Shown piece after piece: positions 1 through 64,000 of a stretch of DNA of 64,000 bases. The notes beneath the pieces were generated by a model. That model ran no database searches, was not told the origin of the DNA, and was given only the letters and a program-made list of their open reading frames with translations. Every line of letters begins with the position of its first letter. Positions within the stretch are counted from its first letter, which is position 1. Source of the stretch: a virus. A program made the position numbers and the translations under genes. Where the stretch lies: positions 1 to 64,000 of the IMG/VR virus record IMGVR_UViG_3300032323_003201; one strand, 5' to 3'.

Positions 1-2
1 TA

Positions 3-2003
3 GAGAGTAATGCAATCATAGCTATTCACAATGCAAAATTTGATTTGCTTGTATTGATTGAGCAAGACCCATCACTGACACCAATCATTATTAGTGCCTT
101 AAAGCAAGGCAGATTGATTTGCACAGCGATTGCACAAGCCATGATGAATGCAGCTCTACCATCACAATATGGTCAAAGAAATATCTCATTACTTGATAGC
201 ATTCAACCTTACCTATCTACTGAGAAATATGATCAGCTAGCTGATTTGAAAAGTGGTAAGGGTGATGATATGGATGACACACTAGAACAGCTTGTGCTTG
301 AAGGTATTGAAGATGCACCCAAGACCAGAAGTAAAAAGAAGGGTGCGTCTGTTCGCACTAGCTATGGTGATTTGATTGACACACCTATTTCCCAATGGTC
401 TGCTAAGGCTGTGGAATATGCAAAAGAGGATGCCTTATTTGTAAAGGCTCTTTTCTTTTCCCAATGGTCAAAGAGCAGTAGATTTTATGTACAGCACAAT
501 AAAGCATTTTTGGAAGATTTACCAAGGCAAACCTATGCTGACTTTGTGCTTGCCTATGCTAGTACGAAGACAGGGTTTTTTGTAGATCAAAACCTCCACC
601 AGGTAGTTAACCAAAGCTTAAGCATTCAGCAAAGGGAGCTTGGGGATAAGCTAGTGAGCAAGAATATGCTTACCAAGTCTAAGGGTGGTGAGTATACAAT
701 ACCACAACAAAATCTAAAGGACATGTATGAAGGTATTTACAAGCAACTTGGAGAGCCTGAAAAGAATTGGAAAAGGACAAAGAAGGGTGCACTTGCCACA
801 GATGAAGAAGCCACAGAGTACATTATCTATTTAATGATTAAATCTGGTGATGATAAATTCAAGGATGCACTAGAAACCCTTGATCTACTAGATGAATACA
901 AGGATGTAGTTAAGCAAAAAAATACATACCTCAAAAATTTCAACAAGGCATTTTCATGTGATGATCAAAGACTTAGATATCGTTTTCAAGGCTATGGTGC
1001 TGCTACTGGTCGCACTACCTCTAGTGAGCCAAACCTACAAAACTTGCCTCGTGGTGGTTATGTTCGTAATTGCCTTCGTGCAGATGAAGGCTCTATTTTA
1101 GGGTTGTGCGATTATAGTAATGCAGAAATGCGAACATTGTCTCAAATCCACCTAGACGAAGGAAGAGATAGCATCCTAGCTAAAAAATATATGGAGGATG
1201 CAGAATTTGACCCTCACTTGTTCGTGTCTGCTCAATTCTGTGGTGTATCCTATGAACAAGCACAAGATTATTATGCTGACAAGAAGCACCCCATGTACAA
1301 GGATCTGAAGGAGAAAAGAAATCTTGCCAAGGTGTTAAACTTTGGTCTAGCTGGGGGGTTGGGAGCTGTCAGCTTTATCTCTTATGCAAAGGGTTATGGT
1401 TTCAAGGGGGATACCATGCTTAAGCCTAAACAAGTAGGTGACTTGATTAAAAATTGGATGGCTGTCTATCCAGAGATGAAGGCTTATTTTAAATTAAAGA
1501 CTGATACAGCACCAAATCAAAAGCTGTTATTTGATGCCTTTAAGAAAGCATTGGCATGGGACACAACACACACAGCCATGTATCAATTTCCTCGCTCAAA
1601 TCGATATCGTTTTTGTGATAGCTATACCAATGCCTGTAATACACCTTTCCAAGGGATGGCTAGTGATGGTGCAAAGAATGCTTTGATTATGGTCTTTGAA
1701 GAGTGCCTATTAAATCCCCATTCCCCTCTCTTTGGTTGCCAAATCGTGTGCTTTATCCATGATGAAATTATCATTGAAATCCCTGTGGATGATCTTGATG
1801 GTGAGCATTACACAGAGCAAGGTAAGGCAGCAGTAGACAGATTGTCAGAGCTGATGAGACAAGGCATGGAAATCATGACACCAGATATCCCTGCTGTATG
1901 TGAAACAACCTTGTCATATAGATGGGATAAAGAGGCTTATTCACCAATCAAGGGAAACAAACAACAGGTCTATGTATCTAAGGTGGACATAAAGAAAATT
2001 TAA
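3..2003 (+). CDS. polA: Family A DNA polymerase with 3'-5' exonuclease domain, 5' end outside the window
   Basis: The frame is open from base 3 and includes the ExoII-like HNAKFD. It also has TGRTTSSEPNLQNLP, motif A DYSNAEMR, motif B RNLAKVLNFGLAGG and motif C FIHDE. Confidence 0.93.
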   Translation, partial: ESNAIIAIHNAKFDLLVLIEQDPSLTPIIISALKQGRLICTAIAQAMMNAALPSQYGQRNISLLDSIQPYLSTEKYDQLADLKSGKGDDMDDTLEQLVLEGIEDAPKTRSKKKGASVRTSYGDLIDTPISQWSAKAVEYAKEDALFVKALFFSQWSKSSRFYVQHNKAFLEDLPRQTYADFVLAYASTKTGFFVDQNLHQVVNQSLSIQQRELGDKLVSKNMLTKSKGGEYTIPQQNLKDMYEGIYKQLGEPEKNWKRTKKGALATDEEATEYIIYLMIKSGDDKFKDALETLDLLDEYKDVVKQKNTYLKNFNKAFSCDDQRLRYRFQGYGAATGRTTSSEPNLQNLPRGGYVRNCLRADEGSILGLCDYSNAEMRTLSQIHLDEGRDSILAKKYMEDAEFDPHLFVSAQFCGVSYEQAQDYYADKKHPMYKDLKEKRNLAKVLNFGLAGGLGAVSFISYAKGYGFKGDTMLKPKQVGDLIKNWMAVYPEMKAYFKLKTDTAPNQKLLFDAFKKALAWDTTHTAMYQFPRSNRYRFCDSYTNACNTPFQGMASDGAKNALIMVFEECLLNPHSPLFGCQIVCFIHDEIIIEIPVDDLDGEHYTEQGKAAVDRLSELMRQGMEIMTPDIPAVCETTLSYRWDKEAYSPIKGNKQQVYVSKVDIKKI

Positions 2004-2066
2004 AAATTTAACTTTTTACTTGACTTATTTTATCAAAATTTATATATCCATAAATACAAAGCAAAC
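2003..2066 (+). promoter_or_regulatory. Putative early promoter (shared phage motif)
   Basis: TTAACTTTTTAC-TTGACT (-35 at 2020), then an AT-rich -10 region, then ACAAAGCAAAC. Related copies lie on the minus strand near 46154-46215, 47774-47835, 44647-44710 and 31672-31732. Confidence 0.65.
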
Positions 2067-2102
2067 TCAAAAAGTTTTTTCAGTTTTATGGAGTAATCAA
2101 AA

Positions 2103-2372
2103 ATGAAAAACAGCAATCAAAATTGTGGCTTATGGCCAATCGTAAAATTAGACGCAGACACTGACCCAAAGCAAACAAGGGACACAAGGGACACAACAGA
2201 ATTCCCCAGAGTAAAGCCTCTTCAACCTTGGTCACCATACCTTGATTATAGCGAAGAGAGAGCAGAGCAACAAAGACAAAGAGAAATTCAATCAATCAAG
2301 AATTTCTTTGAAGAGCTTGGCGTCTTTATTTGCATGGCAATTCTCTTTGCATGTCTCTTCCTCTTTTACTAA
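2103..2372 (+). CDS. Small hypothetical protein with C-terminal transmembrane helix
   Basis: GGAG RBS at ~2090. Hydrophobic C-terminus LGVFICMAILFACLFLFY. Confidence 0.6.
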   Translation: MKNSNQNCGLWPIVKLDADTDPKQTRDTRDTTEFPRVKPLQPWSPYLDYSEERAEQQRQREIQSIKNFFEELGVFICMAILFACLFLFY

Positions 2373-2380
2373 ACAACACA

Positions 2381-2429
2381 CTTGAAACTTGAAACTTGAA
2401 ACTTGAAACTTGAAACTTGAAACTTGACA
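2381..2429 (+). repeat. Heptamer tandem repeat (CTTGAAA)x6 plus degenerate CTTGACA
   Basis: Directly visible. It ends just before the GGAG RBS of the HTH gene. Confidence 0.95.
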
Positions 2430-2443
2430 CTTGGAGACGCACC

Positions 2444-2644
2444 ATGGCTATGACAGAAAAAACAAAGCTCTTAAAGACTAAGACAGGTCTTACCTTAAAA
2501 GAAATTGCAGACAGACTAGGGTATAATAAAACAACCATTTGCCTCGTATGTCGTGATGCAATTGCACCATCTAAAAGACTTGCTCGCACACTGGCTGAAT
2601 TGTGTGGTGTGGATGAGAGCTACTTCCTCACACAGCAACAATAA
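2444..2644 (+). CDS. Cro/CI (XRE)-type helix-turn-helix regulator
   Basis: GLTLKEIADRLGYNKTTICLV...LAELCGV pattern. GGAG RBS before ATG 2444. Confidence 0.8.
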   Translation: MAMTEKTKLLKTKTGLTLKEIADRLGYNKTTICLVCRDAIAPSKRLARTLAELCGVDESYFLTQQQ

Positions 2645-2696
2645 AAACTAATTCAGATCATCATGCTACTATGGTATAAAATAGAAGTAGCAGGAG

Positions 2697-3074
2697 ATGA
2701 TTATGATAGATTTAGGTTTGCACGATAACACCATTGAAATTATTAATGATTTAGAATTTTACTCACAAAATAAAAGTGAGCTTAGACTTAAAGAAAAACA
2801 AGTAGAGGATAATAAAATCTCTCTCTATTTTGACTGCTTGTCTCAAGCCTTTGATATTCGTATCTGTGTTGATGACTTGACTATACTAGCACAGCTCCCA
2901 AAGGTCTTTGAAAGAAATGCAAAGATACACTTTAGAGCATGGACAGAGATACACTTGCCAGCTTGGTATTACATAGACGATTTAGTCATAGAAAAAAATT
3001 TAGATGAAGAAGAAGGATTGTGGCAAGCTAAATGTAGATTGATCGTATCACTACAAGAGAGAAAAAATGTCTGA
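2697..3074 (+). CDS. Hypothetical protein
   Basis: 125-aa ORF with AGGAG RBS, overlapping the next start. Confidence 0.6.
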   Translation: MIMIDLGLHDNTIEIINDLEFYSQNKSELRLKEKQVEDNKISLYFDCLSQAFDIRICVDDLTILAQLPKVFERNAKIHFRAWTEIHLPAWYYIDDLVIEKNLDEEEGLWQAKCRLIVSLQERKNV

Positions 3075-3312
3075 CCCAATCCCCCAACCCCCACAAGATT
3101 TTTGGGTGCTTGCTGCTAAGAATAGCGAATCACTTGGCCTACTTGCTCTGGCTTATTTTACTAAGCAAATTGTGCCTATCTTTGATCGTTATGTCACACT
3201 AAAGGAAAAGCAAGATCCTATTGTTGATAGGCTATCAGAGAAGATACAGGATTTAGAGCTTAAGATTGAAATTTTGCTAGAAAAAAGTAAGCTTTGGGAT
3301 AAAGATAAATAA
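3067..3312 (+). CDS. Small hypothetical protein (hydrophobic segment plus coiled coil)
   Basis: Coupled ORF with LGLLALAYF segment followed by a heptad-rich C-terminus. Confidence 0.55.
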   Translation: MSDPIPQPPQDFWVLAAKNSESLGLLALAYFTKQIVPIFDRYVTLKEKQDPIVDRLSEKIQDLELKIEILLEKSKLWDKDK

Positions 3313-3358
3313 CTTTATTTATATCTTTTTGTTATACTCTCATTTGAAAGAGAGTTAA

Positions 3359-4537
3359 ATGATGAGCAAATTTTCACATATTTCAGCGTCTCAAATTACC
3401 ATGTTCAGCGATAACTGTGCTAGGAAGTGGTATGAGATTTATGTAAATGGTGAACAAATCCCCTCAAGTAAAGCTCAAGAGCGTGGCCACCAAGTACATG
3501 CACACCTTGAAGACTATATTTTAAAGGGGATTTTACCACCACAGGACACAGACGAAGGCAAGATTGCCTCTGCTGGGTTGCCTTTCCTACCTAAGTATGT
3601 TCATGGTAGGGTTTTTGTAGAGCAATCACTAGAAGCATATGCACCTATTTACCATAATATAAAATTCAAGGGTTTTATTGACTGTCTCATCATCCATGAT
3701 GACCATATTGAAATCCTCGATCATAAAACCACCAGTGCTAAAAAATATATGCTCACAGAGCTAGATTTGATGACGAATACACAGCTCATTATCTATGCTA
3801 GACATGTCATGCAATCCTACCCACACACTAAATTTAAATTATCCCATGTTTACTACCTCACTTCTGCACCATATAAGGCAGAAAAGAGAAGTGTAGAGGT
3901 AGATAAAGAGCATATCCTAAAGGTTTTCTCTCAATTAGAGCCTAAAATCTTAGATATGATTGCTGCATATAACAAGCCTATTGACCAGATGAATAAGAAT
4001 GAGAGCAGTTGCTTTGCCTATGGTCAAAGATGTCCATTTTATTTGAGATGTAAGAGAGCTGATATAGAAAGCTTTGAGGATCTACTAACTGTGCCAAAGG
4101 AAAGTGAAATGCAACAAGCACAACAACCCCAATCAACAAACCCTGATCTTTTAAAATACCTACTTGGACAAGCTCCACAACCACCACAACCACAAATCTT
4201 TGAAGAGAGTAAACCTATGAAACAACCACAAGCACAGGCACAGGCAGAAGCTAAAGAGCCATGTATTCTTTTTGTAAGCTGTACAATTGTTAAGGGTCAA
4301 TCAACCATGCTTGCTTTGGAAGCACTGAAACCCATGATTAATGAGATTTGCACTAAAGAGAGAGTTAGTCATATCTCAACAATCCAATATGCAAGAGGTT
4401 ATGACATGCTATGCACCATGCTTACACAACAAGGCAAGCTCCCATGTAGTATGCAAATCGATGCTCGTTCTTTTGAATACCAAAAGCTTGGTGCAACACT
4501 TGAAGCCTTGGCAGATATTGTTGTGAGAGGTGTATAA
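3359..4537 (+). CDS. PD-(D/E)XK Cas4/RecB-like exonuclease
   Basis: SASQ...C.RKWY, KGFID, DHKT and QLIIY motifs, plus a C-terminal Cys cluster (C.AYG..CPF...C) typical of Fe-S Cas4-like phage nucleases. Confidence 0.85.
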   Translation: MMSKFSHISASQITMFSDNCARKWYEIYVNGEQIPSSKAQERGHQVHAHLEDYILKGILPPQDTDEGKIASAGLPFLPKYVHGRVFVEQSLEAYAPIYHNIKFKGFIDCLIIHDDHIEILDHKTTSAKKYMLTELDLMTNTQLIIYARHVMQSYPHTKFKLSHVYYLTSAPYKAEKRSVEVDKEHILKVFSQLEPKILDMIAAYNKPIDQMNKNESSCFAYGQRCPFYLRCKRADIESFEDLLTVPKESEMQQAQQPQSTNPDLLKYLLGQAPQPPQPQIFEESKPMKQPQAQAQAEAKEPCILFVSCTIVKGQSTMLALEALKPMINEICTKERVSHISTIQYARGYDMLCTMLTQQGKLPCSMQIDARSFEYQKLGATLEALADIVVRGV

Positions 4538-6234
4538 TGGATAAGAGTATCTTTGATATGTTTATGGCTGGTGGTGGCACACCTAGCTATCAAGTAAATG
4601 TCCCACTACTTGATGATGTTCGTATCAATAGGATTCCACCTAGCACTACTAAAGAGCAAGTGCCAGATTATACTGATAGGTATCGAACAGATTTAGGGAC
4701 AATGAAGTTGAGAGCAATTCAAAATTCAATGCTTTTTGAATTTGAAAAGACAAATGGTCTAGTCGCTCTTGCAGGCTGTGGCACTGGCAAGACTTTGACA
4801 ACCTTTCTTCTTCCTCGTGTATCCAATGCAAGCAAACCCCTCTTAATTGTGCCTGCCTCTCTTAGGGATAAGACCAAGGCTGAATGGGTTGGCTATGCAC
4901 AGCATTTTAATTTAATCCCCATTGAAGTGATTAGCTATGAGCAAATCCAAACCCCCAAAGGCAAGGATATTCTTTTTAAACTCGCACCTGATCTAATCAT
5001 TTGTGATGAAGCTCACTATATCAAAAATTTGAAATCTGCTAGAGCCTCAAGGCTTGGCTTATATTTAAACAAAAGGCCTGATACTAAATTTGTAGTGCTT
5101 TCAGGCACACTCATGAATAAGAGTATTGCAGATATTGCTCACTTATCTGATTGGTCTCTTCTTGATCGTTCACCCTTCCCTAGAGATAGAAGACAGGTGC
5201 AAGTTTGGGATAGACTCATAGATGGTAGTGCAACAGGCTATGAATATATTGAGTTTAAAAGACATTGGCAGGTTGATGGTCTAGCAGTAAAAGAGAGTAT
5301 CTATAAAAGGCTTTCTACATGTGATGGTGTTGTGCTAACTGGCAAGGACATTGTGCCAAGCTCTCTCAACATGTATGCAAATCGTTTACATGTGCCAAAA
5401 AGCTTAATCACAGCAATCAACCAAGCATTCAATGAGAAAAGGATGGCAGATGCTTTGGGGGATTTTGAGCTAGATATCAAAATGATAGAGGATAGTCAGC
5501 ATTTGTGGAAAACAACTGATGCCTTTGCTCTTAGAGCCTATTCCCAAATGATGATGGGTTTTTTGTATGTTTGGGATTGGCAAGGCACACCAGATGAAGA
5601 GTGGCTCACTGCTCGTTCAGTATATGGTAAGGCAATCAGGCAAGTGCTTGACCTTGAAATCGAAGGCATTGACTCACCTGCTATGGTTGAACAAAATGTT
5701 GATATCTTGCCAAGTGCCTTTCAAAAGTTTTTCTTGATGGCTAAATTTGAGTGGGAAAAGCACAAGCATAAGGATAAGCCACCAACTAAGTGCCTTTGGC
5801 TTGATGATTATTTTGTGAAAGCAATCAAGGCTTGGGTTACTACGATAGAGGATAACTTTATTATATGGGTGGGGATGTCAGAGCTTGGTAATAGACTAGA
5901 ACAAGAGCTAGGCATTCCTTATTATAGAGGTGGGTCAGAGATACCAAATAAAGACCCTCACCCTTGCATTGCCTCTATCAAGGCACATGGCACAGGTAAA
6001 AATCTACAAGCATGGAATGTTAACCTAATTGCTCACCCACTATCTGACCCTGCTACTTGGGAACAGCTACTTGCTCGCACACATAGACATGGACAACAAG
6101 CAGATGAGGTATCTATCTATTATTTCTCTCATGGTCTTTTTGGTAGTGCTATGTGGAAGGCAAGGCAAGGTGCTGATACTATCTCAAGGATAACAGGACA
6201 AGAGCAAAGACTAAAGTATGCAACATATAGCTAG
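4537..6234 (+). CDS. SF2 (SNF2-like) DNA helicase
   Basis: Walker A GCGTGKT, DEAH, motif III SGT and motif VI EQLLARTHRHGQ. Confidence 0.88.
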   Translation: MDKSIFDMFMAGGGTPSYQVNVPLLDDVRINRIPPSTTKEQVPDYTDRYRTDLGTMKLRAIQNSMLFEFEKTNGLVALAGCGTGKTLTTFLLPRVSNASKPLLIVPASLRDKTKAEWVGYAQHFNLIPIEVISYEQIQTPKGKDILFKLAPDLIICDEAHYIKNLKSARASRLGLYLNKRPDTKFVVLSGTLMNKSIADIAHLSDWSLLDRSPFPRDRRQVQVWDRLIDGSATGYEYIEFKRHWQVDGLAVKESIYKRLSTCDGVVLTGKDIVPSSLNMYANRLHVPKSLITAINQAFNEKRMADALGDFELDIKMIEDSQHLWKTTDAFALRAYSQMMMGFLYVWDWQGTPDEEWLTARSVYGKAIRQVLDLEIEGIDSPAMVEQNVDILPSAFQKFFLMAKFEWEKHKHKDKPPTKCLWLDDYFVKAIKAWVTTIEDNFIIWVGMSELGNRLEQELGIPYYRGGSEIPNKDPHPCIASIKAHGTGKNLQAWNVNLIAHPLSDPATWEQLLARTHRHGQQADEVSIYYFSHGLFGSAMWKARQGADTISRITGQEQRLKYATYS

Positions 6235-6243
6235 GAGTAAATC

Positions 6244-6846
6244 ATGGGTAGGAAAAAAAATTACGATATTAGCACGCTAGAGAGACAACTCAATGGCCAA
6301 GTAGATATCACACAAATAGAAGAGCCTATTGCTCAAGAAGTACACCCCTACTTAATAGGTCAAGATGTACCACCTCTTCCTTATGATGATATCTATAGGG
6401 AACGATGGCTAACAGTTGTTGAATATTTGGTGGGTGTAAGAAGAATATTTGGTGCATCTGTGATTGCAGAGATTTGTGGTATAGCAAATAACACAGCTAG
6501 CAACCTACTTGATGAGCTTAAAATTAGGTGGGGGAAAACACTGACACCAGCACAAGCAAATTCACGAAGAGAAGCTCTCTACCAAGAGTGTGAAAGGGTC
6601 AAGGCACTTGCTTGGGAAGAGGTGATGATCAACCCCAAAGAAAAGGTAGCATATCTAAGGCTTGTGCTAGAAGCTCAAAAGAGACAAGCTACCTTGTGTG
6701 GATTAGACAAGCTCGAAATATCTGTTGAGCAAATCACCACAGAGAAAAAAGAAATAGCGATTGATGCATCACCAGAAACCTTGTCTCAAATAGGTCACAT
6801 ACTTGCACAATCGATTTCATCGCAGAAAAGGCTAAATGATGGATAA
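6244..6846 (+). CDS. Probable terminase small subunit
   Basis: Lies directly upstream of and overlaps TerL. HTH-like ASVIAEICGIANNTASNLL, and an RQATLCGLDK C-terminal pattern seen in TerS-like proteins. Confidence 0.6.
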   Translation: MGRKKNYDISTLERQLNGQVDITQIEEPIAQEVHPYLIGQDVPPLPYDDIYRERWLTVVEYLVGVRRIFGASVIAEICGIANNTASNLLDELKIRWGKTLTPAQANSRREALYQECERVKALAWEEVMINPKEKVAYLRLVLEAQKRQATLCGLDKLEISVEQITTEKKEIAIDASPETLSQIGHILAQSISSQKRLNDG

Positions 6847-8524
6847 TAATGAGAAAAAATTAAATGACCTTATGCAAACCAAAGAGGGAAGAAAGCTTTT
6901 ATCCAAGCACTCACCATCCTTCTTTGCATCCTACTATCTTGGGTACTCTTACACAAATCACCAAGACAGGTGGCTCAAGCTGATTGATGGTATGGTAAGT
7001 GAGGGTAAGAAAACCAATGAAAAGAAAAAGCTCCTTTTACTCGCACCTCGTGACCATGGTAAGAGCATGCTCTGTATTGCAGTCACTCTTAGAGCTTTAT
7101 GCCTTGATCGTAATACAAGAATTTTATGGCTCTCTAAATCCATTGGCCAAGCAGAAAAGCGTGTGCGTGTGTGTAAGAACCATTTCCAAGATCAGAGATT
7201 AATAGACGATTGGGGAAGTGATGAGCCTTTTGCTCGCAAGGATATTGATAAATGGACAAGCACACAAATCTATCTTAATCGTACACTTAATTCTATTGAC
7301 CCAAGCATTGAAGCTGTGGGAGCTGGTGGCTCTATTACAGGTGGACACTTTGACATGATTATCATAGACGACTTGGAGGATGAGAAGACAGTCTTTAGTG
7401 CATCCCAAAGACAAAAGACAAGGGATTGGTTGAAAGGCACTTGTATGCCTATGCTCACAAAGGGTGGCACAATGGTTGTTGTAGGCACAAGAAAGCACTA
7501 TGATGATTGCTACAACATGATGATCAAAGATCCAACCTTTCAAGTGGTTTGTACACCTGCTATTATCAAGTGGCCTAAATCCTACAGACATGTTCTAAAG
7601 GAGGTTGATGGTAGAGCCATGTGGCAAGATGTTGTGATAGAGGGTGATTATGAAGTGCTTTGGCCAGAAGAAAGAAACATTAAATTACTACTCAAAGAAT
7701 TATATTCAGCTGGGTCATTGTCCTTTACTCGTGAATTTCAAAACCAAGTGCAATCTGACAACGATGCTATCTTTAAGCTCTCATGGCTAGACGCAGCTAA
7801 GGACAGAGGTTTCTTTTATTCATATGGTGAAGTGCCACCAGTAGAAAGAATGGTAGTAGTGCAAGCTTGGGATTTAGCTTTAAAAACTGATAAGAAATCA
7901 GCTGAAGAACAAGATAGCGATTACACTGTAGGCATTACACTTGGCAAGGATGAGAAGGGAAATCACTACCTACTTTCTATGTTTAGAGATAGAGGTTTAA
8001 CACCTTCCCAAATCTACCAAGCGATTATTGATGAATTTAACAAGTTTAAAAAATTATGTCATGTCATCTCTATTGAAAAGAACAACTTTGGTCAGCTACA
8101 TACCTTCACACTACAAAAAAACACTGACCTACCTATTAAGGAACATGTCACAACAGCAGGCAATAAGAATAGTGCATGGATAGGTGTGCCAAGCCTTACC
8201 ACCCTCTTTGAGAATGGGAAAATGATCCTACCAACAAAGACACCAGAGGATGTAGATAAGTCAGATTTATTATGTAGTGAGCTGTATGGTCTTGGGAAGG
8301 AAAAGCATGATGATACAGTCATGAGCCTTTGGATTGCAGTATCTGCCATGAGAGATAGTGATTTTCAATATTCTATTGCTGTGGGTGATACCATGCTTGA
8401 TGCACATGGTGAAAAAATGACACAAGCGAATTTTTCTTCCTATAGTAAGATAGCTCAAAGCGAAGCTGTCCAGTCTATTTGGGATAGCTTTCAAATAGAC
8501 TATGATGTTGATGATGAAGGATAA
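6836..8524 (+). CDS. terL: Terminase large subunit
   Basis: Walker A LLLAPRDHGKS, Walker B IIIDDLED, coupling motif VVGTR, and nuclease residues AWDLA, SDYT and HDDTVMS. Confidence 0.95.
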   Translation: MMDNNEKKLNDLMQTKEGRKLLSKHSPSFFASYYLGYSYTNHQDRWLKLIDGMVSEGKKTNEKKKLLLLAPRDHGKSMLCIAVTLRALCLDRNTRILWLSKSIGQAEKRVRVCKNHFQDQRLIDDWGSDEPFARKDIDKWTSTQIYLNRTLNSIDPSIEAVGAGGSITGGHFDMIIIDDLEDEKTVFSASQRQKTRDWLKGTCMPMLTKGGTMVVVGTRKHYDDCYNMMIKDPTFQVVCTPAIIKWPKSYRHVLKEVDGRAMWQDVVIEGDYEVLWPEERNIKLLLKELYSAGSLSFTREFQNQVQSDNDAIFKLSWLDAAKDRGFFYSYGEVPPVERMVVVQAWDLALKTDKKSAEEQDSDYTVGITLGKDEKGNHYLLSMFRDRGLTPSQIYQAIIDEFNKFKKLCHVISIEKNNFGQLHTFTLQKNTDLPIKEHVTTAGNKNSAWIGVPSLTTLFENGKMILPTKTPEDVDKSDLLCSELYGLGKEKHDDTVMSLWIAVSAMRDSDFQYSIAVGDTMLDAHGEKMTQANFSSYSKIAQSEAVQSIWDSFQIDYDVDDEG

Positions 8525-8529
8525 AAATC

Positions 8530-8853
8530 ATGATTATGAGAACGATTGAGCTGGCATCACAAGATAACCAGCCTGTAATTTTTGACAAAGCAAGCATGGG
8601 GTTTTCCCCTGCAGATATCTTGTCAGCCTGTCAAATCCATTGCACAGGTCTTGATGGTGGTAAATACAAGGTTGAGCTACTTCCACCTGATGGTTTTGGC
8701 TATATTCTTTTCCAAGACAATGCCACACAGCTTGATGGTGTGCTTGTGACTGAACAAAGCTTTGTATTTGAAGCTCTAAGAGTAACCTTTATCGATTTGG
8801 GTGTAGGTGCACAACCAAAGGTCAAAGCCAACTTCTTTAGAAGGAGAATGTAG
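8530..8853 (+). CDS. Small hypothetical (possibly virion) protein
   Basis: Tightly packed beta-rich ORF between terL and the fibre genes. Confidence 0.55.
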   Translation: MIMRTIELASQDNQPVIFDKASMGFSPADILSACQIHCTGLDGGKYKVELLPPDGFGYILFQDNATQLDGVLVTEQSFVFEALRVTFIDLGVGAQPKVKANFFRRRM

Positions 8854-8855
8854 TC

Positions 8856-11800
8856 ATGTCAATTCTACTTGGTAATCAAGCAGTCAGTGGTAAGCCTGCT
8901 AGTGAAACGCAACCAGGTGTTGTACAGCTAGCCACTGCTGAACAAACTGCTGAGGGTCAATCAAGCACACTAGCCACAACCCCTGCAGGTGTATCTCTAG
9001 CGATTGAAGGTGTTGTTGCCAATGCACCACAATCCCTTGACACACTTGGGGAGCTTGCACTTGCAATCAACAATGACCCAAGCTTTGGGATAACTGTCAA
9101 TGCTAGACTTGATGCACTTGAAGCAGGTGGGGGACAAGCAGATGTTGGTGCAATTATCATTGAGCTAGATGCAACACAAGTGGGTGCAGGTCTCAATGCT
9201 AATGGATCATATTCACCAGATGGAAGCACTGACTTTATTGCTCAAGCAACCTCTCTAAAACATGCAGATACCTTACTTGATATGGGTCTCTCTAGTCTGT
9301 CGGATTTAGTACAAATCCAAGATGCAAGTATCCAAGCAAACACAAACAACCTCGCAACTTTGACACCTGCTGTGGCAAGCAATTCTCTCTCAATTGTAAG
9401 CCTACAATCAGATTTGACAACACTGTCTAATACTGTGTCTAATCAAGGCACAAGCATTGCCACTTTGTCTACTGATTTGGCTAGTGTAGTCGTTGATGTT
9501 TCCACACACACAGGACAATTAAACAGCTTACAAGCTGATGTCATTACTCAAGGGAATACGATCAACTCGCACTCACAAGCGATTTTAGATCTACAAGGTG
9601 GCCTTGCTCAATCTAATGCAAATATTAGTGCCAATACCAATGCAATTTCAATCGTAGATACAGCTCTCACCACAGAGATTTTAACTAGAGAGCAAGCAGA
9701 CACCACACTACAAAACAACATTAATACAGTGGGTGCAAATCTAGCCACAGAGATTTTAGATAGACAGGCAGCGATTGTATCTGTGACTAATGCAATCACT
9801 GTCGTAGATGGTAAAGTATTGGATGAAAGCACAACAAGAGAGCAAGCAGACACCACATTACAAGGCAATATTAATGCTGTGTCAGTAGCTCTCAACCAAG
9901 AGGTGGCAGATCGTCAAGGTGCAGATACCACAATCCAAAACAATATCAATGTAGTAAGCAATGCACTTGCTCAAGAGGTGGCAGATCGTCAAGGTGCAGA
10001 TACCACAATTCAAAACAATATCACTGGTGTATCTCTTAACCTAACCACAGAAATCACAAATCGTGCAAATGCTGACCAAGTTTTGCAAGCAAGTATCACA
10101 ACTGTTAGCAATGATTTAGTCACAGAGGTTAACAATCGCACCCAAGCAATCGCAAGCTTGACACTATCACTTGATGGCACAAACACAAATCTTAGCAATG
10201 AAATTTTAGCTAGACAACAGGCTGACACTACACTTCAAAACAATATTAATGGTGTAGCAAATGATTTACTAAGTGAAGCAAATACCAGAGCTGGTGCAGA
10301 TGCTAGCCTCTTGCTTTCTATTCAAGGTGCAATCCAATCAATCAATGCTCTTGATATAGATATAGAGAATGAAGCTCTTGCTCGCTCGCAAGCAGATACA
10401 TTACTTGATACTAGAATCACAACACTAGAGCAAAATGTGCCTAGCGATGCAAACTTTGAAGCTCTAAATAATAAGGTTAGTGCAATCGTAAGCTCTGTCT
10501 CTCTCAATGTAGATGGCACATATAACCAACCTGTTGGGACAAACTCACTAGATGCAAGCACAAGTGTCATGGGTGCTTTGGTGATTATTGATAGTGAAAT
10601 TCATGGTGTATCCACTGACTTGGCACAAGAAATCTCTGAGAGACAACAAGCAATTTCTAACCTGTCTACAAGTGTCCAAAACCTAAGCATTGATTTGACA
10701 GCAGAGATTATCACTAGAGAGCAAGCAGATACTCTTCTTCAAAATAGAATTAATGGTGTATCCAGTGATTTGACAGATGAGGTTGGGTTTAGATCAAGTG
10801 CAGATACCACTCTTCAAAACAATATCAATGGGGTGAGTGCAAATCTAGCAACAGAAATCACAGATAGACAACAAGCTATCACAGCCTTAGACACTTTTCT
10901 TACAAATGCTATTGCTGTTGTAGGTGCTGATTTAGCCACAGAGATTTTGGATAGACAACAGGCTGATACATTTTTACAAAGTGATATTAATGCTCTGAAT
11001 ATTGGCTTTACTCAAGATCTACAAGATACACAAACAGCAATCACCAATTTAGACACAGAGCTAACAAGTGCGATTGGTGTAGTCAGTGCAAATCTTGCCA
11101 CAGAGATTTTAGATAGACAAGGTGCAGATACAACCCTTCAAAATAATATCAATGGGGTGAGTGCAAATCTAGCCACAGAGATTTTAGATAGGCAGCAAGC
11201 TATCACAGCCTTAGATACTTCTCTATCTAGTGCAATTGACCAAGTGGCTGGCAACCTTACAACAGAAATCACAAATAGACAACAAGCAGATACAACCCTT
11301 CAAAATAATATCAATGGGGTGAGTGCAAATCTAACCAATGAAACCAATGCTCGTGCAAGTGCAGATATCGTTCTTCAAGGACATATTGACACTGTGAGCG
11401 ATGATTTAGCACAAGAAAGACTTGATCGTTTAAGTGCTGTGGCTCAAGAGGTGCTTGATCGTGCAAGTGAAGATAACTTGTTACAGGATCAAATTGATAG
11501 CTTGGTGGATGAAGTAAACTTAATTGAAGGCTCAATTGGCCTTGAGAATGATGGTAGCTATGTAGCTCCAATCTCTAACTTTCTTTCAGGCACTGCCACA
11601 GTTAAGCAAGGCTTGCAAGTTTTAGATCAGCAAGTGAAACTAGCTTTTGATACCATCACAAGCACTGAAAACAATTTATCAAGTGAGCTTGCACCTCTCA
11701 TTATTCGCAACAATGGGTTTTTAGATCAAGGTGTAGATGTTGTCATCTTTGATCCAGAAAATCATGTTGTGCGTGGTGATTATGGTGCTTTAGGGTTTCA

Positions 11801-11903
11801 ACCATCCACAGGGGACGCTGTTTTTTATGCTCCCCTTGGTGGCTCATCTGATAGACACTTTACCTACGACTTAACAGGCAATATCATCTTTACAGGAGTA
11901 TAG
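8856..11903 (+). CDS. Long coiled-coil fibre protein with 25-aa repeats
   Basis: N-terminal ASETQPGVVQLAT and APQSLDTLGELALAINNDPSF fibre motifs. Many LATEILDRQQADTTLQNNINGVSAN repeats (75-bp period, e.g. 9901 vs 9976). Confidence 0.8.
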   Translation: MSILLGNQAVSGKPASETQPGVVQLATAEQTAEGQSSTLATTPAGVSLAIEGVVANAPQSLDTLGELALAINNDPSFGITVNARLDALEAGGGQADVGAIIIELDATQVGAGLNANGSYSPDGSTDFIAQATSLKHADTLLDMGLSSLSDLVQIQDASIQANTNNLATLTPAVASNSLSIVSLQSDLTTLSNTVSNQGTSIATLSTDLASVVVDVSTHTGQLNSLQADVITQGNTINSHSQAILDLQGGLAQSNANISANTNAISIVDTALTTEILTREQADTTLQNNINTVGANLATEILDRQAAIVSVTNAITVVDGKVLDESTTREQADTTLQGNINAVSVALNQEVADRQGADTTIQNNINVVSNALAQEVADRQGADTTIQNNITGVSLNLTTEITNRANADQVLQASITTVSNDLVTEVNNRTQAIASLTLSLDGTNTNLSNEILARQQADTTLQNNINGVANDLLSEANTRAGADASLLLSIQGAIQSINALDIDIENEALARSQADTLLDTRITTLEQNVPSDANFEALNNKVSAIVSSVSLNVDGTYNQPVGTNSLDASTSVMGALVIIDSEIHGVSTDLAQEISERQQAISNLSTSVQNLSIDLTAEIITREQADTLLQNRINGVSSDLTDEVGFRSSADTTLQNNINGVSANLATEITDRQQAITALDTFLTNAIAVVGADLATEILDRQQADTFLQSDINALNIGFTQDLQDTQTAITNLDTELTSAIGVVSANLATEILDRQGADTTLQNNINGVSANLATEILDRQQAITALDTSLSSAIDQVAGNLTTEITNRQQADTTLQNNINGVSANLTNETNARASADIVLQGHIDTVSDDLAQERLDRLSAVAQEVLDRASEDNLLQDQIDSLVDEVNLIEGSIGLENDGSYVAPISNFLSGTATVKQGLQVLDQQVKLAFDTITSTENNLSSELAPLIIRNNGFLDQGVDVVIFDPENHVVRGDYGALGFQPSTGDAVFYAPLGGSSDRHFTYDLTGNIIFTGV

Positions 11904-11908
11904 CAAGC

Positions 11909-14900
11909 ATGTCAGCTATTAGACCCAATGCAAATGGAAGCCACGATCTTGGAACAAGTACACATAAATGGGGTACTGTCCATGCTCAAAATGTAAATGC
12001 TCAAAATGCAAGTATCTCTCAAGACTTGACCATTGAAGGCAATCTTACAGTCAATGGCAATCAAATTATTAACAATGTTGAAACTGTGGAAGCTGTTGAC
12101 CCACTCATCAAGCTTGCCAAAGACAACAATGGTGATTTACTTGATATTGGTCTCTATGGTCAATACCAAGAAGGTGAAAGCACCAAGTATGCAGCTATCT
12201 ATAGAGATGCAAGTGAAAACAAGTTTAAGCTCTCTACAGGTATTGTTGCACAGCCTACTACCACTGTTTCAGGTGGTGTTGTTGGCACTCTTGTTGCAAA
12301 TGTAGAAGGTAATGCTGACTCTGCATCTGCTCTTGAAACACCTCGTCAAATTGCTTTATCTGGTGCTGTGAGTGGATCAGTGAATTTTGATGGTAGTGCA
12401 AATGTTGAGCTAGTCACAAGCATTGCGAATGGTACAATTGCCAATGACAAGCTTGCTCATTCATCTATCCTTTTTGGTGAAGAACAAATTGCACTAGGTG
12501 GCACAATCAATTTTGAAGGCACTGCCAACCAAGTCTCTGTTGCTCAAGCTGGCAATACCTTTACCTTTAGTCTACCCAACCACCTTTTCCTTGGCACAAT
12601 CACAGCAAGTCATATCAATGCTCAAATTGAAGGTGTGTCAGCAGAAGCCAATAAACTTGCTACACCTCGTCAAATCTCTTTGGGTGGTGCAGTCAGTGGT
12701 GCAATCAATTTTGATGGGTCAAGCGATGTAGAAATTAACACAAGTATTGCCAATGGAAGCCTTGCGAATGCCAAGCTCACAAATTCATCCATTGCTGTCA
12801 ATGGATCAAGTATTTCCCTTGGTGGCTCTTTGGATATTCAAGGTAGTGCAAGCCAAGTAGTAGTTAGCACAGATGGATCAACCTTGACCCTATCCTTGCC
12901 AGCTAGTATCAATGTTAATTCAGCATCTTCCACTATCCTTGAAACACCTCGTCAAATTGCTTTATCAGGTGCAGTCAATGGCTCAGTCAATTTTGATGGG
13001 TCAAGTAATGTTGAGCTAGTCACAAGCATTGCGAATGGAAGCCTTGCCAATGAGAAGCTCACAAGCTCTTCTATTTCTGTCAATGGGTCAAGCATTTCTC
13101 TAGGTGGGTCTTTGGATATTCAAGGCACTGCAAGTCAAGTGGCTGTGTCCACAGATGGATCAACAGTGAGCTTGGCTTTACCTGCTAGTATCAATGTCAA
13201 TGCACAAACTGCCACTGCTCTTGAAACTGCTCGTGAAATCTCTTTAAGTGGTGCAGTCAGTGGTGCAGTCAATTTTGATGGTAGTGCAAATGTAGGAATT
13301 ATAACAAGCATTGCGAATGGGACAATTGCCAATGACAAGCTTGTAAATAGTGCAATCTCTTTTGATGGCACAAGCATTGCTCTTGGTGGCACTGTGTCAA
13401 TTCAAGGTAGTGCAAATCAAGTTTCTGTTGGTCAAGTAGGTGGTGCATATACCATTAGCTTGCCAGCTAGTATCAATGTAAATTCAGAGTCTGCCACAGC
13501 TCTTGAAACAGCTAGACAAATCGCTCTATCTGGTGCAGTCAGTGGCTCTGTGAATTTTGATGGGTCAAGCAATGTTGAAATTTCAACAAGCATTGCCAAT
13601 GGGTCAATTGCCAATGATAAGCTTGCAAGCAATTCTATTTCTTTTGATGGTGCAAACATTGCTCTTGGTGGATCTGTATCTATCCAAGGCACAGCTGACC
13701 AAGTGTCTATTGCACAAGTAGGTGGAGCATATACGATTGGCTTGCCAGAAAGCATTCTTGTCAATGCACAAACTGCAAGCTCTCTTCTCTCACCTAGACA
13801 AATTGCTTTATCAGGTGCAGTCAGTGGCTCTGTAAATTTTGATGGTAGTGCAAATGTTGAAATTAGCACAAGCATTGCCAATGGTAGTGTTGCGAATGCC
13901 AAGCTCACAAATTCATCCATTGCTGTGAATGGCACAAGTATTTCCCTTGGTGGGTCTTTGGATATTCAAGGCACTGTTAGTGAGGTGTCTGTGTCCACTG
14001 ATGGATCAACCTTGACCATTGGGTTACCAAATGAAATTAGTGCTGACTTGCTTGGGAATGCTGACACTGCCACACTTGCAACCCAAGCCTTGAGCCTATC
14101 TACTGCACGCACTATCTCTTTGAGTGGTGATGTTGTTGGTAGTGTGAATTTTGATGGTAGTGCAAATGTAGACATTGTAAGCACAATCCAAGTGGCAAGT
14201 GTAGAAAATAGCATGCTTGCTAACTCAAAGCTTGTTTTCAATGGTGGGGATGTAAACTTAGGTGATAGTTTCTCTATTAGTGCAGGGTCAAATCTTGCAT
14301 CATCGCAAGTTGGTAATGCATTGACCCTATCTATTGCCACTGCCTTTAGTGATAGAGTAGGACAATCAGAGCTTGATATTGCTGCTCTTGATACTCGTCT
14401 TGACACTGCTGAAATTGATATTGATACCTTACAAGGTGCAATGACAACAGCTCAAGGTGATATCACTACCTTACAAGGTGCAATGACAACAGCTCAAGGG
14501 AATATCACTACCTTACAAGGTGCAATGACAACAGCTCAAGGTGATATTGTTGCTCTTGATGGTCGTCTTGATACTGCTGAGATTGATATTGATACACTAC
14601 AAGGTGAAATGACAACAGCTCAAGGGGATATCACAAGCTTAGAAACAAGCGTGGCAGGTATTCTTAGCTCTAAGGCTCAAGCTGGTGGTATTGCAACCCT
14701 TGATTTGAATGGCACTATCCCACAATCCCAATTGCCTTCAATTGCTCTCAACTCAACCTATGCTGTGGCAGATATTGCTGAAAGAGATGCTTTGGTTGTG
14801 CAGCAAGGTGACATGGCAATCGTTGCAAGTGAAACTAAAACCTATGTGTATACACAGGACAATTCATGGCTTGAAATCCTATCACCAACCTTCTCTTCAT

Positions 14901-16558
14901 CCTTCCAATCACTACAAGATGAGATTGATGCTGTAGAGCTTGGATCAGGCTTAAGCAATAGTGGTGCATACATTGCAGATAACACAACCAGCTACCTAAC
15001 CCTTGCCACCTCTCTAAAGGATGCAGACAAGAAGCTAGATAGTGCTATCCTTGCTATCGATGGTAGAGTAACAACAGCAGAAGGCAATATCACTACCTTA
15101 CAGGGTGGATTAACAACAGCTGAAGGCAATATCACAAGCTTGCAAGGTGATTTAGGCACTGCTGAGGGTGATATTTTAGCTTTGGATACTCGCTTAACAA
15201 CAGCTGAAGGCAATATCAGTGGCTTACAAGGGAACATGGTTGTTGCTCAAGGTGATATTACTACATTACAAGGTGGGTTAACTACTGCTCAAGGTGATAT
15301 TACTACATTACAAGCTAGTTTAGGCACAGTTCAAAGTGATATCTCTGGTCTTGATACTCGCTTAACAAGTGCAGAGGGTGTGAATACAACACAAGGCACA
15401 AGTATCACAACACTACAAAGCAATCAATCAACCATGAGAATTTCTTCTGGTCTTGAAAGCAATTTAACCTATGTGCCAAACAATTGGTCTTCTCTCGGCT
15501 TTCCTTTACCTGGTGCTAATGAAGCTCATTATGTCACAAGTGCTAGTCGTTTAGCAGGTGCGATTGCTATCCTTGACCAAAAGGTATATGAAGCTAAGAC
15601 AGCTTTAGGTAATGGTCAAATCTCTAATGCACAGCTCACAAATTCAACCATCTCTGTCAATGGCACAAGTATTGCTCTTGGTGATAGCTTAACCCTTGAA
15701 GGCACAGCCAGTGAGGTGGATGTAAGCACAAGTGGATCTACTGTGTCCATTGGCTTGCCTCAAGATGTGACAATTGCACGAAACTTGACTGTTGTAAATA
15801 ACATGACTTGCCAAGGTGGTAATCTTGTTGTTGAGGATGGTAGCTTGACTGTCTATGGTGGTATCACTGCTGTTGGTGGTAATCTCTCTGTCAATGGTGG
15901 TGTCATTACAAGCTCACAAGCTAACTTCTCATCACTCGTTGCCAAATTCGTTGACCCATTACTCTCTATTGGCTATGACAATTCAAGTGCAACAGCTGAC
16001 CTTGGTTTCTATGTAAAAGATAGTAGTGCAAAATATCAAGGCTTGGTAAGTGATACCTCTGATAGTGGCAAGTGGAAGCTCTTAAAGAATTTAACCTCAG
16101 ATCCAGGCACTAACAATGTTGTTGATCTTACAGGCTCATCCTTTGCAGATATCAAGGTTGGTGGATTAGAAGCAAGCACAATCACAGGCTCATCTCTTGC
16201 AACTGTTGCAAGCTTAAAGGTCAGTGGTGCAGTAAAAACAAGTGGGATTACAACCAACACAAATGCAAGCTATTCAATCTCTAGTTCAACTCATATCATG
16301 CTTGTCAATGACAGCTCTGTTGGGATATTACCAGCTATCACAGCTGACATGGCAGGTCTCAAATTGGTTGTCAAGTGCTTACAATTTAGTGCAGATGCAT
16401 GGTTTATGGTGCAGGGTGCAGGCACAGATAAGATTGATACACAATCAGCTATCACAGTTAATCTCACTGAAGGGTGTCCAAGTGTTGAATTATTGTGTGA
16501 TGGTAGTGCTTGGTGGATTGTTAGTAAGCATGCCTCTTCTATTACTTATACCCCATAG
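11909..16558 (+). CDS. Very large repetitive fibre protein (1549 aa)
   Basis: Seven ETPRQIALSGAVSGSVNFDGS repeats (mostly 282-bp period), then TTAQGDITTLQG coiled-coil repeats, with a duplicated DPL..DIG module at both ends. Confidence 0.82.
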   Translation: MSAIRPNANGSHDLGTSTHKWGTVHAQNVNAQNASISQDLTIEGNLTVNGNQIINNVETVEAVDPLIKLAKDNNGDLLDIGLYGQYQEGESTKYAAIYRDASENKFKLSTGIVAQPTTTVSGGVVGTLVANVEGNADSASALETPRQIALSGAVSGSVNFDGSANVELVTSIANGTIANDKLAHSSILFGEEQIALGGTINFEGTANQVSVAQAGNTFTFSLPNHLFLGTITASHINAQIEGVSAEANKLATPRQISLGGAVSGAINFDGSSDVEINTSIANGSLANAKLTNSSIAVNGSSISLGGSLDIQGSASQVVVSTDGSTLTLSLPASINVNSASSTILETPRQIALSGAVNGSVNFDGSSNVELVTSIANGSLANEKLTSSSISVNGSSISLGGSLDIQGTASQVAVSTDGSTVSLALPASINVNAQTATALETAREISLSGAVSGAVNFDGSANVGIITSIANGTIANDKLVNSAISFDGTSIALGGTVSIQGSANQVSVGQVGGAYTISLPASINVNSESATALETARQIALSGAVSGSVNFDGSSNVEISTSIANGSIANDKLASNSISFDGANIALGGSVSIQGTADQVSIAQVGGAYTIGLPESILVNAQTASSLLSPRQIALSGAVSGSVNFDGSANVEISTSIANGSVANAKLTNSSIAVNGTSISLGGSLDIQGTVSEVSVSTDGSTLTIGLPNEISADLLGNADTATLATQALSLSTARTISLSGDVVGSVNFDGSANVDIVSTIQVASVENSMLANSKLVFNGGDVNLGDSFSISAGSNLASSQVGNALTLSIATAFSDRVGQSELDIAALDTRLDTAEIDIDTLQGAMTTAQGDITTLQGAMTTAQGNITTLQGAMTTAQGDIVALDGRLDTAEIDIDTLQGEMTTAQGDITSLETSVAGILSSKAQAGGIATLDLNGTIPQSQLPSIALNSTYAVADIAERDALVVQQGDMAIVASETKTYVYTQDNSWLEILSPTFSSSFQSLQDEIDAVELGSGLSNSGAYIADNTTSYLTLATSLKDADKKLDSAILAIDGRVTTAEGNITTLQGGLTTAEGNITSLQGDLGTAEGDILALDTRLTTAEGNISGLQGNMVVAQGDITTLQGGLTTAQGDITTLQASLGTVQSDISGLDTRLTSAEGVNTTQGTSITTLQSNQSTMRISSGLESNLTYVPNNWSSLGFPLPGANEAHYVTSASRLAGAIAILDQKVYEAKTALGNGQISNAQLTNSTISVNGTSIALGDSLTLEGTASEVDVSTSGSTVSIGLPQDVTIARNLTVVNNMTCQGGNLVVEDGSLTVYGGITAVGGNLSVNGGVITSSQANFSSLVAKFVDPLLSIGYDNSSATADLGFYVKDSSAKYQGLVSDTSDSGKWKLLKNLTSDPGTNNVVDLTGSSFADIKVGGLEASTITGSSLATVASLKVSGAVKTSGITTNTNASYSISSSTHIMLVNDSSVGILPAITADMAGLKLVVKCLQFSADAWFMVQGAGTDKIDTQSAITVNLTEGCPSVELLCDGSAWWIVSKHASSITYTP
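14426..14547 (+). repeat. 42-bp in-frame tandem repeat x3 within the fibre gene
   Basis: ACCTTACAAGGTGCAATGACAACAGCTCAAGG at 14426, 14468 and 14510. Confidence 0.9.
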
Positions 16559-16719
16559 TTTTTGAAACAAATTTGATGATTTTTGACACGATTTAGTGCT
16601 TACCCCCTACCTATTTTATATAATTTACATACAAAAGCACTCAAAATTAAAGCCTGCACCTATCAGAAATAGCATGTTCCATAGCTTTTTAAGCAAAATC
16701 CTATCAAAAAGCATGATCG

Positions 16720-17061
16720 AAAAGGGGGGGATAAGGTGAAAAAGGAGCAAAAAAGAGGCAGTTTTCTATCAAAAACCATGTGATTGAGCATGAAAACAGT
16801 CGTTTTTGGGTGCAAAAAAGGGGGGATAATTTGGCGTTTTTCATGTATTTGCCACCCCCCCTCCCCCCCCCACCCCCCATTTACATATCTTTCTATCATC
16901 TCTAAGTAGTTGAAAACACTACATATTTAATAATACTATATACATGGGGGGAGGGGGGGTATTTTTATTTGAGATGAGAAATATTTTTTTATTTTTTTGT
17001 GCAGACAGATTTAGAAAAATATTTTTTTAGAAGAGGTATACACCCCCCACCCCCCCATCAT
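16720..17061 (+). repeat. Left copy of long inverted repeat (G/C-tract-rich non-coding element)
   Basis: Its reverse complement matches 57531-57875. Example: CCCCCCATTTACATATCTTTCTATCATCTCTAAGTAGTTGAAAACA here vs TGTTTTCAACTACTTAGAGATGATAGAAAGATATGTAAATGGGGGG there. Confidence 0.95.
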
Positions 17062-17183
17062 GTGAAACAAATAAATTAATGCTCTACATTCGATGAAATC
17101 AAGATATTGATAGCAATGGGGGGGGTATGCATATTTTAGAATGACTTTTTGCCTTGTGCTACAATCCAAGCAAAGGAGACACT

Positions 17184-17492
17184 ATGCAAATGAAGATCAA
17201 TACTGCCAGATACACAACCCTTATTCTTATTCTTTTAATCCTGTGCCTATACTTTCCCAATGTGATGGCATGGGTTAGCACAGTAATCACAAGCATGATA
17301 GGTTGGCTGTTATTCACGACTAAGGAACAGACTAAAGCACAAGAAAAAGCAATAGAGGATCATATCCATAGAGCGATTGAAATCCATGACAAGCTGGCAA
17401 GCATGGAAGCTCTCATGCAACATAAGATGGAAAAGGCACGACTTGACGCAAGGGATGAGGCAATCTCTAAGCTAGATGGTGAATGGAAATGA
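17184..17492 (+). CDS. Membrane protein (two TM segments plus coiled coil), possible holin/spanin-type lysis component
   Basis: AAGGAG RBS and a hydrophobic N-terminus. First of three coupled small membrane ORFs upstream of a transglycosylase. Confidence 0.55.
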   Translation: MQMKINTARYTTLILILLILCLYFPNVMAWVSTVITSMIGWLLFTTKEQTKAQEKAIEDHIHRAIEIHDKLASMEALMQHKMEKARLDARDEAISKLDGEWK

Positions 17493-17848
17493 TCAGCCTC
17501 ATCCTACAGCTTGGTCTTTGGGTGAATACGAATGGGGTAGAGCAGCATGTGCCTTGTCCCCTAATCTATGAGCAAGAGCAAAGGTTGCCTGTGGGGTGCA
17601 TGGTGCTAAATCAAGGTGTATTATATTCACCCACACACTACATAGACACTAAAGTGAATGAGTCAGAGGATAAGGTTAAAATTAGTGCATTGGAGGAGCA
17701 AATTGCTTTCCTACAAGCAGAGTTAGTAAAGACTCAAAACCAATTAACAAAATGCCTTATTGAGCCAAAGCCAAGCACAACCCAGCCTTTTATCTATGGT
17801 GTGCTAGGTGGTGCGATTATTACAGGAGCGATATTATGGAACAAGTAA
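17483..17848 (+). CDS. Membrane-anchored coiled-coil protein (possible spanin-like)
   Basis: Hydrophobic N-terminus, central coiled coil and C-terminal TM FIYGVLGGAIITGAILW. Confidence 0.5.
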   Translation: MEMISLILQLGLWVNTNGVEQHVPCPLIYEQEQRLPVGCMVLNQGVLYSPTHYIDTKVNESEDKVKISALEEQIAFLQAELVKTQNQLTKCLIEPKPSTTQPFIYGVLGGAIITGAILWNK

Positions 17849-18072
17849 CTTTAACCTATGCCACACTACTTGGCCTTGTAGGTCTTTTCTATACCTCTCT
17901 CAAAGAGAAGCAAGAGCAAGCCAAATCACTTGGGAAATTAGAAGAGAAGGTGGCTAGTTTAGAAGCCAAACAACAAACTTTACATGAATTAGTGGAAGCT
18001 CTACAAGAAACTAAAATAGCAGTGGCAAGACTTGAAACAAAGATTGACGCTTTACTAGGACATAGACAATAG
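17836..18072 (+). CDS. Small holin-like protein (N-terminal TM plus coiled coil)
   Basis: TYATLLGLVGLFY followed by LGKLEEKV...VARLETKIDAL. Confidence 0.55.
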   Translation: MEQVTLTYATLLGLVGLFYTSLKEKQEQAKSLGKLEEKVASLEAKQQTLHELVEALQETKIAVARLETKIDALLGHRQ

Positions 18073-18081
18073 GAAGGGAAG

Positions 18082-18684
18082 ATGATGGATCAGTACTCAC
18101 TACTTGCATATAGTGCAAACGATGAAATTTTGGCAACAAAAATAACCTATGCACTTACTCGCTATTCTTCAATCTTAGAGCCAGATGACAAGAGCTTGAT
18201 TTGGCGTTGGTCATCTATCATTAAAGAAATCTGTGAGCCTTTTCCCATCACTATTGCCTACCACATGCCACTTCAACATTGCATTGACTTGTTTCAATTC
18301 GATTTAGGTATAAAGATAGTACATATCTCTGAAAATGAGTATTTTTATCCCCATCAAGTGATAGCTCATAGAAAAATTACTAAGGGGAAGGGTGTTATAG
18401 ATGATGAAGCAGAATTGATTTTGAGAGAGAGTATCCACAAGGCCAGAGTGACTTATTTGTCCCTTATAAATCGTGGTGTTGATCATCAAATTGCAAGCCT
18501 GTGCCTTCCTCAATCCATTTTTGTAGACTGCCACCTTCAAGGAGATATCCACACATGGTGTAGTTTCTTCCTTGCTCTCAAAGAAGATAAGCAAGAGTGG
18601 CAGTATATCAAAAAGCATGCAGAGGGAATACAAAAGCTCATCCAAGAGGTATTCCCCAAAACAATGAAAGTGCTAAAGCTATGA
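18082..18684 (+). CDS. Divergent ThyX-like (flavin-dependent thymidylate synthase fold) protein
   Basis: YLSLINRGVDHQIASLCLPQS and ...IQEVFP resemble the ThyX C-terminal half. The canonical RHR-x7-S signature is not recognisable. Confidence 0.5.
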   Translation: MMDQYSLLAYSANDEILATKITYALTRYSSILEPDDKSLIWRWSSIIKEICEPFPITIAYHMPLQHCIDLFQFDLGIKIVHISENEYFYPHQVIAHRKITKGKGVIDDEAELILRESIHKARVTYLSLINRGVDHQIASLCLPQSIFVDCHLQGDIHTWCSFFLALKEDKQEWQYIKKHAEGIQKLIQEVFPKTMKVLKL

Positions 18685-19160
18685 CAGACAGTTTTATTTT
18701 ATGTTGGTGGATCATGATGCAAGTTATTGCACCCACTCAAGATCCTGTATCACCAGCATATAAAAAACAATTAGGTAAAACGATCATGGATAGGGTTGTT
18801 CAGTGCGAACAATTACATGACCATGCAATCAAGCATGATGTGAATAAATATCTTGTGCTTTCACTTGCCTACCATGAAAGTAAATTTGTTCGTAATGCAA
18901 AGAGTAGTAAGGGAGCTGTGGGAGCAATGCAAATCATGCCACAGTACAAGCCTTGTGCCAAATGTAGTGATGCAGAGAATGGTGTGCTTATGCTTAGGAA
19001 AATGCTAGATAATCATGGTGGGGATGAGTGTAAGGCAATTGGCTTTTATGCCACTGGTAAGACCTTGCCAAAGTGTGGGAGCTATGGGAAGAGTATCCAA
19101 GATTTTGCTACAGAGATATTTGATTATGCAGTACTCATGGGAATAGATGAGGGTTGCTAA
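18681..19160 (+). CDS. Lytic transglycosylase (SLT domain)
   Basis: LAYHESKF...AKSSKGAVGAMQIMP catalytic motifs. ATG 18681 overlaps the previous stop. Confidence 0.85.
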   Translation: MTDSFILCWWIMMQVIAPTQDPVSPAYKKQLGKTIMDRVVQCEQLHDHAIKHDVNKYLVLSLAYHESKFVRNAKSSKGAVGAMQIMPQYKPCAKCSDAENGVLMLRKMLDNHGGDECKAIGFYATGKTLPKCGSYGKSIQDFATEIFDYAVLMGIDEGC

Positions 19161-19626
19161 GATGAAGGACAAGTTTTTAAAATTTAGAATTGCTCAGTGC
19201 CTACACCTTGCCACCATGTCCCCCTGTAGTAGGAGACAATTTGGTGCAGTGATTGTAAACCCCACCTCAAATTCGATTTTGGCAGAGGGGTACAATGGCA
19301 CACCAAGAGGACACCAGCACACACTTTGTGGCACTAGCTCTTGCCTTCGTGATTGTGTGCAAAGTGGCACAAAGCTAGAAATTGGCTGTCACCATGCAGA
19401 GGCTAATGCTTTGATGAATGCACTAAGAAATCATGCTGACATTAGGGGTGCTGTCATAATCGTAAGTGGTGAGCCTTGCCTTATGTGTGCAAAATTGATC
19501 CATCATTCAGGTATAGAGAAGGTCTACACAATACAAGGCTCATACTCTGCCAAGGATGGTGTAGACTACTTAATAGAAAACAATGTGCCAGTGCTAAAGG
19601 TCAATGCACAAGGAGAATATTTATGA
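19147..19626 (+). CDS. dCMP deaminase
   Basis: SPCSRRQFGAVIV, GYNGTPRG, HAEANA and PCLMCAK zinc motifs. Confidence 0.92.
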   Translation: MRVAKMKDKFLKFRIAQCLHLATMSPCSRRQFGAVIVNPTSNSILAEGYNGTPRGHQHTLCGTSSCLRDCVQSGTKLEIGCHHAEANALMNALRNHADIRGAVIIVSGEPCLMCAKLIHHSGIEKVYTIQGSYSAKDGVDYLIENNVPVLKVNAQGEYL

Positions 19627-21116
19627 GTGATGATTTACAAGTCTTTGCAAAGGCAGCACTTAACCTACTAAAGCAAGCCATGATAGAAAACCCAAGCGTT
19701 GACACAGAGGGGATTGCTAAGAGCTTGATTGAAAACTTGGGGGAAAAACCCACAGTCATGAGCAAGGAAATCAACCCTGCTGATATTGCAAATGTGGGGA
19801 TGATACCACCTTTAGAGATGGGTCATCGTGGCACTTTTGGCTTAACCTTTGACACACTACAAGCCATGTCTCGTGTGCCTGTTATCTCTGCTGTGATTAA
19901 CACAAGAATAAATCAAGTGTCAGAGTTTGCCAAGGCAGTCAATGAAGATGATGGTCTTGGCTTTCAAATTCGTCTCAAAGATCGTAAGGCACATGCAAGT
20001 GAAGATGATAAGCAAAATATCCTTGAGATTACAGAGTTTATAAAATCATGTGGGGATAATCGAATAACTTTTGAAACTGACTTTGAAGCCTTCCTTCGTA
20101 TGCTCGTAAGAGACTCTCTCATTTATGACCAAGCCTGCTTTGAAATCGTTCGTAACCAAGATGGCAAGGTCTGTGGCTTTCTCAATGTGGATAGTGCCAC
20201 AATAAGAAGGTCAGCTCTCACAGAGCAAGAGCGATTAGATGGTAGAAGGTCTGCTGATGGTGTGCAATTTGTGCAGGTGATGAATAACCAAATTGTGGCT
20301 CAATACAAAGCACTAGATCTATGTTGGGGTATTCGTAGACCAAGATCAGATTTACGATTTAGAGGCTATGGCTTTCCAGAGCTTGAAGAGCTTGTTAAAG
20401 TCATCACTCATATTTGTAATGCAGAAATATTTAATGCCAACAATTTCACCAATGGCATTTCTGCAAGTGGGATTATCGCAGTTAAATCAAAGATGAATCC
20501 AACTCTATTCAAAGCTTTTAGGAAAGAGTTTTACTCAATGCTTACAGGTGCAAGCAATAGTAAAAGGACACCTCTTATTCAGCTTGATCCAAGTAATAAC
20601 GAAGAGGTGCAAAGCATCAATCTAAGCAATACAAACAAGGAGATGGAATACCAAGAATGGTTGAATTATTTGCTCAAAATCACTTGTGCCATGTTCCAAA
20701 TAGACCCTGCAGAAATTGGCTTTAATTTTGGTGTAGAGGGTCAATCAAGTGCCATCTTCTCTATGGGTGTCCAAGATCGTGCAATCCTATCTAAAGAAAA
20801 GGGATTGAGGCCACTACTTAGAGCAATAGAGAGCTGGATCAATAGATACATTATTGACCAAATTGACCCTCGTTATGAGCTTACATTCATTGGTCTTGAT
20901 AGTATCCCTAAAGATAAACAGCTTGAGATGGATCTAAAAAAGATGAGCTTTATGACTCTCAATGAAATCAGAGCTAAGTATGATCTGCCACCACACCCAA
21001 TGGGTGATAAAATTGGCAATCCACTTTTTAATCCAACAGAGCAAGCTCAAGTTGGGGAACAAGTAAATGCACCTGAACAGCCTATACAACCCTCTGAAGA
21101 AAATCCTACAGAATAA
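19623..21116 (+). CDS. Portal protein
   Basis: ISAVINTRINQVSEF, FEIVRN.DG, DSATIR, GYGFPELE, FQIDPAEIGF and TLNEIRAK motifs of HK97/K-type portals. Start moved to the ATG with GGAG RBS. Confidence 0.9.
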   Translation: MSDDLQVFAKAALNLLKQAMIENPSVDTEGIAKSLIENLGEKPTVMSKEINPADIANVGMIPPLEMGHRGTFGLTFDTLQAMSRVPVISAVINTRINQVSEFAKAVNEDDGLGFQIRLKDRKAHASEDDKQNILEITEFIKSCGDNRITFETDFEAFLRMLVRDSLIYDQACFEIVRNQDGKVCGFLNVDSATIRRSALTEQERLDGRRSADGVQFVQVMNNQIVAQYKALDLCWGIRRPRSDLRFRGYGFPELEELVKVITHICNAEIFNANNFTNGISASGIIAVKSKMNPTLFKAFRKEFYSMLTGASNSKRTPLIQLDPSNNEEVQSINLSNTNKEMEYQEWLNYLLKITCAMFQIDPAEIGFNFGVEGQSSAIFSMGVQDRAILSKEKGLRPLLRAIESWINRYIIDQIDPRYELTFIGLDSIPKDKQLEMDLKKMSFMTLNEIRAKYDLPPHPMGDKIGNPLFNPTEQAQVGEQVNAPEQPIQPSEENPTE

Positions 21117-21204
21117 AAAACTTGTACATATCCCTAGCTTATCGGACATGTACAATTCATCGTATCTAAAAAACTATTAACGAATAAACCAAAGGTTTTT
21201 TATT

Positions 21205-21594
21205 ATGGCTCAAAAGTTATCCTATACAGTGCCTGCAAAGGTTAGAGCAAATGCCAAGCGTGGATTAAAATTGCGTGCTGAGACAGGTGGCAAGGGTGGC
21301 CTCACAACACAACAAGCTGGCAAGCTAAAAATAGGAAGTGGGGTAGCTCGTGCCAACTCTCTTATTCATGGCAATGTTACCTATGACACCATCAAGAGAA
21401 TGTATTCCTTTTTTTCTAGGCACAAGATTTACAAGGACAAAGGCTACCACAAGGATAGAAAAAGCAAGGCTTATATTAGCTGGCTGCTTTGGGGTGGTGA
21501 TGCAGGTTTTTCTTGGTGCAAGCGAATAATTAGAGAGTATGAGTCATCTACTGAAAAAGGTGTCTTTTTAGATATCGTGCTACAATCACTATGA
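21205..21594 (+). CDS. Basic head-module protein of unknown function
   Basis: GVARA...TIKRMYSFFSRH...WLLWGGDAG motif, which I recognise as recurrent next to phage portal/protease genes. Confidence 0.65.
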   Translation: MAQKLSYTVPAKVRANAKRGLKLRAETGGKGGLTTQQAGKLKIGSGVARANSLIHGNVTYDTIKRMYSFFSRHKIYKDKGYHKDRKSKAYISWLLWGGDAGFSWCKRIIREYESSTEKGVFLDIVLQSL

Positions 21595-21605
21595 AAAGAG
21601 GTGCT

Positions 21606-22775
21606 ATGAATAAGAGTTATTTTTCAGCATGGACAAGCATTGATTTGTCAAAGGATGATACAGCCAAGGCAGATGAAAAGCTTGGCTTTATCAAGGGTGT
21701 AGTATCATCTGAGCTTGAGGATCAAGCAGGGGATATCATCAAGCAAGATGGTCTTGATTGGACATACTTCCTTGATAAAGGCTATTTCAATTGGGAGCAT
21801 AAAGATGGGCCAGAAAACATACTTGGTTATCCTACCAAGATTTTAAAGGGTGAGTCAGATACTTCGGTTGAAGGCTATCTTTTTCTTGATAGACCCAAAG
21901 CAAAAGATGCGTATGACATGGCTAAAATCCTCAAGGATGTGCAAGCTCCTCGCTCAATTGGTTTCTCTATTGAAGGCCAAGTTATTGAGCGTGATAAAGA
22001 AAATGAGAATATTATCACAAAAGCCAAAATCTTAAATGTAAGTGTAACAGCTCACCCATGCAACCCTGATGCCAAGATGATGGTTAAGGCTCTTGCAGAT
22101 ATGGAAGACTATATGAAAAAGAAAACGACTGTACAGCCAACACTTCTCAAAACAATTGAAGAAGACGAAGCAAAAAAGAAGGCAGAAGCAGAAGCAGCAA
22201 TGGCACAAACTGAGGATGAAAAAAAGGCTTATTCATCAGACGATGATGCTACCAAATCCACAACAGAGGATACTGCTAAAAATGACGACTCCAGCACAAA
22301 AGAAGATGATCAAGGATCTAAAGCAGACGATCAAGAAGCTCAAAAAGTAGCAGAAGACGATGCTGAAAAAGGCATGGTATCAAAATCTGAAGATGATGAT
22401 GATGATATTAACAAGGCTGAAGATGATGATGAAGATGATGAAGATGACTCACTAGATGATGACTCTCTTGATGACTCTTCTCTAACAGATGATTTTTGGG
22501 ATGATGCTGATCGTAAATATGTAGACGAAGCTTTTAGTGCATTGTGGACAATGTTAGGGTCACTACAAGATCAACTCACTGCTCAGATCAAGACAAAGAG
22601 AGTAGCACAAAGACAAGCACTTGCTCAAAAGTCAATCAAGGATGCATCACCAGTATCTAGCAAAGATTTACTTGAGCGAATTGCCAAGCATTTTCCTACA
22701 ATGACACTAGATCAACAAAAACAACTCACTCGCAAAAGTGCTGATATCATCAGAGAGTATTTTGTCAAGGATTAA
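21606..22775 (+). CDS. Prohead maturation protease with acidic scaffold-like C-terminal region
   Basis: GVVSS...DQAGDII, NWEH, GFSIEG and VSVTAHPCNPDA protease motifs, followed by a long D/E-rich tail. Confidence 0.85.
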   Translation: MNKSYFSAWTSIDLSKDDTAKADEKLGFIKGVVSSELEDQAGDIIKQDGLDWTYFLDKGYFNWEHKDGPENILGYPTKILKGESDTSVEGYLFLDRPKAKDAYDMAKILKDVQAPRSIGFSIEGQVIERDKENENIITKAKILNVSVTAHPCNPDAKMMVKALADMEDYMKKKTTVQPTLLKTIEEDEAKKKAEAEAAMAQTEDEKKAYSSDDDATKSTTEDTAKNDDSSTKEDDQGSKADDQEAQKVAEDDAEKGMVSKSEDDDDDINKAEDDDEDDEDDSLDDDSLDDSSLTDDFWDDADRKYVDEAFSALWTMLGSLQDQLTAQIKTKRVAQRQALAQKSIKDASPVSSKDLLERIAKHFPTMTLDQQKQLTRKSADIIREYFVKD

Positions 22776-22778
22776 CAA

Positions 22779-23210
22779 ATGAAAAAACAGATGACCAAAG
22801 ACGCAGTGGATCAATTTTTTACCACTCTCAAAAAGAGCATCCTTTCACAAGGAGATACTGTGAAGCAAGCCACCACTCTAGCCAAGTCTGCTGACAAGGC
22901 TCTAAATGACCAAAATGCAACCATCGCAGCATTGGCAAAGACCATTGAGATTTTGACCCAAAAGGTTGAAGCTCTTAGTCAACCTAAAGCACCAGCTATT
23001 CAAAAGTCTGTGACCCATGTTGCACCTGAAGCTCACCCATTAAATGGTACAGCGATTGCTCAAGAAGAAGATGCACCTACACTTATTCAAAAAGCATTTG
23101 ATCTTTTGAAGGGTGCTGACAAGGCTAGACAATCTGAATTGACCAGAGCTATCTCTTTGCTCAATGTTGGTGGCAATCCCTCTGAAATCAAAAAGAATTA
23201 CAAGTTGTAG
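22779..23210 (+). CDS. Putative head scaffold/assembly protein
   Basis: Coiled-coil ORF between the protease and capsid genes. Confidence 0.55.
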   Translation: MKKQMTKDAVDQFFTTLKKSILSQGDTVKQATTLAKSADKALNDQNATIAALAKTIEILTQKVEALSQPKAPAIQKSVTHVAPEAHPLNGTAIAQEEDAPTLIQKAFDLLKGADKARQSELTRAISLLNVGGNPSEIKKNYKL

Positions 23211-23219
23211 GAGACACAC

Positions 23220-24716
23220 ATGTTCGGTTTACCAAATAACAATGAAATGGTTAGCATTAGCGATTTAACTCGTTTAAATGATGCAATTCGCAAGGCAACC
23301 CCTGGTTTTGCTGGTTATCAAACCCCAGCTCAAATGGGTGATGGCTCTTTATCTCCTCTTGCCACCCAAAGCATTGAGGCTAATCTTGCCACAGCTACCT
23401 TTACAAGCAAGCACCTTACCTTGTGGCAAAAACTCACCAAGACCAGTGCAAATAATTTTATCCATGAATATACCTCTGTGCTTGAAAATGGTTTAGATAC
23501 CAATCCATTCATTGCAGAAGGTGAAGGTGGCTCTGATTCACTTGGCACAAATCAATCTGTGTATGAAAGAAAGTTTGTAAAGATCAAATTCATGGCAGAA
23601 AGACGCCAAGTATCTGATATGGCCTCTATGTTGTCATTCAACATTGGTGCAAATGCAAATGCTTTGGCAGAAGAAACTGAAAGAGGCACTTTAACTCTTC
23701 TCAAAAAAATCGAAAAAGCCTTGTGGTTTGGTGATGAAGATGTAAATCCTGAAGGCTTTGATGGGATTATCAAGCAAATTGAGCGTACAAGTGGTGCGAT
23801 TGTTGATGGTCAAGGTCGTCCTTATCGTTCAAATACTTGGGATTTAGAAGGCAAAGCTCCAACTGTTCTTCTTCTTCAAGAAATCCTTGGTGAAGTATAT
23901 GGGTCTCCAAATTATGGTGAACCTGATACCATCTATGTAACACCAGCTATCTATGCCGAATTACAAAAGCAATTTAACGAACAAGGCAGATATGATATTA
24001 GCATCAGTGGCAATTCAATTGTTGCAGGTGTCAAGTCTATTTCTGTGATGGCACCATATGGTTTAGTTGATATTGTTTCTGCACCATTCCTTGAAAGATC
24101 AGAAAAACCCAATGCGATTGAAGCTGTAGGTCATGGGATTGTTGCAAGTTTCTCTACACAACCAACAGCAGCAGCTGATGCATCTAGCAAGAGCAAGTTT
24201 AAGGCAGCAGATGCAGGCTTTTATAAATATGCAGTTGTTGCAGTCAATAAACTTGGTATGACCTTGCCAATTATCTCTAATGCTGTTCAAGTATCAGCTG
24301 GGGATAAAGTAAGCATGAAGATTGCTCGCAATGGTGGAAATCCTGCAATCTCTTATCGTATCTATCGCACAGCTAAGGCAGTATCTGCTGAAGCTGTGAA
24401 TTTAGATTCTCTCAAATTTATTATGGAAGTATCTGCAAGCCAACTCGAAGGCAATACCTTTGCTGATTACAATCATTTCATGTATGGCTGTTCTCACATT
24501 GTGTTTGCAAATCATGATCCAGGTCAAATGGCTTTTGCAAAACTCATGGATTTCATGAGAAAAGATTTGGCACAAGTGTCTACAACAAGACCATTCTTGC
24601 TCATGCTTTTTGGCTCACTCATGGTAAAGACACCTAACAAGTTTTGGGTTGTTCGTAATGCTGGTGTGAACAATGCAAGTGGTGTTGCTGCTAATTATTT
24701 AAACGCAAATTTCTAA
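23220..24716 (+). CDS. Major capsid protein
   Basis: Position after the protease and scaffold, with strong AGGAG RBS. QSIEANL...LTLWQKL, FIAEGE and IEKALWFGD...FDGIIK resemble SPO1/K-type capsids. Confidence 0.88.
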   Translation: MFGLPNNNEMVSISDLTRLNDAIRKATPGFAGYQTPAQMGDGSLSPLATQSIEANLATATFTSKHLTLWQKLTKTSANNFIHEYTSVLENGLDTNPFIAEGEGGSDSLGTNQSVYERKFVKIKFMAERRQVSDMASMLSFNIGANANALAEETERGTLTLLKKIEKALWFGDEDVNPEGFDGIIKQIERTSGAIVDGQGRPYRSNTWDLEGKAPTVLLLQEILGEVYGSPNYGEPDTIYVTPAIYAELQKQFNEQGRYDISISGNSIVAGVKSISVMAPYGLVDIVSAPFLERSEKPNAIEAVGHGIVASFSTQPTAAADASSKSKFKAADAGFYKYAVVAVNKLGMTLPIISNAVQVSAGDKVSMKIARNGGNPAISYRIYRTAKAVSAEAVNLDSLKFIMEVSASQLEGNTFADYNHFMYGCSHIVFANHDPGQMAFAKLMDFMRKDLAQVSTTRPFLLMLFGSLMVKTPNKFWVVRNAGVNNASGVAANYLNANF

Positions 24717-24743
24717 GATAGTAAATTAAAGAGGCATCTCATC

Positions 24744-25055
24744 ATGTGGATATACAATAGAAGTTATACTATGGGTAGTGGGATTTTTACTGCCAAGATA
24801 AAGAATATTAAGTTTGTGTTTGAGATGCCAAGTGGTAAGGTTTTAACTAAATTTACAGCCAATGAAGAAGCCTACATTCGATTAAATCCATCTCTCTTTA
24901 CATGGTGCGAAGATAAGAGAGAGGAAGGCAAGAGAGCTGACCAAGTAGAAATTCAAGATAAGCAAGCTAATTTAATTTTAAGTATAGTAGAAGAAGAATT
25001 GAAGGTGCAGACAACACCTAAAAAGACAAGTACCAAAAAGGGTGGGAAAGCATAG
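24744..25055 (+). CDS. Hypothetical virion-module protein
   Basis: ORF with GAGG RBS after the capsid gene, with a Lys-rich tail. Confidence 0.55.
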   Translation: MWIYNRSYTMGSGIFTAKIKNIKFVFEMPSGKVLTKFTANEEAYIRLNPSLFTWCEDKREEGKRADQVEIQDKQANLILSIVEEELKVQTTPKKTSTKKGGKA

Positions 25056-25078
25056 ACCCACCACTAAGTGGAGTATCT

Positions 25079-26044
25079 ATGAGCATATTTAATTTTGTAA
25101 CCCCCCACAGACTAAGGCAGACATATTTAGGTGGGATTGATCTAACCACAGATCAAGGCTCACCCTTTAGCGATATCCTACTCACAGATGCAATTCAACA
25201 GGCTGTCTCATCACTAGAGATGGAGCTTGGGATTATCATTGACCCTTTAAGGGTTGTGGGTGAGAGGCATGATGCAAATGCTAAGGATAGAGAAACCTTT
25301 TGGCCATTCCATTTAAATTATCGTCCTGTTGTGCAAATAGATGAGGTAAGACTACAGCTAGGCAATAACCCATTCATGAAGATGCCAACGAATTGGTTTA
25401 ACATTATATCACCTGAAGCAGGTCAAGTGAATTTACTACCTACAAGCGATAGTATGGGGAGTTTCTTTTTTAGAAGTGGTATGCCTCTAGTGTTTGGGGA
25501 TGTATTCAACCCCTATGTCAATGTACCTGGATATTGGGGTGTTGATTACCTAGCAGGCTTTAGATTTGAGGAAGGGATTGCCACGATTAAGGCAAACACC
25601 TCTAGTGTGGATGTGACAATACCAGGTGCTACACTCTCAACCAAGCCAATAGTAGAATGTGAATTTACAGGCTCAAGCAATGGTGCACTCTACCCCAAAA
25701 TGAAAATAGCTGGCACAAAGGTATTTACTATAGGCGTTTCACAAGTGCCTACACAAGACACACAAATCACATGGAAGCTCACAACTGTTGAGCCTGCACT
25801 TATTAAGGCAATTTGCTTGATGGCTAGCATCTTGCCTCTTGGTGTCAGTGGTAATCTTGTTGCAGGTGCAGGGATTAGTAATTTTTCTTTGGGGGTTGAT
25901 GGTTTATCACAATCTATTAGCACAACAAAATCAGCAGATGCAGGTGCTTATAATGCCTTGATTAAGCAATACCAAGCAGAGCTTAAGGAAACAATCACAC
26001 AGCTCAAAGCCAAGTATCGTGCTATGAATATTGCAATCATTTAG
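25079..26044 (+). CDS. Head-tail adaptor/neck protein
   Basis: IQQAVSSLEMELGIII, VDYLAGF and GAGISNFSLGVDGLSQSISTTKSA resemble K/A511-type neck proteins. Synteny supports this. Confidence 0.7.
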   Translation: MSIFNFVTPHRLRQTYLGGIDLTTDQGSPFSDILLTDAIQQAVSSLEMELGIIIDPLRVVGERHDANAKDRETFWPFHLNYRPVVQIDEVRLQLGNNPFMKMPTNWFNIISPEAGQVNLLPTSDSMGSFFFRSGMPLVFGDVFNPYVNVPGYWGVDYLAGFRFEEGIATIKANTSSVDVTIPGATLSTKPIVECEFTGSSNGALYPKMKIAGTKVFTIGVSQVPTQDTQITWKLTTVEPALIKAICLMASILPLGVSGNLVAGAGISNFSLGVDGLSQSISTTKSADAGAYNALIKQYQAELKETITQLKAKYRAMNIAII

Positions 26045-26057
26045 AAAGAGATAGACC

Positions 26058-26864
26058 ATGCAACTACCACTAAATCAGATGGATCAACGCAAGAATAGAG
26101 TTGATTTCATGGACAAGCAATTTAAACAGCTTGTTGACCAAAAGGGTCAAGAGGTGCTTTGGTATCAAACTACTGAATGTCCATGTAGACAAGTTGGCAG
26201 TGAGCTAGGTTTAGATCTAGCTAGTATCTCTAGCACAGTATCATCTAGCACAGGCTTTAATAATGGGTGTCCAGTGTGCAAGGGTCAAGGGATTATTCTG
26301 CATTCCCCCCAAATCATTATGGCGATTCTTACTAGCATGGGGGGTGTGTATTCGGTCAGTGAATATGGTGTATATCGTGATGAGAAAATCAATGTGACTA
26401 CTCACCCAGAGCATTTACTAGGCTTTGGGGATAAGATTGTATTACAGCACTCTGTCATGAGATACACTGAAAGTGTGGAAATGCCTAGTAGTGGCTTAAT
26501 TGCTAGCACTCGTTATCCCATAGTCAAAAGAGCGATGACTTTATCATCGGGTGAGGTGGAAATTGGTGTACTATACCTTCAAAAAGCAAATACAAATGCT
26601 CAAGCGATTGTGGGGGGTGTACTTGTGCAGGATGAACATTTCACAATTACCATTGATGGTAAGGTTGATTTTAGTTTATCTCCTAGCACTGCACCAACCC
26701 CTAGCACACTATTCTCTATCTCTTATTTTATGCACCCTACTTACAAGATTGGTAGTTATCCTCATTCTATTAGGGATACTAAGGTAGTGTATAAGCAACC
26801 AAGTGAATTGCATACACCACTACTGACCCAAGCGACTGCATCATTGGATTTCCTAAATGTTTGA
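26058..26864 (+). CDS. Neck/head-closure protein with Zn-binding motif
   Basis: ECPC...CPVCKGQG motif, in the same position as the equivalent gene of K/A511-type phages. Confidence 0.65.
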   Translation: MQLPLNQMDQRKNRVDFMDKQFKQLVDQKGQEVLWYQTTECPCRQVGSELGLDLASISSTVSSSTGFNNGCPVCKGQGIILHSPQIIMAILTSMGGVYSVSEYGVYRDEKINVTTHPEHLLGFGDKIVLQHSVMRYTESVEMPSSGLIASTRYPIVKRAMTLSSGEVEIGVLYLQKANTNAQAIVGGVLVQDEHFTITIDGKVDFSLSPSTAPTPSTLFSISYFMHPTYKIGSYPHSIRDTKVVYKQPSELHTPLLTQATASLDFLNV

Positions 26865-27471
26865 TCTTCATTTCACTCACATACTTAGAAATGGTTTAGC
26901 TTTGTACTCTAATCAAGCAAGGTTTAACCAGCTCTTCCCCATGATTGCACCCACACTACAAGCTAAATTTTACCAGCTCTTTATGGATACTCAAGGGAAA
27001 AGGCCTATTGTGATAGACCTTGCCAATGAGGGGAAGGTGCAAGGCTTGCCAATTATTAGCGTATTACTTACAGAGCAAGCATTTGAGACACAAGGCTTAA
27101 GTGATATGAGCGATGATAGGCATCTTCACCTACTGACACTACAAACAGTGGATGTCAATATCCATGCTCAAGACCAAGATTTAGTGCGTATTCTGCATGC
27201 TATCACCCATGCTAGTTTCCTACAGTATAAATCAGCACTTTTAAGGGTTGGATATGATAATTTAAGGTTTGTGACAAGCTCAGATGTAGAGCAGGAAACA
27301 GCTTTAAAATCAGAGTCTAACTCACTTGTTAACTACAAGCGAAAGCTAAGATTTTCAGCTGTGCATCATCTTTATATACCAACAATCACCAGCCTAAATG
27401 ACCTTGAGTTGCCTATCCTTGTGCAGCTTGATCTACATGGTGGTGACATAACAACCTACAAAAAAATTTAA
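26857..27471 (+). CDS. Putative tail terminator/completion protein
   Basis: Assigned by synteny only, immediately upstream of the sheath gene. Confidence 0.5.
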   Translation: MFDLHFTHILRNGLALYSNQARFNQLFPMIAPTLQAKFYQLFMDTQGKRPIVIDLANEGKVQGLPIISVLLTEQAFETQGLSDMSDDRHLHLLTLQTVDVNIHAQDQDLVRILHAITHASFLQYKSALLRVGYDNLRFVTSSDVEQETALKSESNSLVNYKRKLRFSAVHHLYIPTITSLNDLELPILVQLDLHGGDITTYKKI

Positions 27472-27485
27472 CACAGGAGAAACAC

Positions 27486-29417
27486 ATGCCTTCATCAGTG
27501 ATTTTTCAAGGTGGCAGAAAATATAGACCAGGTGTCTATGGTGAAATCAAGACAGCTCCCACAGCCAACCCTAGCATTGCAAGTGGTGCTGTGGCTCTCG
27601 TTGGTGATTTCCCTCTCTTCCAAAAAGATAGTGTCCACACCTTTGACAACCTAGAAGCCTTTTTAGAAGCAACTGGGGGGGAATATGGCCTTGATATACT
27701 TGGACAGATTGGTTTCTCACCTAGAGCAGATTTAGGTGGCAATCCCACAAGTATTACAATCGTAAATGCTCGCAATACAACCCAAGCAAGCCACACAGTG
27801 GGTGGGTTAAAGGTAAAGGCAAGACACTATGGCACTTGTGGCAATCGTGTTTTTGTGTCCTTGGTTGCGAATGTAGATAATGCAGATCTTTATGATTTAT
27901 ATATCTCTGAGGGTGGCTCTATTGTAGAGAAGAACAAGGGGATTGGTAAGGGGAAGATTGCAAGCCTACAATACACAGGCTCTTTACTCACAGATGTTAA
28001 GCTTGTATCAAATCAAGGCTTAGATAAGTTTGCTCTCACCTTTGTGAAAAGCATTAGCTCATCAATCATCATACCAGGTACTGCAATTGCTTTGAATGAC
28101 CTTGGTGTTGTGGGTGCACTTACCTTTACACAAAGACTACTTGCCACCCCATCCCCTGTATCAATTACAATTCATGGTTTATCAGAGACAGGCTCATCAA
28201 TCACTACCACAACCACCTTGCCTGCTGGTGCAGTGGGGACAAGTGTTACTACAAGTCAAGAGTATTCTCAAATCACAAGTATTGTGCTAGATGGTGCAAG
28301 TGATTATGCAGGGTCTATTGAAATCAGTGGCTCTTTATACTCTGTCAAGCTCTCAGAGATTTCAAGCCTTAGCTCAACTCTAGTCAGTATCAACCAAGTG
28401 CATGATGACATTGTTGTGGTTTTGCCTGAGTCTATTGTCAGTGGTGTACAGCTCGATGATGTTGCAAGTGTCAGCATTTTAGGCAGTGCCTTATCTCTTA
28501 CATGTGATTGTGCCTTCCTCAAGGATTTCCTAGATGGTAGCCTTGTTTGTGAGGGTGAAATTGTCAGTGGTGCAAGACCAACAGCACAAGATTTTAGATT
28601 AGTAGGTGGGTCTTTAGGCTCACTCACAGCAAGTGATTGGCAATCTGCTCTTGATGCACTTGTGTATAAGCAAGTCAATATCGTTGTTGCATACTCAGAG
28701 GATATTGCTATCCACCAGCTTGTAAAGGCACATTGTGAAAAGGCATCTATTGAAGCTGGCCTTGAGAGAAATGCTTGGTGTGGCACAAGTGCAGGCTTAA
28801 CACTCAATCAAATCTATGCTCAATATGTGAAAGTTTTGAATGATAGAAATTGTGCAGTAGTGGGTCAATCCCCAATCGTGCTAATCAATGGGGAGAAAAA
28901 GACACTTGCACCCAAAGCACTTGCATTCTTCATGGCATGCTTTCAAGCCTCTCTTGGTGTTGCAACACCTCTTACAAGAAAGCAACCCAAGATATTTGCA
29001 ACAACTCAAGTATTTAACCCTGAAGCAGATGCAAGCCTTGCAATTCAAAAAGGCATTGTAATTCTCAATGGCCAAGATCGTGGGTTAAAAGTTGAACGAT
29101 CTATCACTACTTGGCTCAAGGATTTAAACCCCTTCTATACTGAAGTATCTGCGAATGAGAGCATCAATCTTTCTATTAGAGATTTAAGATTATTCCTTGA
29201 TACAGAGATTGGGAGCAAGTCAACAGTAGCTCAAAAGGATAATGTTCAAAGGCTTACAATCAATCGCTTGAGCTTTCAAAGAGACAGTGGCTTAATCCTA
29301 GATTTCAAGGATGTGTCAGTGCGTCAATCTGGGGATGTCATTAGCATTGTCTATGCAATGGCAGGAATTGAGCCACTCAATTTCATCACTATCACAGCTA
29401 ATGTAGGGAGAATTTAG
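27486..29417 (+). CDS. Tail sheath protein
   Basis: N-terminal RPGVY, GGSLG...DWQSALDAL and C-terminal ERSITTW...EVSANES...EPLNFITIT. Confidence 0.9.
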   Translation: MPSSVIFQGGRKYRPGVYGEIKTAPTANPSIASGAVALVGDFPLFQKDSVHTFDNLEAFLEATGGEYGLDILGQIGFSPRADLGGNPTSITIVNARNTTQASHTVGGLKVKARHYGTCGNRVFVSLVANVDNADLYDLYISEGGSIVEKNKGIGKGKIASLQYTGSLLTDVKLVSNQGLDKFALTFVKSISSSIIIPGTAIALNDLGVVGALTFTQRLLATPSPVSITIHGLSETGSSITTTTTLPAGAVGTSVTTSQEYSQITSIVLDGASDYAGSIEISGSLYSVKLSEISSLSSTLVSINQVHDDIVVVLPESIVSGVQLDDVASVSILGSALSLTCDCAFLKDFLDGSLVCEGEIVSGARPTAQDFRLVGGSLGSLTASDWQSALDALVYKQVNIVVAYSEDIAIHQLVKAHCEKASIEAGLERNAWCGTSAGLTLNQIYAQYVKVLNDRNCAVVGQSPIVLINGEKKTLAPKALAFFMACFQASLGVATPLTRKQPKIFATTQVFNPEADASLAIQKGIVILNGQDRGLKVERSITTWLKDLNPFYTEVSANESINLSIRDLRLFLDTEIGSKSTVAQKDNVQRLTINRLSFQRDSGLILDFKDVSVRQSGDVISIVYAMAGIEPLNFITITANVGRI

Positions 29418-29419
29418 TC

Positions 29420-29902
29420 ATGGTACAACCAAGAGTAATCAGTGGTGCATCTGCTATCGTCAAGCAAAATGGCAAAGCGATTGGATACTGCACCAATATC
29501 ACAGTAACAGAGAATTACACCCTTCAAAGAGTGGATGTTTTAGGCTCTATTGATAGCTATGACATTGAGCCTGTAGGTAGAACAGTGAGCTGTCAAGTGG
29601 GTTTCATGAGAGTAGTGCCAAATGGTGGGTCTGCTGCACAAGGTCTTGTTCCTAGCCACCTTGCCACAGCTACCAATCAACAAAGAACAGTCGATGTGGT
29701 TAATTTCTTTTCTCAAGGTGTGGATTTAGAATTAGCTGACTCTGCTGATTTTGGTGCAGGTCAAAAGACACGATATTTAATTAAGGGTTGCAAGCCAGAG
29801 AGCCAAAGCTTTACTGTAAATCGTCAAACTTTGATGGCAACAAATGTAAATTTCCAAGCCTTAAAGCTCATTGAAATCAAGGATGAAGAGCAATTAGGCT
29901 AA
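29420..29902 (+). CDS. Tail tube protein
   Basis: 160 aa directly after the sheath gene, with VISGA...IGYCTNITVTENY..QRVDVLGSI and C-terminal NVNFQAL. Confidence 0.85.
   Translation: MVQPRVISGASAIVKQNGKAIGYCTNITVTENYTLQRVDVLGSIDSYDIEPVGRTVSCQVGFMRVVPNGGSAAQGLVPSHLATATNQQRTVDVVNFFSQGVDLELADSADFGAGQKTRYLIKGCKPESQSFTVNRQTLMATNVNFQALKLIEIKDEEQLG
29871..29902 (+). repeat. 32-bp direct repeat, copy 1 (3' end of tail tube gene)
   Basis: TTGAAATCAAGGATGAAGAGCAATTAGGCTAA, 30/32 identical to 30352-30383. Confidence 0.9.
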
Positions 29903-30339
29903 TTTCTTCGTGAGATATCAACCTCAAAATACTCATGTAACTCTTTAATGTATTCATCAAATGGTAAAAAATCAAAATCACAGAAAATCTCTTCTATCAA
30001 ATCCTCACGACTGAAACAAGGCTCATGCTTGTAGGTTGTGATTTTTTCAGCAAGCTCATATTGTCGATCATCATTGATTGTGCCAATGACATATGGGATG
30101 GGGTAGAAGTATTTGGTGAGTGTGTAAAACTCTAGCTTGGTACTCTTATCCTTATCACCAGAGATGAAGATATCAAGCTTTTGGTAACCAATAAGAATAT
30201 GAAGCACAATCAAATCTTTCTCATACTCAATCAAAGAGTGACAAATAGATTTTGGATACCCCAATTCTTTCACCTTATCGCCTAATGTAGTGGATAGTGT
30301 TTGCAATTCTTCTTCAGAGAAAGAGAAAGTTAGGCTCAT
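29899..30339 (-). CDS. Hypothetical protein, antisense paralog array gene 4
   Basis: Start MSLTFSFSEEE with GGAG RBS. Lies between the 32-bp repeats. Confidence 0.65.
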   Translation of the reverse strand: MSLTFSFSEEELQTLSTTLGDKVKELGYPKSICHSLIEYEKDLIVLHILIGYQKLDIFISGDKDKSTKLEFYTLTKYFYPIPYVIGTINDDRQYELAEKITTYKHEPCFSREDLIEEIFCDFDFLPFDEYIKELHEYFEVDISRRN

Positions 30340-30351
30340 GGATAGACTCCT

Positions 30352-30383
30352 TTGAAATCTAGGATGAAGAACAATTAGGCTAA
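30352..30383 (+). repeat. 32-bp direct repeat, copy 2
   Basis: TTGAAATCTAGGATGAAGAACAATTAGGCTAA. Confidence 0.9.
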
Positions 30384-30727
30384 ATGAGTTTCTTATCACC
30401 AACAGGACAAGTATCAGTAAATAAAGCAAGGATTTGATCTAGTTTTAAACGATTGCTTACTTCGTTAGTGTAGTAATCATTATCAATCCATCCAGATGGT
30501 AAATACAACAGAGAGATGGAGTATGTGCCATCATTGTAATCAAACAAATACATGATCATCATGCCTTTGCTTTCACATTTGTAGCTAATCATAGCAACCT
30601 GTTCTTCTTCAACAAGCATGCTATCAAATTTTATACAGGTCTCATCAAGATCATATTTCTTTTTTGATGCATATAAGAAGAAATTGGATTTGATCGTTTC
30701 TTTTTGTTTTTGTGTGAGTTTTAGCAT
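30380..30727 (-). CDS. Hypothetical protein, antisense paralog array gene 3
   Basis: MLKLTQKQKETIKSN N-terminus similar to its neighbours. Confidence 0.65.
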   Translation of the reverse strand: MLKLTQKQKETIKSNFFLYASKKKYDLDETCIKFDSMLVEEEQVAMISYKCESKGMMIMYLFDYNDGTYSISLLYLPSGWIDNDYYTNEVSNRLKLDQILALFTDTCPVGDKKLI

Positions 30728-31122
30728 TTGTTTTTAAGGTATTCCTTCAAGCGTGTTGTTCGGTCAGTCAACCATTCATCTTGTAGACGCTGAGACTCTT
30801 TTGGATCAGGCCAAAAAGAATAAGCACATGTAATCAATCTCTCAACTAAAGCAGATCTAGTATCATTTGGGTATACAAGAGTTTCTTGAAAGCCAGAGTC
30901 TCCTATCTTAAATAGAATATCCTCTGTTGTTGATCCATCATCATTGAAGTGGTACATACAGCTATATGTACAAAAATCATAGAAAATGCTAATAGCATAC
31001 ATGGGATTACCCTCGATATCTATAGTATGCCTAAGTGGTTTTGTGTGTCCCATAGCTTGTAACTGCATGCACATATTACCAAGTATGAGAGCATGCTCTG
31101 CGTCTGTAAGTGTGATATCCAT
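30721..31122 (-). CDS. Hypothetical protein, antisense paralog array gene 2
   Basis: MDITLTDAEHALILGN. Its leader TGGAGCTTCCTTTATG is identical to that of the upstream gene. Confidence 0.65.
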   Translation of the reverse strand: MDITLTDAEHALILGNMCMQLQAMGHTKPLRHTIDIEGNPMYAISIFYDFCTYSCMYHFNDDGSTTEDILFKIGDSGFQETLVYPNDTRSALVERLITCAYSFWPDPKESQRLQDEWLTDRTTRLKEYLKNKC

Positions 31123-31154
31123 AAAGGAAGCTCCAGTGGTTTGCTTGTGTATTG

Positions 31155-31640
31155 TTAAGATTTTGATGGTGAATTAAAAGAGCCAATATATTGGTCCCCC
31201 AAAGAACGAATAGCATTTTTGAGTGCACCATTCATATGGTCAGCATATAAAAGATTACCAAACAAGATACCAATATCAAGAACATGGTCATTTAGAATAC
31301 TATTACTGCCAAAAAGAGTAAGAGCATCCTTGATATCCACAGATTTGTCTTGGTAGTCATGGGGGATAAGTAGAGACCCAGAGTCAAAACCCATTGGATA
31401 GAAAAAGACATGTATCTTGCATTTTTGTTCTTCGTTAACCATCTTTTCTTCTAAAACTACTCTCAAAGCAAGATGATTGTGCTTGTATTCAATCGTGGGA
31501 CAAATTGATTTTGGGTGATTGACTTCTTGAAATTCACAAGTTGCAATAGCATATTGTGTGTTGTCGAATTTCAGTCTTTTAAGAAAAGAAATTAGGTTTT
31601 GTTTGAGTTGCTCTTTTTGAGAAGCATTTAGTGTAAGCAT
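31155..31640 (-). CDS. Hypothetical protein, antisense paralog array gene 1
   Basis: MLTLNASQKEQLKQN with the same 16-nt leader, downstream of the early-type promoter motif. Confidence 0.65.
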   Translation of the reverse strand: MLTLNASQKEQLKQNLISFLKRLKFDNTQYAIATCEFQEVNHPKSICPTIEYKHNHLALRVVLEEKMVNEEQKCKIHVFFYPMGFDSGSLLIPHDYQDKSVDIKDALTLFGSNSILNDHVLDIGILFGNLLYADHMNGALKNAIRSLGDQYIGSFNSPSKS

Positions 31641-31671
31641 AAAGGAAGCTCCAATAGGTTATTGCATGGTT

Positions 31672-31732
31672 GATTTGCATATGTATATATATATGAATAT
31701 GTGATTTAGATCAAATAAAAAGTTAAATTTTT
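31672..31732 (-). promoter_or_regulatory. Putative early promoter (shared motif) driving the paralog array
   Basis: The minus strand reads AAAAATTTAACTTTTTATTTGATC...TATATATACATATGCAAAT. Confidence 0.55.
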
Positions 31733-31831
31733 AAACTTTTCTTAGATCATAGAAAATAACTAATTTTTATTCTGTTGCATGAATATTAACTATGCTATAT
31801 ATCAAAGCACTTATCTTTTGATGGAGTAAAA

Positions 31832-32299
31832 ATGAGTAAGAAAGAAACAATTGATTTGAGAAAGATCAAGGCAGATGCTGAGTCTTTAGTAGAGAAAAAA
31901 GAAGATGATTTAGTCAGTAGGGAAGAGAGCTTTTCTATTGAATATGTTGCACCAACAGGCAAACAATTCAGAGCTGATCTTCTCTCTTGTGTCATGGATA
32001 CAGAGAGTAGGCTAGCAATGAATAGGGTTTTACAAAGTCTGTGCATGGGGGTTGTTTTTGATAACCTACCAACAGAAGAAAAATACAGATTACAAGGTCT
32101 TGCTCGTTGTCTAGTACAGCTCAAAGACCCACCAGAGTGGTTAACAGAATGGATTGGTCAAGACAATCAACTGCTTATACAAATTTTGAATACCTTGATT
32201 GAGCATGAAGCTCTTTTTTTTGGAGCAAGCTCCAAAGAGGGTGAAGAGGCTAAGGGACAAAAGCGAATTTCAATTACTGCAAAGTTTACTACCAGATAG
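31832..32299 (+). CDS. Tail assembly chaperone
   Basis: Lies upstream of the tape measure gene with GGAG RBS. LVQLKDPPEWL pattern, and a T8 slippery run near the 3' end. Confidence 0.7.
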   Translation: MSKKETIDLRKIKADAESLVEKKEDDLVSREESFSIEYVAPTGKQFRADLLSCVMDTESRLAMNRVLQSLCMGVVFDNLPTEEKYRLQGLARCLVQLKDPPEWLTEWIGQDNQLLIQILNTLIEHEALFFGASSKEGEEAKGQKRISITAKFTTR

Positions 32300-32525
32300 A
32301 ATTAAATACCACCTCTCAATTGAAAATTATTATTCGTGGGAAAATCTTGAGCTTGCCATGCTCCACTGCACACAAGAAACATTTGAGCAAGCCTTCCCCC
32401 ATCTTTATGCTAAAATCGAATTTACAGATGGGATTGCTCTCACAGGTATAGGTGAGATAGACAAGATGGAACAGGCTCTAGCAAGAGGAGAAGATCTAAA
32501 TGAGTACCTCGCAACCTACAAATAA
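32214..32525 (+). CDS. Probable frameshift extension of the tail assembly chaperone (GT-like)
   Basis: Overlapping ORF in the +1 frame beginning around CTTTTTTTTG (T8 at 32214-32221), with no obvious RBS of its own. Confidence 0.55.
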   Translation, partial: FFLEQAPKRVKRLRDKSEFQLLQSLLPDRIKYHLSIENYYSWENLELAMLHCTQETFEQAFPHLYAKIEFTDGIALTGIGEIDKMEQALARGEDLNEYLATYK

Positions 32526-34050
32526 CCAAATACCACCACCTATGGGAGTAGCTCAACCACAAATCACAGAGCCACCCCAAGCACAGCCTACAATTGCACC
32601 ACCCACAAGCACACCACAAGCAACAGGCTCAGGTGGTATCATCACTGCGATGAATGGGTTGTCAGCAGTACTCAAGCAACTCATTGAGATTAATCAAAAG
32701 CTGATTGCAAGCAATAACCTAACTGCACAAGCAACACAGCAAGCAACACAGCAAGCAACAGCACAAGCTAAGGCAGAAAAGGCAGAGAAAGAGAAAGAGG
32801 TAACCTTTCAACAGCTTGAACAAAAGATAGCTCAAATTGTTGGCAAGGTGGGTCAAGTGGGTGGTGCAACCAATGGGTTTGCAGGCCAACTCTCTGCTAT
32901 CCCTTTTGGTCTTGGTGGCTTGCTTGCATCTCAATTCTCTACCTTGATGGGTGCAGCAGACCAAGCCTCTAGCTATGGGTCAAGCCTTGCAGATTTAAAG
33001 GGTCTTGGTGGTAGTGGGATAGGTGGATTTGCTGGCAAGGGATATAAATCAGGTGAAGCCTTCTCTATTCAAAAAGCGATTGCCATGAGTGGTGGGTCTC
33101 TAAGTGTTGATCAAGCGATTGCAAGTGAGCAAAGAGGCTTGGGAGCTGGTCTAGTCGCTAGTGTGCAAAAGCTTGGTGATGTAGTAGGCAAGCAAGCAAA
33201 TTTAGGTGTATCACTCGCAAGCTCACTAATGGGACAAGATTTATCACCTGAGCAAAGACGATCAGGTCTGTCATCCATTCAAGGCATGCTCTCTCAAAGA
33301 ATGGGGGGTGATTTATCTCTTGCAAGCACCAATAGCACTGAGCTACTTCGTAAAATCAGTGATTCAAGTAGTAAAGGCACAAGTTTTCTCCAAACAATAA
33401 GCGATATTCAAAAAGAGGATGCATTAAAGAAAGGTATCATTGCATCTGATCCAATAGAAACTTTTAATCGTAAGCTATCCACACAGCAAGCAGGTCTATT
33501 ACTCGCACAACAACAGGCTGATGTAATCAAAGCAAGACCTGATCTTAGCTTGTCCCAACAATTACAGCTCTCAAGATACAATTTCATGGGTCAATCCTTG
33601 CCACCAGAGATAGCAGATGCATTCAAGGAATTGCCTCTCATACTTGGTAAAGGGAAGGGTGATTTTAGTGCGATTGGTAGGGGTGGGATTGCCTCTGCTC
33701 AAGCAAGTGCAGAGATGCAAATTATCAATTCAGCTTTAGGCAATTCAAGCTCAATTATTTCAGCAATCCAAGCAGACACAAGAGTGAGAAGAACGAATAT
33801 TTCCACCCAACAAGATTATGAAGAGCTAGGTAAGACAGGGGAAACTGCTGCACAAGCTTTAAGTGTTGGTCTCACAGTGCTTTCTAAGGGTGTAAATACG
33901 CTTGCTGGTGCTATGAATAAGACGATTGAAGCAGTGGAAAAACTCACTGAGAAATTTAGTTTTAGTGGTTTTGGTAATCCATTTAAGAGCGAACCACCAA
34001 AAGTAAAGCAAGAAAATCGTAAGGCAGGGGAGGCTAGCAAGCTACCATGA
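32500..34050 (+). CDS. Tape measure protein (short)
   Basis: Ala/Gly/Ser/Gln-rich helical protein between the chaperone and baseplate genes. Confidence 0.65.
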   Translation: MSTSQPTNNQIPPPMGVAQPQITEPPQAQPTIAPPTSTPQATGSGGIITAMNGLSAVLKQLIEINQKLIASNNLTAQATQQATQQATAQAKAEKAEKEKEVTFQQLEQKIAQIVGKVGQVGGATNGFAGQLSAIPFGLGGLLASQFSTLMGAADQASSYGSSLADLKGLGGSGIGGFAGKGYKSGEAFSIQKAIAMSGGSLSVDQAIASEQRGLGAGLVASVQKLGDVVGKQANLGVSLASSLMGQDLSPEQRRSGLSSIQGMLSQRMGGDLSLASTNSTELLRKISDSSSKGTSFLQTISDIQKEDALKKGIIASDPIETFNRKLSTQQAGLLLAQQQADVIKARPDLSLSQQLQLSRYNFMGQSLPPEIADAFKELPLILGKGKGDFSAIGRGGIASAQASAEMQIINSALGNSSSIISAIQADTRVRRTNISTQQDYEELGKTGETAAQALSVGLTVLSKGVNTLAGAMNKTIEAVEKLTEKFSFSGFGNPFKSEPPKVKQENRKAGEASKLP

Positions 34051-35549
34051 TTAGAGTTTATATTTTAGGATTAGAAAGCCTTGATATTACAAAGTTTGTG
34101 ACAAGCTTTTCCTTTTCCAAAGCAATTGATTTAACAAGTAATAAGGCAAGTATGAGCCTTGACATGTTTAGCACAAGCATAGATAACTTGTTTAAGAATG
34201 GGGATAACTTCGCACTCAAAGGCAAGCAAATCACAATCAAATATGCAGACCAGCTTATCTATTGGGGTTTTATTGATAGCATTTCAATAGATACAATTTA
34301 TGATGATATGGGTCTTGAAATCACAACATGCTCACTCTCTTGCGATAGTATCTTTACTAGGCTCTTAAACTCTGAGATTGTCCATTCAAATACAACAAAA
34401 TTGTTTGGCTCTGTGACAAGTCAGACACTGGCTGATTATGGTGCATATCTTAGCCAAGAGAATGACTTTGGTAAAATCCTACAATACACCCTTGACCAAT
34501 TTGCCTTTGCCAAAGCACCACTTGCACTATTTGAGCAGAGCCTTAAAATCGCAGAGCTAATCAATGTTTGCGATGGTGTGTCAAATTACCACCTGCCTAT
34601 TCTCGCTCAATATTCAAATCCAAGCAATAAGGTTTTCTCTATCCTAAAGCAAGGCTTAGTCAACCCCAATGATAAGTTGCTTACACTACAAAAATTCATG
34701 ACCATATTTCAGCAGACACCTGAGCTTGTAGAGTTTTTCTTCGTACTCTTACCTTACCAAGAGAGCTATAAAATTGAGCAATCAAAGAAGGTGCTTTATA
34801 AAGCTTTGGGAGCTGTGCCTACAATCATCTTTAGGTACAAGCCACTGCCACCCAAATTCAATATCAACCAAAAGACACTTGAGAAGGTGCGTGATACTAG
34901 ACTCATCTCTAAGGCCACACTTGGTAAAACATACACAGAGGATACAAGCGATAGATCTAAAATAGAATACCTAAAGATACCATCACACCAAATACTTTCC
35001 ATTGCATACGATATTGATGATGAGATGGTCAATACTGTGTCTGTTTACAATGGTGTGAGCGATAACAATTCAAGTGTTGCATTCAACCTTGCATCAAGTT
35101 TAAACCACCTAATCATGAATAAGGTTGACGCAGAAGAATTTGGCATATCCCACAAGGTCATTACTAACTTTTATGTAGAAGATCGTAATCCTCTCATATC
35201 TGCCAAGCTGACAGAGCTGGGGTTTTGCTTACATGGTGATGGTGCATATTATAGTAAAGGCATTGTGAAGCTCGCTTTATCATTTACCCAATCCCTTGTT
35301 GTTGGGATATGGTGTGATATGTCAATCAATGGGTCAAGCTTTACATGCTATATCACCAAGCTTGATTATAAGATGAGCTTGTCTGCATCTGGTGTACAAG
35401 AGGGATACATTGAAATGCACTTTGAGAGAGGTAGTAAAAATAGGTTGCCTCTATTCTATCCCAAGCAAGTCACACAAGACTATCAAGATAATGGTGCAAG
35501 CAAGCCTATCAACCCAATCCCCAAAGCTGACACTGAAAAGAGAGGTTAG
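34047..35549 (+). CDS. Putative baseplate hub protein
   Basis: Synteny. LDITKFVTSFSFSK...YWGFIDSI pattern typical of hub (gp27-like) proteins. Confidence 0.55.
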   Translation: MIRVYILGLESLDITKFVTSFSFSKAIDLTSNKASMSLDMFSTSIDNLFKNGDNFALKGKQITIKYADQLIYWGFIDSISIDTIYDDMGLEITTCSLSCDSIFTRLLNSEIVHSNTTKLFGSVTSQTLADYGAYLSQENDFGKILQYTLDQFAFAKAPLALFEQSLKIAELINVCDGVSNYHLPILAQYSNPSNKVFSILKQGLVNPNDKLLTLQKFMTIFQQTPELVEFFFVLLPYQESYKIEQSKKVLYKALGAVPTIIFRYKPLPPKFNINQKTLEKVRDTRLISKATLGKTYTEDTSDRSKIEYLKIPSHQILSIAYDIDDEMVNTVSVYNGVSDNNSSVAFNLASSLNHLIMNKVDAEEFGISHKVITNFYVEDRNPLISAKLTELGFCLHGDGAYYSKGIVKLALSFTQSLVVGIWCDMSINGSSFTCYITKLDYKMSLSASGVQEGYIEMHFERGSKNRLPLFYPKQVTQDYQDNGASKPINPIPKADTEKRG

Positions 35550-35553
35550 TATT

Positions 35554-36246
35554 ATGCAAATTTGTAAGGGAAAAGTACAAGCAATCTCTAAGAATGATAG
35601 TGGTGAGCTATTGTATACGATACAGCTAGAAGATGGTTGTATTGTGAGCAATGCTAGGCAACTGAGCTGGGGTGGTAGTGATACTAGATTTAGTGTGCAA
35701 CCCATTGCAGAAGGTGCAATTGTGGTGCTTTTATTTGAGCCTAAATTCCTGCCTATCATACTTGGTTGCATTGCAGATATACAAGATAGGCAGTCAATCG
35801 GTTTAGGTATATCAACCAAGCCTATCACAAGCGATTTGAATGCAATTAGCCACTTAGACACACACCTATCAAATGCTAGAGGAAGCATAAACTTGGGTGT
35901 CAATGGGATTACTCTTGATAGTGATATCATTCGTATGCAACTCAATAAGCTCAGAATTTCGCACGATGGAAGCACAAGTGATTTGGCTATCAATGGACAA
36001 GCTTTTATTGATGCTCTCACCTCGCAACTGTCCTTCTATGTAAGCCACATGATTATCCAAAATTCAATCATGCTTAGTATTATCACAAGCCTTGCAAGTA
36101 AAGGTATTTTAACACCACAGGAAGCAGCAACACTAACAACTACTTTGACCAATAGCACAGCTCTCAATTTAAGTGAGCATGTGCCAACAAGTCAGGTTAG
36201 AGACGCTTTACTTGCTACACTAAACACACGAATAGAGCTACCATAG
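35554..36246 (+). CDS. Putative baseplate spike/puncturing protein (OB-fold N-terminus)
   Basis: GKVQAI...EGAIVVLLF...PIILGCI pattern and synteny. Start moved to ATG 35554. Confidence 0.55.
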   Translation: MQICKGKVQAISKNDSGELLYTIQLEDGCIVSNARQLSWGGSDTRFSVQPIAEGAIVVLLFEPKFLPIILGCIADIQDRQSIGLGISTKPITSDLNAISHLDTHLSNARGSINLGVNGITLDSDIIRMQLNKLRISHDGSTSDLAINGQAFIDALTSQLSFYVSHMIIQNSIMLSIITSLASKGILTPQEAATLTTTLTNSTALNLSEHVPTSQVRDALLATLNTRIELP

Positions 36247-36256
36247 GAGCATAAGC

Positions 36257-38017
36257 ATGAAGTTAGGTATCAAAGGCAAGGTTGAGAAAAAAGGGATTTT
36301 TGACAAGGTGAGTGGTGTCATGGATCAGGTCATGGATGTGGTTGATAGTGTGGTTAGATTACCTATTGACTATTATTTAGAGCTGTATCAAGGTGGGAAG
36401 AGGGTCAAGGTTGTTGTCCTACCTTCCCAACCACAAGGGTTTAGCATAGAGAGAGAAACACCTAGCAAGCTAGAATACACCTTTGATGATCAATCTGTGT
36501 TTAGACAGGTTGGCACACCTCGTAAGGCAAGCATAGCAATCAAGGGAAAGGTAGGTCTTGGAGCTAGGCTAGGGAGCAAGGCAAGTGGTATCATAGGCTT
36601 TCTCACACCTGATCAATTGGTGCAAGAGTTTGGTGATTTCTTACATGAGTATGGTGAGCAAGCAAGGTCAGAGAAGAACAAGATTTTTCTTGATTTTACA
36701 GAGCTAGACACCTTCCTAAAGGATAAGAGAACCACCCTCGTTTTTAGAGCAGTGCAAGAGCAAGTCAATGCCAAGGTAGAGGTTAAGCGTTGGCGTGCTG
36801 ATAGAACAAGGTTGTCATATGATTGGACACTTGATTTAGAAGCCTATGATCAAGCTGTGCCACCAGAGAAATCATGGTATGACCAAGTGATGGATGTGGT
36901 TAAGGATGTAGAGAAGCTCACAAATTCAATTCGTGCATTTGGTGCAGTGGCAAATAATGTGGCAACCAATGCAAGTAATGTGGTTTCTAGTGTCAGTAGT
37001 GCGATTAAGAATGTTGCTCTCTTACCTATCACTATTGCAAGTGATTTCAAAAATTCATGGAAAACCTTGGGTGGTATAATTGACACGATCAAGGACGCAA
37101 TCAAGCAAATCAAATCTGCATATGGTGATGATGAGGCAACAGGTGTAAGCACAACAGCACAAGCAAGCTGGGAAATAAGGGGGTTATCCTTTGGTGATGC
37201 AATTCGTGTACAATGGAAAAATAGCAATATCCCTAATTTATCTCAAGGCACACCCATTGATTTAAATCTTCTTATCTTAACCCAAAGCTTAGAAGATCTT
37301 GCATACACCCTTGAGCTATTACAAGGCTATATTACACCCAGTCTAAAGAGTGATGATTTGGCCAAAGGCTTTCTTAGGACAGAGAGAGGCTTTAAACAAC
37401 TCTCTGCATTCAATCAAGGTTTTGATACCACCCCAAGTGTTGAGCAAGATCCTTATCCCACCTTTGAATATACTCTTAGAGTAGGTGAGAATTTACTTAC
37501 CATTGCCACAGATTTACTGAATGCACCATCTGATTGGCACAAGCTTGCCAAGCTCAATTCATGCCTTGATGCTCACACTAAAAGAGATGGGTCAATCCTA
37601 CAAGCAGGGGACATTATCCTTGTGCCAACAGATGAGGCAATCCCAAGCTTTGCACCCAACCAATACACTAGCGATTTAAAGCTAATAGATGGTGACCTTG
37701 TACTTGGTAGTGATGATCTTGCTCTTGTCTCTGGCATGGTTGCAATTAAACAATCACTTGTTTATAGGCTCACAACAGAGAAGGGACAGCTCACACTATT
37801 CCCCAACTTTGGTATACAAAAAATCATTGGCTCAAAGAATGTGAACAAGGTTAATTCTTACCTTGCTGTGGATATTAAAGAACAAATTTTAAGTGATACT
37901 AGAATTATTGATGTGCCAAGCATTTCAATCGTGGCAGATGGTGATGGGGTTGCCATAGATTTATCATGTCGCACTACACTAAATGATGATAGTATCTCTC
38001 TCATTGCACCAATATAG
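36257..38017 (+). CDS. Tail/baseplate protein with LysM-like and C-terminal gp25-like wedge domains
   Basis: YTLRVGENLLTIA...WHKLAKLN...LQAGDIILVP (LysM-like), then DLALVSG..AIKQSL..RLTTEKG....PNFG...ILSDTRI (gp25-like). Confidence 0.75.
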   Translation: MKLGIKGKVEKKGIFDKVSGVMDQVMDVVDSVVRLPIDYYLELYQGGKRVKVVVLPSQPQGFSIERETPSKLEYTFDDQSVFRQVGTPRKASIAIKGKVGLGARLGSKASGIIGFLTPDQLVQEFGDFLHEYGEQARSEKNKIFLDFTELDTFLKDKRTTLVFRAVQEQVNAKVEVKRWRADRTRLSYDWTLDLEAYDQAVPPEKSWYDQVMDVVKDVEKLTNSIRAFGAVANNVATNASNVVSSVSSAIKNVALLPITIASDFKNSWKTLGGIIDTIKDAIKQIKSAYGDDEATGVSTTAQASWEIRGLSFGDAIRVQWKNSNIPNLSQGTPIDLNLLILTQSLEDLAYTLELLQGYITPSLKSDDLAKGFLRTERGFKQLSAFNQGFDTTPSVEQDPYPTFEYTLRVGENLLTIATDLLNAPSDWHKLAKLNSCLDAHTKRDGSILQAGDIILVPTDEAIPSFAPNQYTSDLKLIDGDLVLGSDDLALVSGMVAIKQSLVYRLTTEKGQLTLFPNFGIQKIIGSKNVNKVNSYLAVDIKEQILSDTRIIDVPSISIVADGDGVAIDLSCRTTLNDDSISLIAPI

Positions 38018-38027
38018 GATTTGAATT

Positions 38028-39416
38028 ATGCCATATACACCTAAACCAGCTCTTGAAATATTAAGAGATTTGACAGCCATGACAATTGGTAGGACAGGTC
38101 TAAATGATATCTCTAATGGGTCTATTTTAACCACCCTCTTCTCTGCGATTGCACAGGAATTAGCTAGTGTAGAGAGAAAGCTCGTGTCTATTCGTGAGAG
38201 CTATTTCTTTGATACTGTTTCAGGGGTTGAGCTAGATGAGAGAGTGAGAGAGCTACCTCTTGGCACTGTGAGAAGATTACAAGCAAGCCATGCAAGTGGT
38301 GCAATCATTGAAGTGACTAGAGATGATACAAGTGAGAGCCTTACAATCCCTGCAGGTAGTGAGGTTGTATGCTCTCGCACTAGCATGACATATAGAACGA
38401 TTGAGGATTACACCATGGTTGTTGGTGCGTCTACTCGCTCAGGTATTTTTGTTGTTGCAAGTCAACCAGGTAGTCTTGGGAATTGTGCTATTGGGGAAAT
38501 TGACAAGATTAAATCCATGCCTGATACCATTCTATCATGCACCAATACCATTGCTCTAAATAATGGATTCGATGAAGAGGATGACAGTAGTCTTAGAGCA
38601 AGAGCTAAAACATATCTCAATTCACTTTCTCGTTCACAAAAGGCAGCACTTGAATTTCTAGCTGTGTCCTTCGTTGGTAGCACAGGGGAAAGGCTAAGAT
38701 ATGCCAAGCTTGTTGAGCCAGAGAATAGGCCTGCCTATAGTGAATTGTATGTGGATGATGGCACAGCTGAGATGAGTGTGAATACTCGCTCAAGAGTAGG
38801 CAAGGCAATTGGGGGGATTGTGCCTGTTGGTGGCCAAAGGGTCTTATACCATGAAGCACCTGCAACAGCACCTATCACAGCTAATCAAATTCGTATCAAT
38901 GGGTTAGCGATTGCATCAAGTCGTATCATCTCTTTACCAGAGAGAGGCCTAGTTTATGTGCAAGGGTTGCAAGCTGGGGATGAATGGAGCATTGGGGAAA
39001 GCTCACCATATAGGGTCTATACAGGTATTATCGCTGAAATACAAAGAGAGATTGAGGGTGATTTAGATGAGCCTACAAGGATGACAGGCTTTAGAGCAGC
39101 AGGCACAAGGGTTGTTGTAAAAGCAATCACACCCACAGTTATATCCCTACTTGTCAATCTTAAGGTAAAGCCAACTTATTCAGCAAGTGTTGTGCAATCA
39201 GCTGTTGTCCAAGCCTTGGTTGCCTATATCAATTCACTTGCACCCACAGATACATTATATGTCTCACAGCTTGTCAATATTTGCATGGATATTGATGGTG
39301 TGCTTGACATTGCCTTTATCAATGCAGATGAGACACCACTACAAAATATTGAGCCACAAACCTCTTCACCCACACGAATAAAAACAGAAAATATTACAGT
39401 TAGAGTAGGAGCTTAA
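38028..39416 (+). CDS. Baseplate J-like wedge protein
   Basis: GSILTTLFSAIA, G.ELDERV, IPAGS, GSLGN and NGFDEEDDSSLRARA motifs. Confidence 0.88.
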   Translation: MPYTPKPALEILRDLTAMTIGRTGLNDISNGSILTTLFSAIAQELASVERKLVSIRESYFFDTVSGVELDERVRELPLGTVRRLQASHASGAIIEVTRDDTSESLTIPAGSEVVCSRTSMTYRTIEDYTMVVGASTRSGIFVVASQPGSLGNCAIGEIDKIKSMPDTILSCTNTIALNNGFDEEDDSSLRARAKTYLNSLSRSQKAALEFLAVSFVGSTGERLRYAKLVEPENRPAYSELYVDDGTAEMSVNTRSRVGKAIGGIVPVGGQRVLYHEAPATAPITANQIRINGLAIASSRIISLPERGLVYVQGLQAGDEWSIGESSPYRVYTGIIAEIQREIEGDLDEPTRMTGFRAAGTRVVVKAITPTVISLLVNLKVKPTYSASVVQSAVVQALVAYINSLAPTDTLYVSQLVNICMDIDGVLDIAFINADETPLQNIEPQTSSPTRIKTENITVRVGA

Positions 39417-39417
39417 C

Positions 39418-40794
39418 ATGACTATCAAGAAAAAAGTTTTATTACAGCCACTTGAAAGACTTGACCTTGAGGATGTTCAAGGCTTGCAGGATATTGTACA
39501 TGAGCAAATGAGTAGATTACTTGGGGGTTTAGTGACAAATGGGGGTGGCTTACTAAAGAAATGGAGTAGTGCAACCACTGTAAATAATACAAACCACCTA
39601 ATCAATTTCAGTAATTTTAGTTTTTTCTCTCGTTCTATCATAGGAACAGATGCTAGTCAAGGCTCTGTCTGTATCTTTGATAGTAGTTTATCAACAAATA
39701 GCACCTGTGATTTTACAACAGCTCGCTCACTAACCCAAGCTTACTATACTGCTAATTCTAGCCTTCCACCAAATCCCACAAGTGAAAGCTATGTTTCTGC
39801 AACCCATGCTCAATATTACCCACCTATCTTTGTAAAGCGTGTGCTTGCTAATGCAGAGACACAAAACAGACGATTTTGGTCAGTGGTGGATGGTGCAGAG
39901 ACTACACAAGCAATTGCAACTAGACAGATTGAAAGCACTCAATTTTATGTAGGTGTGCCAAGTGATTTGGGGGATGAGGGAGAAGCATGGTCTCTTATTG
40001 GTAGAATTACCTCTTGGTCTCTCTCTGGTAGTACAGTACAGCTCGCACTTGCAGGTATCACACCCTTCTATTTATCTGACCAGCTTGTAGGCAATTCGTT
40101 GTATGTGGATAAAACAAGTGAATGGATTGCACTTACAAATCCAAGTGGTATTGGTGGATTACAAGAAGGCATGGGTTATTTAAGATCAAGGCTTGATGAT
40201 TTGGCAGATACCTTTAGCACACTCTCAACCACTCTCACAACCTTCATGAGTAAGAAAAAGAGAGGCTCAATCACTGCCAAGCATATTCTTAATCTCACTA
40301 ACCCCTACACCAATACACTAACAATCAATCAAAACTCACTTGATGATTTCAACCTCGATATAAGACAAGATTTTGATCCTGTAGACAATGTTGGCACAAT
40401 CACCACACCCTACACAGCACAAAAGGTCAATGCAAGCAGTGATGGTGTAAAGGCAATGCTCGCAAGTTATGTTGTTCTTGTGCCACAAGCCTATGAGAAC
40501 ATGCTTTTCAATTGTACGATAAACACCATTGTGCCTATGATCGATACTGTGTCAGCTGGTGTGCTAATCGATTTTAGGGGACAAGACACTAAAGGCTTTG
40601 ATATTTTACTAGATGGTAATGAAACGAATATCACCAATGCAAACAAGGTTAGATTGATATACTATAAGGATGCAAGTGGCACAGCTCTCACAGGCTATGG
40701 CTTTAAAATTAGACGAAGAGATTACCTAAATACTGCCTACACACAAGATACCTACAATATCTCTCTATTCTCACTAGATGTCACAATAGGATAA
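39418..40794 (+). CDS. Tail/baseplate-associated structural protein
   Basis: S/T-rich ORF in the baseplate operon. Confidence 0.55.
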   Translation: MTIKKKVLLQPLERLDLEDVQGLQDIVHEQMSRLLGGLVTNGGGLLKKWSSATTVNNTNHLINFSNFSFFSRSIIGTDASQGSVCIFDSSLSTNSTCDFTTARSLTQAYYTANSSLPPNPTSESYVSATHAQYYPPIFVKRVLANAETQNRRFWSVVDGAETTQAIATRQIESTQFYVGVPSDLGDEGEAWSLIGRITSWSLSGSTVQLALAGITPFYLSDQLVGNSLYVDKTSEWIALTNPSGIGGLQEGMGYLRSRLDDLADTFSTLSTTLTTFMSKKKRGSITAKHILNLTNPYTNTLTINQNSLDDFNLDIRQDFDPVDNVGTITTPYTAQKVNASSDGVKAMLASYVVLVPQAYENMLFNCTINTIVPMIDTVSAGVLIDFRGQDTKGFDILLDGNETNITNANKVRLIYYKDASGTALTGYGFKIRRRDYLNTAYTQDTYNISLFSLDVTIG

Positions 40795-40797
40795 AAC

Positions 40798-42411
40798 ATG
40801 ATTACTACATACACAAGCAGTCAAACTAACCCTCTAGCAAGTCAACATGATAAGATTATTGATCTAGGTAGTGTGAGTTTACCACAAACAGGCATCCAAT
40901 TGTATGGACAAGCTCAAGATAGCAATCACCCATCAGCCAGCTTTCTTTATTCATGGACACTGTCAAAGCCAAGTGGTAGTAATGCATCCTTGAGTAGTAG
41001 CACCATCCAAAACCCCATCCTTAACAATGTTGATATTTGGGGGAATTACAGAGTCTTTTTGATTGCTACCAACACAAGCACAGGTGAGCGAAGTCAGAGC
41101 GATGCTATTATTGCACCATCCACTTCTTTTGTTCATGTTCGTGTCCTATCAGAGAGTAAGGGTCTTCAGAAGCCTGCTGTTGGTGAAAGAAATTGGCAAT
41201 CAAGCTTTAATGACCTAGTGGATAGTGTAGAGAATGATATTGGTGGAGCATCTAGCATGGCACAGCTCACAGATGTAGACACCACTGGCAAGGCTCAAGG
41301 TAAATATGTGAGATATGATGAAGCTAGTCAAAAATTTACCATGCAAGACGCAGATCAAATCATATCTATCCCCCCTGCACTAAATGACCTTTCAGATGTG
41401 AGTGTGTCTAGTGCAACACAGGGTCAAGTGTTGGTGCGTGGTGCAAGTGAATGGGTGGCACAGGATTTAAATGTAAGTGGTGGTGCAACCAAATTGAATG
41501 ATCTTACAGATTGTGCGAATGTCAGTAGTTATCCTTTGAGTGGGGAAATCCTTATGTATGACTCTGCACAAGGGTGGAAAAACCAAAGCATACCATCTGC
41601 ACCAAGTCAAAATTTAAATGTGGGTGCAAACGATGTTATTCTGCCTATCACAGTGGTTGACCTTGCAAATGATAAGCTTTCTTTTCATGGCACAAGTGGT
41701 GAGATTGATGTAGTAAAGACTAAAAGTGGCAATGACCTTAGAATCACCATGAGCCTACCTTCGTCCATTAGTGCAAATGCAAGCACAGCCACAAAGCTTG
41801 CCACAACTCGCTTGATTTCTATTACTGGTGCAGTCAGTGGATCTGCCAGCTTTGATGGAAGTGCACCTATCACAATTGATACAACTTCAAATATCAGCAT
41901 ACCTGCACAGTGGATTACATATAGCCAACAATCAACAGCCACGATTGCTGTGGCTACTAAGGACATATCTAATCCAAATCTAACAGGTGCATTTAGTGAA
42001 GGCACTTTATCAAAGGATTTTAGTAGTGAAATTGCTTTACACCCCCACCTAGTATGGAGAAACAACACAGGCACAACCATTAAGATTACATACATTGACC
42101 TTGTTGTCTTTAGTGGTGGGTCTCAAGATGGTGATGCAGCACCTGCAGATGAGTATACCTTCTCACTTGTGAAATGTGTGACACCTGAAGCACTCGCTTT
42201 AAATACATGGGTTGACCAAAATGTATTAATAGAAGCGATAAGATCCTCCAATGTTAACTATAAAAATCATCGACCCTTACCAGCTTATTTGGATTTGAAT
42301 ACAAACCCTGTGTCTATTCCTAATGGTCAATGGTTTGGGATTAAAGTTTTATCTCACCCTTACCATCATGGCTATGGTCTAGCAGGCACAATCACTGCCT
42401 ATTTAGCATAG
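40798..42411 (+). CDS. Tail fibre-like protein
   Basis: Ig/PKD-like YSWTL.KPSGS, repeated L.DL.DV motifs, and one ATKLATTRLISITGAVSGSASFDGS repeat shared with the 1549-aa fibre. Confidence 0.7.
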   Translation: MITTYTSSQTNPLASQHDKIIDLGSVSLPQTGIQLYGQAQDSNHPSASFLYSWTLSKPSGSNASLSSSTIQNPILNNVDIWGNYRVFLIATNTSTGERSQSDAIIAPSTSFVHVRVLSESKGLQKPAVGERNWQSSFNDLVDSVENDIGGASSMAQLTDVDTTGKAQGKYVRYDEASQKFTMQDADQIISIPPALNDLSDVSVSSATQGQVLVRGASEWVAQDLNVSGGATKLNDLTDCANVSSYPLSGEILMYDSAQGWKNQSIPSAPSQNLNVGANDVILPITVVDLANDKLSFHGTSGEIDVVKTKSGNDLRITMSLPSSISANASTATKLATTRLISITGAVSGSASFDGSAPITIDTTSNISIPAQWITYSQQSTATIAVATKDISNPNLTGAFSEGTLSKDFSSEIALHPHLVWRNNTGTTIKITYIDLVVFSGGSQDGDAAPADEYTFSLVKCVTPEALALNTWVDQNVLIEAIRSSNVNYKNHRPLPAYLDLNTNPVSIPNGQWFGIKVLSHPYHHGYGLAGTITAYLA

Positions 42412-42424
42412 AAAGGATTAGATC

Positions 42425-43261
42425 ATGGAAACTGGCTTTGGCTCACCTACCTATCCCAAGGTTTTTGATAATGGCTTTGGCTCACCATATAGCACCATAC
42501 AAAGAGACACTGGCTTTGGCTCACCCTATGATCTATCTGTATCTAGTAGCTCACTTAGTCAAGTGCTTGTCCCCAACCATGGTGGCACTAGACTTCATAT
42601 CTATGCAGATTGGAAAACCCTAGCAAGCACTACTCGCTATCCCTTTGTTGTGGGTGGCTTTAGGGTGTCTTTCCTAGATAGCATGGGTCTAGTGAAGGCT
42701 GTATCTCATGGGGGTTTTCCCAAGTCTATGGGTGTGTGCTATACAGATGTTTGGCAAACAATGCTTGTGTGCTATGTGCCACCTCTTATCAAAGGCACAT
42801 ATTCAATTTTAGTAGAGTGGGGAAATAACAAAAGCTTGAAGCTTGATGACTCGCTTGTAGTGGTGGATAAATTTAGAGCATCATCTGTTTATTCTATGAG
42901 AAAGCAACTACCACCTTCTTTGGCAACAGGTGCTAGAGATAGTAGACTTGACCCAATCGCACAGGATGAATTTGATTTTGGTGTGCTAGAAAGTCTATTG
43001 CTCACAGTGGGTGAACAAATCCACAACCTCGTAGGCCAACCCACCACAATTCTTTCTATGGATTTTGATGATATTCATGATTTGGTCTTACATGTAGAGA
43101 GTACACTTGGCTTTCCAGAGCAAGGCTCTCTCTTTGTAGAGAATAGAAGATTTACATATACAAGCAAGACAAATACCAGCTTTATTGGTCTTGCTTTTAC
43201 CAAGCTGGCATTGCCAATTTTAAGAGGGGGGGTTGTATCCTATGCTGTCTCCAATAGCTAA
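42425..43261 (+). CDS. Structural/baseplate-associated protein
   Basis: GFGSP x3 at the N-terminus and a VESTLGFPEQG motif seen in virion proteins. Confidence 0.5.
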   Translation: METGFGSPTYPKVFDNGFGSPYSTIQRDTGFGSPYDLSVSSSSLSQVLVPNHGGTRLHIYADWKTLASTTRYPFVVGGFRVSFLDSMGLVKAVSHGGFPKSMGVCYTDVWQTMLVCYVPPLIKGTYSILVEWGNNKSLKLDDSLVVVDKFRASSVYSMRKQLPPSLATGARDSRLDPIAQDEFDFGVLESLLLTVGEQIHNLVGQPTTILSMDFDDIHDLVLHVESTLGFPEQGSLFVENRRFTYTSKTNTSFIGLAFTKLALPILRGGVVSYAVSNS

Positions 43262-44048
43262 AGCAGACCAAATCAAGAATGAAACTCTTTTACATAGAGC
43301 AAGTGGGATTGATTTCCAACGAATGCTTTCTCTCTATGGCTTTCATCGCTTGCCTTTTATCCCTGAGCAATATGTCAGAGAAGCTCTACGATCAGTGGCT
43401 TTTGGTGCAAGAGGCACAATAGGCACTGCCTTTGCCTTCTTTAAAAATTTACTACAAGGTTGGATTGATAGCACAGAAATACAAGTGCTTTCAATTGGTA
43501 GTCGCACACTACAAGGCACAGGCTTTCATACTAGATATGAGGGTAGGTGGTGTGAGATAGATGGTGTCATCCACTACATAGAAAGGGTCAGTGGATCTAC
43601 CAATCTTATTTTTAGTGATATATCCACAAGCTTGTGGAAAAAGGCTAGCTTTAAGGCTGGTGATACATACACAATCAAAATTCTACCTTTTTGGGTTGCA
43701 CAAGACGATTTAGGCTTGCTTGGGATTTACATTGATGGGTCTATATTCAGTGCACCTACCACATACATGAGAGTAGATGGAGAGCCAAGAGAGAATGACC
43801 CACTTGGTGGCATACTTGTACCACAAGCACAAACAAGTGATGACGCACCAGCTCTCTATTTTGCATCAACAGATATATCATCTGTGATTGAATATGCATG
43901 GGAACAGATTTTAGCTGCAGGGATAAGAGGCAAGCTTTTGTCTAGGGAATGGACACCAGAGGGTGAGCCACAAATTTTCTCATCAATTTACAATTCAAAT
44001 TTAGGTTTCTTTGGGGATATCGTGAGTGTAGAGCCTTCCAATTTTTAA
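43242..44048 (+). CDS. Putative baseplate wedge-associated protein
   Basis: Last gene of the structural operon, with ASG.DF.R....YG...GARGT and AAGI patterns. Confidence 0.45.
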   Translation: MLSPIAKADQIKNETLLHRASGIDFQRMLSLYGFHRLPFIPEQYVREALRSVAFGARGTIGTAFAFFKNLLQGWIDSTEIQVLSIGSRTLQGTGFHTRYEGRWCEIDGVIHYIERVSGSTNLIFSDISTSLWKKASFKAGDTYTIKILPFWVAQDDLGLLGIYIDGSIFSAPTTYMRVDGEPRENDPLGGILVPQAQTSDDAPALYFASTDISSVIEYAWEQILAAGIRGKLLSREWTPEGEPQIFSSIYNSNLGFFGDIVSVEPSNF

Positions 44049-44614
44049 GCTCTTGATAACTGCCTAATAATTCTCGCTCTTTCTTCCCTTGCCTCTCGAA
44101 TTGCATCATCAAGGCTCATGAGCTGATCTTGTCGTACACCATTACCTAAATCAGTGCCATCTTGAAGCACGATTTTTTGACCAAAAGCCTTGTGGAAGGG
44201 AATAGCACCTAGAAAGCGATTTCCCCATTTTTCATCTTCATGCACAAGTACATAGATATCAATGACAGTATTTTTTTTAGATTGGGGAACAAGTAAATTT
44301 GAATGTGAATATCTTACACCTTTGATATCCAAGAGGACACCATCATAATTTAAATCGCCTAAATCTGTGCCTTTGATTGCAGAGCGATTACCTGATTTAA
44401 ACACCTGCTCAATATCCAACCCAAGAGTGATGGCCATGCTTGCCTCACATACAATTCCACGAAGCTCAATAGTCTCTTGTGACTCAGTGGATTTCTTTGC
44501 ATCCTTCCACCAAGGCTTGGCTAGGTTTTCTTGGGTGCGTCTCTTGGCTGCTCTTTTGCATCTGTCCATCAAGTCATCTGGGATGGGTGCAAGTGTGTCT
44601 TTTTTTCTAAGCAT
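44045..44614 (-). CDS. Hypothetical protein, possible PD-(D/E)XK nuclease-like fold
   Basis: E...DLGD...LLDIK pattern. GGAG RBS before MLRKK, downstream of the shared promoter motif. Confidence 0.5.
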   Translation of the reverse strand: MLRKKDTLAPIPDDLMDRCKRAAKRRTQENLAKPWWKDAKKSTESQETIELRGIVCEASMAITLGLDIEQVFKSGNRSAIKGTDLGDLNYDGVLLDIKGVRYSHSNLLVPQSKKNTVIDIYVLVHEDEKWGNRFLGAIPFHKAFGQKIVLQDGTDLGNGVRQDQLMSLDDAIREAREERARIIRQLSRA

Positions 44615-44646
44615 TGTATTTCTCCAAAGTTGAAAAAGTTTTTTAG

Positions 44647-44710
44647 ATTTGCTTTGTGAGTATAGCATATAATAAAAAATGCATGTGTACAATGAAAAAG
44701 TTAAAAAATT
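44647..44710 (-). promoter_or_regulatory. Putative early promoter (shared motif)
   Basis: The minus strand reads TTTTTTAACTTTTTCATTGTAC...TGCTATACTCACAAAGCAAAT. Confidence 0.55.
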
Positions 44711-44789
44711 TAAATTTAAGTGGGTGAGGCGTTGCACCTACACCCACAAAAACAAGGCTCGATTGCCACCAACAGAATAAAGGAAAATC

Positions 44790-45230
44790 ATGAGTGTGTC
44801 AAAAGTTGTAATGAAGCCTGCTCTGCTTAGTAGAGAGCAAAAGCATGATATGCAGATAACCCCCAATTTCAATTTGCATGAGCTTGAGTTTAGATCAGTG
44901 ATACCTGATGAATATCTAAGCAATGCAAAGAGCTTATTAATTGAGCTACAAAAGGTCAGAGACGCACTAGGCAAGCCTATCATCATCACAAGTGGCTATA
45001 GGTCATCTGAATATAATAGTGAGATTGGGGGAGCTACGAAGAGCCAACATATCACAGCCAGTGCAGTTGATTGCTATGCTAGCGATATGGATATTAAAGC
45101 ATTTCACAAATTTGTGAGAGATGGTATCAAGGCAAAAAAATGGCAATTTGGGGGATTAGGCTTTTATGATCGTGGGTGGATACATGCAGATATTAGGAAA
45201 TCCCCCCACCTTGTAGAGTGGATTGGCTAG
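44790..45230 (+). CDS. Peptidase M15 (Zn D-Ala-D-Ala-type) endolysin candidate
   Basis: ITPNF...E, ITSGYRS.EYN..IGGA.KSQH...AVD and GGLGFY...WIHAD. Confidence 0.88.
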   Translation: MSVSKVVMKPALLSREQKHDMQITPNFNLHELEFRSVIPDEYLSNAKSLLIELQKVRDALGKPIIITSGYRSSEYNSEIGGATKSQHITASAVDCYASDMDIKAFHKFVRDGIKAKKWQFGGLGFYDRGWIHADIRKSPHLVEWIG

Positions 45231-45232
45231 GC

Positions 45233-46123
45233 TTATTCCCAAATTCGCCAAGCGTCTTTCTCATCAAAAGGCTCACCTTCGTCAACAAGCTCAGTGCAGC
45301 CACAATCAAGAGCGATTTGCATCAAGTCTAGTGCATCACCCTTGTCCCCACTCTCAAGAAATGACTCCCAAGCACAGAGCATGTTCTCTTGCACCCACTC
45401 TCGTGCTTGGGTCAAGGTTTTCAATTTCCCCTCTGGCAAATCATATTGATAGCCATGATTGAAACCATCACCATACACACCACAGGAATACACAGACATT
45501 TTGAAGGTGTCAGTGCTTAGGGACACAAACCAAAGCTTGTCTGCATTGGGTTGGATTGCCTTCATGCTGTCAACCAAGTCTTGGATATCAGTTGCATTTC
45601 TGATGATACGAACCATGTCCAAATACTTGGTCTTCTCTGAGATTGCATTCAAGAAGATTTGCACACCTTGACAGCTACCACGCACACCAAATGACTTGGT
45701 AATGTCAACAATGGTCACACCATTATTTGATACAGTGGTGTCCACAGTGTAGCCATTGATATCCATGGTGCTTGTCTTGATTTCTACTGCATCAATGGTT
45801 GCTTGCTTTTCTGCCTTGAGGGTTGCAAGCTTTTCTTCCAACACTTTGATTTCATCATCAATGGTAGCAACAGTTTCAGCTTGTGCAACAACAACAGGCT
45901 TGTCTTCTACCATGCCTTGTGACTCACAGAGTAAGAAGCACATTTGGACAGAGTAAGCAACTGGCACATACATGAAACCATCATCTTGACGAACAACAGA
46001 GTAGACACCTTCTAGGTGCAATTCAACATTGTACTTGCGACCAGCCTTGTCAACATAGGTGCGTACTAAGGTGGTTGGGTGGGTTTCTTTGGCTTGTGCG
46101 ATGAGTGCATTGAAGTCGATCAT
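45233..46123 (-). CDS. Hypothetical acidic protein (putative early gene)
   Basis: 296-aa ORF with AAGGA RBS, behind the shared promoter motif. Confidence 0.7.
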   Translation of the reverse strand: MIDFNALIAQAKETHPTTLVRTYVDKAGRKYNVELHLEGVYSVVRQDDGFMYVPVAYSVQMCFLLCESQGMVEDKPVVVAQAETVATIDDEIKVLEEKLATLKAEKQATIDAVEIKTSTMDINGYTVDTTVSNNGVTIVDITKSFGVRGSCQGVQIFLNAISEKTKYLDMVRIIRNATDIQDLVDSMKAIQPNADKLWFVSLSTDTFKMSVYSCGVYGDGFNHGYQYDLPEGKLKTLTQAREWVQENMLCAWESFLESGDKGDALDLMQIALDCGCTELVDEGEPFDEKDAWRIWE

Positions 46124-46153
46124 TTTTGTTTTCCTTTAGGATAAAGTTGTTTA

Positions 46154-46215
46154 GTTTGCTTTGTATATATATGTATATAGTATGTATAAAAATAAGTCAA
46201 GTAAAAAGTTAAAAA
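46154..46215 (-). promoter_or_regulatory. Putative early promoter (shared motif)
   Basis: The minus strand reads TTAACTTTTTACTTGACTTATTTT...ATACAAAGCAAAC, with the same 36-nt spacing as at 2020-2066. Confidence 0.7.
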
Positions 46216-46242
46216 AATTAACTTTTTTTAAAGAGGTGTTTT

Positions 46243-46788
46243 ATGACAGAAAAAAATGTGACCAGGTTGGGACAACATATTTATTTTTATGATGAGGTTG
46301 ACCCTGAGTCAATTCATGCTCTCTGTATGCTGCTAAAAGAGGTTGAGAGAGAAAGCAAGTGCAAGCAGGTCAATGATGGCCTTGACAATCCCCCAATCAT
46401 CCACCTTCATGTTCATAGCTATGGGGGTGATGCCTACTCTGGTCTAGCAGGTGCAAGTGCTGTGCTTGGGTGTAGTGTGCCTATTCATACATATGTAGAG
46501 GGGGGTGTGGCTAGTGCTGCTACACTGCTCACTATGGCAGGCAAGAAAAGATTTATTCACTCACTTAGCTTTATGCTGATCCACCAAATCAGCACTTGGA
46601 CACAAGGCACATATGAAAACCTACTAGACAGCAAGGACAATTCAACACAGCTCATGCAGACCTTCTACGATTTCTATGAGAGCAAATCAAAGCTCAAGGC
46701 TAAACAAATCAAAAAAATTCTAAAGCGTGATTTGTGGTTTAGTGCATCTGACTGTAAGGCTTTTGGATTGGTGGATGAAATCCTATAA
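46243..46788 (+). CDS. ClpP-like serine protease
   Basis: IHLHVHSYGGD, VEGGVASAATLL (Ser), MLIHQ (His) and RDLWF...FGLVDEIL. Confidence 0.85.
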   Translation: MTEKNVTRLGQHIYFYDEVDPESIHALCMLLKEVERESKCKQVNDGLDNPPIIHLHVHSYGGDAYSGLAGASAVLGCSVPIHTYVEGGVASAATLLTMAGKKRFIHSLSFMLIHQISTWTQGTYENLLDSKDNSTQLMQTFYDFYESKSKLKAKQIKKILKRDLWFSASDCKAFGLVDEIL

Positions 46789-46793
46789 AAAGC

Positions 46794-46821
46794 AAAAAGC
46801 CACCTTTTACAGTGGCCTTTT
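46794..46821. terminator. Possible bidirectional intrinsic terminator
   Basis: AAAAAGCCAC-loop-GTGGCCTTTT between convergent genes. Confidence 0.5.
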
Positions 46822-46874
46822 AACTTGTTCAACTCAACCCAATCAACACACAAACTGTCTTCCTATCCAAGACT

Positions 46875-47741
46875 TTAAAACTGTGCCTCTTCCCATGTCT
46901 CACAATCTTCATCAAACTTTACCATGTCATCATGAATTGTGTCAAGGAAGTCAATCAAATTTGTTTGGGTGGTAGTGTAGGCACTCTTGCCACTTGCTCT
47001 ATCATACCACTGGCACAAGGTGAAATCTTCATCATCACTTGCAATTAGTAGATATTCTGTCTTGCCATAGGTGACCAAGAGTCTGTCTTTGATACCAGGT
47101 GCACGATTGCGATTATAGGCCATGAGAAAGGTATCATCCTTGATTTCACAAGAGAGACCAAGGATCTGTGCCTTTTGGTAAGCCTCTGCAATGGTTTCTT
47201 CCTTGATACGAATTTCAGCTTGCTCTGAAGTCTCGAACAGCTCTGCCACTTGCACCTCACCATAAGCCTCATCTAGCTTGCTCATACATGAGTCAAGGTT
47301 GTGTGTCAAAAACTTGAGACTGCTCTGCAATTGGTCAACCATTTTAAAGCTGTCCTTAACCATGTTCTTGAGAGACATGACTTGATCAACACATGGACAA
47401 TCATCATCTTGCATAGCTTGGATTTCAATAGCAGCAGTTTCAATGACCTGAGCAACTTGATTGACAGTTTCAACAACAGCATCTACCAAGGTGTGTACTT
47501 GGTTTGTTGTTTCTTCTGCCACTTGTTCAAACACGATTTCAAATTGAGCGATGCCAGTCATTTTGTAGCCAAGTCTTTTAGCGATAACAACAAGGATGGG
47601 TGTAAAGGGTGAGCTGGTGATTTCATCTTGTGACAATGCATTGCCTTGTGCGTCTACTAGAGAGAAGATACAGCCTTCAGAAACGATATGAGCTTGTGCT
47701 TTGGTGCTGGTGTGTGTAAATTGAAAAATTGACTTCATCAT
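46875..47741 (-). CDS. Hypothetical acidic coiled-coil protein (putative early gene)
   Basis: 288-aa ORF with GGAG RBS, behind the shared promoter motif. Confidence 0.7.
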   Translation of the reverse strand: MMKSIFQFTHTSTKAQAHIVSEGCIFSLVDAQGNALSQDEITSSPFTPILVVIAKRLGYKMTGIAQFEIVFEQVAEETTNQVHTLVDAVVETVNQVAQVIETAAIEIQAMQDDDCPCVDQVMSLKNMVKDSFKMVDQLQSSLKFLTHNLDSCMSKLDEAYGEVQVAELFETSEQAEIRIKEETIAEAYQKAQILGLSCEIKDDTFLMAYNRNRAPGIKDRLLVTYGKTEYLLIASDDEDFTLCQWYDRASGKSAYTTTQTNLIDFLDTIHDDMVKFDEDCETWEEAQF

Positions 47742-47773
47742 TTTTTTTCTCCAAGGGAAAAAGTTTTGTTTTG

Positions 47774-47835
47774 GTTTGCTTGTGTCTTATATTTATCACT
47801 ATGCAAAAAAGAAGTCAAGTAAAAAGTAAAATTTT
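47774..47835 (-). promoter_or_regulatory. Putative early promoter (shared motif)
   Basis: The minus strand reads TTTTACTTTTTACTTGACTTC...ACACAAGCAAAC. Confidence 0.65.
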
Positions 47836-48855
47836 TTAACTTTTTTTAATCTCATCATCCCATAGCCAAAAGTTTTGATCGTTTTTTCTTCGTGTCTTGC
47901 GTGGTGGCAGACCTAGTTTTTTCACAATTGCACAGATATATGAGATAGAAACCTCAAGGGATTCAGCTATTATTTTGTTGGGGTATCCCTTTTGCCTCAT
48001 GTTTTTTATCTTCTCCAGTAGTAAGTGTGTCTTATATTTATTTATGAGAAAGTGATTTAATTTATAAGTGTAAATATATGATTTAATAGTGCTTGGAGCT
48101 TTGCATAGGATATCTGCAATCTCCTCTACACTAAGATTTTGCTCAAGCAAGCCTCTTATCTTAGAAGCAGGCACAGCCTTGTATGCAGGTGCATCCATGA
48201 CTTTGATTTGGTAGCTGCATAGGTAGGTTTGGATTGTGCGATGGGATAGACCAAGCTCACTGGCTATCTCTTTGGCACATAAACCCTCTGCCAGCTTTGC
48301 AAAGAAATATTCAGCAGGTGGCTTTTTGGTCTTCATGGTAAAGCCAGTGGTGTGCCTAATCTTAGCCACATAGCATGCTCTTGTCCCTACGAATTTAGCA
48401 ATCTGCTCATTCGTAAGACTCGTGTCATTTCCCAAATATTCAACAATCCTTGTGGCCTTGCTCTTTTTACGATTTTTATCATATAGCTCAACATAGCCAT
48501 ATTTGACAATAGCTCTTCGCACAGAGTCACGATGGACACCTAGCTTTTTAGCCATGTATGCTGTGGATTTACCAGCTAGGATCATCTTATATAGATCCTT
48601 GGGTGAGATTGCTTTAGGCTGTGGCTTGGTCTTGATATGTCCCAAATATACATAAATGAGACGCAAGATTGTGCCTTCCATTTTATGTATCTCCCCCCAA
48701 GCATCAAGACCTATCTTTTTGACAATTTTTGATTCAACCTTTTCATCCAATCCCATGCTTTCAAGCACAGGCTTGCACCTTTCAGTGAGCTGTTTCTTTA
48801 CAAGTGGGTCATCTTGCATCTCAATACAGAGAGCAAGTAATTGTAGATCATCCAT
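47836..48855 (-). CDS. Basic protein with about five tandem HTH motifs
   Basis: MAKKLGVHRDSVRR, EQIAKFVGT, KEIASELGLSHRTI, EEIADILCKAPSTI and IIAESLEVSISYI. Confidence 0.75.
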   Translation of the reverse strand: MDDLQLLALCIEMQDDPLVKKQLTERCKPVLESMGLDEKVESKIVKKIGLDAWGEIHKMEGTILRLIYVYLGHIKTKPQPKAISPKDLYKMILAGKSTAYMAKKLGVHRDSVRRAIVKYGYVELYDKNRKKSKATRIVEYLGNDTSLTNEQIAKFVGTRACYVAKIRHTTGFTMKTKKPPAEYFFAKLAEGLCAKEIASELGLSHRTIQTYLCSYQIKVMDAPAYKAVPASKIRGLLEQNLSVEEIADILCKAPSTIKSYIYTYKLNHFLINKYKTHLLLEKIKNMRQKGYPNKIIAESLEVSISYICAIVKKLGLPPRKTRRKNDQNFWLWDDEIKKS

Positions 48856-48955
48856 GTTCTTGTTTATCCTTTATGTGAGTTGGATTGACTCATGATAAAC
48901 AATTTTTTTTACTTGATTGTATCAATGAAATTGAAAAAGTTTTTTTAACTTGAAT

Positions 48956-49486
48956 TTAAATATTTTTGTACAGATTAACTGAGTTATTTAGATCTAAAAT
49001 CGTTTGCATGAATTGCTCTGGTGTGCCAACCAGTGCCTTCAATTGCTCTACGATATCAATAATTTTTATACCATTCTCATTCTCTAGTGTTACAAAATCA
49101 TGCTTGCTTAACTTTGTTACAATCGCAGGGATTTTATCTGTGCCTATGGAATAGGACATTTTAAGCCTCTTTGGTGTGATGATAAGCCTTTTCACTCGTG
49201 TGCGATACTCTTCTATATCAATATCATCCACATGAAACCAAGCATTGAAAATAAAGAATTGATCCTTATCAATCTCTAGGCTTGTTTCGAATTTGATATA
49301 GGTATTCTTACAGGACATGCCAACAGTGGTGCAAACATAACAATAAGTTTTAAAATCAAACATGCTCTTAATCATTTTAGAGAATTGCCAATGGTAGTCA
49401 GAAGCATAGGCATGGTCATCATTTGTATCTTCTGGTGTGCTAGATACGAATGTAAAGACCCTCTCATTATCAAATAGATCAAGCAT
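48956..49486 (-). CDS. Hypothetical protein
   Basis: Likely start MLDLFD, coupled to the upstream stop. Confidence 0.55.
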   Translation of the reverse strand: MLDLFDNERVFTFVSSTPEDTNDDHAYASDYHWQFSKMIKSMFDFKTYCYVCTTVGMSCKNTYIKFETSLEIDKDQFFIFNAWFHVDDIDIEEYRTRVKRLIITPKRLKMSYSIGTDKIPAIVTKLSKHDFVTLENENGIKIIDIVEQLKALVGTPEQFMQTILDLNNSVNLYKNI

Positions 49487-49778
49487 TGCTCTTACTCTTC
49501 TTATCTCTAGCACAAGCAAGTATACCATAGCCAGCCAAATCTTGATAAGGTGACTCACCCATTGGGTCATTGTCCCTAGCAATCCTAGATATTTTGTCTA
49601 GCATTCGCACAATTACATGAATATCTTTATACTGAGCGATTGAGATACCATCAGGATAAAGAAGCTCCAAAATCTTTGTTGTCTTTGCAAAGGCATCACC
49701 ATAGGCACTGTTCTTTTGCTCCAATAGCTGACCCAATTGGGTTGCGATTTGTACGAAGTCAGACTCAGCCATTTTCAT
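49479..49778 (-). CDS. Nucleotide modification associated domain 1 (DUF1599-like) protein
   Basis: KNSAYGDAF...RMLDKISRI...ESPYQDLAGYGIL signature. Confidence 0.75.
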   Translation of the reverse strand: MKMAESDFVQIATQLGQLLEQKNSAYGDAFAKTTKILELLYPDGISIAQYKDIHVIVRMLDKISRIARDNDPMGESPYQDLAGYGILACARDKKSKSNA

Positions 49779-49938
49779 TTTCCTTAAATACCTTACCACG
49801 AATTGTGACGAATTTTGAGCCATGCTCAATAAATACCTCGTCTGTGGATACATTGAATTTGGGTGGCACTTTCTTATGAGATACACCCTTGTCATCAATA
49901 AATGTGAGCTTGCCACTTTTTGTAATCAGTAGTTTCAT
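49765..49938 (-). CDS. Small hypothetical protein (57 aa, below the ORF-track cutoff)
   Basis: MKLLITKSGKLTFIDDKG... fills the gap between coupled genes and has an AGGA RBS. Confidence 0.4.
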   Translation of the reverse strand: MKLLITKSGKLTFIDDKGVSHKKVPPKFNVSTDEVFIEHGSKFVTIRGKVFKENENG

Positions 49939-49941
49939 GTT

Positions 49942-50418
49942 TTATCCTATGAAATGAAAAATCGCTATGTTTGTCCAAAGCAGAAGGTAGAAAGGAATGC
50001 TCTCAAAGTCAAGTAGATCTACATAATCAAAACCATAGCTTGAGAAACGATTGCTGTCTAGGTTGTATCTTAGAGAGTTGTCCCCAGTGAGCCTTTGGAC
50101 ACAAATCCAATCATAGAGCCACTTGTATTCACAAATCTTTGCTTTGATGGAGCATTCAAGGCCAAGTAGTGAAACAAATAAAAAGGTAAAAATTAGAAAG
50201 TGCTGCTTATCACTTGGTAAGAATAGGCTTAGGATAACCAAGGTTGTGGCAATCATCTTCATATACAATCTTTTACTTTGCTCTCGTTCGATTAGATTGA
50301 AGGCAAAATCTAGCTCTTTGTGGAATGCCTCTTGATCCATATATGCATCAGAGAGCTGATCATCTTGCTCTAAAATTTCTTGAAGCTCATCAATTGTGCT
50401 TTTTTCTTCACTCATCAT
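49942..50418 (-). CDS. Multi-TM membrane protein
   Basis: Three hydrophobic segments, with HKELD...LYDW...RL...YNLD..RF pattern. Confidence 0.6.
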   Translation of the reverse strand: MMSEEKSTIDELQEILEQDDQLSDAYMDQEAFHKELDFAFNLIEREQSKRLYMKMIATTLVILSLFLPSDKQHFLIFTFLFVSLLGLECSIKAKICEYKWLYDWICVQRLTGDNSLRYNLDSNRFSSYGFDYVDLLDFESIPFYLLLWTNIAIFHFIG

Positions 50419-50476
50419 AAATCCTTTGTGTGTGGGTGGCACATATAAACACACACTCACAAGCAATTTTTAAAAA

Positions 50477-51067
50477 TTATTTTTTATGCGTAATACAGCC
50501 TTGTTCATCTGGCTGTGCAGAGTAATCTCTTTTTTTTACCTGTTCAAGCTTGGTGGCCACTGCTGTTCTTACATCAATATCGCAAAGTGCTGCAAGGTGC
50601 ATAAGCAAAATGTATAGGTCAGCAAATTCTTTTTCTTGTGCCTCTGTCCCCACATCTGTTTCTTCAAATTCCTTGATTTCATTTTTGAGATGGTTGATAA
50701 CACCAGAGATGGAAGCTCTACCATCAAATTGAGTTTGCCACTGCCACACTTCCTTGGTGATTGAGTCAAGGCTTGGGATAAGAGGCAAGTAAAACCCTAC
50801 ATTTTCACTATCAAGAGCTTTGAGCATAGGTAAATCCTCATCTGTTGCACCCATCTGTTCCCAATTGTACATGGGGGTGATTGTGCCACTTGGATTTAAC
50901 TTGATACCTTCCAAAGCATTGTCATATTTTGCCTTGAGAAGAAGAGGCTCTTGATTGCATGCAGTGAAATGCTCAACAATTTGCAATTTCCTAGCCAAGT
51001 TATTTGCGACTAGGTAGTCAATTAAATATTTTTTTACAGTATGGGGTACAGCCACTTCAATTTTCAT
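50477..51067 (-). CDS. Protein with C-terminal MazG-fold dATP/dGTP pyrophosphohydrolase (DUF550-like) domain
   Basis: WQ..QF...SGVINHLKNEIKE...EFADLYILL...KL...KKRDY..PD..G...H signature. Confidence 0.75.
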   Translation of the reverse strand: MKIEVAVPHTVKKYLIDYLVANNLARKLQIVEHFTACNQEPLLLKAKYDNALEGIKLNPSGTITPMYNWEQMGATDEDLPMLKALDSENVGFYLPLIPSLDSITKEVWQWQTQFDGRASISGVINHLKNEIKEFEETDVGTEAQEKEFADLYILLMHLAALCDIDVRTAVATKLEQVKKRDYSAQPDEQGCITHKK

Positions 51068-51171
51068 TTTTTTGATCCTTCTTGGATATGTATATGTCTA
51101 TATAGGTATGACATAACAATAAGCATAAGCATAAGGATATATATATAAAAATAGTAAAAATTTCAGCTTAT

Positions 51172-51759
51172 TTATTTATGTGTGATAAAACCTTTAGCAC
51201 CTATTGTATGACCCAATTCATTTCTTACAGGGTCAACTTGGAGCAAATCACCACGCTCAGGGATTGCCATAAAAACCATTGCAGACACAATGTAATACAC
51301 ACCTTCTTCATATGGTGGAAGGTCAACAACCACATCAAAAGGCTCTTTATAGGTCACTTTGGTTTTAATGATTGGTAAATAAAGGCCACTGACATCCACA
51401 GGAGCTACAACGAAGCAATGAGTTTTTACATCATCTTGCACTGCCTTACCACCCTTGTTTGTCATTCTTGCCACAAGACCAGATGGCTTGATTGTGCATA
51501 GAATTTCTTGTGTAATTTCATCCATCATATCGATAGGGTGGGGGGTTGCATTGTAGATACATCTTGTATCCTGCTGTACTTCAAGAAGCTTTAATTGGTC
51601 TGCTGTGGCAAGCTTTCTAACTTCAATCCCATCTTCAACCTCTCTATGATTTTCAGAGAAGGTTAAAAAGGTCATGCGATTAATCAAGTCTTGATTTTCT
51701 TTGATTTTGGTATCAATCAAGGCTCTGATGGTTTTTAAATAAGATCTAAAATCACTCAT
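51172..51759 (-). CDS. Conserved phage hypothetical protein
   Basis: NATPHPI...PSGLVAR...LP...EGVYYIVS...R.DLL...VRNELGHTIG motif, which I recognise as recurrent in phages. Confidence 0.65.
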   Translation of the reverse strand: MSDFRSYLKTIRALIDTKIKENQDLINRMTFLTFSENHREVEDGIEVRKLATADQLKLLEVQQDTRCIYNATPHPIDMMDEITQEILCTIKPSGLVARMTNKGGKAVQDDVKTHCFVVAPVDVSGLYLPIIKTKVTYKEPFDVVVDLPPYEEGVYYIVSAMVFMAIPERGDLLQVDPVRNELGHTIGAKGFITHK

Positions 51760-51877
51760 TTGTGTATCCATGTGGGTGGGGGTTTGCTTTGAAACCAAAG
51801 ATAACAAAAATATTTTAGATTGTATAGATAATTGTTTATATTTTATTTTTTATGAAAGATTTACTTATTCCGATTTA

Positions 51878-52825
51878 CTACCAACCCCACTCACCTGTCA
51901 TACCACTTGCACTATAATCTGTGACTACACCCTCAAAAAAGTTTTTGAAAGACACCCCATTGACAATCCAATCAAGCCAAGGTAGTGGGTTTTTTTCAAT
52001 ATGATAAATAGGTGTGCAATTTAATTGGTGCAATCGTCTATCTGCTAGATACCTAATAAATGTTTTAACAGCGACCTTGGTTAAGCTCTCCATCACTTGG
52101 ATATCCCCAAAGATTAAATCAATGACTTGATCTTCTAGCTGCACTGCTGACTCAAACAGTCTCTTGATATCACTCTCACTTACCTTGACTTGGGTTTCTT
52201 CTACATAGGTATGGTAAAGCTTAGTCATTGCCTCAACATGTAAGCTCTCGTCTTTAATTGACCATTCCACAACCTCACACATACCTTTCATTTTCCCATG
52301 CTGTTGGAAGTGTAAGAGCATGACAAATGCACTGAACAAGCTCATCCCTTCATTGCACACTGCTTGTGCCAGTGCATAGGCTGTTTGTGTGCTATCACTT
52401 GGGTTGATTGCTTGCATGTTGTGAATTTTATCTAGCATTGGCTTGTGACTAAGAAAATAAGCATACTCACTTTCATCAAGGCCAAGTGTGTCATTGAGTA
52501 GTGCATAAGCTCTCTGGTGTGTGCCTTCACGATTAGCAAAGGATAACAACATGTTGCGAATTTCATTGTTCCTAAAAATAGGCAAGAATTGGTCAACATA
52601 GTTATCTGCTACAGCCACATCTGACTGAGTAAAAATTCTTAGGATTTGTGTGATAAAAAGCTTTTCAGTATCACTAAGACCCTTGCTTTTCCACTGCTTT
52701 ACATCCTCCTGCAATTTTGCCTCCCATGTCCCCCAATGTGCCTTTTCATGACTCTCTGCATATTGCATTGCCCAAGGATAGTGGAAGGGTTTATATGTTT
52801 TGCTCTCTTTTAATAAATTACTCAT
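51878..52825 (-). CDS. nrdB: Ribonucleotide reductase class Ia beta subunit
   Basis: YKPFHYPWA, FTQSDVAV, REGTHQRAY, EGMSLFSAF, WSIKDESLH and NFFE. Confidence 0.95.
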   Translation of the reverse strand: MSNLLKESKTYKPFHYPWAMQYAESHEKAHWGTWEAKLQEDVKQWKSKGLSDTEKLFITQILRIFTQSDVAVADNYVDQFLPIFRNNEIRNMLLSFANREGTHQRAYALLNDTLGLDESEYAYFLSHKPMLDKIHNMQAINPSDSTQTAYALAQAVCNEGMSLFSAFVMLLHFQQHGKMKGMCEVVEWSIKDESLHVEAMTKLYHTYVEETQVKVSESDIKRLFESAVQLEDQVIDLIFGDIQVMESLTKVAVKTFIRYLADRRLHQLNCTPIYHIEKNPLPWLDWIVNGVSFKNFFEGVVTDYSASGMTGEWGW

Positions 52826-52829
52826 TTTA

Positions 52830-54548
52830 TTATCCTTGACATGCGATACATTCATCAAGCTTTACGACTTGCTTGATAACTGGCTTACTGATTTTTTCTG
52901 CTTGTGTGCCTGCTGTTGTGCGAAGGTAGTACACAGATTTTAAGCCTTCCTTCCATGCTTGAAGGTGGCAGGCATTAACATACGATTTATCACTGCCTGA
53001 AGGGAAGAATAAATTAACAGATTGACCTTGGCAAATGTGTGCTTGTCTATCCCCAGCATGAGAAATCACCCACCTTTGATCAATTTCATATGCAGTCTTA
53101 AACACTTGCTTTTGTTGGTAGTTGAGCATTGGAAGGTGTTGTACTGACCCTTCATGAATTATGATTGATTGCCACACATCTTCATACTCTGACTCAGTCA
53201 ATCCTTTGAGCCTTAAAATCTCATCAAGATATTTATTCTTAGTTAGGAATGTGCCAGCTCGTGTGCGATGGGTGAAAGCATTGGCAACCCAAGGCTCAAT
53301 GGATGGTGAGGTATCCAAAATGATGGATGAATTTGAGTTGGGAGCTACTGCTAACAAGTGTGCATTGCGTCTACATGTGCCAACACCATCAGGATACTCA
53401 CCACGCTCAATCGCTAGGATTTCACTTTGAGCAATTGCCTTCTCTTGGATCAGCTTAAATATTTTTTTATTGAGACCTTTGGCAACCACTGACTCAAAAG
53501 CCACATTCTTTCTTTGTAGGTATGAATGAAATCCCATCGTGCCAAGACCCAAGGATCTTTCTTGCCTTGCACCATGTATGGCATTGGCAAGTTGGGGGGG
53601 TGCATGGTCAATGAAATATTGAAGCACATTGTCCAAAAATGTTATGCAATCCTCAACAATGCTTGTATCTTTCCAATCATCAAAATATTCTAGGTTTAGG
53701 CTAGATAGACAACATACAGCTGACCTATCTTTGGCAGTTGGCAAAAAAATCTCGGAACAAAGATTTGAGCTATGTATTTGTAAGCCTTTATCCTTTAAAG
53801 CCTGTGGTAAAGCTCGATTAGCTGTGTCCTTGAACATAAGATATGGCTCACCTGTTCTAAATCTCACCTCTAAAATTCGTTGCCACAATTCTCGTGCTTG
53901 GATTGTTTCCCTTGTTTCCTTTGTGTGTGGGTCAATCAAATCCCAACTCGTATTATCTATGACAGCTGTCATGAAAGCATCACTTATGCAGATTGCATTG
54001 TGCAAATTGAAAGCCTTCCTATTGGTATCACCACCTGTAGGTAATCGTAAATTGAGAAATTCAATGATATCAGGATGGTCAACATCTAAGTATGCTGCAT
54101 AGCTCGCTCTTCTAGTCTTGCCTTGTCTATATGCCTCAACATCACTATCAACAGTTTTGATAAAAGGAATTGGCCCAGGTGCTTTTTGGGATACAGCTCT
54201 CACATGTCCCCAATAGCCACCTACACCACCACCTAGCACACCAAGCCACCTATTTTCAGTAGTGTGAGAGATGAGACCATCAAGGTCATCACTTACATAG
54301 GTGAGGTAGCAAGAGATTGGCAAGCCAGCTTTAACCTTCTCTTCTTCTTTCAATCTTGCATTGGATAAAATAGGGGATGAGAACATAAACCACCCCTTTT
54401 TTACATAGCTATGGATACGACCAGCTAAATCCAAATCACCTGCACAATAAGCTAGGCTTGCTCGCTCAAAAGCCTCATCAATATTTTTTTCATATGGTAG
54501 TAAATAGTAGCTCGTCAATAGTGACAAAGCATGATCAGAAAATTGCAT
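52830..54548 (-). CDS. nrdA: Ribonucleotide reductase class Ia alpha subunit (no ATP cone)
   Basis: FSSPILSN, LPISC, SNLCSEI, AVAPN, SPSIEP, ICQGQS, LKSVYY and C-terminal CIACQG. Confidence 0.95.
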   Translation of the reverse strand: MQFSDHALSLLTSYYLLPYEKNIDEAFERASLAYCAGDLDLAGRIHSYVKKGWFMFSSPILSNARLKEEEKVKAGLPISCYLTYVSDDLDGLISHTTENRWLGVLGGGVGGYWGHVRAVSQKAPGPIPFIKTVDSDVEAYRQGKTRRASYAAYLDVDHPDIIEFLNLRLPTGGDTNRKAFNLHNAICISDAFMTAVIDNTSWDLIDPHTKETRETIQARELWQRILEVRFRTGEPYLMFKDTANRALPQALKDKGLQIHSSNLCSEIFLPTAKDRSAVCCLSSLNLEYFDDWKDTSIVEDCITFLDNVLQYFIDHAPPQLANAIHGARQERSLGLGTMGFHSYLQRKNVAFESVVAKGLNKKIFKLIQEKAIAQSEILAIERGEYPDGVGTCRRNAHLLAVAPNSNSSIILDTSPSIEPWVANAFTHRTRAGTFLTKNKYLDEILRLKGLTESEYEDVWQSIIIHEGSVQHLPMLNYQQKQVFKTAYEIDQRWVISHAGDRQAHICQGQSVNLFFPSGSDKSYVNACHLQAWKEGLKSVYYLRTTAGTQAEKISKPVIKQVVKLDECIACQG

Positions 54549-54633
54549 TTCATGTCTCCTTTGAATGGTTTTTCACTATATCCAAAACACAAGAAGCATG
54601 ATGAAATTTTGAAACTCGTATCTCAGTCGTATT

Positions 54634-55482
54634 TCATTTATGACAAGCTAGACACACCTTAACAGATCCATAAACATCATCTGTATCAAGGGAGCATGAT
54701 CCACCCTGTAGTAAATTTGTGCGTCTTTTCTTTGCTTGCTTGTCTTGATATTGTTGCTTTCTCTTCTCATAGTCAGCTTTGATTTGAGCTACCCTCTCTG
54801 GTTGTGCTAGTTGCTCAAGGCTTTCATTCTCTGACCAAGTGAAAAAATAGCCATCCTTGATACTACTCTTTTCATAATCGATAGCCTCTTGAAAGGCTTG
54901 GGGGTGTCTCTCAAGTAACCCAACCCATTCAATCTTTCTTTGGAAAAAGCAAAAGGTGCATCCACTTCTACTTCTCCATTCATAGTATTGTGGTAAACCA
55001 AGACCAGCATCACTAAGTAGGCTCATGACTCTTGGCTTATCAATGCCATTTTCCCTAAGAGGGAGCTTAATGATTAGGTTTGAGTCTTTTGATTGGTATC
55101 CCTCTCTAAACTCTTCATCTGCACGAATAGCCACATAAGAATAAACTGTATAGCCTTCTTCTAAGAATGCCTGCACCCAATCTTCAAAGGGTTTCAATTT
55201 CATCTTTATGGTGCACCATCGATCAGTGGCACTTGGTAAATAATTACCATGTTGTCTAAGCCAAAAGTCAAAATCTCTCTTAGAGTCAAGTCTATTGATC
55301 TTCTTTCTAAGATAACCCTCTAGCCTATTTAGAAAATCATAGGTTTCAGGCAATTCTTTACCTGTATCTGTGAAGAAATACTCAATATCAATATCAGGGT
55401 GATATGTTCTCATGTAGACTGCAAGGCCTGCACTATCCTTACCACCAGATATACCAAGCACATGTTTTTCTTTTTTAAGCAT
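54634..55482 (-). CDS. PAPS-reductase-family (PP-loop) protein, SspD/DndC-like
   Basis: HVLGISGGKDS, DTGKELPET, RWCT..MK, WRSRSGCTFCFFQRKIEW and C-terminal CLACHK. Confidence 0.85.
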   Translation of the reverse strand: MLKKEKHVLGISGGKDSAGLAVYMRTYHPDIDIEYFFTDTGKELPETYDFLNRLEGYLRKKINRLDSKRDFDFWLRQHGNYLPSATDRWCTIKMKLKPFEDWVQAFLEEGYTVYSYVAIRADEEFREGYQSKDSNLIIKLPLRENGIDKPRVMSLLSDAGLGLPQYYEWRSRSGCTFCFFQRKIEWVGLLERHPQAFQEAIDYEKSSIKDGYFFTWSENESLEQLAQPERVAQIKADYEKRKQQYQDKQAKKRRTNLLQGGSCSLDTDDVYGSVKVCLACHK

Positions 55483-55484
55483 GA

Positions 55485-56567
55485 CTAAGCTCTTCTTGCC
55501 ATCACGATCATTTGTGTTTTCTCATCACTGGATTTAAGAAGCAATGGTGTCATCTCGCTTAGTGAGTGATAGGCTAGGTCAGTATTTGTAAAGCCATGAA
55601 ACAGGTAGTCTAGTTGAAATCTCATGGTATAAATTGGGTCAGATGCTAGGGTGTCATATTGGTACACCTCTTGAGCCTTGACAGTACAGCTCATTCTAAA
55701 GTTATTAAACTCATCTAGGGAAATGAGAATGGTTGAGTCACCCCCACCCACCTTTCTACATTGACCAAGTGCCTTCTTCATGTCCTCTGTCACCTTATAT
55801 TCAAAGCTATGCTTTTTAGGTAGCACAGCATGAATATCAGGATAATCCTCCACAAGCAAACGAATAGACAAGCTCCGATGCACATCAGAGAAAACAAGAC
55901 TTGTGCCTTGCTTAAAGATAGCAGGGTAAGAGGTGGATGATAGGAAGCTCAAGATATGAGATACAGCAGAGCTAGGGATAAGAGCATTGAAATGAAGATC
56001 CTTATTCAATTTCTTATTTAGATTTAGGAAGGTAGCAGCATGGCCATTGGTTGAGTACATGCTTAATTTACCATCATCACAAACAAGATACACACTACAT
56101 AAGCGAATGCGACTCTCGTCCTTACTGACAAATGGAATAGCTAGAGATAGGCAATGAGATAGCTCCTTAACCTCTTCATCTGTCCAAACAACCATGCCTT
56201 CAGGTGCTAAGGGTGTCTCAATGGTTGGGTAATCTTGAGCTGGCAAGGCTTGCACGAAGATTGTGACTTTACCACATAGAGCCACATTCTTTTCTAAATC
56301 AAAATCCACAGTGCCAGAGCATACAGAAATAATTTGTTGGATTGACTCATGGTGAATAAGAATTGTGCCATCCTTATGATCAGTTGATGCAAGTGTAAGT
56401 GTTGAGCAAATTGTCATTTGTAGGTCAGTGGCAGACACCAAAAGATCATCCCCCACGATTTGGAATTTGATCATGGCAAGGTATTCAGGTTGTTTAACAA
56501 GCTTGGCAAGTGAAACAACAGCCTTGAGCTGTGTTAAGTGCTTAGTAATATCAAGTGAGAATTTCAA
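55485..56567 (-). CDS. dnaN: DNA polymerase III beta sliding clamp homolog
   Basis: 360 aa with SATDL, DYP, VSKDESR..L..V, STNGH, IRLL...YPD...VLP and C-terminal PLLL...IVMARR. TTG start. Confidence 0.85.
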   Translation of the reverse strand: MKFSLDITKHLTQLKAVVSLAKLVKQPEYLAMIKFQIVGDDLLVSATDLQMTICSTLTLASTDHKDGTILIHHESIQQIISVCSGTVDFDLEKNVALCGKVTIFVQALPAQDYPTIETPLAPEGMVVWTDEEVKELSHCLSLAIPFVSKDESRIRLCSVYLVCDDGKLSMYSTNGHAATFLNLNKKLNKDLHFNALIPSSAVSHILSFLSSTSYPAIFKQGTSLVFSDVHRSLSIRLLVEDYPDIHAVLPKKHSFEYKVTEDMKKALGQCRKVGGGDSTILISLDEFNNFRMSCTVKAQEVYQYDTLASDPIYTMRFQLDYLFHGFTNTDLAYHSLSEMTPLLLKSSDEKTQMIVMARRA

Positions 56568-56627
56568 GTGTTTTGTCCTTTCATAAAAAGTGAGACACTA
56601 TATAACAAAAAAATTCAAGCTTGTTGT

Positions 56628-57161
56628 TCAAATTTGATCTAGCACCTTAATGAAATCAGGCAAGAGGTTAGCAAGCATGGGGATTGGTTTACCTACTGCA
56701 AGCAAGTCAGCCTCTGTGAAGCTCTTCTTTTCATAATCCCTAAATTTGATCCATGGACAAATAAACCACTTATTATCTAGTCTCACAAGCACAACTGCAA
56801 TTTGTCCCCAAGATACTCGTCTATCAAGTTGTTCCCACTGGTAAGGGTCAATCGCACTCTTTTGGATTCGTAAGCCTTCTCTTGATTTGCATTCTAAATA
56901 GCCAGCTTTCCCACTAGGTAGCCAAATCTCAAAATCACAGCCAGCTTTTTCACTATATACTGCATGAAAGCAATTTTTGCCACTACCTACTCTTTTATAA
57001 GGCTCATGTCTCTTACACAGCTCTGCAATCCCATGCTGTAGGTAGAATGCACCAATCTCTAAGATTTGTTCCTCTGCTGTCTTACCTTGTCTTTGTGCAC
57101 GCAAGCCTGCTGCACTTTTCTCTGTCAATTGCCTTGGCATAAACCCTCTTCTCTTATTCAT
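56628..57161 (-). CDS. recU: RecU-like Holliday junction resolvase
   Basis: G...EE.I......Y...GIA..CK..EP, CDF, LECKS and YQ.EQL pattern. Confidence 0.7.
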   Translation of the reverse strand: MNKRRGFMPRQLTEKSAAGLRAQRQGKTAEEQILEIGAFYLQHGIAELCKRHEPYKRVGSGKNCFHAVYSEKAGCDFEIWLPSGKAGYLECKSREGLRIQKSAIDPYQWEQLDRRVSWGQIAVVLVRLDNKWFICPWIKFRDYEKKSFTEADLLAVGKPIPMLANLLPDFIKVLDQI

Positions 57162-57297
57162 AGCTTGTCCTTTCAAATCGTTGAACATGATCTAAGGATA
57201 CAATAAATTGACTATATACAGGCTGGCTATTTGAGCAGAGATTAAAAATAATGCCTTTAATCTTTTAGGGGGGGATAGGTATCTTTGGGGGGGTGCT

Positions 57298-57335
57298 TTT
57301 GACTAAAAAGGCAGTGAATTTGACTAAAAAAGGCA
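57298..57335 (+). repeat. Iteron-like direct repeat TTTGACTAAAAA(A)GGCA x2
   Basis: Directly visible in the non-coding region next to the right inverted-repeat copy. Confidence 0.75.
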
Positions 57336-57530
57336 TGGAAAGCTTAAAATTTAGGGTCAAAAAGAGGGGGGTAAATTGACCATTTTGGCAAAAATCAGAG
57401 CCTTGCTCAAAAACAGACACCCCCCCCATGCAAAAATCATGTGTGATTGAGCGAATAGCACAGTATAGATAAACCCTTGAATTACAATATATTTTACCAT
57501 GTGATGGACATTAACTTTATCATGGGGGGT

Positions 57531-57875
57531 ATGATGGGGGGGGTGGGGGTGTGTATACCTCTTCTAAAAAAATATTTTTCTAAATATGACTACACAAAAA
57601 AATAAAAAAATATTTCTCATCATCAAATAAAAATACCCCCCCCTCCCCCCATGTATACAGTGTTATTAAATAATCAATGTTTTCAACTACTTAGAGATGA
57701 TAGAAAGATATGTAAATGGGGGGTGGGGGGGGTACTCCCTCATGAAAAGTGGTAAAAGTGCCAAATTATCCCCCCTTTTTTGACCCTAAAAATGACAGTT
57801 TTTTGATGAAATTTGATACTTTTTGATAGATTTCCATCACTTTTTGAGCCTTTTTTAGCCTTATCCCCCCCTTTT
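57531..57875 (-). repeat. Right copy of long inverted repeat
   Basis: Reverse complement of 16720-17061, with a near-identical core and more diverged flanks. Confidence 0.95.
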
Positions 57876-58034
57876 TTGACTACATGGTGGCACAGGTAGG
57901 AAGGCAACAGCCACCCCCCCATGCAAGTCAAGTAAGAGAAAATTTTGTTAAAAAAACAGTGAAATTATATATAGATTATTATATACTATTGATTGAGCAT
58001 TCTATAATTAGAGTATAACAAACAGGAGCTTACT

Positions 58035-58238
58035 ATGAGAGCAGAAAAACATTCAATGATTGTTCTACTGGATTTTGCTAGAGCAGAGGTTTATAAGTCA
58101 TGTGCTAAGGAGCAAAAGAAAAACCTAAGCAATTGGGTTAGACTTGTGCTTGATAAGGCATGTAGACAAGCTGGTAAAGAGCCAGAGCAATGGCTAGAAG
58201 AAGAAACTGAGCATGCTCTTACTACCACAGAGGAATGA
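58035..58238 (+). CDS. Small putative DNA-binding protein (ribbon-helix-helix-like)
   Basis: AGGAG RBS and an A....KNLSNWVRLVLDKA pattern. Confidence 0.55.
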   Translation: MRAEKHSMIVLLDFARAEVYKSCAKEQKKNLSNWVRLVLDKACRQAGKEPEQWLEEETEHALTTTEE

Positions 58239-58812
58239 TATCCCCAAGTGGGTTAGGGAGCATAAGGCTATAAAAGAAATCCCTGCTGATGATCGTGAGG
58301 TGCTTTCACTACATGAGCAGATATGTGAGAAAGAAGCAGAAGCACTACTTAAATATCATAAAATGCTTGCAGAAAATCCATTTAGGGAAGAGGTAAGAAT
58401 AAGCCAGCACTACATGATAAACAAGCTCAAGAAAATGCAAGCAATGGTTAAGGATAGGTTAGTGATTGAGCTGACTAAATATAGAATGGTGGAGCATGAT
58501 AGCCTAGTTTTGTGTCATAGTGTGGATGAGAGCTTGGTGGATGAGCATATTAAGAGGTGCATAGCCTATCGTGTATCAGCACCAGTAGTGCATTTCATCT
58601 TGATATCCCATAAATTTGCTAAGAAAATTGCATTATTGGAAGAAGAATTAGTCAAGTACAAGCATAAATCCCTTGATGAAGAGGTAAAAGAAGTGTATGG
58701 ACAGGTGAGCATGTACAAGGATGTGCGTGAGGCACTAGAAAAATACATGGGTGGACACACAAATAAAGACATGAAATTGCTTGCAGATCGTCTGTTTCCA
58801 CAGCATACATAG
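58213..58812 (+). CDS. Hypothetical protein
   Basis: 199-aa helical ORF coupled to the upstream gene. Confidence 0.6.
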   Translation: MLLLPQRNDIPKWVREHKAIKEIPADDREVLSLHEQICEKEAEALLKYHKMLAENPFREEVRISQHYMINKLKKMQAMVKDRLVIELTKYRMVEHDSLVLCHSVDESLVDEHIKRCIAYRVSAPVVHFILISHKFAKKIALLEEELVKYKHKSLDEEVKEVYGQVSMYKDVREALEKYMGGHTNKDMKLLADRLFPQHT

Positions 58813-58828
58813 AGCAAAGAACATGTTA

Positions 58829-58953
58829 TTTATGCGAAATGTCCCTTTCGTATAAAATACCCTCTTGTATAAAAGCTAATTTAAAGCATTTAAATGCACT
58901 TTCAGAGCTACCTACCTTTCATATAAAAAAGATATGCCACTATATACGAAAGG
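58829..58953. promoter_or_regulatory. Array of repeated/inverted half-sites (candidate res site or operator)
   Basis: TTTATGCGAAA-6nt-TTTCGTATAAA, plus CCTCTTGTATAAAA, CCTTTCATATAAAA and TATACGAAAGG. Confidence 0.5.
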
Positions 58954-59009
58954 CCTGAAATATTGACTCACTCATGTGTTACATAAGTGTATTTCACAAG
59001 GATTTTACT

Positions 59010-60416
59010 ATGGATGAAAACACACTCTATAAGATAGCAGAGCTACTTCGTGGGAAGCTCAAGTCAAGCGACTATGCAGATTACATTTTGGCACTTGTTT
59101 GCTACCAAAGCCTTTGCTTGCTAGATGACATGCACAGGGACACACCAGATCAAATGTTTTTCAATATCCCAATCATCTTGAATGTGAGAAGCATAATTGA
59201 TGCCTTCAAAAGAGACCCTGACTATGACACCATTGATGCATTACAACAAGCCTTTGCCTATATCCAAGACAAGCTAAGACAGTATGATGATGACTATGCC
59301 TCTATCTTTGATAGCTGTGTCATGGATCATGCAAGCTTGGGTGCAACTAGAATGCAAAGGAATAGAACAATTGAGCCTATTCTTATTCATTTGAATAGTG
59401 CAGTGCACTCACAATCAATGAGTAACTTGGGGGATATCTATGAATTTTTTATCAATCATTTTGCTCAAATCAATCGTGGCTTTGGTGAATTTTACACCCC
59501 CAAGGAGATTGCAGAATTACAGGTTGAGCTATTACTAGATGATAGTGTGCAATCTGTGTATGATCCAACCTGTGGATCAGGTGGCTTGCTCCTCCAAGCG
59601 ATTAAGAAAAATGACAAGCTCAAGGTTTATGGACAAGAGCTTAACAAGTCAACATTCAATCTATCAATCATGAATTTGATGATGCATGGCCTACACCCAT
59701 CCCAAATGAGTATAAAGCATGGTGATGTTTTGGATAACCCCATGCACATAGGCACTTCCTTTGATTTGATTGTGGCAAATCCCCCATTCTCTGTCTCTTG
59801 GAATGCAGACAAGCACAAGGATGAATTGAGATTTCCTATACTTGCACCCAAAGGCAAGGCTGACTTTGCATTTGTGCAGCATATCAGCTGGTACTTGAAT
59901 GATTATGGTAAAGCGTCAATCATCTTGCCTCATGGTGTCCTCTTTAGGGGTGGGAATGAAGGGAAAATTAGGCAATGGTTTATTGACAACAATTTGATTG
60001 ATTGCTTAATTAGCTTGCCACCCAACACCTTCTATAGCACAAGTATACCAACCTGCATGATGATCCTACGAAGAGGAAGGGAAATAGACGCACCTATTCT
60101 ATTCGTTGAGGCTAAGACTGAATGTGTCAAGGATGGTAAATTCAATCGTATTATCAAGGATAGGATTTTAGATGTGTATGCTCATAAAAAAGAGATACCT
60201 GGATTTTCTAAGCTTGTAGAAAAGTCTGAAATCGTGCAGAATGAATATAACCTAAACTTTCCTAGATTTATCAGCACCTTTGAAGAAGAAGAGCAGATAG
60301 ACTTAGAGAAGGTCATCCTAGAAACCAATGCTACAACTCAATCGATTAAGCACCTTACAAGCAAGATCAATGAGCATTTCAAGGCAATGGGTCTTAAAGT
60401 ATTTTTGGAGATTTAA
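59010..60416 (+). CDS. hsdM: Type I R-M HsdM-like N6-adenine methyltransferase
   Basis: LRGK..SSDYADY, GEFYTP, VYDPTCGSGGLL, YGQE, ANPPF, LPHGVLFRG and YNLNFPRFI. Confidence 0.92.
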   Translation: MDENTLYKIAELLRGKLKSSDYADYILALVCYQSLCLLDDMHRDTPDQMFFNIPIILNVRSIIDAFKRDPDYDTIDALQQAFAYIQDKLRQYDDDYASIFDSCVMDHASLGATRMQRNRTIEPILIHLNSAVHSQSMSNLGDIYEFFINHFAQINRGFGEFYTPKEIAELQVELLLDDSVQSVYDPTCGSGGLLLQAIKKNDKLKVYGQELNKSTFNLSIMNLMMHGLHPSQMSIKHGDVLDNPMHIGTSFDLIVANPPFSVSWNADKHKDELRFPILAPKGKADFAFVQHISWYLNDYGKASIILPHGVLFRGGNEGKIRQWFIDNNLIDCLISLPPNTFYSTSIPTCMMILRRGREIDAPILFVEAKTECVKDGKFNRIIKDRILDVYAHKKEIPGFSKLVEKSEIVQNEYNLNFPRFISTFEEEEQIDLEKVILETNATTQSIKHLTSKINEHFKAMGLKVFLEI

Positions 60417-60419
60417 AGA

Positions 60420-60662
60420 ATGATGATGTTGTCTTATCTAGCCTTATCAGTTTTGAATGCACTACTTGTGCTTATCACAGTATCACCCTTCATCAAGATG
60501 ACTTGGGAGCTATCCTATGCTTATGATGACAAGTGGCTCATCACCTGCATGATCCTTTGTATTGGTGGGTTACTTAGCCTATGCTTTCTTGCACCACTGG
60601 CAGTGTTTGGCACACTTGCTTGTCTCTACCTTGTGAATTTTATTGTTCAAAAAATCCACTAA
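60420..60662 (+). CDS. Small membrane protein
   Basis: Almost entirely hydrophobic 80-aa ORF. Confidence 0.5.
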   Translation: MMMLSYLALSVLNALLVLITVSPFIKMTWELSYAYDDKWLITCMILCIGGLLSLCFLAPLAVFGTLACLYLVNFIVQKIH

Positions 60663-60712
60663 TTGAACAATAAACAAGCAAACTGTTCAAAAATCAACAG
60701 AATTGAACAATA
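60639..60712. promoter_or_regulatory. Tandem palindromic operator-like sites TGTTCAA-N12-TTGAACA x2
   Basis: Sites at 60639-60674 (12-bp perfect arms) and 60684-60709, 40 bp apart. Confidence 0.6.
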
Positions 60713-60764
60713 TGATATTAAGCCTTGTGTTATGTATTGCATTTTTTAAACACAAGGAGACAAA

Positions 60765-61361
60765 ATGCCTATTCAAATTATTAAGCCAGATAGCGAAGAC
60801 CAAAAGGCTATCTATGATAAGAAGATTTTCCTAGCAGGTAGTATTGAAATGGGTGCTGCTGTTGATTGGCAAAAGGAAGTAGAAGCTGTTTTTGCAAATC
60901 ACTTTTACAAAGAAAGAAATAATAGTGCCACAGTCTACAACCCAAGACGAATTAATTGGGACAGCTCATGGAAGCAATCTATTGACAATGAACAATTTAG
61001 AAATCAAGTTGAGTGGGAACTAAACAGGCTGTTCCAAAGCAATCTCATTTTCATGTACTTGGATGAAAACACTAAATCACCAATCAGCTTACTTGAATTA
61101 GGCTTGTATGCTCAAGATACCAAGCTGGTTGTTGTTTGTGGTGAGAATTTTTGGAGAAGAGGCAATGTAGAGGTAACTTGCAATTATTTTGATGTGCCTC
61201 TGATTATCCACAACCCAAGAGAAGAGAGCCTTACAGATCTTCTGATTGCGAATGAAATGACCTTTTTGAAGATCTTGTACAAGCTTAACCAAACCCTTGA
61301 ATACTTTAGCACAGTAGACCCAAACTTTTCTCTTCAAGCTTTGAAAAAAAAGATGCAATGA
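60765..61361 (+). CDS. Nucleoside 2-deoxyribosyltransferase-like protein
   Basis: IFLAGSIEMG...WQ, NPRR, QVEWEL and SPISLLELGL. Confidence 0.85.
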   Translation: MPIQIIKPDSEDQKAIYDKKIFLAGSIEMGAAVDWQKEVEAVFANHFYKERNNSATVYNPRRINWDSSWKQSIDNEQFRNQVEWELNRLFQSNLIFMYLDENTKSPISLLELGLYAQDTKLVVVCGENFWRRGNVEVTCNYFDVPLIIHNPREESLTDLLIANEMTFLKILYKLNQTLEYFSTVDPNFSLQALKKKMQ

Positions 61362-61433
61362 AATAAGAATTTATGTGTTAATAAGATTGTCAGCTCGTCC
61401 TTTGTAGATGGGGAATAGAAAAAGAGAATCGTA

Positions 61434-62282
61434 ATGCGTAGCACCTTTGAGCTGACACTAATTGATGACCAAGCAAAACCCTTTATTAAGTGGGTTGGTG
61501 GGAAAAGGCAGTTATTGCCAGAGATAAAACATTATTTACCTAAGCAATTTAATCAATATTTTGAGCCTTTCATAGGTGGTGGTGCATTGTTCTTTGAGCT
61601 AAACACGAAGCATGCAGTAATCAATGACTACAATATTGAATTAGTCAATGTATACAAAACAATAAAGCATGACCATATTGCACTTATTGAAGATTTAAAG
61701 AAGCATAGAAACACAGAGGATTACTACTATGCTATTCGTGGGTTAGATAGGGATGAGCAAGCATTTGCCAGCTTGACAGGTATTGAAAGAGCAAGTCGAT
61801 TTATCTATTTGAATAAGACAGGCTACAATGGTCTATATCGTGTGAATAATAAAAATCAAATCAATGTGGCCTTTGGTGGATATGAAGCACCATGCATTTT
61901 AGATGAGAATAATATCAAAGCCTGTCATCATGCTTTACAAACCACAACCATTTTGCAAGGTGACTTTGAGAATATTAAAGGCTTAATTCAAAAGGGGGAT
62001 TTTGTCTACCTAGATCCACCCTATGCACCTTTGACACCAACTGCAAACTTTGTGTCATATACAGCTCAAGGCTTTGATCAAGCTATGCAAGAGAGAGTAA
62101 AGAATTTGTGTGATGAGATAGATAAAATAGGTGCTTATTTCATGCTATCCAATTCAAGTGCAGACATGATTTTAAATTTGTATAGGCACTATGATATTAA
62201 AATGGTTTTGGCAAATCGCAAGATTAATTGTGCAAGTGATAAAAGGGGAGCTGTCAAAGAAGTACTTGTGACAAATTATTAA
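61434..62282 (+). CDS. dam: Dam/DpnM-like D12-class N6-adenine methyltransferase
   Basis: KPFIKWVGGK, EPFIGGGA, YLNKTGYNGLYRVN, DPPY and MLSNS. Confidence 0.92.
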   Translation: MRSTFELTLIDDQAKPFIKWVGGKRQLLPEIKHYLPKQFNQYFEPFIGGGALFFELNTKHAVINDYNIELVNVYKTIKHDHIALIEDLKKHRNTEDYYYAIRGLDRDEQAFASLTGIERASRFIYLNKTGYNGLYRVNNKNQINVAFGGYEAPCILDENNIKACHHALQTTTILQGDFENIKGLIQKGDFVYLDPPYAPLTPTANFVSYTAQGFDQAMQERVKNLCDEIDKIGAYFMLSNSSADMILNLYRHYDIKMVLANRKINCASDKRGAVKEVLVTNY

Positions 62283-62334
62283 AAAAACCCCTTGTGTGCA
62301 GTGTTAAATATGTGACTCACACACAAGGAAAAAA

Positions 62335-62934
62335 ATGTTAATTGGATATGCAAGAGTAAGTACAGATGAGCAATCACTAAACCTTCAGATTGATTATTTA
62401 AAGCAAGTAGGCTGTGATAAAATATATGAAGAGAAAATGACAGGCAAGACAAAGGATAGACCAGAGCTGAAGAAGGCACTCGCTAAACTAAAGAAGGGTG
62501 ATACCTTAGTATGTCTCAAGCTTGATCGTCTAGGTAGATCCATGAAGCACCTAATTGATATTGTTGATCAAATCAAAGAAAAGGGTTGTCATTTTAAGAC
62601 AAGTGATGGCATAGACACAAGCACGCACATGGGTGTTTTTATTTTCCATATCTTTGGTGCACTCGCTGAGATGGAATTAGGCATGATCAAAGAGAGAACA
62701 AGATTAGGCTTGAATGCAGCCAAAGCAAGAGGAAGGATTGGTGGCAGACCCAAAGGTCTATCAAAAAGATTGCAAGGCAAGGCTGACACAATTATACACC
62801 TATACAAGCAAGGGATGAAAGCTTGTGATATTGCCACCACAGTTGAGATTGCTCATGCAAGTGTTTACAATTGCTTAAAGGCTCAAGGCATTACCTTAAA
62901 AACTAAAACTAAGAATGAGAACAATCATGAGTAA
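62335..62934 (+). CDS. Small serine recombinase (resolvase/invertase, Hin/Pin-like)
   Basis: IGYARVSTDEQ, KLDRLGRS, ERTRLGL.AA.ARGR.GGRP and a C-terminal HTH. Confidence 0.95.
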   Translation: MLIGYARVSTDEQSLNLQIDYLKQVGCDKIYEEKMTGKTKDRPELKKALAKLKKGDTLVCLKLDRLGRSMKHLIDIVDQIKEKGCHFKTSDGIDTSTHMGVFIFHIFGALAEMELGMIKERTRLGLNAAKARGRIGGRPKGLSKRLQGKADTIIHLYKQGMKACDIATTVEIAHASVYNCLKAQGITLKTKTKNENNHE

Positions 62935-64000
62935 AAAAATATCTGAGAAGGTGGATGCACTTTACCATTCATATGCACAGCATTTTACACAAGAGCAAGT
63001 GGCTCAAATTATCCTACAATCACTTTTATTACAAATGACAAGTGGCAAGATTTATGACTCACTAGATGCAATTAAAGAGAGCATAGGGAATGCACCAGAA
63101 GAATATAAAATGCTATTGAATACAGCTCTCTTTGATAAGTGGCAAGCTCTAGCAATTTATGAAGAAGCAAGCAAGTTTGATTTGAGTCGTGAGAGAGATG
63201 ATTTGGGGGAAGTATTTGAGTATTTGATTAGTCGTGCAGATGCACAAAGACTAGGACAATTCTACACACCCCCAACACTTGCTAATTTACTCATCAAAAT
63301 TTGTATGCTTGGAAGAGGTGATGAGCCTTTATCTATCTATGATCCAGCTATGGGAACAGCAGGCTTACTTGTGCTTGCTCAAAAATACCTAAAGAGAGAT
63401 GATAAATTCTATGGTCAAGAGTTTAATTCAACAAGCTGGAAGATAGCACTAATCAATGCTTTACTTAATGGTATGAAATATGATTTTGGCTCAAATCCAT
63501 GTAGTACATTCATTTGTGATATCCATGCAAATCAAAAAATGGATATTATCCTTGCAAATCCACCATACAATCAAAAGTCATGGAATGATGGGATTGATAT
63601 CCTAAAGGATGATAGATTTAAAGATATGCCACACCCACCATCAAGCAATGGTAATTTTGCATGGATCTTACATTGCCTGCACCACCTAAAGGATGATGGG
63701 ATAGCAAGCATAGTAATTGCGAATGGGTCACTAACAACCATGCAAAAGGATGAGCTTGTAGTAAGAAAATATTTAGTAGAGCATGACCTAGTGGAAGCTG
63801 TCATATCACTACCACCAAAGCTATTTACAACAACAAGCATATCTGCATGTGTATGGGTGATAAATAAAGCCAAGAAAAAGAAGGGACATATTCTTTTTGT
63901 GGATATCGCAAGTGAAGGCAAGAAGATTAGTAGAAATCAAAATGAGCTTGATATACTGACAATTGACCAAGTGGTTGATACAATAGGTAGGTGGAGAAAT
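62927..64000 (+). CDS. hsdM: Second HsdM-like amino-methyltransferase, truncated by the window end (absent from the ORF track)
   Basis: My translation from ATG 62927 gives LGEVFEYLI, GQFYTP, IYDPAMGTAGLL, YGQE, ANPPYN and LPPKLF, with no stop before 64000. Confidence 0.88.
   Translation, partial: MSKKISEKVDALYHSYAQHFTQEQVAQIILQSLLLQMTSGKIYDSLDAIKESIGNAPEEYKMLLNTALFDKWQALAIYEEASKFDLSRERDDLGEVFEYLISRADAQRLGQFYTPPTLANLLIKICMLGRGDEPLSIYDPAMGTAGLLVLAQKYLKRDDKFYGQEFNSTSWKIALINALLNGMKYDFGSNPCSTFICDIHANQKMDIILANPPYNQKSWNDGIDILKDDRFKDMPHPPSSNGNFAWILHCLHHLKDDGIASIVIANGSLTTMQKDELVVRKYLVEHDLVEAVISLPPKLFTTTSISACVWVINKAKKKKGHILFVDIASEGKKISRNQNELDILTIDQVVDTIGRWRN

What the first reader, a model, noticed from the sequence alone, without database searches (positions are those of the whole stretch)
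16720..57875. ~340-bp inverted repeat pair 40.5 kb apart brackets the virion and nucleotide-metabolism block
Seen: the two largest non-coding gaps (16560-17150 and 57190-58030) contain the same element in opposite orientation (16720-17061 vs 57531-57875), with a near-identical core and diverged flanks. Genes at both inner edges are transcribed inward. The left copy splits the packaging module, with terL on one side and the portal on the other. Inference: this is either (a) a pair of opposed replication origins or other cis-sites, or (b) a substrate for flipping the 40-kb segment into two genome isomers, by homologous recombination (Cas4-like exonuclease and RecU are encoded) or by the nearby serine recombinase. 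The copies are diverged, so they are unlikely to be an assembly collapse. Block-wise conservation suggests selection on function.
Basis: partly seen in the sequence, partly recalled or inferred. Interest (0 to 1): 0.82.

Follow-up and report, generated by a model that had tools for sequence, protein, structure and literature searches.

The report
Conserved inverted repeat pair in phage
Two diverged copies of a G-run-studded control region sit in opposite orientation 40 kb apart in an uncultured 72-kb tailed phage, its relatives keep their own matching pair at the same two places, and whether the segment between them really flips is still open.

Summary
The repeat is real. 16720-17061 matches the reverse complement of 57531-57875 at 83% over 348 nt. 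The core is 92% identical and the outer part 65%.

The window is 64 kb of a 72,061-bp circularly assembled myovirus record. A complete relative is collinear and has its own 398-nt inverted pair (86%) at the same two junctions. That pair shows no similarity to this one, although the genes are about 76% identical. The two copies therefore evolve in concert, which means they recombine with each other.

Each copy faces its inward operon. Each carries A-tract/G-run boxes and a C-run/G-run clamp followed by a T-tract.

Flipping is not shown. Both complete genomes have one orientation. Opposite joins occur in 2 contigs of one lineage and in one k=31 contig, but only where the repeat is collapsed in assembly, so they may be path artefacts.

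A Gin-like invertase (about 50% identical to Mu Gin) lies 4.5 kb away. No gix-like site is present in the repeats.

Best reading: a duplicated cis-control or origin-like module, homogenised by gene conversion, with inversion as a likely but unproven by-product.

The parts
16720..17061 (+). Left copy of the inverted repeat. It lies between the stop of the 1549-aa fibre ORF (16558) and the first inward ORF (17154).
57531..57875 (-). Right copy, in the opposite orientation. It lies in the divergent gap between the RecU-like gene (start 57188, - strand) and ORF 58035 (+ strand).
16863..17061 (+). Near-identical core of the left copy: 187 of 203 alignment columns identical to the right copy. Order: C-run block, 66 nt AT-rich, G6AG7 plus T-tract, 83 nt AT-rich, C6AC7 block.
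57531..57732 (-). Core of the right copy. Read on the - strand it carries C8AC6, G6AG8 plus T-tract, then C5AC8.
16855..16971 (+). Clamp. The C7TC9AC6 block (16855-16878) pairs with G6AG7 (16946-16959) in the minimum-energy fold. A T/U-rich tract follows directly. The fold energy is -39.6 kcal/mol as RNA, z -3.0.
57625..57732 (-). The same clamp in the right copy: C8AC6 with G6AG8, then the T-tract. RNA fold -49.9 kcal/mol, z -4.2.
16720..16835 (+). Outer (distal) part of the left copy, with two A-tract + G6-7 + ATAA boxes (G runs at 16724 and 16820). It is 65% identical to the right copy.
57754..57875 (-). Outer part of the right copy, with the same two boxes (runs at 57770 and 57865).
57268..57427 (-). 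Extra boxes found only in the right gap, between the core and the RecU-like gene, in the opposite orientation to the outer boxes (runs at 57268, 57287, 57366, 57420). 57350-57386 is an inverted match of 57754-57790, so the right gap has internal dyad symmetry.
17118..17125 (+). G8 box between the left core and ORF 17154. A matching G8 box lies at 57420-57427 on the right.
56628..57188 (-). RecU-like Holliday junction resolvase, the first gene inward of the right copy.
   Evidence: Pfam RecU, E 3.7e-4, below the cut-off; phrog_843, E 4.6e-18
62335..62934 (+). Gin/Hin-type small serine DNA invertase homologue (Resolvase + HTH_7), 4.5 kb outside the right copy. It is conserved in relatives G001 and G006.
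3359..4537 (+). PD-(D/E)XK (Cas4/RecB-like) nuclease, a possible partner in phage recombination.
17154..17492 (+). First ORF inward of the left copy. It heads the block that continues through the ThyX-like gene, SLT, dCMP deaminase, portal, protease, capsid and sheath.

Best explanation
The two repeats are copies of one cis-acting control module. They sit at the two junctions between the 40-kb inner block and the 31-kb outer arc of a circularly assembled myovirus genome. The inner block holds the virion, nucleotide-metabolism and clamp/RecU genes.

Each copy points towards the operon that runs inward from it. Read inward, each copy contains:
- an array of boxes, each an A-tract plus a G6-8 run plus a short lineage-specific word;
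- a C-run block;
- about 66 nt of AT-rich DNA with a weak sigma-70-like site;
- a G6AG7-8 block followed at once by a T-tract;
- about 83 nt of AT-rich DNA;
- a second C-run block.

Shown: the pair is ancestral to the clade, and its two members are kept alike by sequence exchange (gene conversion through homologous recombination) while the module as a whole drifts as fast as other non-coding DNA.

Inferred: the module acts on DNA or on the nascent transcript. The most likely role is a transcription stop or R-loop-forming leader, possibly serving as a transcription-primed origin. The right-hand gap would be the main divergent origin/promoter hub and the left-hand copy a partial duplicate.

Crossovers between the copies would invert the 40-kb block. 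Both operons carry the same upstream module, so either orientation should be viable. This is predicted, not demonstrated.
For: Repeat and anatomy. Of the 38 G or C runs of 6 or more in the genome, 23 lie in the two gaps, which make up 2% of the sequence.

Conservation of place with turnover of sequence:
- The complete relative G001 is collinear with this genome.
- G001 has its own inverted pair, 6440-6834 against 38825-38431, 86.2% over 398 nt, 91 nt from the portal-operon start and about 430 nt from RecU.
- blastn finds no match of the G000 element in G001, G003, G004 or G005, and only a 20-39-nt G-run hit in G002.
- Pairwise comparison of the elements gives G000 left against right 83.3%/348, G000 right against the orthologue L041 right 72.9%/291, and G000 left against L041 right 73.2%/261. 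G000, G001 and the G006 lineage share only 15-54-nt G-run words.

The same architecture appears in the G006 lineage, L041 and L042/L009.

Clamp plus U-tract: in 6 of 6 versions folded, the minimum-energy structure closes the C-block/G-block helix immediately before the U-tract.

The only word shared by all 8 versions compared is a G-run followed by TATC.

G6AG7 followed by a T-tract is the commonest human mtDNA CSB2 variant. There it stops POLRMT, and such G-tracts also stop T7 RNA polymerase (PMC5027508, passages).

The detrended cumulative GC-skew minimum is at 57,179, the edge of the right gap.

No canonical hairpin terminator lies in either gap.

Recombination genes are present: a Holliday junction resolvase and a PD-(D/E)XK nuclease.
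Against: - There is no direct evidence of function: no RNA run holds the region and no Rfam family matches.
- Promoter-like sites are no more frequent than in shuffled sequence: 3 against 3.9, and 4 against 3.7.
- The TACTAT -10 of the left copy is not kept in the right copy or in L041.
- Fold z-scores are modest or null in 4 of the 6 versions: 0.0, -1.5, -1.7 and -2.3.
- The clamp loop of 66-105 nt is far larger than in known intrinsic terminators.
- The GC-skew minimum coincides with the switch of gene strand, so it is not independent evidence. There is no skew inflection at the left copy.
- The central base of the G/C blocks is not always complementary (an A faces an A in three of the four possible C-block/G-block pairings across the two G000 copies). 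This fits repeated protein sites as well as it fits a helix.
Confidence: 0.5

Rival explanations
1. Flip-flop isomerisation. Homologous recombination between the two copies inverts the 40-kb block often enough that both genome isomers coexist in natural populations, as in chloroplast inverted repeats, herpesvirus L/S segments and the terminal segments of phage Matilda. This does not exclude the best explanation. It adds the claim that flipping really happens at appreciable frequency.
For: - Concerted evolution shows that the copies recombine.
- In one lineage both junction types are assembled.
  - G006 (63,017 bp) joins the fibre genes through the repeat to RecU, with the inner block inverted relative to G000 and G001.
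  - G007 (8,041 bp, another sample, with a different fibre end) has the same join.
  - G008 and L044, which are 97-99.9% identical to G006, have the G000-type join.
- In run X2, which holds 99% of the query words, a 5,409-nt k=31 contig joins the outer-right flank and the right-type outer repeat to the left-type core and the portal operon.
- Many contigs stop at the repeats: 6 of the 7 that reach the left junction, and 7 of the 15 that reach the right one.
- The phage encodes a Holliday junction resolvase and a nuclease.
- The Matilda preprint shows flip-flop in a phage by PCR and long reads (10.64898/2026.10.21.760668, passages).
Against: - Both complete genomes, whose copies can be told apart by reads (longest exact words 55 and 67 nt), have the same orientation.
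- L041 and L042 also show the G000-type join. Overall the tally is 6 G000-type, 2 opposite and 1 odd.
- In the G006 lineage the core is identical in every contig, and no contig ever crosses into the portal side: 0 of 4 crossing contigs, and 5 matches all next to RecU. A path from the fibre side then has only one way out of the collapsed core, so the opposite join can arise from a G000-type genome.
- The X2 contig passes through the 55- and 35-nt exact words at k=31, and the competing left branch stops inside the C-run at 16866. It proves nothing.
- A 50:50 mixture should have broken the assemblies of G000 and G001.
Confidence: 0.35
2. Site-specific inversion. The Gin-like serine invertase at 62335-62934 recombines short sites inside the two repeats and flips the 40-kb block, as Gin flips the G segment of Mu.
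For: - The protein has the Resolvase and HTH_7 domains.
- Its best solved relatives are Gin DNA invertase (4m6f, 3uj3; E 3.5e-50), ahead of gamma-delta resolvase at 1.6e-28.
- It is about 50% identical to Mu/D108 Gin.
- The gene is kept 4.5-7 kb outside the right repeat in G000, G001 and G006.
- No small invertible fibre segment that could be its target was found at 40000-47000.
- The repeats are in the inverted orientation that an invertase needs.
Against: - The central palindrome of the Mu gix site, read from NC_000929, has 1 match with at most 1 mismatch in the window, at 23297. None lies in the repeats, and chance would give 2.2.
- A scan with a recalled invertase site consensus ranks the best repeat site (16766) no higher than about 20 other places, and the right copy has no counterpart.
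- No word beyond G-run+TATC is shared by all repeat versions, although the recombinase is conserved.
- Site-specific exchange does not homogenise 200-400 nt of flanking sequence.
- Known Gin-type segments are a few kb long, not 40 kb (recalled, and quoted in the Matilda preprint passages).
Confidence: 0.08
3. Selfish or neutral repeat. This would be a small mobile element or a chance duplication that landed in two gaps and has no role for the phage.
For: The element is non-coding, AT-rich with homopolymer runs, and changes fast between lineages.
Against: - It occupies the same two junctions in all lineages seen.
- It always has the same orientation relative to the inward operons.
- No third copy exists in the 72-kb genome.
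- It has no terminal repeats or target duplications of its own.
- The shared block order is kept while the sequence turns over.
Confidence: 0.06

Closest known systems
Inverted-repeat isomerisation of whole genomes: chloroplast IR, herpesvirus L/S inversion, and the yeast 2-micron plasmid (recalled). For phage Matilda, preprint 10.64898/2026.10.21.760668 (passages read).
   Same: An inverted pair splits the genome into two unique arcs. The copies evolve in concert. Recombination between them predicts two isomers. In herpesvirus and chloroplast the repeats carry origins (recalled).
   Different: These repeats are 0.35-0.56 kb and non-coding, not 1.5-25 kb with genes. The copies are 6-35% diverged rather than identical. 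Coexisting isomers are not shown. The genome is a circular assembly, not a linear molecule with terminal segments.
Gin/Cin/Hin invertible segments: Mu G segment (NC_000929) and P1 C segment.
   Same: A phage-encoded Gin-type invertase, about 50% identical to Gin. Inverted repeats. Fibre genes next to one repeat.
   Different: The segment is 40 kb, not about 3 kb. The fibre ORF ends 160 nt before the repeat, so no alternative C-termini are made. No gix-like site lies in the repeats. The repeats are hundreds of nt long and evolve in concert.
Human mtDNA conserved sequence block 2 (PMC5027508, passages read; PMC3488243, abstract in the listing). Also the ColE1 RNA II persistent hybrid (recalled).
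   Same: A discontinuous G-tract, G6AG7 or G6AG8, on the non-template strand, followed by a T-tract. C-runs lie nearby. The position is next to AT-rich DNA where replication could be primed.
   Different: No single-subunit RNA polymerase gene was seen among the ORFs scanned. No transcript or replication data exist. The likeness is one of motif only.
Iteron-type origins and divergent early-control regions of phages and plasmids (general knowledge).
   Same: Arrays of short boxes in both orientations flank AT-rich DNA in the main divergent gap. The GC-skew minimum lies there.
   Different: No initiator was identified. The boxes contain G6-8 runs. A second partial copy lies 40 kb away in the inverted orientation.

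Membership tests
Gin/Hin-type invertible segment | A small serine DNA invertase is encoded in cis. | tested here: met
   Resolvase + HTH_7 domains. Gin structures 4m6f and 3uj3 match at E 3.5e-50. About 50% identity to Mu Gin.
Gin/Hin-type invertible segment | Two inverted crossover sites of about 26 bp with dyad symmetry, of the gix/hix type, at the segment borders. | tested here: not met
   The gix centre read from Mu has 0 matches with at most 1 mismatch in the repeats. A scan with a recalled consensus gives no paired high-scoring site. A site of different specificity cannot be excluded.
Gin/Hin-type invertible segment | A segment of a few kb that switches alternative gene ends. | tested here: not met
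   The segment is 40.5 kb. The fibre ORF stops at 16558, before the repeat. No small inverted pair lies around the fibre-like genes at 40000-47000.
Gin/Hin-type invertible segment | Both orientations are present in a population. | tested here: inconclusive
   6 G000-type, 2 opposite and 1 odd join among the contigs. The opposite joins occur only across a collapsed core.
Recombination-driven inverted-repeat isomerisation (chloroplast, herpesvirus, 2-micron, Matilda) | An inverted pair divides the replicon into two unique arcs. | tested here: met
   40.5-kb and about 31-kb arcs in G000, and the same in G001.
Recombination-driven inverted-repeat isomerisation (chloroplast, herpesvirus, 2-micron, Matilda) | The copies evolve in concert. 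| tested here: met
   Paralogues are 83.3% and 86.2% identical. Orthologues are 72.9-73.2% identical or not alignable.
Recombination-driven inverted-repeat isomerisation (chloroplast, herpesvirus, 2-micron, Matilda) | The two isomers coexist, shown by reads or PCR across the repeats. | tested here: inconclusive
   Only k=31 contigs were on hand, with no raw or long reads. The IMG contigs are ambiguous.
Iteron-type or transcription-primed replication origin | Repeated boxes flank an AT-rich unwinding stretch. | tested here: met
   Box arrays, plus 66- and 83-nt AT-rich stretches between the G/C blocks.
Iteron-type or transcription-primed replication origin | Strand-composition switch at the site. 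| tested here: inconclusive
   The detrended skew minimum at 57,179 is at the right copy but coincides with the gene-strand switch. There is none at the left copy.
Iteron-type or transcription-primed replication origin | Initiator binding and replication start mapped to the site. | not testable with these tools
   Needs infected-cell coverage profiles or 2D gels.
Rho-independent terminator | GC-rich stem with a short loop, then a U-tract. | tested here: inconclusive
   The canonical scan finds 0 in both gaps. A 9-15-pair G:C clamp followed by a U-tract is predicted in 6 of 6 versions, but with loops of 66-105 nt.
Any curated RNA family (Rfam 15) | A match at the gathering score. | tested here: not met
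   0 matches in the window at gathering score. At the E-value threshold there are only sub-threshold hairpin-like hits.

The most novel reading that the evidence does not exclude
A clade of uncultured freshwater-type myoviruses keeps twin, inward-facing, R-loop-type origin/leader modules as a short inverted pair. Recombination between them, by the phage's own resolvase and nuclease or by its Gin-like invertase, flips 40 kb of a 72-kb genome. Virions would then carry two genome isomers. During bidirectional replication, such a flip could convert theta replication to rolling-circle replication, as proposed for the 2-micron plasmid.
Probability: 0.25. Interest if true: 0.8.

Novelty: new variant of a known kind. 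Interest (0 to 1): 0.6.

Why it matters
Inverted-repeat genome isomers are textbook for chloroplasts and herpesviruses. In my literature searches they turned up for phages only in one 2026 preprint on a jumbo phage.

A short, non-coding pair that is conserved and evolves in concert, splitting a mid-sized phage genome in two, would be a compact system to study three things:
- how phage recombination shapes genome architecture;
- whether gene order relative to origins matters;
- what G-run/C-run clamps do at control regions.

There is also a practical consequence. These repeats break or mis-join metagenomic phage assemblies: 13 of the 22 contigs that reach a junction stop there. Orientation calls in viral catalogues for this clade should therefore not be trusted without long reads.

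Tried and rejected
- Close DNA relatives among cultured phages: none for the left gap. The capsid protein reaches only 23-27% identity in the listed records, to Bacillus, Listeria (A511), Bacteroides and other phages, so no host can be named.
- GTDB genomes: no relative of the RecU-like protein or the portal.
- Further viral-contig scans brought no new junctions. Queries were the clamp protein, ORF 58213, ORF 17154, the first outer-right ORF of G006, a portal alignment, and a 30-nt core word.
- Rfam and tRNA scans: nothing.
- Promoter and terminator consensus scans: not above shuffled sequence.
- RNA evidence: no RNA holder listed.
- Runs X5 and X6, laid on 16300-17500, cover the flanks but leave most of the gap uncovered. 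A hole proves nothing.
- Small invertible fibre segment as the invertase's real target: no convincing inverted pair in 40000-47000 or in 57000-66500.
- Small proteins next to the repeats (58035-58238, and its G006 counterpart) gave only non-significant Pfam hits, E 0.05-0.17.
- Assembly collapse: rejected (X1 records 3 and 4).
- Supplementary files of the two papers read were not consulted. The Matilda supplements may hold relatives with similar repeats.

Full report
**What the window is.** The window is bases 1-64000 of a 72,061-bp IMG/VR virus record whose ends overlap by 123 bp, which indicates a circular assembly. It is a myovirus.

Going round from the right-hand gap, the outer arc carries:
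- an HsdM-like methylase (58974);
- a nucleoside deoxyribosyltransferase-like gene;
- Dam;
- a small serine recombinase (62335-62934);
- a second N6 methylase;
- a VapE-type primase-helicase;
- ThyX;
- DNA polymerase A (45-2003);
- a PD-(D/E)XK nuclease (3359-4537);
- an SNF2-like helicase;
- TerL (6836-8524);
- two long repeat-rich fibre ORFs (8856-16558).

The inner block carries:
- small ORFs, a ThyX-like gene, an SLT lysin and dCMP deaminase;
- portal (true start probably 19623), protease, an SU10-type capsid protein, sheath and baseplate;
- then, on the minus strand, a multi-HTH protein, ribonucleotide reductase, a PAPS-reductase-like gene, a beta clamp and a RecU-like Holliday junction resolvase.

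**The observation.**
- The outer 143 nt are 65% identical and the inner 203 columns are 92% identical. The longest exact shared words are 55 and 35 nt.
- No third copy exists in the genome.
- The copies lie in the two largest ORF-free gaps, and each has the same orientation relative to the operon that leaves it inward.
- An independent k=31 assembly of run X1 contains both the left-type and the right-type middle segments at equal depth, so the pair is not a collapse.

**Anatomy.**
- Of the 38 G or C runs of 6 or more in the genome, 23 lie in these two gaps, which are 2% of the sequence.
- Read inward, each copy has two boxes (A-tract + G6-7 + ATAA), a C-run block, 66 nt of AT-rich DNA, G6AG7 (G6AG8 on the right) followed at once by a T-tract, 83 nt of AT-rich DNA, a C6AC7 block and, further in, a G8 box.
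- The right gap has three more boxes in the opposite orientation between the core and RecU, which gives it internal dyad symmetry.
- Folded as a single strand, the first C-block pairs with the G-block just before the T/U-tract. This happens in 6 of 6 versions from four lineages, with z-scores of -3.0, -4.2, 0.0, -1.7, -1.5 and -2.3.
- No Rfam family, tRNA or canonical terminator is present, and promoter-like sites are not enriched.

**Relatives.** Portal and RecU queries brought 21 viral-contig loci and 6 metagenome loci.
- The complete relative G001 (72,735 bp) is collinear with G000 at about 76% DNA identity in genes.
- G001 has its own inverted pair (86.2% over 398 nt, longest exact word 67 nt) at the same two junctions.
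- That pair shows no similarity to the G000 element beyond G-run words.
- The orthologous right copy of the nearer relative L041 is 72.9% identical to G000-right and 73.2% to G000-left, while G000-left against G000-right is 83.3%.
- The G006 lineage, L041 and L042/L009 all show the same block order with different words. In L042 the whole right gap is a 684-nt imperfect palindrome.
- The only word common to all eight versions is a G-run followed by TATC.

The pair is therefore ancestral. Its sequence turns over as fast as other non-coding DNA, yet its two members stay alike. This is concerted evolution, which requires sequence exchange between the copies.

**Does the 40-kb block flip?** Contigs often stop at the repeats. 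Of the 7 that reach the left junction, 6 end there and 1 crosses. Of the 15 that reach the right junction, 7 end there and 8 cross.

Among crossing contigs plus G000:
- the join at RecU is of the G000 type (methylase side|repeat|RecU) in G000, G001, G008, L041, L042 and L044;
- it is of the opposite type (fibre|repeat|RecU) in G006 and G007;
- it is odd in L043.

G006 is a 63-kb contig in which the whole inner block is inverted relative to G000 and G001. G008 and L044 are 97-99.9% identical to it yet carry the other join. Taken at face value, this is the signature of two isomers in one lineage.

I do not take it at face value, for three reasons.
- In that lineage the core and the RecU-side flank are identical in all contigs, and only the outer parts differ.
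- No contig ever continues from the core into the portal side: 0 of 4 crossing contigs, and all 5 matches of a core word lie next to RecU. Portal-side contigs stop in a C-run a few bases from their unique sequence.
- With that edge missing, a path that enters the collapsed core from the fibre side has a single exit, towards RecU. An ordinary genome would then yield exactly the G006 layout.

The same holds for the one opposite join in G000's own strain. Record 7 of run X2 (5,409 nt) links the outer-right flank and the right-type outer repeat to the left-type core and the portal operon. But it is a k=31 contig that runs through 55- and 35-nt exact words, and the competing branch stops inside the C-run at 16866.

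The two complete genomes, whose copies reads can tell apart, agree in orientation. All runs on hand were k=31 contigs, with no raw or long reads. Flipping is therefore physically likely, given that the copies demonstrably recombine, but it is unproven. A 50:50 equilibrium is unlikely for G000 and G001.

**The recombinase.** The 199-aa protein at 62335-62934 is a Gin/Hin-type invertase homologue.
- Its best solved relatives are Gin (E 3.5e-50), ahead of gamma-delta resolvase at 1.6e-28.
- It is about 50% identical to Mu Gin.
- The gene is kept 4.5-7 kb outside the right repeat in G000, G001 and G006.

I read the gix site from the Mu record. Its central palindrome has no match with at most 1 mismatch in the repeats; the window has 1 match, at 23297, against 2.2 expected by chance. 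A recalled consensus gives no paired site either. No small invertible fibre segment was found.

Site-specific exchange would not homogenise 200-400 nt. The invertase's target remains unknown. It is a minor candidate for flipping the block.

**What the module may do.**
- The G6AG7 + T-tract is, letter for letter in its G-tract, the commonest variant of human mtDNA CSB2. There a hybrid G-quadruplex/R-loop stops POLRMT, the same kind of tract stops T7 RNA polymerase, and primers for replication are formed (PMC5027508, passages; PMC3488243, abstract in the listing).
- Three further features point the same way: the flanking C-runs, the AT-rich stretches and the box arrays; the position of the right copy in the main divergent gap at the GC-skew minimum of 57,179; and the lack of canonical terminators after the 4.6-kb fibre ORF.
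- My best guess is an inward-facing transcription-stop/R-loop module that serves as leader control and possibly as a transcription-primed origin.
- This is inference from motif and position. The skew signal is confounded with gene strand, and the left copy has no skew inflection.

**Comparison and novelty.**
- The nearest known kinds are inverted-repeat isomerisation (chloroplast, herpesvirus and 2-micron plasmid, all recalled) and the terminal segments of phage Matilda (preprint passages).
- Four full-text searches combining phage terms with inversion, isomer or flip-flop terms returned only that preprint as a phage case. A fifth, on invertases and large inversions, returned one paper on restriction-modification rearrangements, seen in the listing only.
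- This case differs in four ways: the repeats are short and non-coding; the copies are diverged but evolve in concert; the repeats bracket over half of a mid-sized genome; and a Gin homologue lies beside them.
- I file it as a new variant of a known kind.

**Verdict.** Genome isomers are still to be shown.

Noticed in passing
window 9670-11420, 12311-14047, 14374-15375: The two fibre ORFs (8856-11903 and 11909-16558) are built of long in-frame tandem repeats: 282-nt units 5-6 times, 42-nt units, and 75/162-nt units. One unit recurs in the fibre-like ORF at 41803-41881.
   Followed up: no
window 1990-2077, 31702-31745, 46143-46231, 47791-47849: A second family of intergenic repeats, an AT-rich hairpin word next to a TTGACT-like word, marks four operon borders in both orientations. 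These are probably shared promoters or bidirectional terminators, distinct from the G-run module.
   Followed up: no
G000 64746-64793 (L047:7747-7794): A 48-nt palindrome whose arms resemble invertase half-sites lies inside an unknown 328-aa ORF, 1.8 kb downstream of the Gin-like gene. It is a possible recombinase site.
   Followed up: partly
window 42446-42471: A perfect match to one half of the recalled invertase site lies at the start of ORF 42425-43261, next to fibre-like genes that converge (42425-44048 on +, 44045-46123 on -). No inverted partner was found.
   Followed up: partly
window about 53758; G001 43307-44406; G009 15412-16514: Relatives G001 and G009 carry an insertion of about 1.1 kb at the same point of the ribonucleotide reductase large-subunit gene. 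G000 and G006 lack it. An intein or a homing intron is likely.
   Followed up: no
window 18082-18684, 19147-19626, 54634-55482, 58974-64252; G000 70747-71595: There are many nucleotide and DNA-modification genes: two ThyX-like genes, dCMP deaminase, a PAPS-reductase-like gene, a deoxyribosyltransferase-like gene, Dam and two N6 methylases. The DNA may be modified, which could matter for the G-runs.
   Followed up: no
L043 1-1800: One metagenome contig has a 118-nt copy of the RecU-side flank, then a 1.4-kb insert with a distant homologue of ORF 58213 in the reverse sense, then only the inner half of the repeat. This is either a rearranged variant or a chimera.
   Followed up: partly
L012 1-4677: A 6.2-kb viral contig joins the C-terminal 328 residues of the portal to 4.6 kb with no similarity to G000, G001 or G006.
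   Followed up: partly
G006 lineage repeat core; L041 4524, 4622: Homopolymer lengths differ between near-identical strains: C8, C8, C9 and C10 in the first block, and G7 or G8 in the last. They reach G11 and C10 in L041. This may be real slippage or sequencing error.
   Followed up: no
window 47836-48855; L035 1230-2304: Proteins made of three to four repeated HTH units (sigma-70 region 4 / resolvase-HTH like) are encoded in G000 and, next to the right repeat, in G006. They are candidate binders of the box arrays.
   Followed up: no
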